A stretch of 62,947 bases of DNA, the filler included, from Neolecta irregularis DAH-3 (taxonomy: Eukaryota), in assembly GCA_001929475.1 (NCBI GenBank). It is 8 parts of 8 records of this genome, joined end to end, with 100 filler letters (N's around TTAATTAATTAA, not from the genome) between each part and the next. Parts side by side here need not be neighbours in the genome. Positions count along the whole stretch, not along the records: positions 40,267 to 46,121 come from LXFE01002790.1; 7 more parts are not named here. One strand, 5' to 3'. The translations under genes and the position numbers were made by a program. Positions 1 through 62,947 of this stretch are shown here, piece after piece (within the stretch, counting starts at the first letter, position 1; every line of letters starts with the position of its first letter). Under the pieces are notes generated by a model. It was not told where the DNA came from and did no database searches. It worked only from the letters and a program-made list of their open reading frames with translations.

Positions 1-362
1 GCGTCGGGGCGGCGCCAGGAGCACAGCGCCGGGTCGAAGAGGGCGATGTCGGCGAGCACCGCCTGGCCGTCGTGCGCGCTGCCGCTGGCGCCCATGCCGC
101 CAAACACTACAAGCTGCCCGCGCCACACATGCGCGCTGTGGAAGTACCGCGCCGCCGGAGCGCTCGCCGCCGCCGCCGCCGCCCGCGTCCACACCAGCGA
201 CTCGAGGTCCAGCACGAACACGTCGTTCAGCAGCCGCCGGTTCGCCACCAGCCGCCCGCCAAACACAAACAGCCGGTTGCCCGCCACCGTCACGCTCGCG
301 CCGCTGAGCTGCGGCGGGATGTCGCCCGTCGTTTCCGCGCGGCTGCTGCTGAGCACATCCAT
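1..362 (-). CDS. Kelch-repeat protein, Ral2/Mds3-like (5' part; runs off window)
   Basis: Minus-strand frame not in the ORF track: MDVLSSSRAETTGDIPPQLSGASVTVAGNRLFVFGGRL...NDVFVLDLESLVW...ARYFHSAHVWRGQLVVFGG, i.e. two kelch repeats with VFGG motifs. Confidence 0.8.
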   Translation of the reverse strand, partial: MDVLSSSRAETTGDIPPQLSGASVTVAGNRLFVFGGRLVANRRLLNDVFVLDLESLVWTRAAAAAASAPAARYFHSAHVWRGQLVVFGGMGASGSAHDGQAVLADIALFDPALCSWRRPD

Positions 363-369
363 CGGGGGC

Positions 370-500
370 GGTGCAGTGGCCGCCGTGGTGGAGTGCAGTC
401 GCCGGGTGGAGTGCAGTCGCCGGGTGGAGTGTAGTCGCCGGGTGGAGTGCAGTCTCCGTGGTGGAGTGCAGTCGCCGTGGTGGAGTGCAGTGCAGTGCGG
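370..500. repeat. 18-bp GC-rich tandem repeat (GTGGAGTGCAGTCGCCGG, ~6 degenerate copies)
   Basis: Directly visible, immediately upstream of the kelch gene ATG. Confidence 0.85.
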
Positions 501-1027
501 TAGTCGGAGTCCGCCGCCCGCTGCACCATGGGCTCGCGCCTGTCCAGATCTGCCTCTAGACCCAGAGACGTGCCTGCGCTCCTAGATGCCGTTCCCCCGC
601 CAGACCGCCTTCCAGCTACACCAGACCGCCTTCCAGAGGCTCGCCCAGATCTCCTCCTGTCTCGTCTGCACAAACTAGGCCCCGTGCATCATCTAAACTC
701 CCCTGGAATCGTTCCTCCAGTACGCCTCCTTGGCTTTCTATAACTTGTAGGTACAACACACCCCCCCAGACACAAGTACCCACGCAGATGCCTCCGTGTT
801 ACGCCAGATATTCGAGCAAAAGCACAACGGTGCAACCGTCAAACAAATGCAACAGCAATTCCGTCTTGATCCGAAAGTATTCGAATTGTTGGGCGGCGAT
901 GCACAATGGAGGTTTTCTGTCCCAAAAAAGCAATAGCAACTATATTTGTAGTCAACCCTTCGTTATGAGCAATTCCTTGCAGACCTATAGCCACGTTCGA
1001 CTGTACCGACTTCCTAGCTTCCTTACA

Positions 1028-1318
1028 CATTCCTTACCTTTATCATACATCCAGCAGTCATTTGTAGTTTTGCTTACAAGTACTCTTGAACCAACTGGCA
1101 ACCATTCGGTTCATATACGACATTCCTTGACTTTATCATACATCCAGCAGTCATTTGTAGTTTTGCTTATAAGTACTCTTGAACCAACTGGCAACCATTC
1201 GGTTCATATACGACATTCCTTGACTTTATCATACATCCAGCAGTCATTTGTAGTCTTGCTTATAAGTACTCTTGAACCAACTGGCAACCATTCGGTTCAT
1301 ATACGACATTCCTTGACT
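1028..1318. repeat. 93-bp tandem repeat, ~3.1 near-identical copies
   Basis: CATTCCTT units start at 1028, 1121, 1214 and 1307; gives a 31-aa repeat in ORF 788..1513. Confidence 0.95.
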
Positions 1319-1879
1319 TGGTTGCATTACTACACAAAGAGGCGAGAATACCAATTCGAATCACCAACGCAATTTGGTTGTAAATGGCTTGACATGGATA
1401 CGATCCTGATGGTGGATGGGATGAGGGAGTCAAGTTTGGGATGGACTGCCAAACGAATCCTGGCATACGGCGAAAAAGTAGATATTCTAGTAACGGATTA
1501 TATCAATGGTTAATTCATCATAAATACCACGTTTCACCTCGACTAACTTTCTCATCAAGTAGACACTTCCCATACCAACCTTTCAAGTTACTTATTCCAT
1601 CGTGAATCTGAAACCGTTGATTTCGAATTGTTTCGCCTTTGGACGGCTCAGAGGATCTAACTGTATCCCACGTACGAATACTCAGACTAGTTACTAATGT
1701 CGTGGAATAGGTTCAATTCATAAAGTTGATAGTTGTAAGGGCAATATTTCTTATTCTACACAAATCATATAGGTATGCAATTGAGAAGGTTGGTGGATTT
1801 TATCAGCGAGGCGGTGGATTTGACAATATCCGGTGTTTTCTGACGTCAGTCGAACCCCAAGATCGCTTCTTCCCGCCAA

Positions 1880-2696
1880 ATGACCTCTCTCGTCCATTTC
1901 ACCGCCTCGTCTTCTTTAAATTCACTGGATCAGCCAATAGCAGCAACTTCAGTCCACCTCTACGTCCTTCTCGATCCTCCCGAAGATTTTCACACTCTAG
2001 AATCTCTACTGGTGAAAATATACTCGTACATCTTTCTGAAAAATCCAAAGTTGGAATCAACTGTTTTATTAAGGGGAGCTAGTCCTGTGCCTGAAGAATG
2101 TGCAATGCTTGATGGTACGTCTTGCTCTCTTTAACTGGATCGTCCTTATATAGATGCTTCGCCTGCTCAAGTTCATAATCCGCCGTTGATGAGCGTCGCT
2201 GTTGGCGGCACCTTTGATCATTTACATATCGGTCACAAATTACTTTTAACAGCTACTGTATTCCTTGCAAAGAAACATGTCTTCGTGGGCGTTACCGACG
2301 ATGTACTCTTGATTAATAAATCCCACAGAGAACAACTTGAACCAATAACTTTACGCATCGCCAAAGTCAAAGAATTTCTAAAACGTTTAAATCCAGTCTT
2401 GAAATACACAGTGCGTTAACCCCCTCTTCCCTACCAAAATTAAAAAAATACAGGTCGTTGCAATCAGAGATATCTACGGTCCTACTATCACGGAAAAAGA
2501 TATACAGGGGCTAGTAATAAGCACAGAAACAAAAGAAGGCGGCGACAGAATTAATCAAGAGCGAAAACGTAAAGGATGGAATGACCTCCTCATTTATGAA
2601 ATTCAACTTTATAAATATGAAGGAGAAACGGAAAAGGTTAGTAGTACTACTATCAGAATAAATTTAGCTAGGGAATCAGAGAAAAAGGACTATTGA
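1880..2696 (+). CDS. CAB4: Phosphopantetheine adenylyltransferase (CoA biosynthesis), 2 introns
   Basis: VAVGGTFDHLHIGHKLLL (HxGH) motif, DIYGPT and KVSSTTIR; GT-AG introns near 2115 and 2411. Confidence 0.9.
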
Positions 2697-3112
2697 AAAT
2701 CGAATTTGTTGCTCATGAAGTAGTCTGTTTATTCACTTCAATTCTCCTAGTACCCAGTTAATTGTATAATAAAACTCAGAATCTCTATTTTCTATTCTTG
2801 ACCTTGTCTGGTCACAATGGATGATGTAGCTCTATTAGTTTTCTATAAATGTATTGTAGCTGCTCTTTGTGCTCTGTCCCTCCAAGCCAAGAATCTAAGA
2901 ATCGTTATTTCATAGACAACCACAACCTGCGCGTTACAAGATTTGTTTACTTTGTTGCATGATAATATTTGTGGCGGAAATTGTCACGGGACAGTCCTAA
3001 TTCAGAAACCAAAATACGAGGTACTTACGCATCGAGTAATTATCATGGTAGATCAGTCCGGCTTAGATAGTATACAGCAACAAACACATTTTAGTCATTC
3101 AATCCTTGATTA

Positions 3113-3334
3113 ATGAAGTTCCTTGCCGTTTTATCTGTTTTAATTTCTGTTCTTGCGGTGGCAAGTGATTGGCAAGATCCAGAGCAACCCGAAGATTCTA
3201 CACAAACACTTTTCAAAAGACAGCTTGTCGTTCCAGACCTATCTATGAAAGAGAATCATGTGGGCGCTAATTACCATAGAAGGGTATTGCTAAATCGAAA
3301 TCACTAGAGATCGTTAAGAACCGGCGGTGGATGA
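3113..3334 (+). CDS. Small secreted prepro-peptide candidate
   Basis: Hydrophobic signal (MKFLAVLSVLISVLAVAS), acidic spacer and a KR dibasic site. The 3' end is uncertain: stop at 3307 if unspliced, ~3334 if spliced. Confidence 0.5.
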
Positions 3335-3622
3335 CATGGTTCATCATGTAAATCGATTGTTTGTATATACTATTATTCAATCACCATAATGCATATCTTT
3401 AACAGACAAACGTTAATCTAGATAGCATAGGATTCACGCTGATTATTGGCACTTGTATCTAAAAATGACGGTGCAAGTATACAAGACTGAATATAATTCT
3501 AAAGATTGGATCTGACTCTCCGAAAAAGAAATACACCAATGGTTCACCAGTGAACGAGATAACCAAAAAAGACCCCATCTTTCAATCTCAAACAACTCCG
3601 ACTTCCAAGGTAGTAATCAGCT

Positions 3623-5048
3623 TCACTTAGTTTTTCCAAACTTCAACCACTTGGGAAGTCCTTTTAATTTATCATCCTTCTTATCATCCTTATGCCTCGT
3701 CAAGACAGTCTTATCGTCATCTCCAGTAGCGGCTGGTATATGGGAAGCATCTCTTGCTAGACTCATGTACTCATCGTTTAGGAACCCGTTGCTACCTTCA
3801 AACGGTGCAAGAGGCCGGAAGTGAAACATCACTGAACCACGGGGTACAACATCCACTAGAGGTAGTTCAGATTCTTGTATTTCAGTGTATGGCGAGGTGA
3901 GATCTAATTGTCAGTCGTCCAGCTGAATACACACACAGATTGTAAAAGCGCAGTCAATTTTAATTATCCCGCGTAGCCATGTATAAACGTATTTCACTAT
4001 TCATAATCAAACCAAGAATCAAAAAGAAAAGAATATACCCAAAGATTCCTTTCCAAATGTAGCAACTACAGACACTCCATCAGGAAAGCGGACCTTGATT
4101 TTGATGTAGGAAAGTTCGGGCTTTGAACCAAGTTCTCGTTGTTTTTGGGTCAACAAACGACTGCCTTCATAACGTTCTGCAAGTATTGAATGATATGTTT
4201 GAAACTGAGCTGGAGTCATTTCATAATCCGAGTCCGTTGATTTATCTCCGAGTTAACCATACATATTCACGTGCGAGTTACCTGGAACAGGAATTGGTAG
4301 TAGAACCTTTATATCATCTGGCATTGTCGTAGGGGGTTGAGAAGACGAAGGCCGTGAAGGATCCCGGGAAACTTGTCGGATGAGATGTAGGTCATCAGTT
4401 TCTGAATGTATATCAGAGAGATGCGGGGATACAATATGCTGCGGAGCCATTTCTTCCTGGATAGATTGCTTAATGACCACATCTTCCCCGTCAGGGCGGA
4501 TCATCGTTATTAAAGATGTTGATTTGACACCAAGTTTACGTAACGAGCAATCCAAGTCTTTGATCTAGAAATGTTTGACCACCGACCTCTTAAAGACGGG
4601 ATACCTCATTTCCAAGTATTGACATGTGCAGTCCAAGAGGGTCAATTCCCAGGTCTTGTAGGATTTCTCGAAATGTTCGGTCGTCTGGTATTTTAAGGAC
4701 AGTACGTCCGGTGGTAGTTTGTATGCCAAGACTGATGATTTCGCCTGTTGCAAGTTGAGTTTCCTTCTCATCTACAGGAGCAGCGCACCCCGCTCTTCGA
4801 TTTGAACAAGGTCCACCTTGGCCATGTTTGGAATGCCAGCAAGCCGAAAAGGCAAGGATAAGTCAGGGGTCGTGCCATTGTATCTTTGATGCCATTAACG
4901 ATATTTAAGGATTGGTGGGATACTGCAACTGGAAATACCCTGACAACTTGAGTTTCCGAACCGCTTCATCAAGAACCGAACGGACGGTTTGAGAAGGCGA
5001 CGGGTTGAGCGATATACGGTGGCATCGATGGGTAAATGTGATAGGCAT
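3623..5048 (-). CDS. UBX4: UBX-domain protein (TUG/ASPSCR1/Ubx4 family), 5 introns
   Basis: N-terminal UBL (SVLDEAVRKL...DLSLPFRLAGIPNMAKVDL), UBX IKVRFPDG motif, C-terminal LPKWLKFGK. Confidence 0.85.
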
Positions 5049-5752
5049 GGGATAGAGCTGGGGACCGATCATAGTCCACCGACAACACCTTTTTCTTGAT
5101 TTGCGCCAAAGACTCTCAGTCTGGTCTCGCGCATTTCCCCATACCATCGCAAATAACAAGACCCCTTATTCGAATGAAGTATTGGTGTAGTCTCCAAATA
5201 ATTAGGCAGCCCGGCTAATAAGCGCCATCATGAACATGTTAAACGAAACGATGCCAGACTATAATCTCGACAAGAATCTTTATATCGAATCTTGTATCTG
5301 CGCCGTACCTGGCCGAAATTGATACACCTATCAGACGAATCCAATAAAAAAAATTCTAGGAAACCTGTCACCACTGCACAGGTCGTGGAATTTTTCCTGA
5401 GGGATCAAATTCTCAAGAATTAAATCTACATGCCACCTTACCTAATTTTCTTGTCCTTTATCGTTACTTGACAGACCTGCTGAATTTTATGCTTTTCACC
5501 CAAGGTGTGGGTTTCTGCTTCCCACTGCTAGATAACGGCTTCCATCCCTCATATAGGCTTAATTAAATACAATCAATCAACAGGGAAGAAGAGTATTGTA
5601 AGCTATGCGCTTAGAAGTACGATAAGACCAAATGTTATAACTAGCCTAAGTATTCGTACTTGGCTAGGAATATCTAACTTCTGCCTTGATATACTTCCCG
5701 TTAAGCCACCTTGCCGTATTGGTAAGATATACATCCTTACAACTCTGCTCTC

Positions 5753-5844
5753 ATTTAACCGACACCCCCCTAAACCCGACACAATATATGGAATTCTTAT
5801 CATATATTTATATTGTGTCGGGTTTAGGGGGGCGTCGGTTAAAT
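5753..5844. repeat. Near-perfect inverted repeat (~36-bp arms, short AT-rich spacer)
   Basis: ATTTAACCGACACCCCCCTAAACCCGACACAATATA ... TATATTGTGTCGGGTTTAGGGGGGCGTCGGTTAAAT, 1 mismatch. Confidence 0.9.
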
Positions 5845-6844
5845 CGGCGCTGAGCTTATTGCTTTTCACATTCAAGCTTATTGTTATATTCCCCTCTGAT
5901 CATTCTCGAAAAGAAATCCAGATATCCGTGAAACCTTCCAATCATTCCCCTTCAATCAATGTCGTTTGCCAAATCATAAGCCAACCAAAGTCGATAATCG
6001 GCTTAACTATCCAGATATGAAGTTGATGTGTATCCATCCGATCGCGTCAAGATACATTGCGGATAAAGCCTCATCGCTCATTCAACACTTCGCTTAACCT
6101 TCTTTTCTTTTCTCAGGTTCAGTCTAAGCGTTTCTGGAGAGGAAACCTTCCCAAATATCGTCCGATGACCGGGATATTAAGGATAACAGGCCTAGATTTG
6201 CCAATTGTTTATACAAGTCTTATTCAATCTGTGGTTCTTCAATGGACAAGATCGACGGCATGGGACATCACGGTACGATTGGTGCCAATCGGGTTCGACT
6301 CGGCTGATTAGAAAGTGTCATTTGTTTCCAGGATTCTTTTTGACTAGAACCATATTGACCTCACTGGTGGATTTTGATCACAATTGCAACCTGCGTGTTA
6401 CAAGGTAGAGTTTATTGCCAAGTAGAATTTTGGGCACCAAAAAGTGATATTTCACGTAGCCTAGCTTTATTTGATGATTATCACCTCGGAGCCCTGTTAT
6501 GTATTCCTACAATTTTATGTGCTTCTCAAGGTGATTTTTGAATTGGAAATAATCAATCATGTTTCTGCGCGAGTATTTTAATCCATGCATATTTGAGAAC
6601 TGGAAAGACTATTTTCTACTCCTACACGGGAGGGATTATTACGCTTGAAATGGATGTTGAATAATATGAATATAAGAAGCGAACTATGCATTTTAAGATA
6701 TACGTATTCGATGTGTCGATAAGATTCACAAAACTGGTGAAAAGTTCAAAGAGGTGAGGTGATATGGTGGTGAACCAGAATCTAGAGATTATAATGCGAT
6801 GTATGTATCTAAGGTTAGCGATCGACTGAAAAGGGCGACAAACT

Positions 6845-7996
6845 TTAGTACAAAATGCCGTCCCAGTTCCCCATTTTATGCAACATTCCAAGCATCATAA
6901 CAGCGGGCAAATGCCAAAGACTCGCCCAAAACAATTTTCGAGCATTTGAATCCCCGCCCCATCTCCAAAACCTCCAAGCGTAGAAAGTCAAATAGGAATT
7001 AACACAAGATGAACTGAAAATGAAGCCCGGATCGACAACGCCGTATATGGCCAGTCCGAAACAGATAGGAAAAGTTAAGAGGGAATATCGAAGGGAGACG
7101 CGTGCGTTCAGTGAAGGGTTGGTTACACTCATCATTCTGTAACCTGCACGAAAATAATCGGAGCGTAGAGTCCATGCCAGACTATTGAAATGGGGAAACT
7201 GCCAAGCGAACAACAGACCGGCGAGTAATAATCCGCCTGGATGAGAAAACAAGTCCGGCGTGGTAGCAGCCCAACCCATTAATGGGGGAATAGCACCCAC
7301 AAGGCTTCCCACCCACGTATTAAGAATACTGTATCGTTTCATAGGAGTATAAACTCCGGCGTAGAGCACGATATTGCCGAGTCCGAGAAGAGCGGTAGTA
7401 GTATTCACCCCGTAAAAGAGCAGTGACAATCCTGAAGCTCCGGTGCCAATGGCGAACAAAAAGGCGGTTGAGGGCGAAAGAAGGCCTCTGGGCAGGGGCC
7501 GATTCCTTGTTCTGGCCATTTGCGCATCAAACGGCGGTTCGAGCCACATATTCAGACTGTTTGCGCTGGCCGCACACAGCAAAGTGCCAGGTGCAAAGAA
7601 GAGTAGAGTTGTAAATGTCGAGCAAAAAGGCGAAAGGGCATATGTGGACATTGCGGATAGCACTACCAGGGCTGTGAGTCTGGGTTTTGCCAGAGCTACA
7701 AGAGTCGCCAGTGCCAGCGGCGGAATAGGTTTGTAGTCTGTAGGAAGTGCTTTATGTATTTCTACTGGTGGTTTCTGGGTTTGTGCTGATGTTTTGCTGG
7801 AAAAAATGCAAGGATGGGCGAGGCTACTACGATCTCCGGAGTTCCGGTGCGAGGACCCAACCATAGGGGCTGGTAATTCGTTTAGTGTTTTTTGTGCCGA
7901 ATTGCTGCTAATAATGCGTCTTTGAGGAAAATAAAGATGTTTTCGAGAATGTAAAAAGGATACCCAATGCGAGACAGCTTTGGGTCGCAGGATCAT
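6845..7996 (-). CDS. COX10: Protoheme IX farnesyltransferase, mitochondrial
   Basis: LAKPRLT, DAQMARTRNRPL, YTPMKRYS, WQFPHFNSL motifs; likely start MILRPK at 7996 with an Arg-rich presequence. Confidence 0.95.
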   Translation of the reverse strand: MILRPKAVSHWVSFLHSRKHLYFPQRRIISSNSAQKTLNELPAPMVGSSHRNSGDRSSLAHPCIFSSKTSAQTQKPPVEIHKALPTDYKPIPPLALATLVALAKPRLTALVVLSAMSTYALSPFCSTFTTLLFFAPGTLLCAASANSLNMWLEPPFDAQMARTRNRPLPRGLLSPSTAFLFAIGTGASGLSLLFYGVNTTTALLGLGNIVLYAGVYTPMKRYSILNTWVGSLVGAIPPLMGWAATTPDLFSHPGGLLLAGLLFAWQFPHFNSLAWTLRSDYFRAGYRMMSVTNPSLNARVSLRYSLLTFPICFGLAIYGVVDPGFIFSSSCVNSYLTFYAWRFWRWGGDSNARKLFWASLWHLPAVMMLGMLHKMGNWDGILY

Positions 7997-8038
7997 TTTC
8001 TGATGGAGTGGTGGTGATCGAGGAGCTGAGAATATTTT

Positions 8039-9060
8039 ATGAACACCACTATTGATTTTTCCTCGCCGGTATTTTCTCTGCTTGCACATCCAAGAAAATC
8101 CTTGTTTCTTACTGCTACTCTCACCGGCCATGTTTCGCTTTCACAACCCTCCCTGCAAGAACCGCTGTGGACCACAAAACGTCATAGAAGACCTTGTCGC
8201 GGTCTTGCACTCGATCCCGAGGCTGCGTCATTCGCTAGCATAGGCGCAGATAAAGTGGTGAAAATCGCCGAGCTCGAAACAGGGCAAGTGATATGGAAGG
8301 ACGAAAAGACAACTCTGCATGTCCGCTGTGGAATTGTTGCTGATCGAGGTAGAAGCGAATTGAACGCGGTATGCTGGTTGAACCAGAATATCATCCTGAC
8401 TGGAGACGACGCCGGGGTTCTTCAAGTGTGGGACACAAGAACGCAAAAAGAAGCACGACAATGCCGAATCCATGACGATTATATCAGTAGCATCACACCT
8501 ATCTCCGCTGGCCACTTCATTTGCACATCGTACGTTGTTTCTCCTGGTCTTTTTAAGGATGTAGAGGTGATGCTACATTATCTCACAATTCCATCCTAAC
8601 CACTTTTACTCGTTCCGAAGACCAGGAGTCACAACTTCTTTCCTCTGTATTTTTGAATTCCCGGCTTTATTGCGGGACCGACGATGGCCTGCTACTTGTA
8701 TTTCATCAAGATCAATTCGCTGATCAAAAGGATCGAATCCCAGTCACACTGGGAGAAGATATCGATTGTCTCGCCCTCCTGGACTCTGATAGAATTGTTC
8801 TTGGAAAAAGTGATGGCGGTATTGAAATCTTCCAGGGTCAGAATAACGTAGGACATATTGGACAGTGTGAGGAGAGCATCTCATGTGTCAGCGTCTTGCA
8901 AGATGGAAGAGTAATCACAGGTGCTGGATCTCAAGTTCAAATCTGGAATATCGATGAAGACTTGGGGAATCCGCCCAGAAGAAAGAATAAAAGACAATCA
9001 AAAAATGACGAAACGCATCAAAGGATCAATAATGACCAGTTCTTTGCGGATATGGACTAA
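8039..9060 (+). CDS. JIP5: WD40-repeat protein JIP5/WDR55
   Basis: RHRRPCRGL, TGDDAGVLQVWDTR, HDDYIS, SEDQE and C-terminal FFADMD. Confidence 0.85.
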
Positions 9061-9117
9061 TTATAGTCGTATTCATTCGGTTGGTATCTCCATAGTGTAA
9101 AATGAAAGGTAAGTAAA

Positions 9118-10591
9118 CTAAAGACTCGTTTTGTTGGCTATCAGTGCTGCGATATTTCGACCCATAAGCGCAGAAGTCTCCATCGTACTAATGAATCCTT
9201 CCATACCGTTAATCCACCACAACCCCTTCTCCACCTCAATTTTTCCAAAATCGGAACGAGGTCTCAACTTTGGATATGCTTCCCATTTATGCTGGTAAAT
9301 CCATGTAATCTCTCCGGAAAATAGTTCGTCAAGTCGGACGTCAGTCACTTCCTCTAGCGAAAAGATTTTCCAGACCAACTCGTCTAGGTAGGATTGAACC
9401 ACGGACAGAGAATTAAACCATGGGGTCGAAGAAGATGTAGTAGTGAGGATGAAGTTGGGTGGCGATTTACCAAACGTGGAGGTATTAAGTGAGTAGCGGG
9501 TACTTACTAACGTAACATATAATTCAACATACTCGATTTCCGGGAACTCGATATTCGCAGGAAGTGAAAGTCTGCTTTGTTTCTGTCTCGGTCAACTCTC
9601 TTTTCTGAAAATCTGCCTACGATAGGCGTGGCGATGACAACATGGTCATATAGTTCGCCATCAACACTCCACTTATCTCCCTCTTTCTCAACTTTCATAA
9701 CTTCGGTCTCCAATTTTAAATTCGCCTCGGAAGCCTTGATCATATTTTCGAAGATCAATCTATTACCACCTTTTATGCTCATCACATTACTCGAAGTCAT
9801 ACAAACCATCATAGTTAAGGCCTGGAGTTGATCTAGATTTTGCGCATAGTTGCATCTGGTGGATGCTTGAATTATATCATGGCTAAACTTGCCGCTCACT
9901 CCCAGATCGGAAAGATATTTATTTGCCAAAACTGAAGTCTGGGAATCAAGCGCCAGAAATTTTGCGGCGAGAGTGAGAGAAGCAAATGGTGCATCGTACA
10001 ATTTAAGGAAAGTCGAGATTACTTTCTTGACGTGGTTCTTTACGGTTATCTTTTTCGTGAGATTTGGTATACAAGGGGAATACAGGCGAAGTTCCATATT
10101 TAAGGAGCAACCTGATGGCAGTCTTCCATGAAGGCTCATGAATGTCGAGAGTAAACGAAAATTTCTGACCATCCCAACTAAATATTAAAGAAATTACGGA
10201 TACGACCCAAACATTCCGGTAATTGGGTCCAAATCGAAATCTGAAAAGGATAGATTGAACCTCTGAGTTGTTTCAACGAGGATGTGATTCTCCTGTACAA
10301 AAATACTGGCGCCTGTTATTAGCTAATTTTACGAGATAGGGAAATATCTAATTCGACTGGATAGAGAGGGTCATCATGGACATAGACCACATTGCTTCGT
10401 CCGCCAATATAATCATTTTTCTCATAGATCGTTATATCTGCCTCGGTCGCAGAAGAAAGGTAATACGAGCACGCTGCGCCTCCCGCACCCGCACCAATGA
10501 TAGCAACCTTTGGGCCAGGAGACGAGAGGAACGCTTGTTGTGTATGTTCCGCAAGGACGCAGACCGGGAAGAGGAGACTGTGAAGTTGCAT
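9118..10591 (-). CDS. Prenylcysteine oxidase/lyase, 4 introns
   Basis: Signal peptide, VAIIGAGAGG FAD motif, VELGASIF (across a non-canonical intron), RCNYAQN, FISTMETSALMGRNIA. Confidence 0.9.
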
Positions 10592-11567
10592 AGGAGAGGA
10601 GGTTTAGTATCAAGATTCGTCCAAGCTAATCATTTCTACCGTTTAAGCGAAATAAACCTCCGTAGTATGATCCTAGAATGAAGGTAGTCTCAATTGTGTC
10701 AGTGGCTTTGATTGCTAAAACTAGCCTGATTTAGCCTCTTGATTATTCTAAGATTTCTTGTAAAGTTAAAAGATCTGCATAAGATTGTTGACAATGGAGA
10801 TGGAAGTTGTGAGATAAAGAAAAGAGGGATTCACCTGAATAATTTCAATACCAAAAGCTTCTCTTTGTAATTGAAAATCGCAACATCCCAGCACCATATA
10901 ATATTCAGATACTTTTGTAATTATTAAAATAGCATATCTGTAAGATTAACCGAACATATACTTACCAATACGGTAGAGTGACTTGTGACACGCGGGCTGC
11001 AGTTGTAGAGCTTTGCAGATTTAGATGACTTGGATAAAAACGAGAAAACAGATTGTTCGATTCCTTTGCTGGATGAATAGAGCATTATTCACCGCTCCTA
11101 CAAGCAACCACCTACAGGTCTATTTATAGGAAACAGAAATAGCCGTGTCGGTTATAGAAACCTAGACTCTGACCAAAGGAAAAGCCAAACAAGAGACCCC
11201 CTATAAAATATCATCTACAATATTACTATATCATTTTCGTACCACAGGCTGAGCATATATTGCGGCATTTGGAAGATATATAAAGGCGAAAAACTTGCAT
11301 ACCTAGTCGAAGTTCACTTAGGGTGCATTCGCCAGCCACAAGATTGACCCACTTGTTGCAATTTTAGGTGGTCTTATTTGTACCTTAGGACAAGGTCTTA
11401 CAATATCTGTTGTGGCCAGCGAAATAAACTCAAAATAATCGTGGCTGAGGGAGATAGTTTTAAATCGCAAATCATACTCGAAACTGTGGGTTTCTCATCG
11501 AGCATGCCATCTGGTACGTTCAGAATTTTACGATATATACCCAACATTTCGACTTTTTCTTTTATAC

Positions 11568-13017
11568 CTATCTTCCACCATAACCACGAGCAATTCCTTC
11601 TAACCCAGCTTCCAACATACTTGGTGTGTTATCGTCATATTCAATACGTAATCCTTTCCAGGATCGCCCCTGGAGATATTCCGCAGCTGAAGACTCCTCC
11701 CCATGAATCTTTACCGTTCCGTCCCATCGTTTGATGAGTTGATCCTCCTCCTCGCTTGCATTCTCCTCGACATCAGGAATCGTTGTATCTAAAACGGACA
11801 AGAAATCAAGCTTCCACTGACCGGTCCATTCCTTTCCAAGTGCCAACAATAATTCAAAAGGTGTAATAATCGGGCGTAAATATTCCTGCATATAAATTTC
11901 CAGACTCAAAAAGAGAAAACCTTTGAATCAATAAGACTATTCTCTTCACAACTCAAATAGACGAAAATATCGATTTCGGGGAAGTTTGCTAGTTTTGGAA
12001 CGTTGGGCTTGCCGATTGCTAAAGTATAGCTCTTCTTCTTAGCTTTTTTAATCGCTTGTTGAAGGTGGGAAAGTGTTTCGAGATATTTCGATATGCCGAG
12101 TGTGCCCATTACTAGGCCGAAGGTAGTTGCAGTAGACGCAGTTTGAATCAATGCATAGCGTTTTGAGATACTAGATATAGGGAGTTTGAGAGATGATGAT
12201 TGGGGATCAAAGTGGTATATTGATAACACTTTTGATGAGGCGGAGAGAATGAGGTTGGTAAGTGATTGAGTTGAAGGACCAATATAGATTACATTAGAAG
12301 ATGAAAGGGATTCAGATGAGGAGAGGCGACGCGACGGAAGGAGATCATGGGAGCCTATTTCAATCGACGATACGACTGGCTTGAAGGATTGTTTGGAGAG
12401 AAGGGCTGAAAGAGGTCCTATATTTTTGATTAAGGGTTCTCAAAAGACACATACCTAAATGGTGTTGATATTGCACATCTGCTAATAATACAATCTGATT
12501 TTCACTATCGAGACCCTTTATTTCCTCAAGAAAGGAATCGTAATGCAATTCTCTTTTACAAAATACATAAATTACTGGTGTACGATTTGTCCTACGGCCT
12601 CAGTTGACTTTATGGAAGTCATACGGTGATAAACAAGCTCGTCCGAAATGGATTATTACATCGGCATTGACATGTTCTGCGGCGACCTCATCGACGCAGC
12701 ATCTATCTCATCAATCACATTGAGGAAACGACGACATACTCTCCATAGCTAGTATCGCCAAGGATATATACATCGCTTTCGAGAAGTTTCCTCAGATATT
12801 CGGCAACAATGGTCGATTCGTGAAGTAGAGAGTCGGGGAACTGTAAAGCGACCTACTTCATCAGCAATAGCCGTTGGGTTATTTGTGCCTTCTTGTAGCA
12901 TTTTTCTTTGACTTTTGCTATGATCCGCGGATATTCATATACACTGCAAAAGTCTTTTGTTCGTATCCGAGAAGAATGTGTATCGAGCTCTACAGGCGTA
13001 GTGGAGGAAAAGTTCAT
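11568..13017 (-). CDS. DPH2: Diphthamide biosynthesis protein 2, 5 introns
   Basis: [46 protein letters not shown]...GIARGY. Confidence 0.92.
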
Positions 13018-13197
13018 GGCTGAAGTGGGATCGGAGAAATCCGGTTAGACGATTACAATAAGCCGACCAGCGGACACTAGAGCTAATATAAGTGAGAAGG
13101 TGTAAAATGGGCTGTTTTACAGGTGGCCAACTGCAGGCAGTGGTGAGGTTGGTGGATTTTATAAAACTTGCGATTTTACTGGTGTATCAGAACAGTG

Positions 13198-13759
13198 ATG
13201 CCATATAACACCACACCCCTCGCTCCACGACTGTCTTTACCAGGCCATGCACCTCCCTTATCGAACCTTCCCGTTCGCGAACCAGATGGAACGACCAAAT
13301 TGCCTCTAATCAGAGTTAAGCGAATAATTAAACTTGATCCGGATATCGTTGCTTGTTCCAATGCCTCGGCGTTCATCATTACCATCGCCTCTGTATTACT
13401 CTCTCCCTCGCTCACTAGCCTTCTTGCTGAATTCGTTTTAGGAAATGTTTATTCAGTATCTCGCGGAGCAAGCTCACATTCTCTCTAAAGTCAAACCGGG
13501 TGGTGATAGGAAGAAAACCCTGATGTACAACGATCTCGGTACCCTTTCATCAAGGGAAGAGTCCATAATTAATCTTCCCAGCAAATGCGGTATCAAAACT
13601 TGATACATTGGAATTTTTATCAGGTTTGTGGGAAGTGTTGTTCTTTAAGTTGATGCCTCTACAGATGTCATTCCTCATACGATCCCTCTCAAAAATGTCA
13701 AGCAAAAACCAAAAATTCAACAGGCTCCTAAACGAGATAAAATGGAGATTGACCCTTGA
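13198..13759 (+). CDS. DPB3: Histone-fold protein, DNA polymerase epsilon subunit C / CHRAC family
   Basis: LPLIRVKRIIKLDPDI, EMFIQYL and LEFLSDVIP across 3 GT-AG introns. Confidence 0.8.
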
Positions 13760-13964
13760 GAGATCTCTTCGGTACTACTATTTATTACACTGAACTGATG
13801 GTTAGATGTATTAGCAACGTTTTCGGATCGAGTTTAACCTGATCCTTTAAGCAAACAAATTTTGGTTTTCTTGGCAGTACAATTGGGATAAGACGCAGGC
13901 CCCATATATTATTATTCATTGCCCCTGATTGTACTTTTTTAAACGTTGTGGTATGAGAACTTGG

Positions 13965-14296
13965 TGTCAGGGGTCAATTCTCTCTCCTCCACCTCCAGCC
14001 CTTGGCCCGTGCCTCCTCTCCCCTCCCGCCTCCCCTGTCCCGCGTGTCTCTCTTGCCTCGTCCGCCAGCCTGCAGCTTGCCGCATCTACATAAACCTGTA
14101 GGCCTGTCTTGCCAGCAATGGCTATAAAAGGGGGCCAGTTTCTTCTCTTGTTAGACAGCCAATCGTATTACTATTCTTCTGTAATCAGATCCGGAAGCCC
14201 AATACCACCATGCTCGCCAAGAAACATCCAATCTATTACAACAGAACTACTACTACAAACCCCTTATAAACCTTAAGCTACAGCCCGCGTATGACA
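13965..14296 (+). mobile_element. Solo LTR
   Basis: TGTCA...TGACA termini, internal TATAAAA, and clear similarity (CTATAAAAGG...TTGTTAG.AGCCAAT.GTATTA; AGCTACA.CC.GCGT) to the LTR at 57109-57470. Confidence 0.75.
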
Positions 14297-14439
14297 CGTG
14301 CTATAAATAAAACGGTGAGCTGTAATCCGATGCCCGAGACAAAAAATTAAACAAGCATGAGACTGCTTCTTCTATGCAAATGTGTATAATTCTATAATTC
14401 TATAATTCTATATTACACTATAGTTGTCTATTCAGGGGG

Positions 14440-14949
14440 TTAATTCCAGATTTGTAATTTGAATAGGCACACTGCGGCGTGTGAGCATATCTCTAAATCA
14501 GATAGCACATACCAATAAAAACCCATTATGGGAGATACTGTGACTTTCCATCTCGTCAGACCCCAAGATTCATCTTTACAAGCATAAAAGACATCTGAAC
14601 CGGCGTATTGAACCATTCCGTGCTGATTGAAACTGAATAAATTGAAGGCATTTGACAATAGAGGGGTTAAAGTGAATGATATTTCAGTCTTTGTGACTCG
14701 TGCAGGATATAAAGTGGCTTTATGCTTGAGTCTACCGGATTTTAAAACGAAGGTGCTGTCGTTAACGCTGGGATACCGGGACAAGTTGATGTAGAGCTTC
14801 TTGTCTATCCTGTCCACATACAAATATTGGGATTCGAAGGCGTCTATTCCAGATCCCCGTACCATGAGACACATAGCGTTACATGTTGTAGATTCGACGG
14901 CAGAAGTAACGGCAGAAAGAGCCAGAAGGGCGAGAATAGAAAACTTCAT
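14440..14949 (-). CDS. Secreted protein, possibly cell-wall/PhiA-like
   Basis: Signal peptide MKFSILALLALSAVTSA; FSFNQHGMVQYAGSDVFYACK resembles fungal cell-wall protein motifs; intronless. Confidence 0.65.
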   Translation of the reverse strand: MKFSILALLALSAVTSAVESTTCNAMCLMVRGSGIDAFESQYLYVDRIDKKLYINLSRYPSVNDSTFVLKSGRLKHKATLYPARVTKTEISFTLTPLLSNAFNLFSFNQHGMVQYAGSDVFYACKDESWGLTRWKVTVSPIMGFYWYVLSDLEICSHAAVCLFKLQIWN

Positions 14950-15403
14950 TTTTGACTCGGTTCTTTCCAAAGTCAAGACTCCTTCTTTTATGGACTCCTG
15001 GCATGAGGAGTCGAGAATCATGTGTTGTGAAATTTATGATGCAGCCGACATGTTAAGGGAAAAGAGTGGCTTTGCCCCATACGGGTAAATGCAGACTTTT
15101 CATCCGAACTTCGGTAGATTTCTCATTGGGAAAATTATTTGGATGTTTCTACCTGCGAATTTGATGCCAGTTGGGAAATAGTAATCACTACGACGACCCG
15201 AGTGGAGCAGGCGGGGAGGAACTTCCCCTTGATAGCATCAATTCGCTTTTTTATTTCAGCACAATTCGAGGAATTTCAAATGAATCATTAGTTCCCTTGG
15301 AATCCGATTCAGTTGGAATCAGTTGGAAATTTATTGGGTATTGGTGTGGTTATCCCGACTGCCAGTCACTCAACCAACTTGATCTTTGAAGAGCGTTGAA
15401 TTG

Positions 15404-16534
15404 ATGAAGATCCTCTTCATAGCTCTTCTGCCACTGGTCCTATTCTCGAGTATTGTCCCATATTTTCTATTAAGCTGAATCTAATTCAAGGTGGCTATAG
15501 ACTCATAACTGAGAAAACCCTAAATTACCTCGCAACCCACCCATCTCTCAATTCCTCTTTAAATACTCAGAATGGAGCGCTTCTCGATCCCATAGTAACA
15601 ACCCTCCGTCCACCCTCTTCTCCTGGCGCAGAAACTGTCCTCGCATTTCTAAGAGAACACTTTCGGAAGCTTGGTGATTGGACAATAGAGTTGGACGAAT
15701 TTCAAGATACAACACCCCACGGTCCCAAAGATTTCAAAAACTTGATTGCATTCAAGACAAGCTCTTCGCATTCGCGGAAATTGGTATTAGCAGCCCATTA
15801 CGACTCACTCGTTAGGAAGGATGGTGACTTCTACGGGGCTACAGACAGCGCTGCTTCATGTGCTGTATTACTATGGACCGCACAAGTGTTAGATGACCTC
15901 ATTTCAGAAAAATTCGCCGACAGCTTGGAGGACTTTGGGATTGAATTCATCTTTTTCGACGGAGAGGAAGCTATAGTTCAATGGAACGGAGATGATAATA
16001 CCTACGGATCACGGTATTTTCAAATTCTTCTTAATTCTTCTTAATTCAAGCCATCTTGCGACAAAATGGGAACAACAAATGATGACTGCTGGAAATCGTG
16101 GCTCTCGTTTATCCTCAATTGAATTATTTGTGTTACTAGATCTGCTGGGTTCAGCAGAGCCGGAGATGGTAAGTTATTCGAGAACAACCCGTTGGGCGTA
16201 TGATCATCTTTCGACCCTCGAAGCTCGCCTTCGATCCTCAAAGCTCGCTTTCTCTAATCCATCGAAGAACTGGTTTGTCGAGACTAAAGGAACTTCTGGA
16301 CCTCACATTTGGACGCAAATTGGCGATGATCACCTACATTTCCTCCAAAGAGGAGTCGATGTTCTCCATCTCATTCCTTCTCCTTTCCCACAAGTTTGGC
16401 ATACTTTACTGGATGATAAGGAACATCTTGATCAAGACAGTGTATTAGACTGGGGGGTTTTGATGGCTGCTTTTGTTGCGGAATGGTTGGAATTAGAGGA
16501 AGTTATCTATGCAAATCAAAGGGATGAGCTTTGA
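15404..16534 (+). CDS. Glutaminyl-peptide cyclotransferase (M28 family)
   Basis: LAAHYDS, GATDSAASCA, FFDGEEA, YGSRHLA, LLDLLG, DDHLHF and WHT motifs. Confidence 0.92.
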
Positions 16535-17307
16535 ATATGATCAGCTTTTTGGGAGTTTGGTTGATTGGTTCTGTGGACCAGGTTCCTTATCATAGTCATT
16601 TTTTGGTTGATTATATGTATGGGCATATGCACTCTCAACTCGATTCATGAGAGAGATTTAACATAGATATTATTTGCGCTCTTTTTGATAATACCTGTGC
16701 ATTGTCAATTACTTTGAAAGTACCATCATATTCCCTCTCTTAAAGATCCCTGTCGCACATCTGTTTACCAATGGCATAAAATTCGAAGCTCGTCTCAAAG
16801 ATCGGATAAGAAAGCTAGATGCTTCAGGGATTCTTATCAAAGGATTTGTCCACAAAATGGTGCCGTTTCACCAAAATATTTGAGATTTCGGTGAGCGTTG
16901 GGACTCTGTTTTCTTGTCCGTTTAAAATCCACTGGTGTCGTTTAATTTAGGTTAATACTCCGTGGTGATTTTAATAATAAAAAATATCTACTGAAGATGT
17001 TTCGCAAATATTTTCTATTTTTGTCAGATATTTGCACTTGCGTGTCATTGGAGGGTATAAATATTTTGTCTATTGATAGACGGACGAGTTTCAATTCAGT
17101 TCAGGAATCAGGAAATTGGAATATGCTAAACAACCCATTCCTCAGATATTCTATGGAAAAGGAATTCGGGAATCGACACCATGGACACTGTAAGGGTATA
17201 CCCGGATATTACCCGGGATGTACCCATACCAACACAGTAGGGGCGGATAAAGATATAAGGGACATTAGATAGAAATGTATATAAAGGCTGCGCTCACATA
17301 TCTTAGT

Positions 17308-17407
17308 NNNNNNNNNNNNNNNNNNNNNNNNNNNNNNNNNNNNNNNNNNNNTTAATTAATTAANNNNNNNNNNNNNNNNNNNNNNNNNNNNNNNNNNNNN
17401 NNNNNNN
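17308..17407. other. Assembly gap linker (N44-TTAATTAATTAA-N44); same type at 40167, 46122, 57009, 58638, 60410, 61681
   Basis: Seven 100-nt linkers of the same design, with stop codons in all six frames. Confidence 0.98.
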
Positions 17408-17519
17408 TTATATTTATATATATATATATATATATGCAAATCAAAACAACGACCGACTCCAGAATAACTTGTATACAATAGTACAATTGAAGAAGGTAAA
17501 AAAGAAAAGGGAAGGGTGA

Positions 17520-19846
17520 TTAAAACAGGTTAAAAGTACCGTCTCTATACCCCTTTAAATGTTTCAAAACCAACAAATGAGTCTCTTCTTCACTTGATAT
17601 TTTCTTTTGAACACGTTGATCTACTTCCTTTGCTTTTAGATACCATTCCAACAAGATAAAATCTGTAACCGAGCATTTTGAATATTTTTCTTCAAAGGTA
17701 GACCAAAGAGACTGGTATTGTTTGATTTTTGAATAAAAACAAGTCCAATTTGATTGATGAGTTCGAAGGGATTGGAGGTATCTATTCATGTCATTTTGAC
17801 TACATGTACACGGCGCAAGATTAATAACAAGACCGGGCGTGGAGAGTATTGAATTTGTAACGTTTTCGAATTGGCATAGAATAGTTTTAAATTCTTCTTG
17901 CTCCCTTTTTTGAGAATCCAGATAGGGATCTTGAAGGCGTTCAGAAGGAGTTTCTTCAGTTGACGATATTGAAATTATCTCATCGTCTTCTTCTTCATCT
18001 TCAATACGTGTTTGACTTGGATCTTCAGATTTAGCCTCTTGTCGTTCATCATCGTCCGAGATTTCGATTGGTTCAGAGGTCCGGTAACTCTCAAACTTTT
18101 TATCGGAACCCGAGTTTTTTGAAGTGGAGTGATGAGAGGTCCATGAATTAGCCCATTCACGAGTGCTACCATGCGCAGTATCAGCAGTATATCGAAAAGC
18201 TTTAGGAATTTGGGGGTCTGAATATCCATTTGAACCTAGATTTCCATCCAGTGGATCAAAAGTAGACGATGAACTTGTCGATAACGGGTCTAAAGATTTC
18301 GGAGGCATCGCGAATGTAAAGTCGAACGTTCTAGTCTCTCTATCATTTCCATTGGGCGTCTCAGATTGTCTAAACTTTCCAAGAAAAACGGATTCGGGGG
18401 TCGTCTTTGCTTTCTTATTCGCGTTTTGACTCTTTTGGGCAGGACTATAATGATTCGAGAGAGGTCGACTCTTTGGCGTCACTGGCCGATCATCGGGCAT
18501 TTCCATGTCAAGTTCAGGTGCCTTGTAACCATAATTTTCCTCTGGGAGTACTTCAGGCCCCAGAGGAATGAACTCGGGTGGAGGCTTCGTAGAGTTTGAA
18601 CCAGCTGCATAACGACCGCCAGTTTGACGAGGAGTATCTTGTTCAACTTCATCTTCAAGGTTTACTTTTTGTGGTTTATTAGGGCGTTCAGGAAATTCTG
18701 GAGATTGCTTGAAATTAAAAGCAGAAAACCTTTCATTTTCATTCAGGTTTGAGCTTTTGGGGTTTGATTGTGTAAATGCTTGAGGCTCAAAGGCTTGCTC
18801 ATATCCTCCGAAATCAAATTTGTAGCTTCGAAGGTTCTCGGTTTGAGGTAATGTTCCCCATATTGAAGGGTTTTCCTGAGATGTGTGGTTTTGCCTCTCC
18901 GATGAATCGGCTCTCCATTTGAATTTGAATGGTGTTGATTTGCTACTGCCTCGATTATCTGTTGAAGAGTCTGAAAATCTTTGGCCGTTTGCTTCGGATT
19001 TCGGGGTGGACCACCTTCCATTGGGGGTAAAATTGAAGGTTGACTCTGTTGAAGTCTTTGGCTTGGCCTTTCCTCTGAGATTGTTTTCCCTAGGTTTATC
19101 CGGCTTTGGGGAGCTCTTGAATGTGTAGGGCGTATCTGATGAGGGAGCGAAATTAAAATCAAAGGACTCTTTAGTATAAGGCGGAGATTCCTGGGAAGAC
19201 CTTTTCGGTACTTCCTCAGGCTTTGGAGCAGTGGAGTATTTTTCTCCTTTATGTGTGTTGGAATAGGCAGTCTTTGACTGGGGCCTAGTTTCTGATGCAA
19301 CGCCTGGTTTGCGAGTTTTATGAGGCGTCGGCCTCGGCTTTGGATCCTGGGGATTTGTAGGGGGCGGAGGCTGTTTAGGAGGGGGAGGCTTTGATTCCTT
19401 TTTCGGTTTTTGGTGCCGTTGGTGATTTGTGTACCAGCGGTACCACGAATCAAAGCCATCACGATTTCCGGAAGCATACCCACTGTGGCTGTAGTCGCTA
19501 TAATTATATTTGGCATAATCGAAGCCAGCTCGTGCAGAGGTGAAGCACGGGGAGTAGTCTGGAGATAGTCGAATTTTGCAACGAGCGGAATCGTATGTGG
19601 CTTTCCTGCTCGGGTCACGCAGGGTTTCGAATGCAACATTTATTTTCTGCATGTGCAGCTGGGCGGAAGCTTTTCTGTCATCTGGATTTTTGTCTGGATG
19701 ATAGAGGAGGGCTGTAACGATGAGTGGAATAAAGACGATGGGATACCTTGTTTGTGGTAGGCTTTCTTTATAGCAGCATGGTCTGCGGTCGCTGATATTC
19801 CCAGGACGGCGTAGTAGTCTACAAAGGGCAAGTGTTTTATAGGCAT
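17520..19846 (-). CDS. J-domain (DnaJ type III) protein with long low-complexity region
   Basis: DYYAVLGI...IKKAYHKQ/ALLYHPDKNP (HPD)...INVAFETLRDPSRKATYD; one intron. Confidence 0.88.
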
Positions 19847-19988
19847 TGCAGCTACATGAAAGGATGGATATGGGAGTGGAGTGCAGAAGTGGAGAGTGGT
19901 GGTGCTACACCACCGTGCATATATTCACAATAGTCAAAATCTATCGAATACCGCAAGTTCATTCCCCGGAACGCCAGAGATGCATACA

Positions 19989-20073
19989 CTACTGTAGGCC
20001 AGAGTTGGTCCAATGGTTCTGTGGGGGATGCAGCTGGGAGTATGCCATTTGCATCTGCGAGTATTGCTGCTGC

Positions 20074-20111
<38 letters not shown>

Positions 20112-20850
20112 CTGCTGCAGACCATGGGACGAATACGCAAAGGTAGATGGAGTGGTTACGTGGATGGGGATGGTGGATGCGGTGGTTGTGTTGTTGGAGG
20201 TGGAAGAAGAAGAAGAGAACGAGCCGTGGCGCGATTGGACTGGCGGGGACAGTGGGCGTCTCTGAGGCCGCAGCAGCGACGATGATGATTCACCGCCAAA
20301 CAGCATCTGCAGCTGTGCATAGCTTTTCGCAAGACGAGGCACACTCGCAGGCGCATTCAGGATTGCAGGCGGCCGCACCGGAAGCATCTCGCTGCCCGGA
20401 CTGCGGCGGTCAGCAAGCGCCGTGAGAAACTGCAAATTGGCTGCGATCCGCTCGAGCAGGCTGTCTGGTCAGCCAGAATATCAAAAATGGCAGATACTCG
20501 CTGCGGACCGACGCCTTTTCTGCCTCTGAGCGGTCCGCACTGGCCGCCAGCTCGACACTCGCATGGATCAGGTCGTCATTCAGCGCCAGCACAGCGGCGA
20601 TCTGGCGGCGCTCGGACTCTGCGCGTGGGCCGAGGACGGGTGAGTGCAACGATGCGGTCTGGGGCGACAGTGCTTGGCGGGTTAAAAGAAGAAGCGGATG
20701 GAATTAAATACACGGACTAGGCGCATGCGGCGGCGGGACATAGGAATAAGCGGCTCCCGGTTGCGGAGCCAGCAGATATCCGTCGCTGCTGGCTCCCGGC
20801 CTGGCTCCGGCTCCGGGATTGTAGCTGTAGCCCTGATTTGCTGCCATCAT
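19989..20850 (-). CDS. SSXT/SS18-domain protein with poly-Q tail (SWI/SNF Snf11/Snf30-like)
   Basis: Reconstructed 3-exon model MMAANQGY...IAAVLALNDDLIH...LLERIAANLQFLTALAD resembles the SSXT motif (LHRNLxYLAxxAD); CAG/CAA poly-Q near 20064-20120. Confidence 0.6.
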
Positions 20851-21273
20851 CGCCTACGCGCGTGTCCCCACTCTGATCCGCTGGATAACCTTTTCTGTGC
20901 TTTTACCGCAAATACACCTGCTCCTCTTGTGTGCCCCGCTGTTCGTCTTGTTCGTGCTGCGTCGCGTGCGTTGCGCTGGAAAAAAAGCAGGTTCTGTGGG
21001 AGGGAAGGCGGGTCTCCTCGCCTGACTTTTTGCTCTGCAGTACGGTCCACCTGCACTCGCCCATTATTGCTCTTGCCAAACAGATTCCGCAATAGTCTGC
21101 TTGAGCAAGAGCAAGCAGGTAATCCCAAATGCATAGCAGGGACAAAAGAAACCAACAATAGTTATATATAGCAACACCCCTCCAGCCACAATGATGAAAC
21201 TCGGTCGGTCGCAAGAGACCATTTGGAAAAAATGCAATACACAAACAAAAAAAACAAAAAATCAAAGGGTCTA

Positions 21274-24070
21274 TCATGTCTTGTTCCCCCCCGCTGAAGG
21301 ATTCTGTCCCGCCCATGCTCCAAACCATCGTCCCGCTTTTGTGAATCCGTTTTCGGCACAGGGAAGACTAGACATACTTGCCGACGAGGAATGTCCCGTA
21401 ATACCCATTTGTTTCCTTAGCTTATCATAACAGTTGCGCACTTCAGCTGCATCTTGCTTTGCAATTGCCTCTGCAGTTTTAGCGTTGACTAGATCAAGTT
21501 TAAACGAATCGCATGATGCGCAAGCTTCTTCCACCACCTGCGAAGACCGGTTCGAGTATATACTCGCAGGTCGTGTCTTCAAAGATGACCGGCGAGATAG
21601 TTTCAATTCCCGTAATCCACGATCAACGTTTTCAGGACCAAGAAAGGGTTCAGTTGTAGTTGGCTCATGTTGACGATTCTTATGTTGTACTCTCAGCGCA
21701 ATTAAATCTTGCTGCGCTTTTTGACGATCTTTTTGTTCGGATAAATACCGTTGTTTGATTTCGTTAGCATGCTCTTTTAGTCGGGAAACTTCGTGCATCA
21801 TTTCTTTGTTGGTCTTATCCAAGTCTCGATTTATCTGGCGTTCTCTCGCTAATTCTTCGTTTGCACGATTAAGTTCTTTTAGTAATGCTTGTGATGATTT
21901 GTGAGACGTCACAGATGCTGTGCCTTCGATGATTTTGGCAACTAGTTCCGCTACCAGCGAAGAAAAATCATGTTTAACGGTTGGACGGGGTGTCAAGGGC
22001 GGATCATTAGATGTCGATGCTACCTCTTCGGTTTCGTCCGTGGTAGTAGGAATATCCAGATCCTTGACAGCATCTTCCATAGAACCAATCGTCTCCGTTT
22101 CAGCATCGCACTCGATTTTTGATTCCGAGATTTTCAAAGCAAGTGCTCGAATATCTTCATTCTGCTTCCGCAGTGCTTCGATTTCTTCTTCCTTTTGAGC
22201 GTGTTCGCGTTGAAGAGAACTAAGCGCGATGACTAGATCCTCAATCTGGCGATGGAGACCCTTGCTGTTGCGATCGCCGCTCGTCATGGATGTTGTTCGT
22301 GATATAATTGTAGGCTCAGTATAATTCCCGTCTGACGAAGAGGTGGAATCCAAAGAGGCGAGAGTGGAAACAGACAGTTTTGAAGAAGTTCGTTTAGTGG
22401 GGCTTGTAGGCCCAGACACATTTGTCTGAGGAGACAAAGCGTTCGGAGTGGGGCTTTGTGGAGTAGAAAGCAGCCGCCCGAAAAACCTGGAAGCGATAGC
22501 CTGAAGATCCGTTGTCTTCCTAGTTGGGGAAGAACTACGAGACGATGAAGAATTTTCTTCATGCTCCTTAAACTTGCGCTCCAGATCAGCCAAACTTCCT
22601 CGCGTCACCACGCCGCCAAGGCCACATGCCTCATTTACAAGCGCATCATCATCACCTTCATAGACATACCATAAACCACGACCAAGCAACTGCTGAGCGA
22701 CGCCTTCAAACTCTTCCAAAACAAGAAGCCGCTCCTCATTCTTTTGCATCAAGGCAATCGCGACCCGCATTATCGTTTCAGGTGCGCCTTCCGCAAATAT
22801 CACATCATACACTCTCATCAACGTCGCAAAAGGACATGTCACGCCAAACAGGGATAAGAACCACTGACTTGCGTACATTGACGGTTCGATTCCAAGGTCG
22901 GTTAGATGTGCAGCAAGACTAGGCACATGTGCGACAAGCAGATGTGAAAACTGGTATAATCGCAATTTGAGCCCCGACAAGTTTTGCGTAAACATAGTTC
23001 GCATGTCATAACATTCCATGATTCGAACGAGTACGCAGAATGATTCTCGTTCGCCCATGTTCATGAGTAACGGCCCTACGAGGAAACCGAGTCTGTTTAT
23101 CAGCGTCTGCCGGGGAGCTTGATAGAGATTACCCTTGACAATAACCGACTTCGGCATCGTAGAGACTGTATGCCTTGAGAACACGTCCCAGTAATTTTTG
23201 CCCTTCACCGCCTTCTTCCTTGAACATTTCGACACCAGGAAATGTTCGCGATAAATCCCGGCCGATTACTCGATCGTAAGGCGATACTTCAGCCGAGAGG
23301 GTGTCGTAGAGGCCCTCTAGATGTGTGTCGCGAGCCCCAGACATCGATTGCCACACAATACCCCTATAACATCAACAATTGTCGAAGAGGGTATACCTCA
23401 ATGGAGCCGGAACTCCAGCTCTGATTTTCTTGCCCATCAAGAAGGGCAGCTTGGCAGCGGTTCTCTGATAATCGGAGACCAGGGCTCTCCAAAAGTCGAG
23501 CTATGATTGATCAGCATATGCCAAAGACAGGCGATGCCTGTGTCATAGGAGGAGGAGCGGGAAGCATTGACTGTCTGTTGGGCAGCGTATCCGGGTCTAT
23601 GATTGCGGAATGCATGAGGCTGCGCAAATACTGCAGTGACGGCGGGCGAGTTTTTGCGGTGGCAGAAAGGGAGTGTGTTGCTCTTGGATCGATTTCTAAT
23701 CGAGCATTCTCTTTTTCAAGCCGAGCTAAGAGAAATTCAGGGGACTGCTAGACGGCGGTGTAAGCAACACGGGGTGTACTGTGCGATCGGCGGATAGACA
23801 TACCTCGTCGACCAGTTCTATGGGGTCCTGCATCTTGCGCAGATGGTCCCAGTCGACAAAGGACTCGTCGCCCGCGTCTGCCGGAATACTGTCTGCACCC
23901 CTTGGAGGCGGGTTTTGGGGGGCGACGTCTAGCCCCGAGACCAGCGGATAGGCTGTCACACGGACTACGGGTGCAGGCGGCGAGTTGGGCGGGGAGAGAT
24001 CCACGGTCATCATCGTCGATCCGGTGTCGCGGGCGGTGCTGCTGGATGTTTCCTGGATCTGGCGATGCAT
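21274..24070 (-). CDS. Rab GTPase-activating TBC-domain protein (Gyp5/EVI5-like)
   Basis: IGRDLSRTFP, EVGYCQG, YASQWFLSLF and a C-terminal coiled coil. Confidence 0.9.
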
Positions 24071-24574
24071 TGGGGGAAGTGCGGAGGCAGACTAGCAGCA
24101 CTCGAAACAGACGGCGAATCGCAATTGGGCTCAGGAGGAGGCAAAGAGAGCGCAGACGGTTAAAATAGCAGCTGCAAGTCGCTCGGGCGGCGGTTAGGGC
24201 GATTCGCCCAAAACGGCATGGCGCGCAACTGACGCGTTGCTGTTTTGGGATCCCGCCCAAAACAGGAAGGTGGCGCCCCGTGCTTGTCTGACTGCACAAT
24301 ATCCGCGTTTTTTCGCTTTTTTCGCTTTTCTTGTCGTTGGTATGCTGCTGGTGCAACAACCGCCCATGACAATGACCTCTGCTGCAATTTCCGCTGCTGG
24401 TGCGAGTAGAAGCACCCAGAACAGCGAATGATTCCGAGTCTCGCCGTGCTCGTCGCATCGCGGCGTTGCGCGTGCTCCTGGCGCTGTTTTCGGCATCACA
24501 AACACCAACCACTCCCTGTTACCCATTCCCGTTTCTCTCCTTCAGCCCGCTCTCTAGGCTCGGTTTACCCAAAC

Positions 24575-27500
24575 ATGGCCAGCACCGCCCTCGTAGTAGA
24601 TATCTCAGACTCGGACGACTTTGTCCCCCACAGAATTGTATCTCCCGCCGCAAAATTACCATTCACTCACCAGGTTACAAACACAAAGCCCGCGAAAAAA
24701 GCAGCCCCCGCTAAAAAGACTCTTGTTAATAGCGACCTTGATGAAGACGATGACTGTTCCGTAATGGATGCACACGACCAGCCAAAACCGGTACGGTCTA
24801 CCAATATTTCGCCTGACGTCTGCAGAAAAAGAAACCCCCAACAAAACCCAAGGTAGCGAAACCAAAAGTACAAAAACCCATAAAAAACATACCCGTTTCA
24901 AATGAAGACGACAGCGGAATGTTTCAAGATCCCCAGACCGATTCATCCTTCCCAGAATCTAAACCCACCCCAAATGGGGCTCTCAAACCGATTGAAAATG
25001 AACTGGACCTTGATCATCCTGCCGCAAAGAAACCGTCTGGGTCAAAGAATGCTACTGAACAATACCAAAAGGTAAACAATATATATATCCAGCTGTGTTG
25101 ATCAACAGCTTTCCCAACTGGAGCATGTGTTAAAACGTCCCGACACTTATATCGGCAGTGTCGAATCGACTCCCATGAGCATGTGGTTATTTGATAGCGA
25201 GAGCAGCACAATGCAATTCAGGCATCTTTACTGCTCCCTGACTGTCTAATTTCCAGACAAGCTACCATCGTCCCTGGTTTCTACAAGATATTCGACGAAA
25301 TCCTGGTCAATGCAGCCGATAACAAACAGCGAGACCCTTCCATGACTCAAATTAAAGTCACCTTTGATCGCGAAAAGAATGAAATATCCGTCATGAATGA
25401 TGGAAAAGGAATCCCTGTCGAAATACATGCCGTATAAATGATTTCCCAAGACCAAGTTGACAGCACTAGAAAGAGAAAATTTACATACCCGAATTAATAT
25501 TTGGTAACCTTCTCACTTCCAGTAATTACGACGACGATCAAAAGAAAGTAACAGGAGGTCGAAACGGGTACGGAGCCAAGCTCTGTAACATTTTCAGCAC
25601 CGAATTCATCGTCGAAACCGCCAACAAAAAAAGTGGCAAAAAATACAAACAAATCTGGACCGATAATATGACTGTCAAAACGAAACCCAAGATCTCTGAA
25701 AATAAAAAGGGCGAAGAATATACCAAAATCACATTCAAGCCCGATCTTGCAAAATTTGACATGGAGGTAATGGACGATGATATTGAAGGTGTTATAAAAC
25801 GACGAGTATATGATATCGCAGGTTGCGTAAAGGGAATCAAAGTCTACCTTAACGGCACTCTTCTCAAAATCAACTCTTTCAAAAAATACATCGATTTATA
25901 TGTAAATTCTAAAACTGCCGAGGAAGGCGGTACAGAACGTAAAGTATACCACGAAATCGTAAGTGATCGATGGGAAGTTGCGGTTACTCACAGCGATGGC
26001 CAATTCAATCAAGTCAGTTTTGTAAATAGTATCGCTACAACGAGAGGTGGGACGCACGTTGACATGGTCACCGATCAAATCGTCAAAAAATTGGCTGAAA
26101 TCATCAAGAAGAAGAAAGCTCATCCTATTAAAAACTTTCAAATTAAAAATCAAATGTGGGTGTTCGTCAACTCGCTAGTTGAAAATCCCGCGTTTGATTC
26201 GCAAACAAAGGAGACCTTGACCTTGAAAAACAGTGCATTTGGATCGAAATGTGTGCTTAGCGAAGAATTCATCAAGAAGGGTATACACTCTATTTAAACA
26301 AATACTGAAATTTACAGTCTCAAAAAGTGCCATTGTCGAGAATATAATGAATTTTTCTCTAGTGCGAGCCGATAAAGAATTACAAAAATCAGATGGTTCC
26401 AAACGATCTCGTATTACCGGGATCCCGAAACTTGAAGATGCCAACAACGCCGGCACCAAAAATGCTCATAGATGTACGCTTATCTTGACTGAAGGAGATT
26501 CAGCAAAGACTTTGGCTGTAGCTGGTATGAGTGTCGTTGGGCGTGACAACTTTGGGGGTACCCTCTTCCTCTAGTTGACTTGTTAATTGCAGTTTACCCT
26601 CTCCGAGGAAAGATGTTAAATGTTCGGGATGCTTCGGCTGCTCAGGTATCTGCAAACGCAGAAATCCAAGCTATCAAACGGATTATGGGACTACAACATG
26701 CAAAAGCCTATACATCTACTGCGGAACTGCGATATGGGCATCTGATGATCATGACAGATCAGGTTTTTTATTCTTTATTTTGTTTTCTTTCTAATTCTTA
26801 GGATCACGACGGAAGTCATATTAAAGGGCTCATCATCAACTACTTCGAAAAGTTCTACCCATCGCTCCTCAAAATCCCCGATTTTTTAATAGAATTTATA
26901 ACACCAATTGTCCGGTGTACCAAAAAAACCAATAAAAAACAAACTATCGACTTCTTCACGTTACCAGAATATGAACATTGGAAGGAAGCCAATAATGGAG
27001 GTGCAGGATGGGATCAAAAGTACTTCAAAGGACTGGGAACTTCCAAAGCCGAGGACGCCAAACGATATTTCTCAGATTTAGATCGACATTTGAAGTATTT
27101 TCATGCTATGCAAGAAGGAGATCGAATACTTGTTGATCTCGCTTTCTCCAAGAAAAAAGCTGATGAACGGAAAGATTGGTTGAGAGATTTCATACCGGGA
27201 ACATATCTCGATAACAGCATGGAAAAGATTCCCATCTCCGATTTTATAAACAAAGAATTAATCCTTTTCTCAATGGCGGATAACATCCGATCAATTCCAT
27301 CGGTAGTCGATGGTCTCAAACCCGGTCAACGAAAAGTTATATACGGCCTTTTCCTCAAGAATCTTCGTGGAGAAATTAAAGTCGCTCAATTAGGTGGTTA
27401 CGTTGGTGAAAAAACTCAATACCACCATGGCGAACAAAGTTTGAATATGACGATTATTGGGCTTGCTCAATCATTTGTCGGTAGTAATAATGTCAACTTG

Positions 27501-29601
27501 TTGTTGCCAAACGGTCAATTTGGAACCCGATTGCAAGGGGGGAAAGATGCTGCTTCGGCCCGTTATATTTTCACTAATTTATCGCCTTTGGCGCGGAAAT
27601 TATACATTCAGACTGATAATCCCCTTTTAAACTGGCTTGTCGAGGAAGGTGAACAGATTGAACCAGAATGGTACATGCCTATTCTGCCGATGGTCCTAGT
27701 CAATGGATCGGAAGGTATCGGTACTGGTATGTTTATTCTACATGATAAGAAAGGTAACGAGTAGGTTGGAGTTCGTCTATTCCCAATTACAACCCCGAAG
27801 ATATCATTATCAATTTGCGACGATTAATGAATGGCGAGGAAGTCTTGCTTATGGATCCCTGGTATCGTGGGTTCCGCGGAACCATCGAGAAGAAGGACGA
27901 TAAGCAAGGAACTTATAAAGTCACCGGCACAATCCGTCAAGTTGATGATACCAATGTTGAAATTACTGAGCTTCCTGTCCGATACTGGTCACAAACCATG
28001 AAGGAATTCCTCGAAGCGGGAATTGCTGGAACGGATAAACAACCTGCTTTCATCAAAGATTACAATGATAACAATACGGATACTGCTGTTCAATTTACCG
28101 TCCGTCTTACTGAACAAGGAATGGCAGATGCGCTAAGAGAAGGACTGGAGACCAAGTTTAAGCTTACAGCGACAATTAATACCAGCAACATGGTCGCGTT
28201 TGATTCCCAAGGACGTTTAAAAAAGTACGCTAATCCAGAACAAATTCTCATTGAATTTTATCATCTTCGCTTACAGTTTTACCAGAAACGGAAGGTATGT
28301 TGGAAAGCAGTAGTTTTTCAGTGACTGATTTCGTAGGATCATCTCGCGGATGAGCTTGGTAAACAACTTGATCGTCTCTCAAATCAAGTTCGATTCATCA
28401 AGATGATTATTAGCAAAGAGCTCGTTGTTTCGAATCGAAAGAAAGCTGAGATCGTGACTGAATTGAGGGAAAGGAAATTTACCTCTTTTCCAAAGAAGAA
28501 GCAAGCTAAAATTGCTGGTGAGAATGTCGAGACGCTTGATGGGGAGGACGACGCTGTCGAAGATGGCAAGGAAGATCCTGCTAATGGATATGATTATTTG
28601 TTGGGTATGGCTATTTGGTCGTTGACCAAGGAAAAGGCAAGATTGTTTCCCGATAGTTTGCTCATTAGTAGGTGGAAAAATTGTTGAAAGACCACGAATT
28701 GAAGGAGAGTGAATTGAACGAACTTCTCAAGCTTTCCGCAAAGGATCTATGGAATATCGATCTCGATCAATTTCTTGAAGAATGGGAAGTTGCTCTAAAG
28801 GAAGATGAAATTGCTCGAACAAACGGAAAATCGATTACTTCCAATGGTTCTAAACTTGGAAGAGCCAAAAAGCCTGCAGCGGTCAAATCTAAGAAACGCC
28901 AATCATTAACCGATGATGACGCGGATGAAGATTTCCAATCGAAGAAGTTGAAGAAGGCACCTTCTGTCAAGAAGGAAGTTGGCTCGAAGAAACAGTCGAC
29001 ATTGGCATTCAAGAAAACAGATACAAAGACTGCCACAAATACAGATATCACTCCTCCCCATGTTGAGGTCCCTGTGAATAAATCGAAAGCACCTGCGAAA
29101 AGGAAGGTAGCTGTTGCTTCGTACAGCGATGAAGATATTAAACCTATTGTTTCCAAAAGGGTTCCTGCTGCTCCTACTTTATTCTCGGACGAAGATGAGC
29201 CTGTTGGTCATTCAACTATAATCAAAGGCGAATCTGATGCTGATGGGGATACGGAAAAGAAGGGTTACGCATCGAAACCTGAACCCAAGAAGATTGTACA
29301 AGCTACAATGGATGAAAGCGAAGACGAGCCAGCTGACGACGATGACGATGACTTTGGCATTGTCAGTGAAGAAGAGAAGCCTGTGATTAAAGCAAAGGCA
29401 AAAGGTGCGTCTGGAGGCCAGAAAGCCGTGCAAAAGAAACGAAAGATTGCTGTGGATTCTGACGATAGCTTGGGTCAGATTCAGCCTATTGTTGCACGGG
29501 CTCCGCGGGCGACTGCACCCAAGAAGCCTATTATTGAGACGGAGTCTGACTCTGACGAGGTTATCACGGACGAGTCTTTCGAGGATGACGACGAATATTG
29601 A
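24575..29601 (+). CDS. TOP2: DNA topoisomerase II, ~10 introns
   Basis: EHVLKRPDTYIGS, GGRNGYGAK, LTEGDSAK, PLRGK, MTDQDHDGSHI, DGLKPGQRK, ASARYIFT (catalytic Tyr), acidic C-terminal domain. Confidence 0.98.
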
Positions 29602-30615
29602 TTGTATATGTTTGTGGGTAGAAGAAGGAGGCTTTGCTTAGTCATGTAGTAATAGGTGTATGGCAATACGAGTGGCGGCTTGAAGCCGCTGTTTGTTACA
29701 TCGCTGCCGAGACGCTGTCAAACCGAAACCACCTTAAATATGTCGCCGATTATCTCTTTGTCTTTCTTCGGGGCCATGTCTTACGTCGCACACTCGTTTC
29801 TTTCCTCTTCGCCTCACTCTTCGTTTGCCGCAAAACTTAAATAGGCCACCTGCCCAGCTACAATACCTGTCATTCCCACAAGTGGAGATTGAACTCGAAG
29901 TCCGCCTTAAAATTCTGTCCCCCGGAGGCTCATTTCCTTTGTCGCATCGGCGGACATCCTTGCACGACAAAGAAAGAGGCGCCATCAATAAGACGGAGAC
30001 GCTTGGCTCCCGTGATTGGTTAAGCAATTGTTTGAATCGCAAATCTAGCGTGGAGACAGGGTATCCCGGTCTCTCCGAGCGTAAAGCAACCGCTGTGTTC
30101 CGGTTATCCCAGCCCTCAAAGATATACTGGTATCCTTACGTTAAATTCTTTATTGGGCCTAGATTGAGACTTGTGATCGCCAAGCGACACCTGTAACGCG
30201 AGAGGACAATCCCCCCAAACTCTCTCGTCCTTGGATATTCTCTGTGCTTTGCCAAGAGGTCCTCGACACAGGTGTGACGATTCACAGACTAAAATATACG
30301 TCGACGGCGAAACTTTTCCAATCGAAGAAAGTATCGGCGCCAGTCAGGACTCGTCAGGTTCGCCATCCTTCTGCCATCGTCCCGCTAGGCACAATCTTCG
30401 AAGACTTGTTTCGGGCTTGTTGGTGCTCGAAAGCAAATTACATACGAGGATCATCTGCTAAGGCCAGAGCGCAAACACGCGGTGCCGGGACACCCCGGTC
30501 GCTGCGCCAGCCGAACAATCGTAGAGAGTCTGGCTGAAAACTCCACTCCTCGACCTGGGCAATTGGACGGATCTCGATATCCCGAGACGGTTATTTGCGA
30601 CTAACCACCAGCGCA

Positions 30616-32223
30616 ATGCTCTCCAGCTTCATGAATCAGCAACAGGCAGCCGCTGCTTCATACAACCGCGGCGTTCACCACCAGCAGCAGCTCCAGTATC
30701 ACCATCCGCCGCCGGTACCGGAGTATCACCACCATTCTCGCCTACTGCGCACCCAGGCACCCCGTCTGTTGCCCGCAAACCCGCCCCCGCATCAGATGCA
30801 GCATCACTATCCGATGAGACCGAGCAGAGCCTCAATGTCGCACCCAAACCCTATACCGGCGAGATCGGCTGCAATCGCCTCGACCTCGGCCGAAGAGATC
30901 AAGTATCCGCCGCACAAGATTTCCCCCGAACTCGTCAAGGCACACAGAGTTCATCCGCAAAAGATCAAAAAGGCAAAGTACGCTACCAGTGTCGATGAAC
31001 GAGGATTCCTATCAAGTATATCCTTCTGCACGGACCGCAGCTCATCTCTAGTCTACGAGTTCCAGCTGAACGAGCATACGATCATGTGGGACTATACCAC
31101 TGGTTTCATTCACCTGACTGGGATCTGGAAGGCTCTCGGAAATTCAAAGGTCAATATCAGCTACGACTATCTACCCTAACAGCAATAGGCTGACGTAGTT
31201 CGACTCATCGATAACCACCCCGAGTTAGAGGGCGTGATTCGACGAATTCGAGGAGGATATCTCAAGATCCAAGGCAAGCCTATTCTCTTTCCCCAAAAGT
31301 GTTTGACTGACCAATTCCATAGGAACATGGTATGACCCTCAGATCTCATCCGTCTTTCTTAGAATAATCGGATGCTGATGCTGGACCGGACAACCCGCGT
31401 GCTGACCATTTGTTATAGGGTACCATACGATCTCGCTTTGTCACTCGCACAAAGAACAGCGTACAATATCCGTTATTCTCTGATCACGGTCTTTGGCCCT
31501 GGGTTTCCCGAAAGCTGTCTTGCCCCAGATGCCCCGGGATATGGAATCCTTTCACTTAGTGATCCCGAGCATAGCCCGAAACGCCGAAGACGTCGTATGC
31601 AACAAGTCACTCGAAATCCGGTTTATCAACAAGTTCAACCGCTCGAGCCTTGTTTTGACGTTGATGCGACGGAATCGATCGCACCACCCTTACCTTCGCA
31701 GATCGTGTTTGAGGAGAATAACATGGATCGCCATTTGAATTCATCATACAACAAGGGCTCAGCGGACTTGTTGGAAATGCTTCGAGCCGGAAGATGTCTT
31801 CAACAACTTAGCGTCGGCGGTACATTCAACGATTCCGAGCAAGGCGGACCCTTTGGATTCAACGGTAGACGATACCTCTGGGACGGGAAAATGGATGGTA
31901 GCGGTGGTCTTTCTGTCATCGAAGACGATTATTCCGGCGATGACGATTCAGATGGCTCTTCTGAACAACTGTCTAGACCATATAGTGGATCTATCGACGA
32001 AGAAATGCCTGGACTGATCGGCGGTGCCGAGTTTGACGATAACGAATCAAACAGCACATCAACTCAACATTCTGCCCCTCATCATACGGTCATTGATAAC
32101 TATGTGGCTCCCGATCGTCAGCGACAAGAACAATCTTCCCCGGAAATATCTACCCAAAGCAAAATTTCTACTTCACGAAAACCATTCCTTCTTGCCGGAG
32201 GAATTGACGTAATGACTTGGTAG
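30616..32223 (+). CDS. APSES/KilA-N DNA-binding transcription factor (Xbp1-like)
   Basis: IMWDYTTGFIHLTGIWKA...RRIRGGYLKIQGTWVPYDLA...FGPGFP, reconstructed over 4 introns including a 7-nt exon. Confidence 0.88.
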
Positions 32224-32689
32224 AAATGTAGCGTGCTTTTCCACCTCCAACTATATACTACCGAAAAAGAAGGGTATTTCACCTGTGGATACTGGATATA
32301 AATGGGCATATGGTGGCGGTTGGAAAATTGGAGATATGTCTTCTGTTATTCTTCATTTCTTTTATCTTGCATATCATATTTTATCCTTTTTATCTTTGTC
32401 TGGTCTCGTCTTGTGGTTTGTCTTTAGGGGAAAGGATTATCGATAGTGGTCTTATGTAAGTAACCGCTTTCTTATGTTCTGTTCTTATCCGTTCGTCATA
32501 CATAGTTTGGTTTACTCTGAGAATGCGATTCACATGGCATATTATAAATGTGGAAAAGTTTCATAGATATATATTCTTTTTGGTTGCATCACGACATAGA
32601 AACTAATCGACATACAGTCCCCAATAGCTATTTGGTTCGGTAAAAGAAAACGATAAAAAGCGATTCAGGTTATACTCTTTGCACATCTC

Positions 32690-33835
32690 CTATAGAGCAG
32701 CCACTTCGACTGGAGCCTCCTTTGCTCCTGGTGCTTGACTCAAAGGCGAGCGTGCCGGTTTGAAACTGTTATTTTGCTTCGCTTCGGCAGCAAGTTTTCC
32801 TTGCAGAAAAGGACTACTTGCCCCGATCTTTTCAGAGGCTTGTTGTGCGTAATATCGAGCTTGTTCAACAACGACATCAGCATGACGGGACGCTGCTTCC
32901 TTGACAGTTGACAAATTTTGGTTTATAATCACGCGAGCTCTATCCAGGTGTTCATCAACAACTTTCTGATGTCGCACGTAGACGGCGGGAGTCGTGAACG
33001 CGGTAAGCGTTGCTGTACCCATGAATCCGGGGAAAATTGGGTAAACATACCAATAATGAGGAGAGACAAAACCGAGAGATAGGTCACAAGCTGACAACTA
33101 ACCCAGGCAGCCAGAAAAGCCTATTACACAGATTAGATGACGACGGCGTATGGATATGCAATACCCCTAGAGTGTGCTTTGGATTGGTTGCGTAAGCCAG
33201 CTTTTGGAATTCCAAAAGTAGAAAATTCCACAACTGATGTAGTTCGCTCAGGAAAGGTTCTGCGATTTCTTTGGAAACGCTATAATAACCGGTCGGTCGA
33301 AACTGACTGAACAGTCAGAACAAAACAACATGGCGAGATTGAAAAAGTACCTCATTAGCCCGCTATTGTTTCGTGTCATCAATCTACCACCGTACTCAAG
33401 ACTGGCAGAAGCCAGGAACGCCATCCACAAAACTTTGAAGACGAATCGCAGGATGTTGAAATATTTTGTTACGAACAAGGTAGTGAGAATGGTACCAAAG
33501 ACAACGCCGCTGGCACGGGGATATTTCCATGTAAACAGCTCGTTGACTATCAAAATGTTGGCAAACTTCACAAAAATAACTAGGGGACGTACAAAATGAA
33601 TGGTACTTTGTAAGAGTAACTTGATTATGATCACTCTTTTTCCCTGTTCCTAGCTGACTGCTGAGAGCACTAGGCTTCCCACCAGTGGCCGGGATGGAAG
33701 CAGCTGATTCTCCAAGGCTAGAAAGAAAGTCAGCCGACAAAAATGTGATGACGTAGTCGTCGGAGTCTGGAGATCTTACGGAACTGTGTTTTCACTGAGG
33801 AGCGGAATAGAAGCCTCGTCGCAGGTCTGGGTCAT
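32690..33835 (-). CDS. RTN1: Reticulon-like ER-shaping protein
   Basis: ELFTWKYPRASGVVF, two long hydrophobic hairpins, FTTPAVYVRHQKVVDE. Confidence 0.85.
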
Positions 33836-34099
33836 GTTTATCTGTAGGCAAAAAAACGGATGGAGACTGTGTGGTGGAGAAAAGGAATTAAATACGAAGA
33901 GCAAGGGGTTTGCTGGTGACGTGCAGATGATACAGTTTCAAATACACACCGCCAATCACTTTGGCTACGTTTTATACAAGTGATCGATATCAGGCATTAT
34001 TTTGAATAATATGGCTGTATTTTTCTCAGATGGCAAGAGAGCGGGTCGTTCTCAGACTTGCAAATTTGGCTCAAGTAGACAAAGAAGCTGCATCAGCAT

Positions 34100-34916
34100 A
34101 CATGCTGCGCGCAATTTGTATTTACCCCTTCGTTAGCTCGCGGTAGTATTCACGTGCGCAGTTTCACCCGTAAAAGTCCCTTTAGTGACTTGAGCGAGCT
34201 TTGTCATTGCCGAGAGTGTCTGGATTTGATAAATAACCTGCACGATTCATTAGTGTTGGTAGGCTTTGAAGTAATTTACAGTGCTTGTTTTGATTCGAAT
34301 AACACCGATTGGCTGATCATGAGTCAGAATATTACCGCAGACGGCATCTGTTTGCTTACCGAACCGTTCTCACTTCCATCGTGAACAAGTAATGATAATT
34401 GTGTTATAAACACAGAAATTTACCTCCATCTCCCAGATCTCCAAGTCAGTCTTTTAGTATCCTTGAATTATATCTTCCAAGTTCGCGCACGACAATAGAA
34501 ACAGACCTTTTGGCAATCCCTCGATCGTTGGTAACAGTGGCTGTACCACTAACAGAAACCCATTCTGCCTAACACTTAAATTTGGTATAGAATGGTTTTG
34601 TACTGTGCTGTCTTTATAGAAAGAAACATTGATATGACCATCCTTTTCCAGTTCTCCGATTTTTCTAGTGCAAATATTCGTCGTAGAGATCAAATAAACG
34701 GCATTCTCTCGGGCAGATAGATGCATTGCTCCTAAGAGACCCATTTCTGCACCTCGTGGCTAGCATGCCAGCTTTCTGCGAGTCAATGAAATTTCCATAG
34801 TCTTCAATCATATCCTTGACGCTTGTGAAATTCAGAATCACATACGCTCACATCGAAATTCTTCACAGATCTGCTGGCTTATTTGTGCGGACATTTGCTG
34901 AGACCGAAGAAGACAT
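34100..34916 (-). pseudogene. bli-3: Blue-light-inducible BLI-3 family pseudogene (PNPOx-like fold)
   Basis: KPAD, GMLATR, HINVSF, EWVSVSG, (W->stop)LGDLGDG, HDGSEN and IGVIRIK are recognisable, but there are in-frame stops and frameshifts. Confidence 0.75.
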
Positions 34917-35005
34917 TTTCGCTTGAATTGTCTAGACGAGGCTGAGGAAGGTTCACAATGAAAATAACCACCTACGTCATTAATTCGTCAACCGCCAGAA
35001 CAAAT

Positions 35006-35650
35006 ATGACCAATCTCGATCTTAATGCCAATCAACTCGAGTCTAAAATTATACAACAAGAACAGGAGATTCAGTTTCTTCTCGTACGCTTGACATGCAT
35101 TCTAACTCCAATGACATCTCAAGAAAGAGGTGCAAAGACGGGGTTCAGTGGACAAAATAGTTCCTCTTCCAATCTATTATGAACAAGCTTTTCAAAAACT
35201 ACGGAAAAAAATCGATACTGCAAATGAAGAAATCAAGTCATTGAAAGCTGAGAAAGAAGCAATGTTAGCTTTTATTGAGCAACATCATAATAGTCCAGAA
35301 CAATTGGGAATATATCGGCAGCTCGTTGTGAAATTACAAGCATTGACAAAAGAGAACGAAGAATTGGGACAAATGCTTGGCCTGGGTAGAATACAGCAAT
35401 TGATGACTGATGTTGCGATCAGAAAAAAAGAAGCACAGATGTTACAGGATGGGATTGAAAGTGCTCGAATCCGACTGAATACTTGGTTGACTTGCCAGAT
35501 TATCGCAAACAAAACAGCATCCTAGATACCCAGTGTGTCGAGTTGATCAAGGTTGTAGATTTATTAAGGAGGAAATTAGAGAAGTACGAGGAGAAATTTG
35601 GCCCTATCGCAGAAAAGGAAACTAAGACAGATAGCCCTCCTGAAGCTTGA
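35006..35650 (+). CDS. WTAP/Mum2-like coiled-coil protein
   Basis: LVVKLQALTKENEELGQMLGLGRIQQL matches the WTAP signature LMAKCRxLxxENxELG...GRIAxL; 2 introns. Confidence 0.7.
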
Positions 35651-35739
35651 ATATATTAAACAATGCACGAAAATATTGTAAATATTCCCCTGGGGCAAAA
35701 CTTACTCAAACAGAAGTCATCTAGGAGCAGTTCAAATAA

Positions 35740-37138
35740 CTACACCCCAACCATTTCTATTACATTCAGTTCCTCTACACAACTGCCTTCTTGCAAATAC
35801 TCATCTGTATGGACATGCCCAATTTGCCAACCCTTTCTGTCACCGATAATCAATACCGGTACATCACATTCCACCCAACGAATCCACATAACTTCAAATC
35901 CAACATTAATAATCTTTGGCTCTTCCCAGTCCATGCACCAGATGTAGATGTCAGATCTATCTACACAAGTCATTGCAAGAAGAGAAGGTATCCTCGGATG
36001 CCATTTTGAAAATTTGATGCTGTGTAGATGTACCAAGATAGCGATTGGCGAAAGATGGTTCAAACTCCAAATCCAGAGCGCATTGGGAAGATTTTCCGAC
36101 CGCGATAAGATGAGTTGACTATCTGCGTTGAAAGTCATTAAGTCAACTCCAGCCTTGAAAGAATCTTTTGCACTTCCTATTGAAAAGGGTTGAACACCTT
36201 CATCGTCTTTTCAAAATTTGGTTAATAACGGGAAAAAGAACGTACAATAAGCAGTACTCTCCATCCTTATTTCTCGCCATACTTGTCCATCGCATCTGAC
36301 GATTGCCGTATGCTGCATTTTAATAATTGGCAAGAAGGATCCGTTATGATAAGCCCGAATGACTCCATCCCAGCCTCCCGATATTACATACTCATCGCTC
36401 CAATCAATACTTCTGACTCCCAATTTCGAGGGATCTCTGATATCTCGAACGTGGATTCCATCAGCCGTGTAGATTGTTATTTTATATTCTATCCCATTAT
36501 CCCATATGGCAACGAGATTTCCGCATGGTGACCATTTGAAGCCTTGTGCATCTGTCGTCGCTGTTGGCCATTTCCGTATTATACTCGATGAAGAGATTAA
36601 ATTTACCGTATCATGATTATCAGATCGTAGGAGGATAAAAAGATGATTGGTCCCTGGACGGTATGCATAAGATCTAGAGTCGGGGTATTTAGGATACAAA
36701 AGATGGGTCCCAGTCAGCTCTGATAGTGACCATATCGTTAGTTTGAGCTGTTCCTGGTCAAAAACACATCTTCTGAGTCATTCAAGTTACCGATAAATCC
36801 GTGAAAACCAGAATTTCATCATCCGTAAGTCCCCAGTAAACTGACTTTATTCCCCCAACACCTTCTTTGATCTCAGCACTCCAATCATTATTTTCCAAGT
36901 CAAATACTTTGACTTCATTTTCATTCGCAATTAATAATTTTTGACCTGAGGGGCTAAACTGAAGAGAATGTATCCGTCTTGAACAAAATTCTGGTGAATT
37001 TAGGGCTATCGCAAGTCGGGTTTGGAGATTATCGAGACATCTAATGGTAATTCTTCCAGCGTTGTAGGAAACAATTTGATCATCGATAATGGAAATTCCT
37101 GGTGGGTTTAGGCATGCAATAGTAGTGGTAAGGTCCAT
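35740..37138 (-). CDS. wdr8: WD40 protein WRAP73/Wdr8
   Basis: ILVFTD, LKLTIWSL, KWSPCG, LGVRSIDWS, PNALWIW, KWHP. Confidence 0.8.
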
Positions 37139-37380
37139 TCTGAAACGTTCAGTTCAGGGCACACACTTCGCGAGATTGACGCGTAAATTTGAGCTCCGAC
37201 ATCGTCATCGTTCAATTGAAGAAATTAATTGGCGAACTAGTCCCGTATATTCTCAATGCTATTCGACCAAATGATAACAACAGAACGTGCGTCCACGCAA
37301 AAAACAGGGAAAATTCCCGGCTTTTCATGCTCTAGTGTCCCTACAATTAAGGCTTCTGATATCCAAAAAATGATAATCCT

Positions 37381-38779
37381 CTACTCTAGCTCTGCAAGCC
37401 TGTCCATCTCAAAGTTGCATTCCTCTTGCCAGTTATTGGGTATCATTTTCTTCACGGCATCCCCAAAAGCCTTCATGGTACATAAGCTTTCATCTCCTTC
37501 GTAGTGATTCACCGTCTCCGCACAAGCAGGAAGTTTGAGAGCTTTATCATTATATCGCAATCTAACGTACTTTTGAGGCTTTGAAAACCAACTGTTAGAA
37601 GATTTGGCCGAAGTGAATGTTTCGATAGCAATATGGCTAGTATAAAAGGGCCAAGCCCCATCAAAACAATCGAGAGAGGCCAAAATTGCGGCGATGGTTG
37701 TATCATGGCTTGCGTATAAAGCCACTTTTGTAGTATTGTTTTTATCGGTCATGCGAGTATATATATCTCCAAGGAATCTTCCAACGCCAAGTCGTCGATA
37801 TTCATTGCTTTGTTCATAACCGTCAAACCATTCTGATACTGCGGATTTTTCAAGAATTTGATAAACTTCGGGATCAAAAAGAGCAGATGGAAGTGGTATT
37901 CCATTTCCGAGAGCAGCGTTGATAGTATCGAGGACTCCACTAACTCGGGGCGAACCATTCACTGTTATACCATTGGATAGGAGGTGTCTGAGTTTTGGCG
38001 TAACTTTCTCCTTCAGAATTGGGTCCCATTTTGTGGCAGCCTTTTGTGAGAATTGATAAGCTAAGGCAGCGAGACGTTTGCAGTGATGTTCGTTTGGGTA
38101 GAGATTTTCCTCGGTGACATTCCGAGTATGCGCTTTAGGTTTAAACAAAGACGACCGGTGAGCTGGAGGATAGAGTCCAGCAAAAACATGTTGAAGAGTT
38201 TCCCACGTTCGAGACATGTTTGTAGTCCTGATGATGAGTTTGTAGCTGACAAAGACTTCTACCGAAGATAGACTTGAGAGTCGGATGTAATATCCTCTGG
38301 AAGATAGGCAAGTCGATTAACGTAAAGATTTCTTAACCGCTCCCCTAGAGCAAGCGTAGACTCGCGTCCACGATCTGTCAGTTCTCCGAGTAAACTGCAA
38401 TGTCGGCTCGGGAGAGTTAACGGGGGAAGGATACCATATTCCTTTTTGATCTAAACTGACAGGATCCCCATTTATTCCTGCTGATTCTACGAGTCGAGAA
38501 TATTCAACAGAATCCGAATGGTTTCGAGACAATCTGACGATAGAGCGAAATCGTTCGGCAGTTTGACATAAAGGCCAATGTTCTGGGACGACATTCTTCA
38601 ATCGAGCGCGTACTGGTGTCCGTTCTCCTATGAGGTACATATCAGACGTTGTTTGACGGGGAATAAGTTGGCTTACCATGGCGGAATATAACTTGCAGAT
38701 ATGTAAGCTTGAGTTCTTTTGGATATAATTCAGCAAGCTGTTTCTCGCTATACGGGGTGACAGGCGGTAAGGAACTCAT
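37381..38779 (-). CDS. Histidine acid phosphatase (ACP6-like)
   Basis: RHGERTP catalytic motif (split by an intron), GELTDRG and HDTT. Confidence 0.9.
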
Positions 38780-39929
38780 CTAGGTATGAAGATTGGTAAA
38801 ACTGCAGGAAGCTAATGAATAGAGCTTTGCGAGGACTAGATACGATTTTTAAACCCCGCCAATAACTCCGCTCCCAGGATGGCATTCCGGTGTAACGAAG
38901 GCCTCCAAAGTGGAACTCCTATATTTAGTAGACCATCTATGAACATGTTAAACAAAAGATTTAACCAGGAAAGAAAGGAGAATAATAATAATTCAATAAT
39001 GCAAAAGAGTTTATTCACAGGATAATCCTTTCTTAGCGCATAGCGCTACCCCTTTTTGAAAGGACGCCCTGGATAACAATGTTCTAGTTCACTAATAGTA
39101 TAAACACAACTCTCCCACACAGTTATAATCGGCTCTTCCTCCTATGAAGGCATCCAGTGGACAACCAATTAGTCGGAAAAGCATCCTGGACGAGGATAGG
39201 AAAGTCTCCTGGGTGTGAGCGGGAGAAGCTATACCTTCTCTCCCTTCTTGGTTTCCTTAATGGTTTGTATTGCTGCATTTCGGTAACACTGCCTAGGCGT
39301 ATCCGGTGAATAGTTTCATGAGGGTTCTTGAGAGAAAACTGCGCTAACAAGGTTACCTGTGAAATAACTCTAAAGAAATCGAGTGCATTCCATATGACCC
39401 TCTTCACGCCGTTCTATTATATCATTTTTTCGGCTTGATGCACCACTGAGCTTCAGCTAGGGTCTCGGTAACACGTTCTAGAACAATCCCTTTTCAATTC
39501 CATAGAATCTCTATTTGGAATGTCGTGCGTGTCCTGCATAGCTCTGGTTCTGGCCAAGTGTGGCATGCCCGTTATCCGTAGGGTCTATCCGGAACCAAGT
39601 TCTTCTATCTAGCTAGGATATAGTTTTTTACCATTGAAATTCTTGAGAACTCCGATATTTTCTAACGTCGCTACTTGGATACAATGATGTGAAACAGGAA
39701 GCAACCTTTCTGGTGCTCTCAGACTGTTTTTAAAATTCTTGAATACAATATTAGATATTATATTAAGTAAGTAAGCAAGCAAGTCTGGAAAACAAAATAA
39801 GCAAGTAAGCAAGAAATTTAGACTTGCTTGTTTGGACTTGATAGACTTGACTGTTTAAGACTTTTAATGAGACATTGAATATTTTCTTAATATATCTACC
39901 GAAAATCATCTCCGTTATCCCAAGAGATA

Positions 39930-40012
39930 TTATCAATGGACCATGGGCCGGGCTTTCCAGTCTATGGACTTTTAATGGACTGGATTAAGTCCATGGTCCA
40001 TCCACAACACTG
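39930..40012. mobile_element. Terminus of a hAT-like DNA transposon
   Basis: Ends GTCCATGGTCCATCCACAACACTG, the reverse complement of CAGTGTTGTGGATGGACCATGGAC at 59578; ATGGAC subterminal repeats. Confidence 0.65.
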
Positions 40013-40303
40013 TGGGATGATTAGTCTGCCGGCCGCCTGCCGGAAAAATCTGATCCCTGCGCCCGCCAGAGCCTCTCTGGCGGATGGGGCCTCTCAGGTC
40101 GGATTTTTATGCCTCCCGCCTTCACCAAGAGATCCAACCACCCTCCTGGAGAATGCTCTGGCAGGCNNNNNNNNNNNNNNNNNNNNNNNNNNNNNNNNNN
40201 NNNNNNNNNNTTAATTAATTAANNNNNNNNNNNNNNNNNNNNNNNNNNNNNNNNNNNNNNNNNNNNTCCTTGCGCAGTTTGAAACTTGAAGCTCAACCAC
40301 CAA

Positions 40304-40880
40304 ATGTCCTCTGCAGATTCGGAGCCCTTTTATCTCAGATATTAGTAACCCGGCAGTCCTCCTTTACGGTCGCTGACAGACAGCTCGGGGCATAATGGGA
40401 GATTTGGCCATGAGTTCCTGGGTATAAGCAAGGCTATGCGATTAAAGTAACGTTTGTAGAATTCGACTTCAAAAATAATGGAATCGCTCGATATGCCAAC
40501 AATTCAAACTACAGAAATGACTCTTTGATTCGTAAAGAGATGTGTGTTAGCAGCCTGATGATAAATGAGCTGAAACGTATTATTCGAGAAAGTGAAGTCC
40601 TGAAGTTTGATCTTCTCTGGAGGAGTCTAATTGTACTAGGGAAGACGATAACAAATGGCCAGTAAAAAACAAGGATGGCCGTCAGGAACTCGAAATTCGT
40701 CTTGGAAATGAACATATTTCTTTTGAGACAGCAAAGATCGGATCGCTAGTGGATGTTCAAGAAAGCGAAGATCCAGAGGGTCTTCGTGTATTCTACTATC
40801 TCGTCCAAGATCTAAAAGCGTTAGTCTTCTCACTTATTGGTTTGCACTTCAAGATTAAACCAATTCATAAAGCTATGTAA
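40304..40880 (+). CDS. mnh1: Mago nashi, exon junction complex core
   Basis: [20 protein letters not shown]...[11 protein letters not shown]...KIGSLVDV...[14 protein letters not shown] over 3 introns. Confidence 0.95.
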
Positions 40881-41035
40881 ATATACCTGTAGTCCAATAT
40901 TGGAGACCTTTGTTGTCCTCACACCTGACTCAAAGTTCCTTCCGCCCTTCCAATCCCAATCTATACTTGTGGATCCCCAACGCGCAGGCCACGCGGTGTG
41001 ATACCCTCGACCTCAAAATTCAAAGAAGGATATAA

Positions 41036-42581
41036 ATGGGGCGCGCTAGAGTGAAAAAATTGCAACCGCGGAAGGTATTCATGCCCTTTGATACAGGTTC
41101 GATTCAACAGACAGGATCAGTATGAAGTCGAGACGATTTTAGACGACAGGCCAGATCCTAACAAACCTGTATCTAAATCTCGAGGCGCATATCTAACTGC
41201 TGATTCTACATTTAGGGATCTCTACAATATCTGGTTAAATGGAAAGGATTTGATAACCCTGCGGAAGACACGTGGGAACCAGCAACAAACTTGTTCAATT
41301 GCAAAGAGGTTCTCGAGAAATGGAACATGAAGAAAAAAAGGAGCCTGAATAAAGCTACATCATCAAAAGCAAAGCGAAGATCCCTCAGTAAAGTGACAAA
41401 CAGCCAAGTAAGTTTACATGGGTTTCTCTTGTTTATATTTTGAAAGCAAGAATCTCCGATGCCAGAAAAAATTGCGAAATCTCCGACGTCTATTGAATCT
41501 ACTGTTTCATTCGTATCTGTATGTGATGTGATACATCATTTTTTACTTACAATGTTGGCGGAGGAAGACCTAATGGGAAATTCTAATGAATCATTTATTG
41601 TGAGACATTTTGTTTTAATTACACTTACAACTCCAGAAATCCGAGAGTGTTTGCGAGGATGAAACCAGCGAGAAGAAAGCGGTTTCTCGAAAGCAGTTTT
41701 TGGGTCGGTTATACGAAATACCTGGAGCGGCTATCAGTTTTTGCAATGACGTTGATGATGAGCCATGTCCTCCTGGGGAGTTTGAGTTCATCAATGGGTA
41801 CAGATATAGTCCGAATGTCAAAGTCCCGTCGCCTGAGAGCATGTTTGGTTGTGAGGGTTGTCATATATCGGGCTGCCATTTGAAGAAACCGCAATCATGT
41901 TCCTGTCTTGACGATCTTGATGATAAACACCGAAAATTTGCCTACAACAAGGACAGGAAGGTCATCATCCCTCCGCGACATCTGATCATCGAATGTAACA
42001 GATACTGTAGCTGCGGTCCTGACTGTGCAACACGAGTGGTTCAACGGGGCCGTCTCATACCCTTGGAGATATTTAAAACACCAAAGAAAGGTTGGGGTAT
42101 GTCTCCTTGTGGCATCATAAATTGAGGTCAAGCTGTAAGAACTCAAAGGATTATCCAGAGAGGTATGTTTATTGATGTATATCGTGGAGAAGTCATCGAT
42201 CACGAAGAAGCCGAAAGGAGGGGTTCTATTGACCATCAAGGATCAGTTTACTTGTTTGATCTAGATTTCTTCTCCAAGGGCGAAGAAACTCAAGAGTTTG
42301 GCAGCGCCTACACCATAGACGCTCGCCATTGCGGGAACGTTACTCGCTTCTTCAATCATTCATGCGATCCCAACATTGCAATTTGGCCTGTCGTAGGTCA
42401 TGAACTCGCTCGCACGGAAAGGCTCTACGAACTCGCATTTTTCGCTATTCACGATATCAAAATTGGGGAGGAACTTTGCTTTAATTATCATGGAGAGGGC
42501 AATCAGAAGAAAGAAGGCCAACGCGGTGTTATATGTCACTGCGGATCAGAGAAATGTACAGGCGAATTTTTCATATTATAA
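41036..42581 (+). CDS. clr4: Histone H3K9 methyltransferase (chromo + pre-SET + SET + post-SET)
   Basis: Chromodomain YEVETI...YLVKWKGF...TWEP; Cys-rich pre-[38 protein letters not shown]. Confidence 0.93.
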
Positions 42582-43057
42582 CAATCAATCTGCTGCCCTT
42601 ACTTCACCGGCATTATATGAGATATGCCTATCAATGCTCCTTTTGGAAATTTCCCTCGATAAGTTGGCCCAATCATAAAGTTTTCAGGCGACTTCAGTTG
42701 AAAATATATAAGGGTGCGTTTGATGCGCGCTAAATTTCTTAAAATGTGGCTTTTAAAAAATTGGAATTTTATCCGCGCGTTTGGTGCGCTCCACATTTTA
42801 CAACACTCTCCCCCTCTGCCTCATATTCCTCAAACTATCTCAACACCACAAAGCCAAAGTTATCCAAATATCCCTCAAACCTCCCCGACTTGCAGCCTGT
42901 GTGTCACACGCCCACCTGCCCGCTGGAGCCTCCCCTGCGGGCGGGCAGTTCAGATTTCTCCGCGGGCGGGTGGACACACTACCCACACGGAATATGTGAA
43001 CTGGTGGCGCCTGTCCAATTTGGGCACACGGAGCACAAATGGAGGTCACAGAGCCAG

Positions 43058-43212
43058 CCAGAAGCGGAAGGAGGAGTGCAACTCCAAAAGCGGAAGGAGG
43101 AGTGCAACTCCAGAAGTGGAAGGAGGAGTGCAACTCCAGAAGCGGAAGGAGTGCAACTCCAGAAGCGGAAGGAGGAGTGCAACTCCAGAAGCGGAAGGAG
43201 GAGTGCAACTCA
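43058..43212. repeat. 26-bp tandem repeat x6 with palindromic core GGAGTGCAACTCC
   Basis: Directly visible inside the Harbinger element. Confidence 0.95.
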
Positions 43213-43306
43213 AGGCGTGCTCCGATGGGTTTATTTAGACGGGCCTGGTCCCAAGTCCGGAAACGGGGCGACGCATTCAATCCAGCTATGGCAGCACCTC
43301 AAAAGG

Positions 43307-43315
43307 TTATAAAAA
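43307..43315 (+). promoter_or_regulatory. Putative TATA box
   Basis: TATAAAAA ~50 nt upstream of ATG 43357, followed by an AT-rich leader and AAACATG context. Confidence 0.5.
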
Positions 43316-43356
43316 GGACTTAAATTGTCCTTTCATTTCACTTCAAATAATCAAAC

Positions 43357-43542
43357 ATGAACACCAAAATCACTATCTTATCCATAGTACTAGCTCTGTC
43401 CTGCCCATTTGTGGTAATGGGAGACAATAAATGCTCATCGGAAGAGCAGAAGATCCACCCTACCCCGCCGTGTTGCTATGAAAACCCCCCGCAAGGAGGC
43501 ATCGCCCACTATCGCTCCCCTAACATTCCTATGTGTTATTGA
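43357..43542 (+). CDS. Small secreted cysteine-rich peptide (61 aa), transposon cargo
   Basis: Signal-like N-terminus MNTKITILSIVLALSCPFVVMG; mature part C-x12-CC-x19-C; intact ORF. Confidence 0.65.
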   Translation: MNTKITILSIVLALSCPFVVMGDNKCSSEEQKIHPTPPCCYENPPQGGIAHYRSPNIPMCY

Positions 43543-44566
43543 GCTTGGTTCTTCTGTTCAGATCAAGCAGTGGCAGTATCAGATTTGTTGTTGTGGTTAG
43601 TTCTTTGTTGTCTCTTTGTCGTTTTATAAAATGTGGAGCGCACCAAACGCGAGCCTAAAATTCCAATTTTTTAAAAGCCACATTTTATGAAATTTAGCAC
43701 GCACCAAACGCAGCCTAAGCTTTCTCATTTTCATCATCCGCCTCGAATGTTTTATTATCCCGCTTTTCTTTGAATGATGCTAGAATGCTTGTATTAGTTC
43801 TCAGTAGCGAAATACATATAAAAAAAAACAGTAGAGTCTGGATGAACACCCCGTAAATAATTTCTCGGGTTCAAGTTCTTGGAAGATATTGTATACTGCG
43901 CCTTGTAGCGTTAAAGTGATGGAAAATGGTGGTTATAAAAGTGAAGTTGTTTATCTACGGAAAGCCTTTGAGACGTTCAATCCCAACATTTTGCAGGGAA
44001 CATTGACATATCGCATGCTTTATCGCACTTGTTGTATTGCCAGACGATCGGGTTCGTTGCTGGACAAAGTCTATCTATTAGGCTTCCAAGTCTAGAGGAA
44101 TGACGTTTTTGCGACCATCACCAAGATCATTCCCTGCGCCTGTGAAATCCCGCCAATAGTATGGCTCTGAATTGTAATTTGAACAACTCACTCACCTGCT
44201 GGAGGTTGTGAATTTCCATCTGTCTTGGAAATGTTTGTTGGTATGGGTCGCGACAGTCTCCCGATAAGTAAATCCGTCATTATTCTCATGACCAAAGAGA
44301 TTCCAACCAACTATAAGAGCCTGCTACACGATGCACATTCCGGCAGGGACGGAAGCCCAATCACATCAAAGTTTGATGCCAATGTCTAGATAATAAATAG
44401 AATTTGACTAGTGTGTTCAAGTTCACTCATCGCTCTACAACGACATACATTTGATCGTACGCTTCAATAATTAACAGACTGCGCTGATGTATTTAGCAGA
44501 GTGAATATCTCCATGTAACAAAATTTTGTCTGATGTTGGTAAAACCTATCCAAAACTTGGTCTCTA

Positions 44567-45064
44567 ATGTCGCCGCCAATACTGTTCAATTCGCTACAAA
44601 GGGCAGTATTTCGTTCCGTTCTTAAACCTAAAAGTCCCCTTTCCGGCCACTTTCGAAGGATACAGATTCAAGCTTCTAAACCTGCACCACAAGGCTTTCG
44701 CGCGCGGTTAAAACACTTGAGCGACAATTATGGTTGGTCGGCCGTAGGTGTGTATGTCGCTTTATCAGTTGTCGATCTCTCCGCCTTGTTCATCGCTGTG
44801 AGAATGATGGGCGCGGATACTATTGGTCATTACGAAAGTCTAGTTTTGGGAAAACTTGAAGATACCTTTGGATATCCCACCTCCAAGTCAAATCACGGGA
44901 CCAATAATTCAACAAAGTCAGCGAGCGTATGGACAGAACTTGCGCTAGCCTATGGAATTCATAAACTGCTCATTGTTTTCAGAGTCCCGTTAGCCGCAGC
45001 GGTTACACCCCCTTTGGTGAAATTCTTGCGCAGGAAAGGGTACAACATTGGAAGAAAAATGTAA
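44567..45064 (+). CDS. FAM210/DUF1279 (Nat2-like) mitochondrial protein
   Basis: YGWSAVGVYVALSVVD...TELALAYGIHKLLIVFRVPLAAAVTP; presequence-like N-terminus. Confidence 0.88.
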   Translation: MSPPILFNSLQRAVFRSVLKPKSPLSGHFRRIQIQASKPAPQGFRARLKHLSDNYGWSAVGVYVALSVVDLSALFIAVRMMGADTIGHYESLVLGKLEDTFGYPTSKSNHGTNNSTKSASVWTELALAYGIHKLLIVFRVPLAAAVTPPLVKFLRRKGYNIGRKM

Positions 45065-45146
45065 AGACCCTTGTAATTATTGTAAATATGCTTTCTAAAC
45101 TCCATATCACATCTTCCTATTCTATTATCTATTGTTGGCTCAAATA

Positions 45147-46121
45147 TCATGGTAGTCGCGGAGAAAGTGGTCCATCACTCTCTGAACTGCGGTAGCTGTT
45201 TCGGTGCGCCATTTCGGTCGTAGTAGGTGACTGGGACCTTGAACGGCGTTGCAAGGCATCAGCCCAAGGTGATTCCTCAAAGGAATCGAGAATTCGATCT
45301 GCAGAGTCACGATCGTTCTCACTAAACCTGTGGTCGTTAAAATTGCCAAAAATGAAATTGTACTGAATTGCAGTCAATCCATCGGGTGAAATCGGTGAAA
45401 GTCTCTCGCCTAAAATGCTGGATCGGCGAGAGGTAGATCTACCTAGTCTATTCCATCGCGAGGGTGAGGGGTGAACAGAAAGTTCACCGCTGACACGAGG
45501 CGAAGGCACCAAATTTTCGATTACTTCTGAACTCGATATACCTGATAAATCTAATCGAGGGCGAGTAGGCGGCCCAGACGAAGGATCATGGAGAACGATT
45601 TGAGGCACTAGTATTTAGATGTTGCAGAACGACAGCAATATACCTTCTGCACTTTGGGTCTTGACACGACTTGAGTGGTTTGCTTGATATAAACGACTAG
45701 AGTACATCATTTGAAAAAATCCACTGATAATATCCGTACTAACAAGCTCTTCGACTCGTTGCAATCGAGCACGTCGCTTGAGAAATTCGTCAAGACTAGG
45801 GGTAAGCGTCGAAAGTGTAAAGGTATACGCCAAGCTTTTGTTATCATCAACAATCTTCCAATGGGAAAGCAAGATGAGCATCTTGTTGAATGATATCCCG
45901 CGAGGGTCTTCCGAGGCCAACATTTGTGCTTCCCAATATATCATGTTGAAAGTGTGTCGGCGCTGGTCGTATGTTTTATAATTTATACATGATATTCGGT
46001 CAGACAAAAGTTGAATGTCGATATCGCCAATGTCGTACAATTTCGACTGGTCTACAGACGTCGAGAACCGTAAAGTCTTGCACTCTTGAACAAGTTTAGG
46101 GACAGAGTACTGCTCATCGTA
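45147..46121 (-). CDS. CCH1: Voltage-gated calcium channel, C-terminal fragment (truncated by gap)
   Basis: GISFNKMLILLSHWKIVDDNKSLxLDEFLKRRARLQRVEE matches the fungal Cch1 C-terminus. Confidence 0.8.
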
Positions 46122-46686
46122 NNNNNNNNNNNNNNNNNNNNNNNNNNNNNNNNNNNNNNNNNNNNTTAATTAATTAANNNNNNNNNNNNNNNNNNNNNNN
46201 NNNNNNNNNNNNNNNNNNNNNGCCCTTGCTGCTCCTTGTGCTTGTTCCGATACTTTGGCGGTGGCGGTGGCAAGCTGGTGGGGTTGCAACATTGGGGTAA
46301 AGTCGTGTCCCACAAGTTCAAACTTATTCCGCAATGCTACAGCAAATAAAGGTGCAACTGAGGATAGAAGGGCTGTTTCTACTTCTGATGCATACTTATA
46401 TATTTGAAAGTCACACCTGGATATATGCCATGATGGTATAAATGAGGTTGGCGGAGGACGGTCACATATTTGGTGGTGAAGTTGGACGATTCCACAGCTG
46501 GTACGATTCCACAGGTGGGACAGGACATCCTACTTGCAACCTCTAGGGCACACGTGACCCTTTTTAAATTATTCAAGTATTACTAGTTAACTTCGCCTAT
46601 AAAGATTGTTGTCGCCGCTCTTGATGAGACTACTGAAACGACTTTGCACTACAATGAGGATGCTTACCCTTGAGATTGACAATGCC

Positions 46687-48302
46687 ATGATTTCAGTCCC
46701 AACTGCCCCATTCATCGCTAACGAGTACGTTTCGTCAGGCGCATATTTTGATATTATTAATCCTGCTACCAACAAGACAATCGTTGCTGTAGAAGAAGGA
46801 AATAAAGAGCTAGTCGCAAAGGCTATAGACGCCGCTAAGAAAGCTTTTGATGGCGAATGGGGCCAACTGGAGGGATCTGAACGGGGGGATCGCATTCGAA
46901 AGATAGCGGATGTCATTGAGCAAAATCGAAACGCCTTCATGATGTTAGAGACGATCAATATGGGCAAAGTGAATCTGTCCTGTTAACCAATAAACTGACA
47001 CTGTTAGCCTCTTGATAATGCCAATTTCGATATAGATGAAGTTATCGGAGTATTCAAATACTATGCAGGACTAGCTGATAAAATATGTGGATACACGACC
47101 AATCTTGGGATGACGAAATTTGGTGTATTATTCCGGTTGATTAACTAAACCTGACAAGAAGTACACAACCAGAGCTCCAATTGGTGTTGTTGGGCATATC
47201 ATCCCATGGAATTTCCCTCTTCCAATGCTGGCTTGGAAACTTGGTCCTGCTCTTGCAGCAGGATGCTGTTCTGTCGTGAAACCCAGCGAGTTCACTCCTC
47301 TTTCAGCTCTGTATCTCACAACTTTCCTCTCTGAAATTCTTCCTGCTGGCGTCGTCAATGTTATCCCGGGAAATGGTCATGTGGTGGGGAAGGAGATCTG
47401 TAATCATTCTGGTATATCTAAGATTGCTTTTACCGGCAGTTGTGCAACCGGAGTAATGGTCATGAGAGAAGCTGCCGGAAAAAAAGTTACTCTTGAATGC
47501 GGCGGGAAAAATCCTTGCTTAATTTTTGAAGACGCAGACATAGAGAAAGCTGTATGTGCTTACCTGTCGGAGAGAATATTGGCTGATTTTCTAGACAGAC
47601 GGTGCGATCATGGGCGGATATTTTAATTCGGGACAAGTTTGCTGTGCAACCAGCCGTTTTTACATTCAGGATGCTATTTTTGATAAATATATCGAAGTCC
47701 TGAAGAAGAAAATGAACAATATTGTTGTCGGGGATCCGATGGATCCCAAAACGTTTGTCTCCCTTCTGATTATTACGCTAAAGTCCAGTACAATGGGTCC
47801 GATGGCTAATCAACTCCAATATGAAAAGGCCAAAAGATTTCTCAAAATGGCCAAAGATGAAGGAATTGAAATTATAGAATGGGAAGGGCAACTTCCGCCG
47901 GAGGGACTATACATCAAACCAGTTATCTTTCCGTCTCTGCCACACGATCACACTGTAAAGGGCCTGATGAAAATAATTGTTACTGATAATTAGCTTGCGA
48001 GGATGGAATTGTTCAGTCCATTTATCTCGTTACACAAATTTTCCACAGAACAAGAAGCGATTGATCTCGCAAATGATTCGGAGTTGGGTCTTGCTGCTGC
48101 AGTGTTTACGAAGGACCTTTCCCGAGCTTCCCGAGCTACGCGAAAGATCAATGCTGGCATTGTATGGGTTAATTCCAACGGCGATAGTGATTTTCACTTG
48201 CCTTTCGGAGGTTGGGGTCGGAGCGGCGTTGGCAATGAATTGGGCTTGGGGTCAGTTAATGACTATACTAAAGAAAAGAGTGTATATATTAATTTAGAAT
48301 GA
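46687..48302 (+). CDS. Aldehyde dehydrogenase, 5 introns
   Basis: IIPWNFP, KPSEFTP, FTGS, LECGGKNP, FNSGQVCCA, PFGGWGRSGVGNELG. Confidence 0.95.
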
Positions 48303-48592
48303 GTAATGAAGGCGGTAAAATGGAAACCAAGAATTCGCGTCAACTTATTCGAGAAATCTCTGTAAGCGATATTTCGGCAAATTAGATAGGTGGTGTTTTA
48401 CCTTTAGCTTCAGAGTAGAAAAAAAGAGACGAGAGCTTGAGATCGTCGGGAGTATATCAGGCGGGAGAAGTCAAATTAACCATGTCATCGAGATAAATAT
48501 TGCAATAAACGCCCATGGAATACATGATGCCTCTTGACTGAATTCATGACATATGACAGGAGCCTTTTGACAACCAAAGTTTCTTCATGTGA

Positions 48593-50137
48593 TTAAATAG
48601 TAAATAAATACTGTCCTACCATCCACTCCTCCCCATCCTTCCATGCAAAGAGCTCTGCACGTGCAAGGTAGAACACAATCCATCGATTATACCACTTCTC
48701 CGCTTCACCTTCTCCATATGTATCTCTGAGATGAGGGATGGCTTGGTTCTTATGCTTATAAAGAAGTTTCAACCAGTCCTTTGAACATCATTATCCAGAG
48801 CTTGTCAAGTCTGTTACCTCACATGTCTGAGCATAATGCTTCCCATTGATCAACCAGTGATTCTCAATCACCATATCCTCTTGAAAATAAAGAAACAAGT
48901 CTGCTGAAGGCATAGTTCCTGTATCTAAGTTAAAACTCTGGAAATACATACCTCCAGTAAAAAAGTACTTTTGTATCCAACCATCCTCGTGATAATCGTA
49001 TGGCGTAGTTTTATGACAAAAGATATGAACAAATAATTTTCCGTGTGGCTTAAGCCATGAAGAAATCCTTGCTAAAAGCAGCTTGTGATTTTTCATACGT
49101 TCAAACATTTCGACCGATAGGACACGATCAAAACTAGTTAGATCAGAAAACTTTATCCATTCCCATGAGCACTACCTTTTTTGCGGGAAATCATACTCTA
49201 TTACGTCTGCAGTGATAACCGTGAGATTTTTCAATTCTTTCTTCGAAGCTTGTTCATCGATATGAATCTTTTGTGTAGAGGAATTTGACAATGCATAGGT
49301 CTGAGAACCTGGAAATTTCTACAGGAAATCAGTAAAGGGTTTTCGTGATTGTGCTTGCTACCTCGGCAAGAAACAAACACATAGATCCCCATCCACAACC
49401 AAGATCTAATAGTGTCATTCCATCGGTGATACCGGCTTTCTCGACATAACTCTCGAGAATTGCATCTTCAGCTTGTTGCAGTGTTTCGTTCCCAGTAGGA
49501 TACAAACACGAAGAATACTTCATTCTTGGCCTAATGATTCAATCATGGATTTCGAGATTGATAGCGTACCCTAGACATAGTTTCATAAACTCTGTGCGAA
49601 CTTCATAATGCTGCTCGTTTGCCTTTTCCTGATCAATGGAACTGTCACTGTGGCGTAGATTTTCGATAAATCTCATCTTCTTCTCCTGCAATTTACACAT
49701 AGGAATATTTCGAATGCTGTTTAATCGATCTTGAACTTCTTTGCGAATACCTTGTCGAAGGATGATTTCTGGAATCCATCCATTATCAAGGAAATGTTCG
49801 TACCAGTTTGTATTTGTTATCTTCACCGGGGCTAATTGTTTTGTTTGCTCTTCTTCTGGAGGTGAGGAGTTTTCAAGGCTCAATTTTAGCAATCTTGATG
49901 CCAGTGCAAGTGTTACGATCGTGAAGTAATGAACGCCCTGATTAATTTTAATGTGTTAAATTCGAAGGAATTGTACAAACGAAACTGCGAACACAGTTTC
50001 TTGATTGGAATACACGATTCCACGTCTTTGTCTTTTGATTGCTCTGGATGTGTCCTGATGCTTTCTCGATGATCTGTCCAAGCGGAGATCGTTGACTGAC
50101 ATTCTGAAATACGTCTTAACCTCGTTGTGGCCATCAT
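48593..50137 (-). CDS. SAM-dependent methyltransferase (CFA synthase / coclaurine N-methyltransferase-like)
   Basis: [47 protein letters not shown]. Confidence 0.9.
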
Positions 50138-51898
50138 TTGACGACTCTTTGGAGAAAAATGAATAAAAGACCTCCTTGAATCTGTCAAAGCGATTTGGGT
50201 TGTTTCCAGGTTGACATGATCATAGCTTTGGGTCAATAAATAGCATATGCATCTAAGAAGGATTAACTTGATGAAACGCTTAAGCGTTAGGCATTTCTTG
50301 AATGGCCGACCAGTGCTCGGAGATGTGCCAACAATTAGGGATCGTTTCAGCTTGACCGGCGTTTTACTCCGGTACTTGCTCTGTCAGTTAAGATCTACTC
50401 TCTGTTTCTACATATTTTACATTTTCAGGCGTTCAGGGGTTTCAGGGATGGATAGGCGCCCCATGCCATGTGCTTGTTATAGACCCTACTTATCTGAACC
50501 TTGCTTTTCTGATTTTTTAATTCTTGTCGATCATTTCATGTTCGTGAAATTGAAAGAATATTTTGCTCTCATGAAGACTTTCTTTGCATTAAACCTCATG
50601 GTGCCGTTGGCAAGCTAATTTCTAAGATTCTCGACTTGGTATAAGGCACCAGGTATTTTTTGTAATGTCAAAGTCAATTACCAGCCTAGTGCCTTTTAAC
50701 ACCTTGGGATTCGCCGATCAACAAAGCTGGTCGCCTCCAAATTTTCATTCATATCCGCAAAAATGCCCTCAGAGATCAATCTTCACGCCCATATCCGTCG
50801 AACATTTAGACGTTTTTCTGACCTAATGGTTCAATTTGCTACACCGTCTTTCTATACGACCAGTAAATGGATAGGAGATATTTTTATAAGTTATCAAGAA
50901 CCTGTCGTAAAGAAATGCTAAACTGGGGATTTTCGCCTAATACGACACTATCGGGACCCCTCATTCAAGCTCCCTTCTCCCCTCACTCACCACGATTTTT
51001 ATAATCACCAACTTCACTTACAAATCACTATCCTATTTATTTCTGACACGGTTCTGTTTTTAACGTCGGTTCTCTGTCTTCTCCAGAGTATCTTCGTACC
51101 GGGAGTATGGGACGTGCTGACGAGTTACCGTATGTAAATGGGGCTTTTAGCTTCCAAAAGCCAATAAGATGTAATTTAAGAAGATTCTTATTTCAATTGA
51201 GCGCATCATCCTTCAATGCTTAAGTTAGTTTCATATATTGTGAAGAATGAGGTGAAGATTTTCCCCATTTAATCGAAAATAGCCCATCGAACGACCACAT
51301 TCTACTGGGAATAAACATCGTTGAGATAAATGGGAAAATATGTCGACGAGAGGAAAACTGGGATATCGCTACATCACTCCACATGTTCGAGTTCCCAATG
51401 ATCGCATTCGCTGTAGTTCTAATATATACAATCTTGCTCCAAACTCTAAGTTCCAAACGGCAATTACCTGGAAGTCGAGAGTTGGATAAAACACTAATGA
51501 TGATTTTCGGTACTATGATCATCTTCGTGTCCATGTTCACCATGTCCGGGACCATCCCAAGGGTGTCTCCAGTGCTGTAGTTGTAATCAGTAGAGAATCT
51601 TAAATAATGGTACCAGCACGACGGGTCCATCCTTTTTAATCCGGTAAAACATCCAGAACCACATCGATGCACCCAAAGCTGTCGCGCTGAATTTATAAAA
51701 TCTGAAGACGGCTGGACTAGCACCAGACATATCTGCGATATCAATCTAGACAAGTGAGATTCAGGTGAGTTGGCGGTGGAGATCTCATTTGGGTCAGAAT
51801 GGCCGTAAATTTGTTTCAAACTGACCTTAACCCATAAAACTCCTTTCTTGATTGAATTATTTCGTTAATCCCAGTCAAGTGTCTCGAGAGACTGAAAA

Positions 51899-53478
51899 AT
51901 GCTCGATATCCTTTCTTTTATTGCAGATAAAGGCGGAGAACCCGAGAAAATTCGGGAATCGCAACGAAGGAGAGGTGCTAGTGTTAAAATTGTGGATGAT
52001 ATTATCGAGATGTACAAGGAGTGGACAAAGGGTGATAAAAGGAATGCCCATATACTCAAGGCTCAGTCAAGTTTGAATTAGATGGGATTAACAAGGAAAT
52101 AAATTCTACTCAAAAGATGATTGGACAAAAACTCAAGGTAATATTCGAAAATATAGGATCTATTTGATGTCAGGGCAAAGAAGACGCCAGTGAATTATTA
52201 AAAAGAAAAGAAGAACTGCAAAAGAAGAAAAAAGACCAAGAACTTGTTGAAAGCGCTAAAGAAGCTGCAATGAAGCAGAAAGTTGCAGGTATCGGAAATA
52301 TTGTTCATAATTCGGTTCCAGTAAGCATGGATGAGGAAAGTTTTTCCCAAACACACCAAAGGGTAATTAGTAGGCCAATAACGAGACTATCCGAACATGG
52401 GCCCCCGAAGGTGTCGTCGTTGAGAAAAAAGACTGTCTATCGCATCATGAAGTACTAACTCGAATTGACGGATACGATCCCGAACGAGGTGTTAAAGTCG
52501 TAGGACATCGAGGATATTTCCTGAAACAATATGGTGTTTTCTTGAATCAAGCACTGATCAATTATGCTTTGAACTTCTTGAGCGATCGTGGTTACACGGC
52601 TCTTCAGACACCCCAGATGATGAACAAAGACGTCATGGCCAAAACCGCTCAACTCGAACAATTTGACGAGGAACTGTACAAAGTTATTGACGGATCAGAG
52701 GAGAAATATCTTATTGCTACTTCAGAGCAACCCATCTCTGCCTTTCATGCCGAAGAATGGTTTGACAATCCAGCCGAGCAGTTACCTGTAAAGTAGATTC
52801 ATCTTAGATGGTGAATGCTGAATACAAGATACGCTGGATTCTCTTCATGTTACCGAAGGGAGGCTGGTAGTCATGGGAAAGATGCCTGGGGTATATTCAG
52901 AGTCCACTCATTTGAAAAGGTAACTTCTTCGGATCTTTTGTCGATCGTGATCAAATAGGTCGAACAATTCCTTATCACGGCTCCAGAGAAATCATGGCCA
53001 GCGTTCGATGATATGATGAAAAACTCGGAAGATTTTTACCAGTCTCTTGGTCTACCATATCGAGTGGTCTCTATTGTGTCCGGCGCCTTGAATAACGCTG
53101 CGGCAAAGAAATATGATCTCGAAGCATGGTTCCCCTTTCAAGGCGAGTACAAGGAGCTTGTTAGCTGTTCCAACTGTACCGACTATCAATCCCGCCGGCT
53201 CGAGATTCGATATGGCGTCAAGAAAGCCGGTGAACGAGACAAGAAATACGTCCACTGTCTCAATGCTACGCTGTGCGCTACTGAACGGACATTATGTTGT
53301 ATCCTGGAAAACTATCAAACTGAAGATGTGAGTGGATTTGTTGCCTGCCACCTGTTTACAAGCATAGGGATTCAATGTTCCGAAAATTTTGCAATCGTAT
53401 ATGGGCGGTAAGAAATTTTTGCCTTTTACAAAGGAATTGCCAAAGGACTCGACTTCGAGCAAACGCGGGAAGAAGTAG
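51899..53478 (+). CDS. SES1: Cytoplasmic seryl-tRNA synthetase, 6 introns
   Basis: [60 protein letters not shown]. Confidence 0.97.
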
Positions 53479-53604
53479 AATAAATCAATTGTTTAGTTTG
53501 AGAGAATAACTAGAATATTCCTGCCGGTCTTTTGTAAATTGTATCATTACAATTCTCTTACAGACGCTAGTAAATCCTTGTTTTTACCAAACGGTTCACC
53601 CACA

Positions 53605-53959
53605 ATGATAAAATCTATAACCATTGCAAAGACGGCTGTATTACTTCTTATTGGGTTTCAGCTATATGTCGTCAAAGGACCCCAAGATGTTCCTGATGTA
53701 ATTGCAAAATTGTATCGTTGTAAGTATACGGTGTCAACTGACAGACAGGAGAGCCTTTGTTGGACCAAAGGTTATGGAAGGGAGTATATATTTACTAGTC
53801 GGTGCACATACTAGTGAAGCTGTTTACGCATTATATCGCGCGCGGTCCCATGGAATGTCTATTCAGGAATCGATCAAGTGGATGTTTTCTGTTTTAGTGT
53901 TTGCCACGTTCAGTTTATATCCACTTATTAAACAAACAAGAGGATTGAAAAGGGAATGA
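53605..53959 (+). CDS. Small membrane protein, TMEM254/DUF4499-like
   Basis: AHTSEAVYALYRA...KWMFSVLVFATFSL; one GT-AG intron. Confidence 0.6.
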
Positions 53960-54433
53960 AGAAGAGCAAGGTAACGTCTGTTTCTTGGAATGAATTATAT
54001 ATGAGCATTTGATTGTGTTTGATTTGTTATCTATTGTTCTAGTGGCGAGTTTTATTGAATTTCCAATGGAATATTGAATGTTGTATTCCGGATCGTCAGT
54101 AAATCTCTAAATAGAATGTCATGACAAGTATACATAAGATCTTGGGATGTATTTGTTTCCTCTTATAGCAACAGTGAATATGAATTGATGTGTTATTTAG
54201 TGAATGTGGGATTGCAACTATATTGTTATCTCGCTTATTAATCTCGGAAATGTATCTAATCTGACGAATACATTCCAGAATATATTCCCACTAATTAATC
54301 CTCCTGGAATTCTCTTGAAAAATCAAGACACCTTCAGTGTACAATGAAACAGACGCTTACATCCCGAATACCATTGGAAAAAAAGAGTAATTATACAAAA
54401 ACAAACCGAATTCCCAATCTATTTAAAACACAA

Positions 54434-55362
54434 TTAAATTTTAACCCGTTTAAACTCTGACGATCGTCCATTAAATCTTTTCTTTCGATCAATTTCTTCC
54501 TGCATTATTTGATCTACCGTCGACGTTATCTTCTTTTGATTTTGAACCGATTGTTTAGAAATTGTAGTTGTCCTTTTCACTGTCGAAAAGATGTTTTGTT
54601 TCTTTTTAGGGAGGGCAACGGGGAGCGTATTGGGAATCGAGTCTTGCTTTCCAGTTGTTTTCCAATCGAGTTTAATCTTTTCGTCTTGTTCACGTATTAG
54701 AACCTTTTGCCTCTCTTCATCCCCTGTCGTCGTCGTGGACTCCTCGTGACTGGCTCGTTCAATTTGTTGCGCAATCAATTTATTCTCGCGATTTTCTTCC
54801 CCTTTGTCTAATCGTTCCCTCTTTCTCACAATTTCTTTACGACGCATTGATTCAGGTGAATTATCAATCCACGACATATACCATCCTTTTTCATTTTGTT
54901 CTACTTTGCAGATTCCTTCGCGACCTAAATGTTTGACGAATTCAGTCAACGTGACCCAATGTGTTCCATTCATGTGAACATGTGATTTATGTGAAATGTA
55001 CCTGCTCTCGTTAAATTATTTTGTGGCAAGGGAGAGATACTCTTGGTAAAAGTGGTTTGCGTTGACTTTCTTTTCTCCGTGAGAGGTTCGTAGTTGTTGG
55101 AGGAAATCATGTTTAAATTGGTTAGAGTACTGTTGTATATGTTTTCGTGGGTTTTCGCCTACGATGAGCATTTGTCGCACGTGTCCTTCTGATGCTACAT
55201 GGCACCGAAACCCATTTTCGTCACGACATTGTTTTTCGCAGACTTGGCAGTACCAACGGAGTCGTTGGAGGCCTTTAGCCTTCATTTTATTGGCGAGATC
55301 TGTTGTTAGCTGGGAGAATAGGGAAGAGTGCATTTCGGTGTTCCTACAGCTGCTTTTGGCAT
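54434..55362 (-). CDS. RTS2: KIN17/Rts2 zinc-finger protein
   Basis: MPKAAVGTPKYLANKMKAKGLQRLRWYCQVCEKQCRDENGFRCH, HVHMNGTHW. Confidence 0.93.
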
Positions 55363-55616
55363 AGTTGGTGGTAGTAGACAAGTCGGTGGTTGGGGGTAAA
55401 TGGATAAGCTATGCACTAGATATATTCCAAGAAAATCAACAATTTATCTTGATTTATAACCAAATGAAACAAAAATGAGAGAAAAAACAATACACCACAC
55501 CATGATCCATTTGAACAAGCAAAAGTCGCAAGAGAAGAGTCTAGTGATGTTTATTAAGATCCTTGCGACTATGACGTGGCAACAACGAGGCAGAGAAACG
55601 AGAAAGAAAATGATTG

Positions 55617-57008
55617 TTACAGTCCTGAGTCGTTAGTGGGCGTAATACAAGACAGACCAAGTTCGCCTGCCTTGCACAGGGTGATATCCCGAACCCATTC
55701 GCTGTTGAGGACTTGCTGGGCGTTGATGCGTCTAGTGGGATTTGGATCCAATATTGAATAGATGACGTTTCTACATCTAGACTAGACTGGTTAAGGGTGA
55801 AATATATGGAGGGTACGCGTTTGAGTTGTTCGATTGGCTCGTAGCCGGCTTCGCTTTTGCGGCCAAGGAGGTATCGTTCAAAGAACTCGTCTTCTTCGCG
55901 TTTTGCAGTTCGCCAGAGGTGGCGGCCTGTGCGCATTGCCATGTAGATGACACCGCAGGCCCAAATGTCTACTGCTCGCGGGTCGAATTCCTTGTCCGTG
56001 TATTCCTCGGGGGCGATGTAGGGGGCGGAGCCGCAGAGGCCGCAAGTGAGATGGGCTTCTTGTTCCCACGCCATGCGGAAGCACTCGCCGTTGCCAAAGT
56101 CTGTGATTTTGAGGGCGCCGTTTGTTGTGAGGAGGAGGTTTTCTGGCTTGAGGTCCCTGTTGGTTAGTGCGGGGCGCCAAAGCAGCCGACCTGTGGGCGA
56201 CACCCATGGAGTGCATGTAGTCTACGCCTCGCATGAGCTGTTTGAAGTAGCAGTCTGCTTCGTCGGGGTCTAGTTTTGTGGAGGCGAGGATGAGGGTATA
56301 GAGATCGCCGCCGGCGCAGAATTCCATGACTTCGCAGTAGTCGCCCTTTGCGTCCTGGAGGAGATCGAGGGTGTGGATGACGTTTGGGTGGGTGAGGGAG
56401 GAGGAGATGCAGAATTCAGAGGTGAGTCTTTTTGTGTACTTTTTCGCGGACTCCTGCGGGCGGCGGCGGAACTCTTTGACGGCGTACAGCTGCTCGCCGA
56501 GGGGGTTTGAGATGTCTGTCTTGTGGGCGATCCTGACTACGCCAAAGGCGCCCTTGCCGATGATCTCCTGGCAGCGGCCGTACTTTTCGACGAGGGTGGT
56601 GGAGGGGGCGCCGTCCTTTTTGATCGCGGCCTTTTCGGACCGCAGCTGGTCGACCCACGAGTTGACGAGGCTGAGCTTCTCGACGCCGCTGTCGTCGCGC
56701 TTGCGGGCTACGGCGGCGGAGAGCAGGTCGCGCAGCATGGTGCGCAGCTTCTCCTGGCGCTTGTGGCAGCGCAGGTGGTGTTTGTGGGCGCCGTCGGGCA
56801 GCACTTGGAAGCGCGGCAGCGGCGGCGGCGGCAGCTGCGGCGGGCGGGCATCACCGGCGGAGGAGGAGGCGGCAGAAACGACGGCGGGATCGGTGTCGGA
56901 GGCGCTGCTTTGGCAGGCGAATTCGGATTCGCGGCGCAGCAGGTCGGCCTTTGCGGTCTGCGAGAACATGCGCTGGAGGCGGGTGCGTCTGCGGGGCGGG
57001 GGCTGGGC
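55617..57008 (-). CDS. SAT4: HAL-family Ser/Thr kinase (Hal4/Sat4-like), 5' end in gap
   Basis: GKGAFG, YAVKEF, KRLTSEFCISSSL, HRDLKPEN, DFGNGECFRMAWE, GSAPYIAPE. Confidence 0.9.
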
Positions 57009-57108
57009 NNNNNNNNNNNNNNNNNNNNNNNNNNNNNNNNNNNNNNNNNNNNTTAATTAATTAANNNNNNNNNNNNNNNNNNNNNNNNNNNNNNNNNNNN
57101 NNNNNNNN

Positions 57109-57470
57109 GGCCTAGAAAGATACTGGCGTTCCCTATTTTCTTCTCTTTTTGTTTCTTGTATTGCTACTTCCGGGGAGGCTGGTAAACCGCTGTGCAGCCT
57201 TCTGCCGCTCCTGGGTTTAGATCTTTGCTGTTTTCCGGTTCCGTTATTTCTCCTGTCCTTTGTACTTGTTCCGGTTGATACCAGCCTGCTGCTGGCGGCT
57301 ATTAAAAGGCCTGGTCTTCTGTGTTGTTAGGTAGCCAATTGTATTAACTTATTTCTGTTTCTAAGTCTTGACGACCCAAGAGACTGAAATCCCATACGAC
57401 CGCGCTCACCAATCAACAACCTATAATCCTATAAACACTTGCAACATCTAGCTACACCCTGCGTGCTTCA
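57109..57470 (+). mobile_element. 5' LTR of an LTR retrotransposon (start lost in gap)
   Basis: Ends in CA, followed by a PBS and gag; homologous to the solo LTR at 13965-14296. Confidence 0.8.
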
Positions 57471-57471
57471 T

Positions 57472-57489
57472 TGGCGACAACAGCAGGAT
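57472..57489 (+). promoter_or_regulatory. Primer-binding site complementary to a tRNA-Ser 3' end
   Basis: TGGCGACAACAGCAGGAT; its reverse complement ATCCTGCTGTTGTCGCCA resembles the fungal tRNA-Ser 3' end including CCA. Confidence 0.8.
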
Positions 57490-57544
57490 CCGTAGTTCGC
57501 CAAACCCCAAACCTTTCAATAATTCACTCTGAAGATTACGTACG

Positions 57545-58571
57545 ATGTCACACCAGTCTGGAACTAGTGATATTACCCCAGCAAGAGCACTAAAAAGTCA
57601 ATTAACTCGACAAGTCCCAAAGTACTCCGGGAAGACTGATCCAACCAGATGGCTTCGAATATTCCACAAGGCTGCCCAAGCTGACAATTGGGAAGAGTCT
57701 GATATGTTGAACAACATGGACCTCTTCCTCAAGAAGCGAGCACTTGGTGTTTATGAGAGTTATATCTCATATACTGATACCCCATCATTCCGAGGCCTTC
57801 AAAAGCGGTTTGAATTTGAATTTGGAATAAGTTCTGGAGATCAGCTACGACTCCAGAGTCGCCTATTCAACATCAAACAACATACGAGAGAACCAATCAG
57901 AACTTACTTCCAAAGATTTTCAAAGAGACTTGACCGATACTCTAGAAGTTTGCAAGATTCAGATGCTATTGCAATTAGTCCTGAATCCTCACTCCTCTTT
58001 GGTAAACAAGCCTTATCAGCTTTTTATCAAGGACTCGTCAAGCAAGATCTTCAGCTTTTCCGAAGAGACAGACCAGGATCTTTGAAACTCTCCGAGAGAT
58101 GATAAATGATATTGAGAACCTTGATAACCTTGCTGAGTCCGATAGCAGTTCAGGCTCCTCAGACTCCGATGCTAGTCATAACAATCAAAAATCTCGTAAG
58201 AATAAGTCATATACTCGAAACTCGAAACGAAGATATAAATCAGATAAAACTAGCGAGGAAGATTCTTCAAGCTCAGATAACAATGAAGGAGATCGCAAAA
58301 ATCATCGTCATTCATCAAATCACAAGATCAAACTTCCTCCGAAATCCAAGTCAGAAGGATTAACTGCCGAAATTGATGAAAAGATCAACAAGCTTGGTAG
58401 TGATCTTAGAACCGATATCTCTGATCTTGTTAATGGGATGAAAAATCTACAAGTTTTCGTGTCAGAGGCTCATCAAGTCCCAGCACTAATTCCACAACCA
58501 ATGCAACCACGAAACTCGAACCAATTCTCCAATTGCAACAATTGTTTCAAACCTGGACATGATGCAAGAGT
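57545..58571 (+). mobile_element. gag: Ty3/gypsy-type gag (frameshift near 58090; zinc knuckle interrupted)
   Basis: VPKYSGKTDPTRWL, IKQHTREPIRTYFQRF (major homology region), CNNCFKPGH. Confidence 0.85.
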
Positions 58572-58637
58572 CAGTGTTGGGGATGGGCTAAAGCCCATGG
58601 GCTTTAAAAAAAGCCCAACCCATGGGTTTTTTTGAGG
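58572..58637 (+). mobile_element. hAT-like terminus inserted in gag
   Basis: CAGTGTTGGGGATGG, similar to the CAGTGTTGTGGATGG termini; GCCCATGGGC palindromic subterminal repeats. Confidence 0.65.
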
Positions 58638-59091
58638 NNNNNNNNNNNNNNNNNNNNNNNNNNNNNNNNNNNNNNNNNNNNTTAATTAATTAANNNNNNN
58701 NNNNNNNNNNNNNNNNNNNNNNNNNNNNNNNNNNNNNCGTCCCTCCCGTCCCTCCCGTCCCTCTCATCCCGCCAGTCCTGGTCCTGCCCATGCCTCTTCT
58801 CCTGTTTCGCCCGCCCATCCCATCCTGCCCGTCCCGCCCACCTGTCTCTCCTGTCTCCATATTGTAATATAAGTAGATAGGCTTGCACTGCCAGTACCCT
58901 TGTCTTAACACAAGTGTACTGACAAGCAAGCCTGCACCTATACTCAAGTATCTTACACATACCATATAATAATAAGTAAAGGAATGGTAAGCATACTTGC
59001 TTACAATAACTCTGTTGGGTGAAAGTTCTTAGGACAAGAAATTTCATGGTTTCACCTACACTGTATTACTTATATTGTTGCCAACATTGAT

Positions 59092-59577
59092 TTACATTCT
59101 ACTTAGTTGCTCTTTCAATGTTTGGTTTGCCTCCCTCAGTTCCATGAGTTGTATTTTACCAATTTCCAAAATCCTTTGCATTTCAAACTTTTGCTTTGCA
59201 AACTGCCTAAGCAATTCAATATGGACATCTTGTATATCCTTCCTAAGACTTCTTTTCAATTTTCCTATTTCAATATTGATCATAGAGAGTATTTGCTCAT
59301 TAATTACTTCTACTTCAACAAAATGAGGTTTTTCATAATCAATTTGATTCTTGAGAGTAGAACATTGATTTAGTTGTAATGTAATCTCTATAGTTGCTAC
59401 TTTCTTTGTTTGATATTCTCCATATAATGGAGATAATGGTGAAAGTGCAGGGAAAAACATGAATGAAGATGTTGTAGCCAACAATAAATATTCAGATAGT
59501 TCTGTAATCTTTTCAAAATGTGAAAGGGAAACTATCGTTATATTATCCATAGAATTATGTACTGTGCTATTTAGTAG
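59092..59577 (-). pseudogene. NEDD1/GCP-WD-like C-terminal coiled-coil fragment
   Basis: LRKDIQDVHIELLRQFAKQKFEMQRIL...ELREANQTLKEQL resembles the NEDD1 C-terminus; cut at 5' by a transposon end; CpG-depleted. Confidence 0.5.
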
Positions 59578-59672
59578 CAGTGTTGTGGATGGACCATGGA
59601 CATTATCCGGCCCATGAAAAGTCCATGGACTGGACTGGGAAAAAGTCCGGTCCATTCAGTCCATGGACCGGA
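59578..59672 (+). mobile_element. hAT-like DNA transposon terminus
   Basis: CAGTGTTGTGGATGGACCATGGAC plus GTCCATGGAC subterminal palindromes; matches 39930-40012. Confidence 0.65.
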
Positions 59673-59749
59673 GGAACTGGATCACGTGATATTAACCAGT
59701 AGGGATTTCCTATCAACCCAACATCCTTGATTTTCCACAACACCCACGC

Positions 59750-60110
59750 CTACCTGCCTCACCAGCCCATCTCGCCTGCCTCTCCTATCTCTCGCCCCCT
59801 TCAGCCTTGCGCGCCTGTCTCGCGCCTCGCTAGTTTCTCCCACCTCGCGCTCCTGCCTGGCCTACCTTACGCGCCTCGCCTTTCCCGTCCCGCCCGCCTT
59901 TCCCGTCCCGCCCGCCTTTCTAGTCCTGCCCGCCTTTCCAGTCCCACCCGTCCCTCCCTTCTCTTCCATCTCGCCCGCCTTTCTCGTCCCGACCCCCTAT
60001 CCAGTCCGCCCGCATTTCCTGTCCCACCCGCCCTCCTGTCTATCCCATCTCACCCGCCTCTCCTGTCTCTCCGGTCTCACTCTCCCGCCCGTCCCGCCAG
60101 ACTCGCTCTT
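59750..60110. repeat. C-rich low-complexity repeat (CCCGTCCCGCCCGCCTTT-like); also at 58738-58860
   Basis: Directly visible degenerate ~18-bp units. Confidence 0.8.
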
Positions 60111-60509
60111 TTCCTATTCTATGCTCAACACCTATCAATGTTTTAAACCTCCACGCGGGCAATAGACACAACCTACCAGCCCATCTGCTCCGATCGTTCA
60201 GTTGAATATCACAATCTCATACAGAATTCTAACGGATACTGTTGTGACATTCTAAATACTTGAATCGCTTAATGTCTCCCTAATATGATCACGAACGCTA
60301 TCTTCTACATTCCAATTTGTAACAACAGCTACGCCCTCCACCGTCTGAATATCCGAGTTTTTCCGATTATCACTGACTTTGTAGTCCCCAATGACAGGAG
60401 GAATGATAGNNNNNNNNNNNNNNNNNNNNNNNNNNNNNNNNNNNNNNNNNNNNTTAATTAATTAANNNNNNNNNNNNNNNNNNNNNNNNNNNNNNNNNNN
60501 NNNNNNNNN

Positions 60510-61680
60510 GCCTGCTGTTCACTGGTATTTACCTTGCAAGTTCCTGACTGACTATTCCAGGTCTGCAGAACATGATTGCAGATTTTGCACAGATTTCGTC
60601 AATAGTCGATTTTCGGTTGATGCAGTTCATGCCATTTCTTGCCAAGTAGGATGTCATACATTCCTAAATTGGCAATATCGAATGTAATTGGAAAGGTTAA
60701 GTGCCCCTTGGATGATGATATTGACATCAATAGTGACACCAATACTTGATCCTGTGCAGTTACTTCAGCATCTTTTGAGTTCGCCATCACAATCTTAACC
60801 TTTTTGCCTGTTGACTTAGTGAGTAACCCAAGCTTTTTAACAAATGTTCGCGAAATGAAGTTATGTATTGCACCATTATCCTTAAGGGTTAGTGCTGTAC
60901 CTTCAATTATTCCTTGATGAACTAACGTTTCAAACTTGATTAGGCCAATACCCATTTCTGAGACATTTAACACCTTCATTGAGGAAGACTTGCTAACAAA
61001 AATAGTTTTATTGAAAGCTAATTCTACAGGGGAGACGAATCTTTCTTGTGGCAAACCCCTCAGCTTTTCCTGACTTGAAGTTATTGACTTGCCTTTGTCT
61101 AGGCTTTTTCCAACATTTGTTTGATCTGTGGCCTAGTTTGCCACAATGAGTGCAGGGAACCTTTTTCCTAAAGACACCATCTACCTCCATGGGGGTGGTA
61201 TCTCTGGTTCCAAAGCTAGATGCCTTCCTTAACTCAAATTTGCGGGTGATTCTAATTGCATCTGGCATAGTTTTTGGATCGCCATTGATTAGCTTCTATT
61301 GGCATATTGGAATCATCAAAAATAACTTGATGAACTGGTGAACAAGCATTGACTCTGGGTCACTAATGTGTAGTTTTAACCTTTGGAATATAGTGATGAA
61401 GTCTGTGATAGATCCCTTCACCTTTAGCTCATCGAAAGTGACCCACTGCTTAAATAAATACCCCTTAGGTATAAACTCTTATCAGAATAATTCAATTAGT
61501 GCTGCAGGTGATGCAGCTTCTTCTATAGTGGCTTTATTACCTTGCCACCATTCCTTAGCATAACCTGCTAAGGAGTTGAAAATTATCCATCACATTTCAT
61601 TTGCATCCAGAGTGTAACCTTCTACTATTGGGGTGGTTTTGATGGAAAACCTTTGCTTCAAAGCTCAATAACTCATTAAC
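60510..61680 (-). mobile_element. Degraded Ty3/gypsy gag-protease remnant
   Basis: TPMEVD, CTHCGKLGHRSNKC zinc knuckle, protease LKDNGAIHNFIS and YDILLGKKW...PKIDY; several stops. Confidence 0.85.
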
Positions 61681-62947
61681 NNNNNNNNNNNNNNNNNNNN
61701 NNNNNNNNNNNNNNNNNNNNNNNNTTAATTAATTAANNNNNNNNNNNNNNNNNNNNNNNNNNNNNNNNNNNNNNNNNNNNCATTCTGGAAAAATGCCTTT
61801 CAAACATACACTCAGTATTTGAGAGAAAGCCAGATCTTGAGGTACCCGAAGAAAAAATCTGATGATCAGATTAGTTTTGATCAGGTATAAATAAGAGAGG
61901 TATTATTCGTAAGATTCAACTATGTGCACGAAAATCTTTGTTAAATCCTGATCGCATTCTTGTGATTCACAGGAATATGTATGTTTTGACAAGTCTCGTC
62001 GCTTTTGGATGTATATCTGCTGATGGAGCCACTCTAAAATCAATGGGGACTGGGCTTTTTATCCAGTCAAATTGGAGAAAGTTTGGGAGATTTGCAAAGG
62101 ATGTTAAAAGAAGAGAGGTTTCTGCTATCCCAGGGTCGAAATTGCTATCACATGAGGGTAATTTGTTTACTCGAGTGTCAACTGTGGGGACTGGGTTTGT
62201 CTTGTCTATTTGGATAATATTCCCAGACATTATTAGTCCTGGAGTACCCTGGTTATCCATACTGACAGTAAATAGTATATAGTAAATACTTAGCCAAGTA
62301 CGTCTACTTAGGCTAGTTATAACACTTGGTCTTATCATACTTCTAAGCGCATAGCTTACAAACCGAACCCTTGCCCGCCTCGCACCATACCTCCCGCGCC
62401 ACCACCACCGCCCAGGATCGCCCTTTGAGGTGCGGGGAGACCAGTGCAGGTACGCAAAGGTGTGTGCCATGGCCGGGCCGCTGTATGCAAAGCACGCGAA
62501 GCGACTCGTAAGTGCTCGAGTACTGCCCTGACACCGCCCACTGCCGCTCCCGCCCCTCAAGCACTGTTTCTCCTCCGCCGCACCTTGGCTATTACGACGC
62601 TGAATATATTGTCGGATAAGGGTTGTGAACATAATTTGAACCTCGAGGCTGATAGAGACAGAATATACCAGAAGCGTAACTTGGAGATCTAGTAGCGGGA
62701 CTAATTTAGCCGCGGAGGATGTCCACCACACAACGGTACAGACACTATCAGACCCAGAGGACGCCACCAGTAGAGGGCGTCCTCCCAGTCCGGGAGTTTG
62801 GATCTCCAAAGTGTTCCACCTGGACCAGTTAGATAACCTGACAGTGGCGCGCGAGGATGGGTATTTATGTAGCGCCTAACCTTAGGGAATACAAACCATC
62901 TGCCAAGCTGAATATGTTTAGGCAACTCAATATTCTTTGCATATCTG

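Follow-up and report, generated by a model that had tools for sequence, protein, structure and literature searches.

Introns begin with GT almost universally. The window analysed here, that is the whole 62,947-nt stretch of Neolecta irregularis DAH-3 DNA, holds genes for JIP5/WDR55, prenylcysteine lyase, DPH2, a RabGAP-TBC protein, TOP2, an APSES gene product, seryl-tRNA synthetase (SerRS) and KIN17, and in each of them an intron or intron candidate starts with another dinucleotide. Two of its exons match DAH-3 proteins with 100% identity. Six GC-AG introns had been proposed by a sequence-only reading and all six were located at exactly those positions, each opening with GC and closing with AG on the implied strand (36, 36, 35, 35, 49 and 32 nt for JIP5, DPH2, the two in TOP2, the APSES gene and KIN17). 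Homology favours the GC-AG boundaries in five of them (both TOP2 introns, KIN17, the APSES gene and JIP5), and no GT-AG alternative restoring the conserved protein was found for these five; the exception is DPH2, where the GC donor is rated as probable. For TOP2 and KIN17 the boundaries were established by a splice-agnostic scan, in which all donor/acceptor pairs of any dinucleotide were allowed and the spliced peptide was scored against homologues.

TOP2 lies on the plus strand and contains two GC-AG introns. The first (25222-25256, 35 nt, cag/GCATCT...TCCAG) reached a score of 1736 against seven homologues, compared with 1374 for the best GT-AG pair, and an AT-AC register ties with GC-AG in homology score. 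The second (28637-28671, 35 nt, aag/GCAAGA...AGTAG) scored 576 vs 471 for the best GT-AG pair, three of the seven homologues being usable, and its removal restores WSLTKEKVEKLLKD, which matches three homologues. GT-AG introns of the same gene serving as comparators are found at 25072-25108 (37 nt), 25432-25469 (38 nt), 26281-26317 (37 nt), 26763-26801 (39 nt), 27727-27764 (38 nt) and 28295-28336 (42 nt). The public DAH-3 TOP2 model (P0001) translates through the intron at 25222-25256, giving ...QAS...; conserved residues are skipped in this model and the Toprim domain is not detectable. In KIN17 (minus strand) a first exon of 10 codons, starting at 55362, stands directly before the GC-AG intron (55300-55331, 32 nt, aat/GCACTC...AACAG, branch CTAAC). 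This intron was the unique top of all donor/acceptor pairs (5132 vs 4392 for GT-AG) when 15 homologues were used out of the 25 beginning with MPKAE or MPRAE, and the spliced product reads MPKAAVGTPKYLANKMKAKGLQRL vs MPKAEVGSTKYLNNKLKSKGLQRL in homologues. The public DAH-3 KIN17 model (P0121) is translated through the GC intron (MHSS...), its N-terminus being artificial.

The APSES gene (plus strand) shows the most intricate arrangement, since the conserved KIQGTWVP, of which QGTW is present in all 10 homologues inspected, requires a GC-AG intron (31274-31322, 49 nt, aag/GCAAGC...CATAG, branch CTGAC), a 7-nt microexon GAACATG (31323-31329) and a GT-AG intron (31330-31418, 89 nt, GTATGA...TTATAG). 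The microexon contributes codons for G-T-W and supplies the sole ACATGG between the two conserved flanks. Removal of a further, in-frame GT-AG intron (31016-31051, 36 nt) gives GFLSIYEFQ, identical in P0242, a JGI/IMG protein of a relative (394 aa, predicted from a contig of 1698 nt). Against this protein the spliced four-intron model aligns end to end with 89.8% identity and with a collinear junction at the GC-AG intron and microexon, an agreement that supports splicing indirectly.

The JIP5/WDR55 intron (8317-8352, plus strand, 36 nt, tct/GCATGT...GGTAG, branch CTGAT 9 nt from the 3' end) is in frame and stop-free, and in view of the open frame the element could instead be a genuine insertion of 12 residues. 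When left unspliced it appears as a 12-residue gap at the intron in the alignment with human WDR55 (9ekp); the flanking exons match contiguous positions of PF24796 (3-93 and 99-154), and the alignment with P0241 is nearly gap-free for the spliced form only. The DPH2 intron (12853-12888, minus strand, 36 nt, aag/GCACAA...AGTAG, branch CTGAT) has a forced acceptor, because a TAG stop stands directly before VALQFPD (TIGR00272 position 54). Its GC donor is no more than probable on sequence grounds in view of in-frame GT donors at 12912 (60-nt intron) and 12942 (90-nt intron), which also work; nevertheless the GC form has a signal score of 16.7 vs 7.4 and 7.5 for the GT alternatives and was retained by the gene finder at a penalty of -8 to -9 bits.

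Donors other than GC had been suggested as well, and both the GA-AG and the AT-AG candidate were found. The GA-AG candidate lies in SerRS (52336-52373, plus strand, 38 nt, gag/GAAAGT...AGTAG) and fits solved structures residue by residue: the exons abut at residues 122/123 of chains 8p1y and 6gir, and chain 3qne agrees (122, then 124 for the second residue). A competing donor GTAAGC is situated 15 nt upstream, and its use would remove VSMDE. The AT-AG candidate in the prenylcysteine lyase gene (10313-10347, minus strand, 35 nt, tag/ATATTT...AACAG, branch CTAAT) connects a Pfam-verified FAD-binding exon to ...VELGASIFVQEN; these exons were not joinable by the GT-only gene finder, and the AT-AG form was kept at -8 bits. 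A putative further GC-AG intron of the RabGAP-TBC gene (23501-23537, minus strand, 37 nt) emerged in the lenient gene-finder run only, and its acceptor can also be paired with a GT donor, giving a 28-nt intron that is likewise in frame.

The number of GT-AG introns with which these cases can be compared, 60-87 across the window, comes from a purpose-built gene finder which is crude (some genes are fused or shortened) and was validated on TOP2 alone. On this basis about 5-6 GC-AG introns stand among about 66-100, a share of ~6-9% or roughly one in twelve. The mean share of GC-AG introns across 61 species is 1.3% (PMC3033335), and in 130 fungi all non-GT-AG combinations together reach ~1.3% (PMC7072748). 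At an expected rate of 1.3% the binomial P for the GC-AG introns ranges from 0.01 to 0.0002, and the claimed excess of non-GT donors is real within the window. Where all 15 non-GT pairs were open at an equal penalty of -8 bits, the gene finder chose 65 GT, 3 GC, 1 GA and 1 AT donors, and at -6 bits 64 GT, 3 GC, 3 GA and 1 AT, with no use of the other 12 donor classes at either penalty. Under a lenient penalty AT, TT, GG and CT donors were taken about as often as GC; intron-likeness by itself gives no discrimination.

The introns of the window are tightly sized, as had been stated with a figure of ~35 nt: the 60 modelled GT introns have a median of 38 nt and an interquartile range of 36-40 nt. 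Their 5' splice signal is minimal and consists of G, T and A plus the preceding G, positions +4, +5 and +6 carrying 0.20, 0.04 and 0.14 bits, with G at +5 in 32%. AAG and GAG acceptors, mentioned in the same reading, do occur (among the 60 introns, 18% have A and 2% have G at position -3). The branch site is placed mostly 7-9 nt from the 3' end in GT introns, and five of the six GC introns have a strict YTRAY at a distance of 6-12 nt, the second TOP2 intron having CTCAT; in size, too, the GC introns equal the GT ones. The excess of non-GT donors, the tight length and the weak donor fit recognition across the short intron with weak U1/U6 pairing. The window gave no Rfam match and contains no snRNA gene.

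It had also been claimed that several of the GC donors are a poor match to the consensus. This holds against the general GTAAGT and fails against a signal model derived from 59 GT introns in the window, where the GC introns outscore the GT ones: with the dinucleotide ignored in scoring, the six have a median of 15.8 vs 11.4 for GT introns (Mann-Whitney P = 0.007). All six donors read GCA, four are preceded by exonic AG, and positions +4 to +6 are without consensus, as they are in the GT introns. Because of the higher score, the uniform GCA and the preceding AG in four of six, the GC introns may be compensated rather than sloppy, although the higher scores may partly reflect the manner in which these introns were detected.

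To our knowledge, U2-type GC-AG introns form the "major non-canonical" class and are present in all intron-bearing eukaryotes. Their other signals are above average elsewhere, as they are in the window, and the introns described here resemble them in GC at +1/+2, the 3' AG, the ordinary branch and the occurrence among GT-AG introns of one and the same gene. In contrast to typical members of this class, they make up ~6-9% of introns in the window and are non-consensus at +4 to +6 (GCATCT, GCACAA, GCACTC). A distinct 5' profile of GC-AG introns is described in mammals by Iwata and Gotoh (2011, PMC3033335), who also give GC-AG shares of 39.6% for Aureococcus anophagefferens, 22.2% for Micromonas pusilla and 7.7% for Chlorella sp. 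These algal genomes have 65-70% G+C, and the authors tie the excess to G+C while calling its cause an enigma. Neolecta is like them in a share well above 1%, its figure coming from one window only, and unlike them in being a fungus with 40-52% G+C (5-kb bins of the window) and introns of ~38 nt. Abundant GA-AG and other non-canonical donors have been reported for the animals Oikopleura dioica and Eurytemora affinis (Frey and Pucker 2020, PMC7072748). Tolerance of a base other than T at +2, including GA-AG, is shared with them, whereas the main variant in Neolecta is GC and GA is represented by one structure-supported candidate. Another point of comparison is Paramecium, which the window resembles in the tight length distribution and in a donor that is informative over roughly its first three bases only. 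Short introns of the Paramecium type have a minimal GTA donor. Those of this ciliate measure ~25 nt (PMC5014332), less than the median of 38 nt in Neolecta, where a clear YTRAY branch is kept 7-9 nt from the AG.

Judged from sequence and homology, the introns that start with GC would be genuine U2-type GC-AG introns of Neolecta irregularis, amounting to ~6-9% of the introns of the window, and we assign to this reading a probability of about 70%. Very few contacts would serve to read the donor, and the intron would be defined jointly by its short fixed length, the branch site and the AG. A change of T to C at +2 would thus be cheap and could persist, mainly where the other signals are near optimal; the same tolerance may extend, perhaps more rarely, to A in place of T at +2 or of G at +1. 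The GC-AG excess would probably be a property of the whole genome, beyond one 63-kb window. A more far-reaching proposal, which we regard as tentative, is that the first two intron bases are relaxed genome-wide: roughly every tenth intron would have GC, GA or AT as its donor and be removed constitutively, with specificity derived from the ~38-nt length and a branch 7-9 nt from AG, and microexons down to 7 nt would be tolerated.

It is rather unlikely that the GC-AG introns are real and the window merely a chance outlier from a genome at an ordinary 1-2% with nothing relaxed. The sample comprises only 63 kb, one window among many scanned, two of the cases fall within a single gene (TOP2), and P is only 0.01-0.05 for five cases in 93-100 introns at base rates of 1.3-2%. 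Against chance speak the dispersal of the cases over 5-6 genes and 47 kb, the very weak donor consensus common to all 60 modelled introns, and the GA-AG and AT-AG candidates, which raise the non-GT count to eight (binomial P at most 6e-5 at 1.3% and at most 1e-3 at 2%). Less probable still, and in our opinion a poor fit, is the assumption that these are weak donors kept for regulated retention or alternative splicing instead of a sign of general relaxation. The in-frame, stop-free JIP5 intron would allow an isoform with 12 additional residues, the strong GTAAGC upstream of the SerRS GA donor would give a protein 5 residues shorter, and in fungi stop-free multiples of three are more frequent among GC-AG than GT-AG introns (13.3% vs 9.2%, PMC7072748). 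Retention would nevertheless cause a frameshift in four of the six (both TOP2 introns, the APSES gene and KIN17) and leave an in-frame stop in DPH2, and on other signals the GC introns score above, not below, GT introns.

Misread bases (T called as C, assembly errors) or misplaced junctions with canonical introns nearby are a very improbable source of the pattern, even though in-frame GT alternatives are available for DPH2 and the RabGAP candidate. The best GT-AG pair trails GC-AG by at least 100-360 score units for both TOP2 introns and KIN17, and six independent T-to-C errors exactly at intron +2 are implausible. Furthermore, the public DAH-3 models translate identical GC bases at two sites, and as P0001 and P0121 sit on different contigs (22,759 and 10,787 nt), while both genes share the 62,947-nt window here, the two donors read GC rather than GT in a separate assembly as well. 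Finally, U12-type introns are recognised by two motifs, [AG]TATCCTT at the donor and, 10-15 nt from the 3' end, a branch site resembling TCCTTAAC. These definitions agree with the consensus quoted in PMC3033335. Although an AT-AC reading of the first TOP2 intron, in the same register, reaches an equal homology score and one candidate begins with AT, removal by the minor spliceosome hardly deserves consideration, given that an [AG]TATCC donor is missing from all 11 non-GT introns and candidates examined, that these resemble the GT introns of the window in branch site and spacing, and that a survey of more than 3000 genomes reports no convincing minor introns in Ascomycota, with most minor snRNAs lost (PMC10639083).

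If the excess of GC-AG introns is genome-wide, Neolecta would combine abundant GC-AG introns with a G+C content that is not high; this would detach the phenomenon from the base-composition explanation offered for algae and link it to a minimal donor signal and to short introns defined by their length. Should the relaxed-donor proposal be true, Neolecta would be the fungus with the most permissive 5' splice site known and a natural system in which to ask what changes in U1, U6, U1C, Prp8 or Prp28 set donor stringency. Among the literature matches listed there was no splice-site report for Neolecta, though supplementary tables may hold per-species values; "intron" and "splic" are absent from the main text of the Neolecta genome paper, and Neolecta is not mentioned in the main text of the fungal splice-site survey (PMC7072748). 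Gene prediction restricted to GT-AG produces wrong proteins in this species, as in the public TOP2 and KIN17 models. Neolecta, an intron-rich early-branching ascomycete, figures frequently in phylogenomic studies and in research into how multicellularity arose in fungi. The faulty DAH-3 models of both genes have been deposited in NCBI, UniRef and EukProt, and a 35-nt GT-AG intron of TOP2 (26558-26592, plus strand, donor GTACCC) is absent from the public model as well.

The excess of non-GT donors described in the sequence-only reading was confirmed overall by junction tests and by counts; it is real in the window and probably reflects the whole genome. In the junction test every donor/acceptor pair was listed irrespective of its dinucleotides, and the spliced product was translated and scored against homologues. 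All six intervals named as GC-AG introns have a GC donor and an AG acceptor when read on the strand implied. For the first of the two in TOP2 (25222-25256, + strand) the GC-AG solution scored 1736 versus 1374 for the best GT-AG pair with seven homologues; the top solutions all excise exactly 35 nt, and the single register among them with an AG acceptor has the GC donor. The second (28637-28671, + strand; 576 versus 471) gives WSLTKEK|VEKLLKD as in three homologues, while the remaining TOP2 introns are seven canonical GT-AG introns of 35-42 nt. In KIN17 the GC-AG intron (55300-55331, - strand) is the unique top solution, with 5132 versus 4392 for the best GT-AG pair. After its removal the N-terminus reads MPKAAVGTPKYLANKMKAKGLQRL, and fungal homologues begin MPKAEVGSTKYLNNKLKSKGLQRL.

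Consequences are already visible as errors in the public TOP2 and KIN17 models. The public DNA topoisomerase 2 of DAH-3 (P0001) is matched at 100% identity by a 320-residue exon (26802-27761), and the public DAH-3 KIN17-like protein (P0121) likewise by a 193-residue exon (54437-55015); they are encoded on contigs 22,759 and 10,787 nt long, respectively. Both proteins (TOP2, 24575-29601, + strand; KIN17, 54434-55362, - strand) are mis-spliced at the GC-AG introns. In the public TOP2 model a false 38-nt GT-AG intron is excised and the real GC-AG intron is read through; MAIWSLTKE (second GC site) and VYPLR (canonical intron 26558-26592) are missing. Because of the mis-splicing at this canonical intron, no Pfam match to Toprim is obtained in the public TOP2 model. 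The start ATG of the public KIN17 model arises across an exon-intron boundary.

In the APSES gene a GC-AG intron of 49 nt (31274-31322, + strand) is required for KIQGTWVP, which is conserved in 10/10 homologues printed. The motif can be obtained only via this intron, a 7-nt microexon GAACATG (31323-31329, + strand) needed for QGTWVP, and an 89-nt GT-AG intron (31330-31418, + strand). The full spliced model, which includes the in-frame GT-AG intron 31016-31051 (+ strand), aligns end to end with the protein P0242 at 89.8% identity with three gaps. This 394-residue protein was called on a 1698-nt JGI/IMG contig, which would most simply represent the transcript of a close relative. The 48-residue APSES exon had no match among solved structures. 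The JIP5 element (8317-8352, + strand) is in frame and stop-free; human WDR55 has a 12-residue gap at the same place, and the exons on either side correspond to contiguous PF24796 positions (3-93 and 99-154, Pfam). Alignment with the basidiomycete homologue is nearly gap-free only once 8317-8352 is removed, the homologue search having returned one protein out of 554 candidates.

The DPH2 intron (12853-12888, - strand) is probably GC-AG as well. Its acceptor is forced by a stop codon directly before VALQFPD (TIGR00272 position 54), and in-frame GT donors with introns of 60 or 90 nt are also present. The signal score is 16.7 for the GC version versus 7.4 and 7.5 for the GT alternatives, and the gene finder retained the GC intron even at a penalty of -8 to -9 bits. 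The upstream exon had no match in NCBIfam or Pfam and no DPH2 was among the matches of the downstream exon to solved structures, so homology cannot separate the GC donor from the 60-nt GT alternative. In the DPH1/DPH2 family a YE[IY] motif and VALQFPD are spaced by 14 residues, which would favour the GC version.

The denominator was taken from a gene finder that combines the Viterbi algorithm, 3-periodic Markov scores for coding sequence and an explicit intron state, trained on Pfam- or homology-verified exons; it superseded versions using codon usage only, in which TOP2 and the APSES gene were run together and shadow genes appeared. In the window 60 GT-AG introns were called at the stringent and 87 at the lenient setting, a range to which the roughly 85 introns placed by hand come close. 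GC-AG introns (5-6 cases) make up about 6-9% of window introns; once GA and AT are counted in, non-GT donors come to about 8 among roughly 70-95 introns. The expected GC-AG rate is put at 1.3% in PMC3033335, and GT-AG at 98.7% across 130 fungi in PMC7072748. Against 1.3%, binomial P is 0.01-0.0002 for 5-6 GC-AG introns and at most 6e-5 for eight non-GT introns, which bears out the claimed excess in the window.

As a donor-class control, all 15 non-GT donors were allowed at equal penalty, with GT introns as the sole training set of the intron model. A penalty of -8 bits gave 65 GT, 3 GC, 1 GA and 1 AT donors, and one of -6 bits 64 GT, 3 GC, 3 GA and 1 AT, the other 12 classes yielding none at either penalty. 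The lenient setting of -4 bits says nothing, since all six alternative classes tested were used at similar rates (AT 8, TT 7, GC 7, GA 5, GG 4, CT 2). Signal score alone fails to separate GT from other donors (score of at least 14: GT 23, GC 10, GA 11, GG 6, AT 9, CT 2, TT 10). Later gene-finder versions still overlook three GC introns: that of KIN17 because the first exon is tiny, that of APSES because of the microexon, and that of JIP5 because it is in frame. Gene models near the seven identical 100-nt joints (44 N + 12 bases + 44 N; 17308-17407, 40167-40266, 46122-46221, 57009-57108, 58638-58737, 60410-60509 and 61681-61780) are unreliable.

The 60 modelled GT introns have a median length of 38 nt (IQR 36-40) and donors with G(-1) in 60%, A(+3) in 82%, T(+4) in 53% and G(+5) in only 32%, the information at +4/+5/+6 being 0.20/0.04/0.14 bit. 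Their branch sites follow YTRAY and mostly lie 7-9 nt before the 3' end. The AAG and GAG acceptors pointed out earlier do occur in this set (A at -3 in 18%, G at -3 in 2%); AAG acceptors appear fairly common, and some modelled introns are possibly wrong. All six GC introns begin with GCA, an exonic AG precedes four of them, and their length is 32-49 nt. Scored with the GT-only model (leave-one-out for the GT set), GC introns reached a median signal score of 15.8 versus 11.4 for GT introns (P = 0.007), and the GA and AT candidates 16.3 and 17.6; the difference between GC and GT could come partly from how the cases were noticed. Of the earlier interpretation, the non-GT excess in the window, the tight length and the weak donor stood, but the poor consensus match ascribed to several GC donors holds only against the general GTAAGT consensus; by local standards the GC introns are not sloppy. 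A base other than T at +2 seems to be tolerated where other signals are near optimal.

Minimal donor signal, tight length and fixed branch-to-AG spacing are the part of the mechanism seen directly in the window introns. The whole of a short intron may be recognised as one unit, U1 and U6 making few contacts past +3, and a change at +2 would then cost little. Removal of the non-GT introns by the minor spliceosome is unlikely. An AT-AC register at the first TOP2 site ties with GC-AG in homology score; it has no U12-type donor, and minor introns are reported missing from Ascomycota (PMC10639083). The [AG]TATCC donor was found in 0/11 non-GT introns and candidates. Two GT-AG introns, 38395-38434 (- strand) and 31016-31051 (+ strand), start with GTATCCTT or GTATATCCTT, resembling a U12-type donor; their branch sites are not U12-like in appearance. 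On both strands [AG]TATCCTT occurs 11 times, with about 4-5 expected by chance on a rough estimate.

GC-AG introns form a well-known class, the major one among non-canonical introns. Lineages rich in them are listed in PMC3033335 (Aureococcus 39.6%, Micromonas pusilla 22.2%, Chlorella 7.7%) and linked there to 65-70% G+C; in contrast, G+C of the Neolecta window is 0.40-0.52 (5-kb bins), and the link with high G+C is inapplicable. Abundant GA-AG introns are described for Oikopleura and Eurytemora in PMC7072748, a fungal splice-site survey whose main text does not mention Neolecta. Neither 'intron' nor 'splic' occurs in the main text of the Neolecta genome paper, and no report of such introns in Neolecta was found; supplementary tables, which lay outside the search, may hold per-species values. 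A metagenome scan with a TOP2 exon gave 47 loci, the best full-length matches at 65% identity, and no Neolecta relative, so conservation of the GC donor could not be compared.

For seryl-tRNA synthetase, alignment to solved chains puts the upstream exon (to 52335) at residues 70-122 and the beginning of the downstream exon (from 52374) at residue 123; as the numbering is continuous, the 38-nt intron candidate between them is GA-AG. A strong, consensus-like GTAAGC donor at 52321 (+ strand) precedes the GA donor by 15 nt and lies inside conserved VS codons. Its use would lead to the loss of five conserved residues, and as a 5' splice site it could compete or alternate with the GA donor. In the prenylcysteine lyase gene a 35-nt AT-AG candidate (10313-10347, - strand) joins the Pfam-verified FAD-binding exon to ...VELGASIFVQEN, and a GT-only model cannot join the flanking exons. 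The 38-residue downstream piece had no Pfam match and contains ELGASIF, presumably a motif of the family. Unconfirmed candidates are GA-AG at 2372-2411 and 10178-10216, the former of which may be false since its read-through appears coding, and GC-AG at 23501-23537, 41369-41403 and 55625-55666.

Rfam gave no match over the whole window. In otherwise intron-dense surroundings a UbiA-family prenyltransferase gene is intron-free, its ORF (6848-8140, - strand; PF01040, E = 2e-53) running 431 codons uninterrupted and overlapping with its 5' end the first long JIP5 ORF (8030-8596) on the opposite strand. Near the window end, PF08284, the family of a retroviral-type aspartyl protease, matches weakly at 60602-61132 (- strand; E = 2e-5), possibly a retrotransposon remnant.

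Follow-up and report, generated by a model that had tools for sequence, protein, structure and literature searches.

The DNA analysed here (the window) is a stretch of 62,947 bases from Neolecta irregularis DAH-3. Its plus strand bears a gene for a Clr4/SUV39-type H3K9 methyltransferase, which covers at least positions 41101 to 42581 (stop codon at 42579-42581) and in which Pfam recognized Chromo (1.2e-11), Pre-SET (1.5e-16) and SET (1.7e-21) domains. This gene is followed by an element of 1004 bp (42712-43715) bordered on each side by an identical TAA, at 42709-42711 and 43716-43718, a target-site duplication to which no strand is assigned. A duplication of only 2 bp (TA) was ruled out, the left flank reading TA and the right flank AA. 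Between the stop codon of the Clr4-type gene and the left TAA there are 127 nt, in agreement with the original prediction of an insertion about 130 bp downstream of clr4. Removal of the 1004 bp would leave about 240 bp between the two host genes.

The two ends of the element are inverted copies of each other. The left terminal inverted repeat (42712-42806, plus strand) begins GGGTGCGTTTG, while the right one (43621-43715, minus strand) begins GGCTGCGTTTG when read as its reverse complement. The inverted arms, 42711-42806 and 43621-43716, are 96 nt each and 91% complementary, with differences at 9 of the 96 positions. The inverted repeats of about 90 bp, the TAA duplication and the length of 1004 bp claimed earlier are all present. 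The left end carries two GCGTTTGRTGCG motifs, at 42716-42727 and 42777-42788, 61 nt apart, as well as an internal inverted pair, AAAATGTGG/CCACATTTT. In the right end, two GCGTTTGGTGCG motifs are found at 43639-43650 and 43700-43711. The subterminal GCGTTTGRTGCG motif has four matches in the window, all of them within the two ends, a count reached in 0 of 100 shuffles. Likewise, a 20-nt end motif occurs at both element ends only among the 62,947 bases, and none of 100 shuffles gave any match to it. The window holds no second copy of the element: blastn against the rest of it returned two alignments, with E values of 0.64 and 2.2. A metagenome scan with the two-motif end pattern gave 27 loci, all attributed to chance, and in none of the 27 did blastn align more than 25 nt to the element.

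The TAA duplication, the long inverted ends starting GGG/GGC and the four subterminal motifs are in line with the predicted PIF/Harbinger identity. The start of the element, GG(G/C)..CGTTTG, resembles the ends of PIF and Tourist elements. PIF elements are described in passages of PMC8903248 as duplicating TTA/TAA. Pfam detected no transposase family in 20 long frames of the window, nor was a Myb-like partner seen there.

Evidence on other copies came from the contigs of two public sequencing runs of one study, X1 and X2, fitted to a 3.6-kb stretch at a likeness of at least 90%. The fit retained 153 contigs in X1 and 55 in X2, which fell into likeness classes of 99% or more, 95-99% and 90-95% in numbers of 40, 36 and 77 (X1) and 12, 14 and 29 (X2). 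The surplus contigs were confined to the element and none were piled on its flanks. In X1 the summed contig depth, which is not a copy number, was about 401-413 in both flanks as against 2735-5131 over 42807-42912, and it came to 13248 in the right-end bin 43578-43698. Single positions also told the copies apart: at 42877, 13 X1 contigs have G where the present copy has A, and at 43652, 19 X1 contigs differ from it. One contig diverges directly after 42911, loose ends occur at 42791, and near the right end several contigs diverge at 43620-43632, where the loose ends at 43620, 43629 and 43632 indicate at least three different interiors beside that end. Moreover, at 43716, exactly at the right TAA, three X2 contigs pass from the element into other flanks. 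A joint across the whole element, as expected of an empty site, was found in the contigs of neither run, which carries no weight either way. The ends of the element are thus those of a diverged, repetitive family whose interiors are of several kinds; they are not unique in the genome. Since the ends are repeated and diverged, enclose different interiors and are left exactly at TAA, the element is a non-autonomous member of the PIF/Harbinger type, the superfamily being read from the ends and the duplication only.

Between the ends, several segments could be distinguished. A C/A-rich subterminal stretch (42807-42912, plus strand) is common to many other family copies in the X1 contigs. It is followed by a GC-rich hairpin (42913-42975, plus strand) that, by fold energy and composition, opens a GC-rich interior with 63% GC in 42913-43068. 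The hairpin had been predicted at about 42913-42973; as DNA this segment folds at -22.5 kcal/mol (z -2.72), and none of 200 shuffles folded as well. It is real but modest. The six copies of a palindromic 26-bp motif were borne out by TRF, which reported a plus-strand tandem array at 43058-43211 (period 26, 6.0 copies, 92% matches). One unit measures 23 bp, and each contains the palindrome GGAGT-GCA-ACTCC. Since 26 is not divisible by three, this is not a coding repeat. A TATA box, TATAAAA, is located at 43308-43314 (plus strand), 49 nt before the ATG of a 61-codon open reading frame, and the announced T/G-rich 3' region runs on the same strand from the stop codon to the right end (43543-43620, 72% T+G). 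No Rfam match was obtained over 42500-43900 at E values up to 1, no Pfam family in four interior frames, and no relative in a protein search with a 171-aa frame running through the left end. In the searches run, nothing in the interior matched a coding gene or a family of Pfam or Rfam.

One could suppose that the two arms are independent short members of the family, or solo ends, which landed here in inverted orientation and flank ordinary host DNA, perhaps a small-peptide host gene. The mismatches between the arms would suit such an origin, as would the family forms in which an end adjoins other sequence at once (the loose ends at 42791 and 43620-43632) and the difference in GC content between the interior (56-63% in 42913-43200) and the ends (39-41%). 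Nevertheless, TAA stands at the outer borders only, as expected of one insertion, and stretches of the interior are themselves repeated with the family: 42807-42912, a module at 43339-43422, and the interior, whose depth is some three times that of the flanks. The gap of about 240 bp that remains without the element also leaves no room for a third gene. Two independent insertions are therefore very improbable.

The 61-codon frame, closed by TGA, occupies 43357-43542 on the plus strand. Its N-terminus, MNTKITILSIVLALSCPFVVMG, is signal-peptide-like, and all four cysteines (residues 26, 39, 40 and 60) come after residue 22. The intact 61-aa ORF with a signal-peptide-like start and four Cys is thus there as a set of sequence features. 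The ATG has A at -3, and the hydrophobic start ends in a V-M-G cleavage-type site. By a crude home-made rule, not SignalP, the frame passes as a signal peptide, as do 8 of the 267 ATG frames of at least 40 aa in the window; in shuffles a mean of 4.6 out of 167 ATG frames pass. A frame of at least 50 aa lies downstream of 5 of the 40 TATAAA[AT] sites. The codon-usage score of the frame is 0.047 per codon, compared with 0.153 +/- 0.087 for true coding windows and 0.024 +/- 0.090 for all 121 small frames, 39% of which score at least as high; its codon usage resembles that of chance frames. While the ends and the 26-bp array are far beyond chance, the features of the ORF are not.

Searches with the 61-aa sequence gave no Pfam family and, in proteins of either 33-107 aa or 108-2000 aa, no candidate; the protein searches also revealed no relatives or paralogues that keep the Cys pattern. 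Among 1.84 billion representatives, the sole match came from an unrelated protein and amounted to 14 residues added up across five repeats, none of them an aligned Cys; it was rejected as a chance match. In the Atlas of a protein language model, the nearest clusters were small secreted Cys-rich toxins (scores 0.84 and 0.82), which is a lead only. A single-sequence AlphaFold model was not usable (pLDDT 52.4, pTM 0.20).

The two halves of this frame are not distributed alike in the family. An 18-nt leader and the 22 signal-peptide-like codons form a module (43339-43422, plus strand) that is repeated in X1 contigs: one contig of 84 nt spans it exactly, with a depth of 764 and 3 differences, and the bin 43336-43456 sums to 3180 as against about 401-413 in the flanks. 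The segment encoding the Cys-bearing 'mature' part (43423-43538, plus strand) is nearly single-copy in X1, where the bin 43457-43577, which holds most of it, sums to 548. In two X1 joints, 43422 to 43539 and 43423 to 43545, whose sides are only 30 letters each, other copies depart from the present one here, whatever they may hold in between. Two further contigs have loose ends of 93 nt after 43421, the first 30 letters of which are open in the frame of the ORF and again give Lys-Cys after the signal-like part. Other family copies part from the present one at 43421-43423, so that the Cys-bearing half is nearly private to this copy.

The X2 contigs bear on transcription of the locus. They skip GT..AG introns of 34-46 nt in both flanking genes, those in the Clr4-type gene measuring 36-39 nt; X2, which is not on record as an RNA run, therefore behaves as RNA on account of this intron skipping. 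One X2 contig of 2063 nt extends from exons of the Clr4-type gene through the 127-nt spacer and 83 nt into the element. In addition, 42843-43147 (depth 94) and 43182-43364 (depth 48), the latter including the TATA box, are covered by X2 contigs identical to the present copy, the depth of the Clr4-type transcript being 86; 43457-43577 has no X2 contig, and such a hole carries no weight. The cover of the TATA and enhancer region and the bridge from the Clr4-type gene, in contigs that give neither strand nor transcript starts or ends, are explained better by read-through than by transcription starting behind the TATA box. At position 43321, the letter of other copies accounts for 69 of a depth of 118, which shows that the interior of more than one copy is present in the RNA-like run.

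These contigs could also be taken to mean that the host gene has co-opted the insertion, from which the Clr4-type mRNA would take its 3' untranslated end and perhaps its poly(A) site; this could link the level of a silencing enzyme to small RNAs of the family as a feedback sensor. The contig that spans the last exon, the spacer and the start of the element would fit this, together with the contigs identical to the present copy that continue at similar depth to 43364 and an AATAAA at 43426-43431. On the other hand, the contigs give neither strand nor ends, and a young insertion would be expected to be read through even if this served no function. The link to small RNAs is conjectural, and the other copies found in the RNA-like run indicate that transcription needs no Clr4-type gene. 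Co-option is accordingly rather improbable.

The original prediction went further and described a 'Pack-Harbinger' moving an effector gene together with its own promoter and enhancer. The carrier part of this proposal stood, as a complete non-autonomous Harbinger-type element with repeated ends, but the effector gene with its own promoter was not supported: the frame is an orphan with chance-like codon usage in an interior that matched no genes or families, and the supposed promoter and enhancer region is covered by spliced contigs bridging from the Clr4-type gene. Apart from its appearance in the sequence, nothing points to the frame for a small 'secreted peptide' being a working gene.

Spelled out, the proposal is that the element carries a functional gene encoding a small secreted peptide with four Cys, which has its own promoter, with the 26-bp array as enhancer and the TATA box, and is spread around the genome by the element, either alone or as a family with the same signal and different mature parts. 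In its favour are the striking order and spacing of TATAAAA, 49-nt leader, ATG, signal-like start, four Cys, stop and T/G-rich tail, the pass by the crude signal-peptide rule and the Atlas lead towards secreted Cys-rich toxins. The leader together with the signal module is retained in other copies, in two contigs the beginning of the diverging part is still in frame and once more reads Lys-Cys, and the letter of other copies at 43321 is present in X2. These points are set against a frame that has no relatives in the protein searches and a codon usage like that of chance frames, about 3% of which look signal-peptide-like, an AATAAA within the frame, and a single-sequence fold that is not confident (pLDDT 52). 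Furthermore, the supposed promoter is covered at the depth of the transcript of the upstream gene, and the mature-coding part is nearly single-copy, so that it is not the gene itself that is multiplied with the family. Neolecta irregularis is not a known pathogen, which leaves an 'effector' without an obvious target. Such a working gene is consequently unlikely.

The possibility of a transposon-borne peptide-gene system, in which the leader and signal module (43339-43422) and the tail are kept and the mature part varies from copy to copy, appears quite unlikely. It would be similar to toxin-peptide families, where the signal is kept and the mature part varied, except that it would be carried on a cut-and-paste transposon. 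If true, transposition would spread and diversify small secreted Cys peptides together with their own promoter in an early-diverging ascomycete. It would then be a rare instance of a secreted-peptide gene that, together with its promoter, is carried and diversified by a small DNA transposon, and would bear on the origins of orphan secreted peptides. A transposon-borne, diversifying secreted-peptide gene nevertheless remains unlikely here.

Taken together, these features suggest that the locus is probably one copy of a non-autonomous PIF/Harbinger-type family (Tourist-like, 1 kb), whose 61-codon frame is most likely a mosaic by-product and not a working gene. Members of such a family would be mobilized by a PIF/Harbinger DDE transposase and a Myb-like helper, encoded elsewhere, that attach to the 95-nt ends; the four GCGTTTGRTGCG motifs, which form a pair with 61-nt spacing in either end, are the probable binding sites. 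Excision would be followed by insertion into a TAA, which is duplicated. The present copy landed 127 nt past the Clr4-type stop codon, in the former gap of about 240 bp before the next gene, and transcripts of the Clr4-type gene now enter it. The interior is a mosaic, as the contigs show in part, with shared modules at 42807-42912, at 43339-43422 and in the stretch before the right end, and with rarer or private modules, namely 43423-43538 and the GC-rich 42913-43338 that holds the 26-bp array. The frame of 61 codons most likely arose where a hydrophobic-reading family module was joined to a private insert.

The element is similar to PIF/Harbinger elements and their Tourist-like derivatives in its 3-bp TAA duplication, inverted ends, lack of an internal transposase, many diverged copies and position near genes. 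It is longer than classical MITEs, with 1004 bp and ends of 95 nt, and differs from known PIF/Tourist elements in that its ends carry an inner sub-repeat of 61 nt. It also resembles the Pack-PIF elements of maize and rice, which are described in parts of PMC8903248 as non-autonomous TIR elements with a non-transposon-like interior varying among members. In contrast to the Pack-TYPE elements of those parts, its interior matched no coding gene or family, and by the rule given there it would be classed as 'non-Pack' non-autonomous, as judged by searches that lay outside the host's own gene set.

Two fungal systems are also comparable. ToxhAT, a 14-kb DNA transposon by which, according to PMC6737239, the effector gene ToxA is transferred from one wheat pathogen to another, corresponds to the original idea of a class II element moving a secreted-protein gene. 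It differs from the present element in its size of 14 kb, its superfamily and its cargo, a proven virulence protein of plant pathogens, as compared with an orphan putative frame in 1 kb. The mimp MITEs, located in promoters of Fusarium oxysporum effector genes according to PMC3599309, likewise associate a short non-autonomous element with small secreted-protein genes in a fungus, but there the MITE is in the promoter, outside the gene, whereas here the frame is inside the element.

In passages of PMC5751038, PIF/Harbinger is counted within the core set of fungal DNA transposons, and DNA transposons are reported to be very scarce in the Taphrinomycotina and limited to 5 superfamilies; the main text of that paper has no occurrence of Neolecta. 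The main text of the genome paper (PMC5309816) has no occurrence of 'transpos', and in the literature searched the one paper that mentions both Neolecta and Harbinger does not link them. With this element, a fungal lineage on whose transposons no literature was found gains a described non-autonomous family of the PIF/Harbinger type. Its presence within the transcript of a gene of the Clr4/SUV39 type, itself a silencer of transposons, is a curiosity.

The window consists of several contigs strung together, and each of the seven junctions (17308-17407, 40167-40266, 46122-46221, 57009-57108, 58638-58737, 60410-60509 and 61681-61780) is a linker made of 44 N, TTAATTAATTAA and 44 N. The contigs are separate pieces, so adjacency across a linker is meaningless. 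The contig from about 40267 to 46121 bears a 1004-bp element with inverted ends (42712-43715), whose arms, the terminal inverted repeats, are 96 nt long and 91% complementary, with TAA immediately outside both as a target duplication. Within the 62,947 bases, the two element ends are the sole places that match a 20-nt end motif (0 of 100 shuffles matched), and GCGTTTGRTGCG is present twice per arm, 61 nt apart, all four window matches lying inside the arms. Two blocks of 63-64% GC (1-1000 and 56001-57000) were seen in this window of about 42% GC, the second overlapping a frame that encodes a protein kinase domain. The Neolecta genome paper (PMC5309816) gives 44% GC and an N50 of 16 kb, values with which the window agrees.

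From the left, the interior of the element consists of a C/A-rich stretch, a GC hairpin (-22.5 kcal/mol and z -2.72 when folded as DNA), a tandem array in which a 26-bp unit with the palindrome GGAGT-GCA-ACTCC recurs in 6.0 copies, TATAAAA at 43308, an ATG 49 nt further on that opens an intact frame of 61 codons (43357-43542), and a T/G-rich stretch (72% T+G) behind that frame; every feature listed in the original prediction was recovered in its place. The period of the array is not a multiple of three. Interior frames matched no Pfam family, the interior matched no Rfam family, and a 171-aa frame across the left end and the array had no match among 5.8 billion protein clusters. The Pack-TYPE pipeline, as outlined in PMC8903248, requires a match to coding genes; since no interior match to a protein or Pfam family was found, the designation as a Pack element was not borne out. 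Elsewhere in the window, a 46-nt inverted pair at 5743-5854 (89% complementary, 20-nt loop, rich in C runs and G runs) is a candidate for a small hairpin element.

The window contains no second copy of the element, and copies were assessed through contigs of two public sequencing runs of one study, X1 and X2, aligned to 41400-45000 at 90% likeness or more. In X1, 153 contigs fitted this region (40 at 99% or more, 36 at 95-99% and 77 at 90-95%), and in X2, 55 did (12, 14 and 29 in the same classes). The X1 flanks are single long contigs of depth 401-413, while summed depth over the element, which is not a copy number, reaches 2735-5131 in the left part and 13248 at the right end. Variant contigs number 13 at 42877 and 19 at 43652. 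On the left, contigs depart from this copy at 42791 and at 42911. Near the inner edge of the right arm they do so at 43620, 43629 and 43632, where three different sequences follow; three X2 contigs exit at 43716, the first TAA base, into other flanks. In these two runs, the element ends are therefore part of a repeated, diverged family whose interiors differ and whose members end at the arm ends. Most PIF elements have TTA or TAA target duplications, according to the same Pack-TYPE paper (PMC8903248), and the TAA duplication together with a repeated family ending at the arms fits a non-autonomous PIF/Harbinger type, as judged from sequence features; neither a transposase nor its Myb-like helper was seen in the window. 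Over 42973-43335, X1 summed depth is 1149-1457, about three times the flanks, and at 43321 the letter of other copies takes 1363 of 1778; the GC-rich interior thus seems common to only a few copies. It is highly improbable that two separate insertions around host DNA produced this structure.

The original prediction was that the element carries and spreads a working gene for a small secreted Cys-rich peptide, with its own promoter. The order and spacing of the parts speak for such a gene: a TATA box, a leader, an ATG preceded by A at -3, a start that is hydrophobic and ends in V-M-G, four Cys and a stop. The frame also passes a crude signal-peptide rule, and its Atlas neighbours are small secreted Cys-rich toxins (scores 0.84 and 0.82, at the level of a lead). 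However, 8 of 267 window frames look signal-peptide-like by that rule against 4.6 of 167 in shuffles, and a frame of at least 50 aa comes after 5 of 40 TATAAA[AT] sites. No candidate relative was found among proteins of 33-107 or 108-2000 residues, and 1.84 billion representatives gave one match, a stretch of 14 residues scored once for each of five repeats of the same protein and aligning no Cys. The codon-usage score is 0.047 per codon versus 0.153 +/- 0.087 in coding windows of the same length; all 121 small frames average 0.024 +/- 0.090, and 39% of them score at least as high. Folding from the single sequence gave low confidence (pLDDT 52.4). We consider a working gene unlikely. Another frame passing the crude rule, of 64 aa at 3113-3304 (+), has a textbook signal-peptide start with Lys-Arg about 20 residues on; it matched no Pfam family and may be exon 1 of a genuine secreted protein.

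The other copies bear on the same question. An 84-nt X1 contig (depth 764, 3 differences) coincides precisely with 43339-43422, where the final 18 nt of the leader and the 22 signal-like codons lie. Summed X1 depth is 3180 in the bin 43336-43456 and 548, near one copy, in 43457-43577, where the greater share of the Cys-bearing part lies. Two X1 joints link 43422 to 43539 and 43423 to 43545, with sides of 30 and the content between not given, and two contigs run on past 43421 into loose ends of 93 nt. Right where the signal-like part ends, other copies diverge from this one, and they rejoin it at the stop codon. Bin depths, joints and loose ends together indicate that the family multiplies the signal-like module and not this peptide. 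Read by eye in frame, the first 30 letters of the loose ends are open and give Lys-Cys again after the signal-like part, ten codons being too few to carry weight; this hint points the other way and leaves some room for a family in which the signal is conserved and the mature part varies.

The upstream gene has the Chromo, Pre-SET and SET domains of a Clr4/SUV39 build, and 127 nt separate its stop codon from the TAA, in agreement with the predicted insertion behind a clr4-type gene. The downstream gene has a FAM210 domain, and its X2 contig begins no later than 43830; with the insert removed, some 240 bp would separate the two genes. X2, on record only as 'DNA?', behaves as RNA, because its contigs splice out 34-46-nt GT..AG stretches in both genes. 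One spliced contig omits 39 nt with GT..TG ends in the Clr4-type gene (41519-41557). In a 7027-nt contig over the downstream gene, a skipped stretch with CT..AC ends (44070-44105) lies among GT..AG neighbours; it would be an opposite-strand intron, with either overlapping transcripts of both strands or two RNAs merged in the contig.

Exons of the Clr4-type gene, the spacer and 83 nt at the start of the element lie together on one 2063-nt X2 contig. Further contigs of X2 match this copy without a difference over 42843-43147 (depth 94) and 43182-43364 (depth 48), the Clr4-type transcript having 86; at 43321 the letter of other copies takes 69 of 118. The supposed enhancer and TATA region is thus itself present in the RNA-like run. 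Read-through from the Clr4-type gene, or transcription of the whole element, is a better fit than transcription that begins past the TATA box, in contigs that show no strand, starts or ends. An AATAAA at 43426-43431, inside the frame and just past the signal-like part, might be the signal at which transcripts entering from the Clr4-type gene end. That the host uses the element to supply the 3' end of its Clr4-type mRNA, a reading compatible with an element moved in trans, is improbable.

PIF/Harbinger belongs to the core set of fungal DNA transposons, and very few DNA transposons are reported from Taphrinomycotina (PMC5751038). The main text of the Neolecta genome paper (PMC5309816) has no occurrence of 'transpos', and in the literature searched we found no published work on Neolecta transposons, 'Neolecta' and 'Harbinger' being mentioned together in one paper but unlinked. 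Taken together, the sequence features and the contigs of other copies make it reasonably probable that this is a non-autonomous PIF/Harbinger-type element with a mosaic, non-coding interior. It would have been moved in trans, and the 61-codon frame would arise where a family module joins a private insert, as a by-product of the two.
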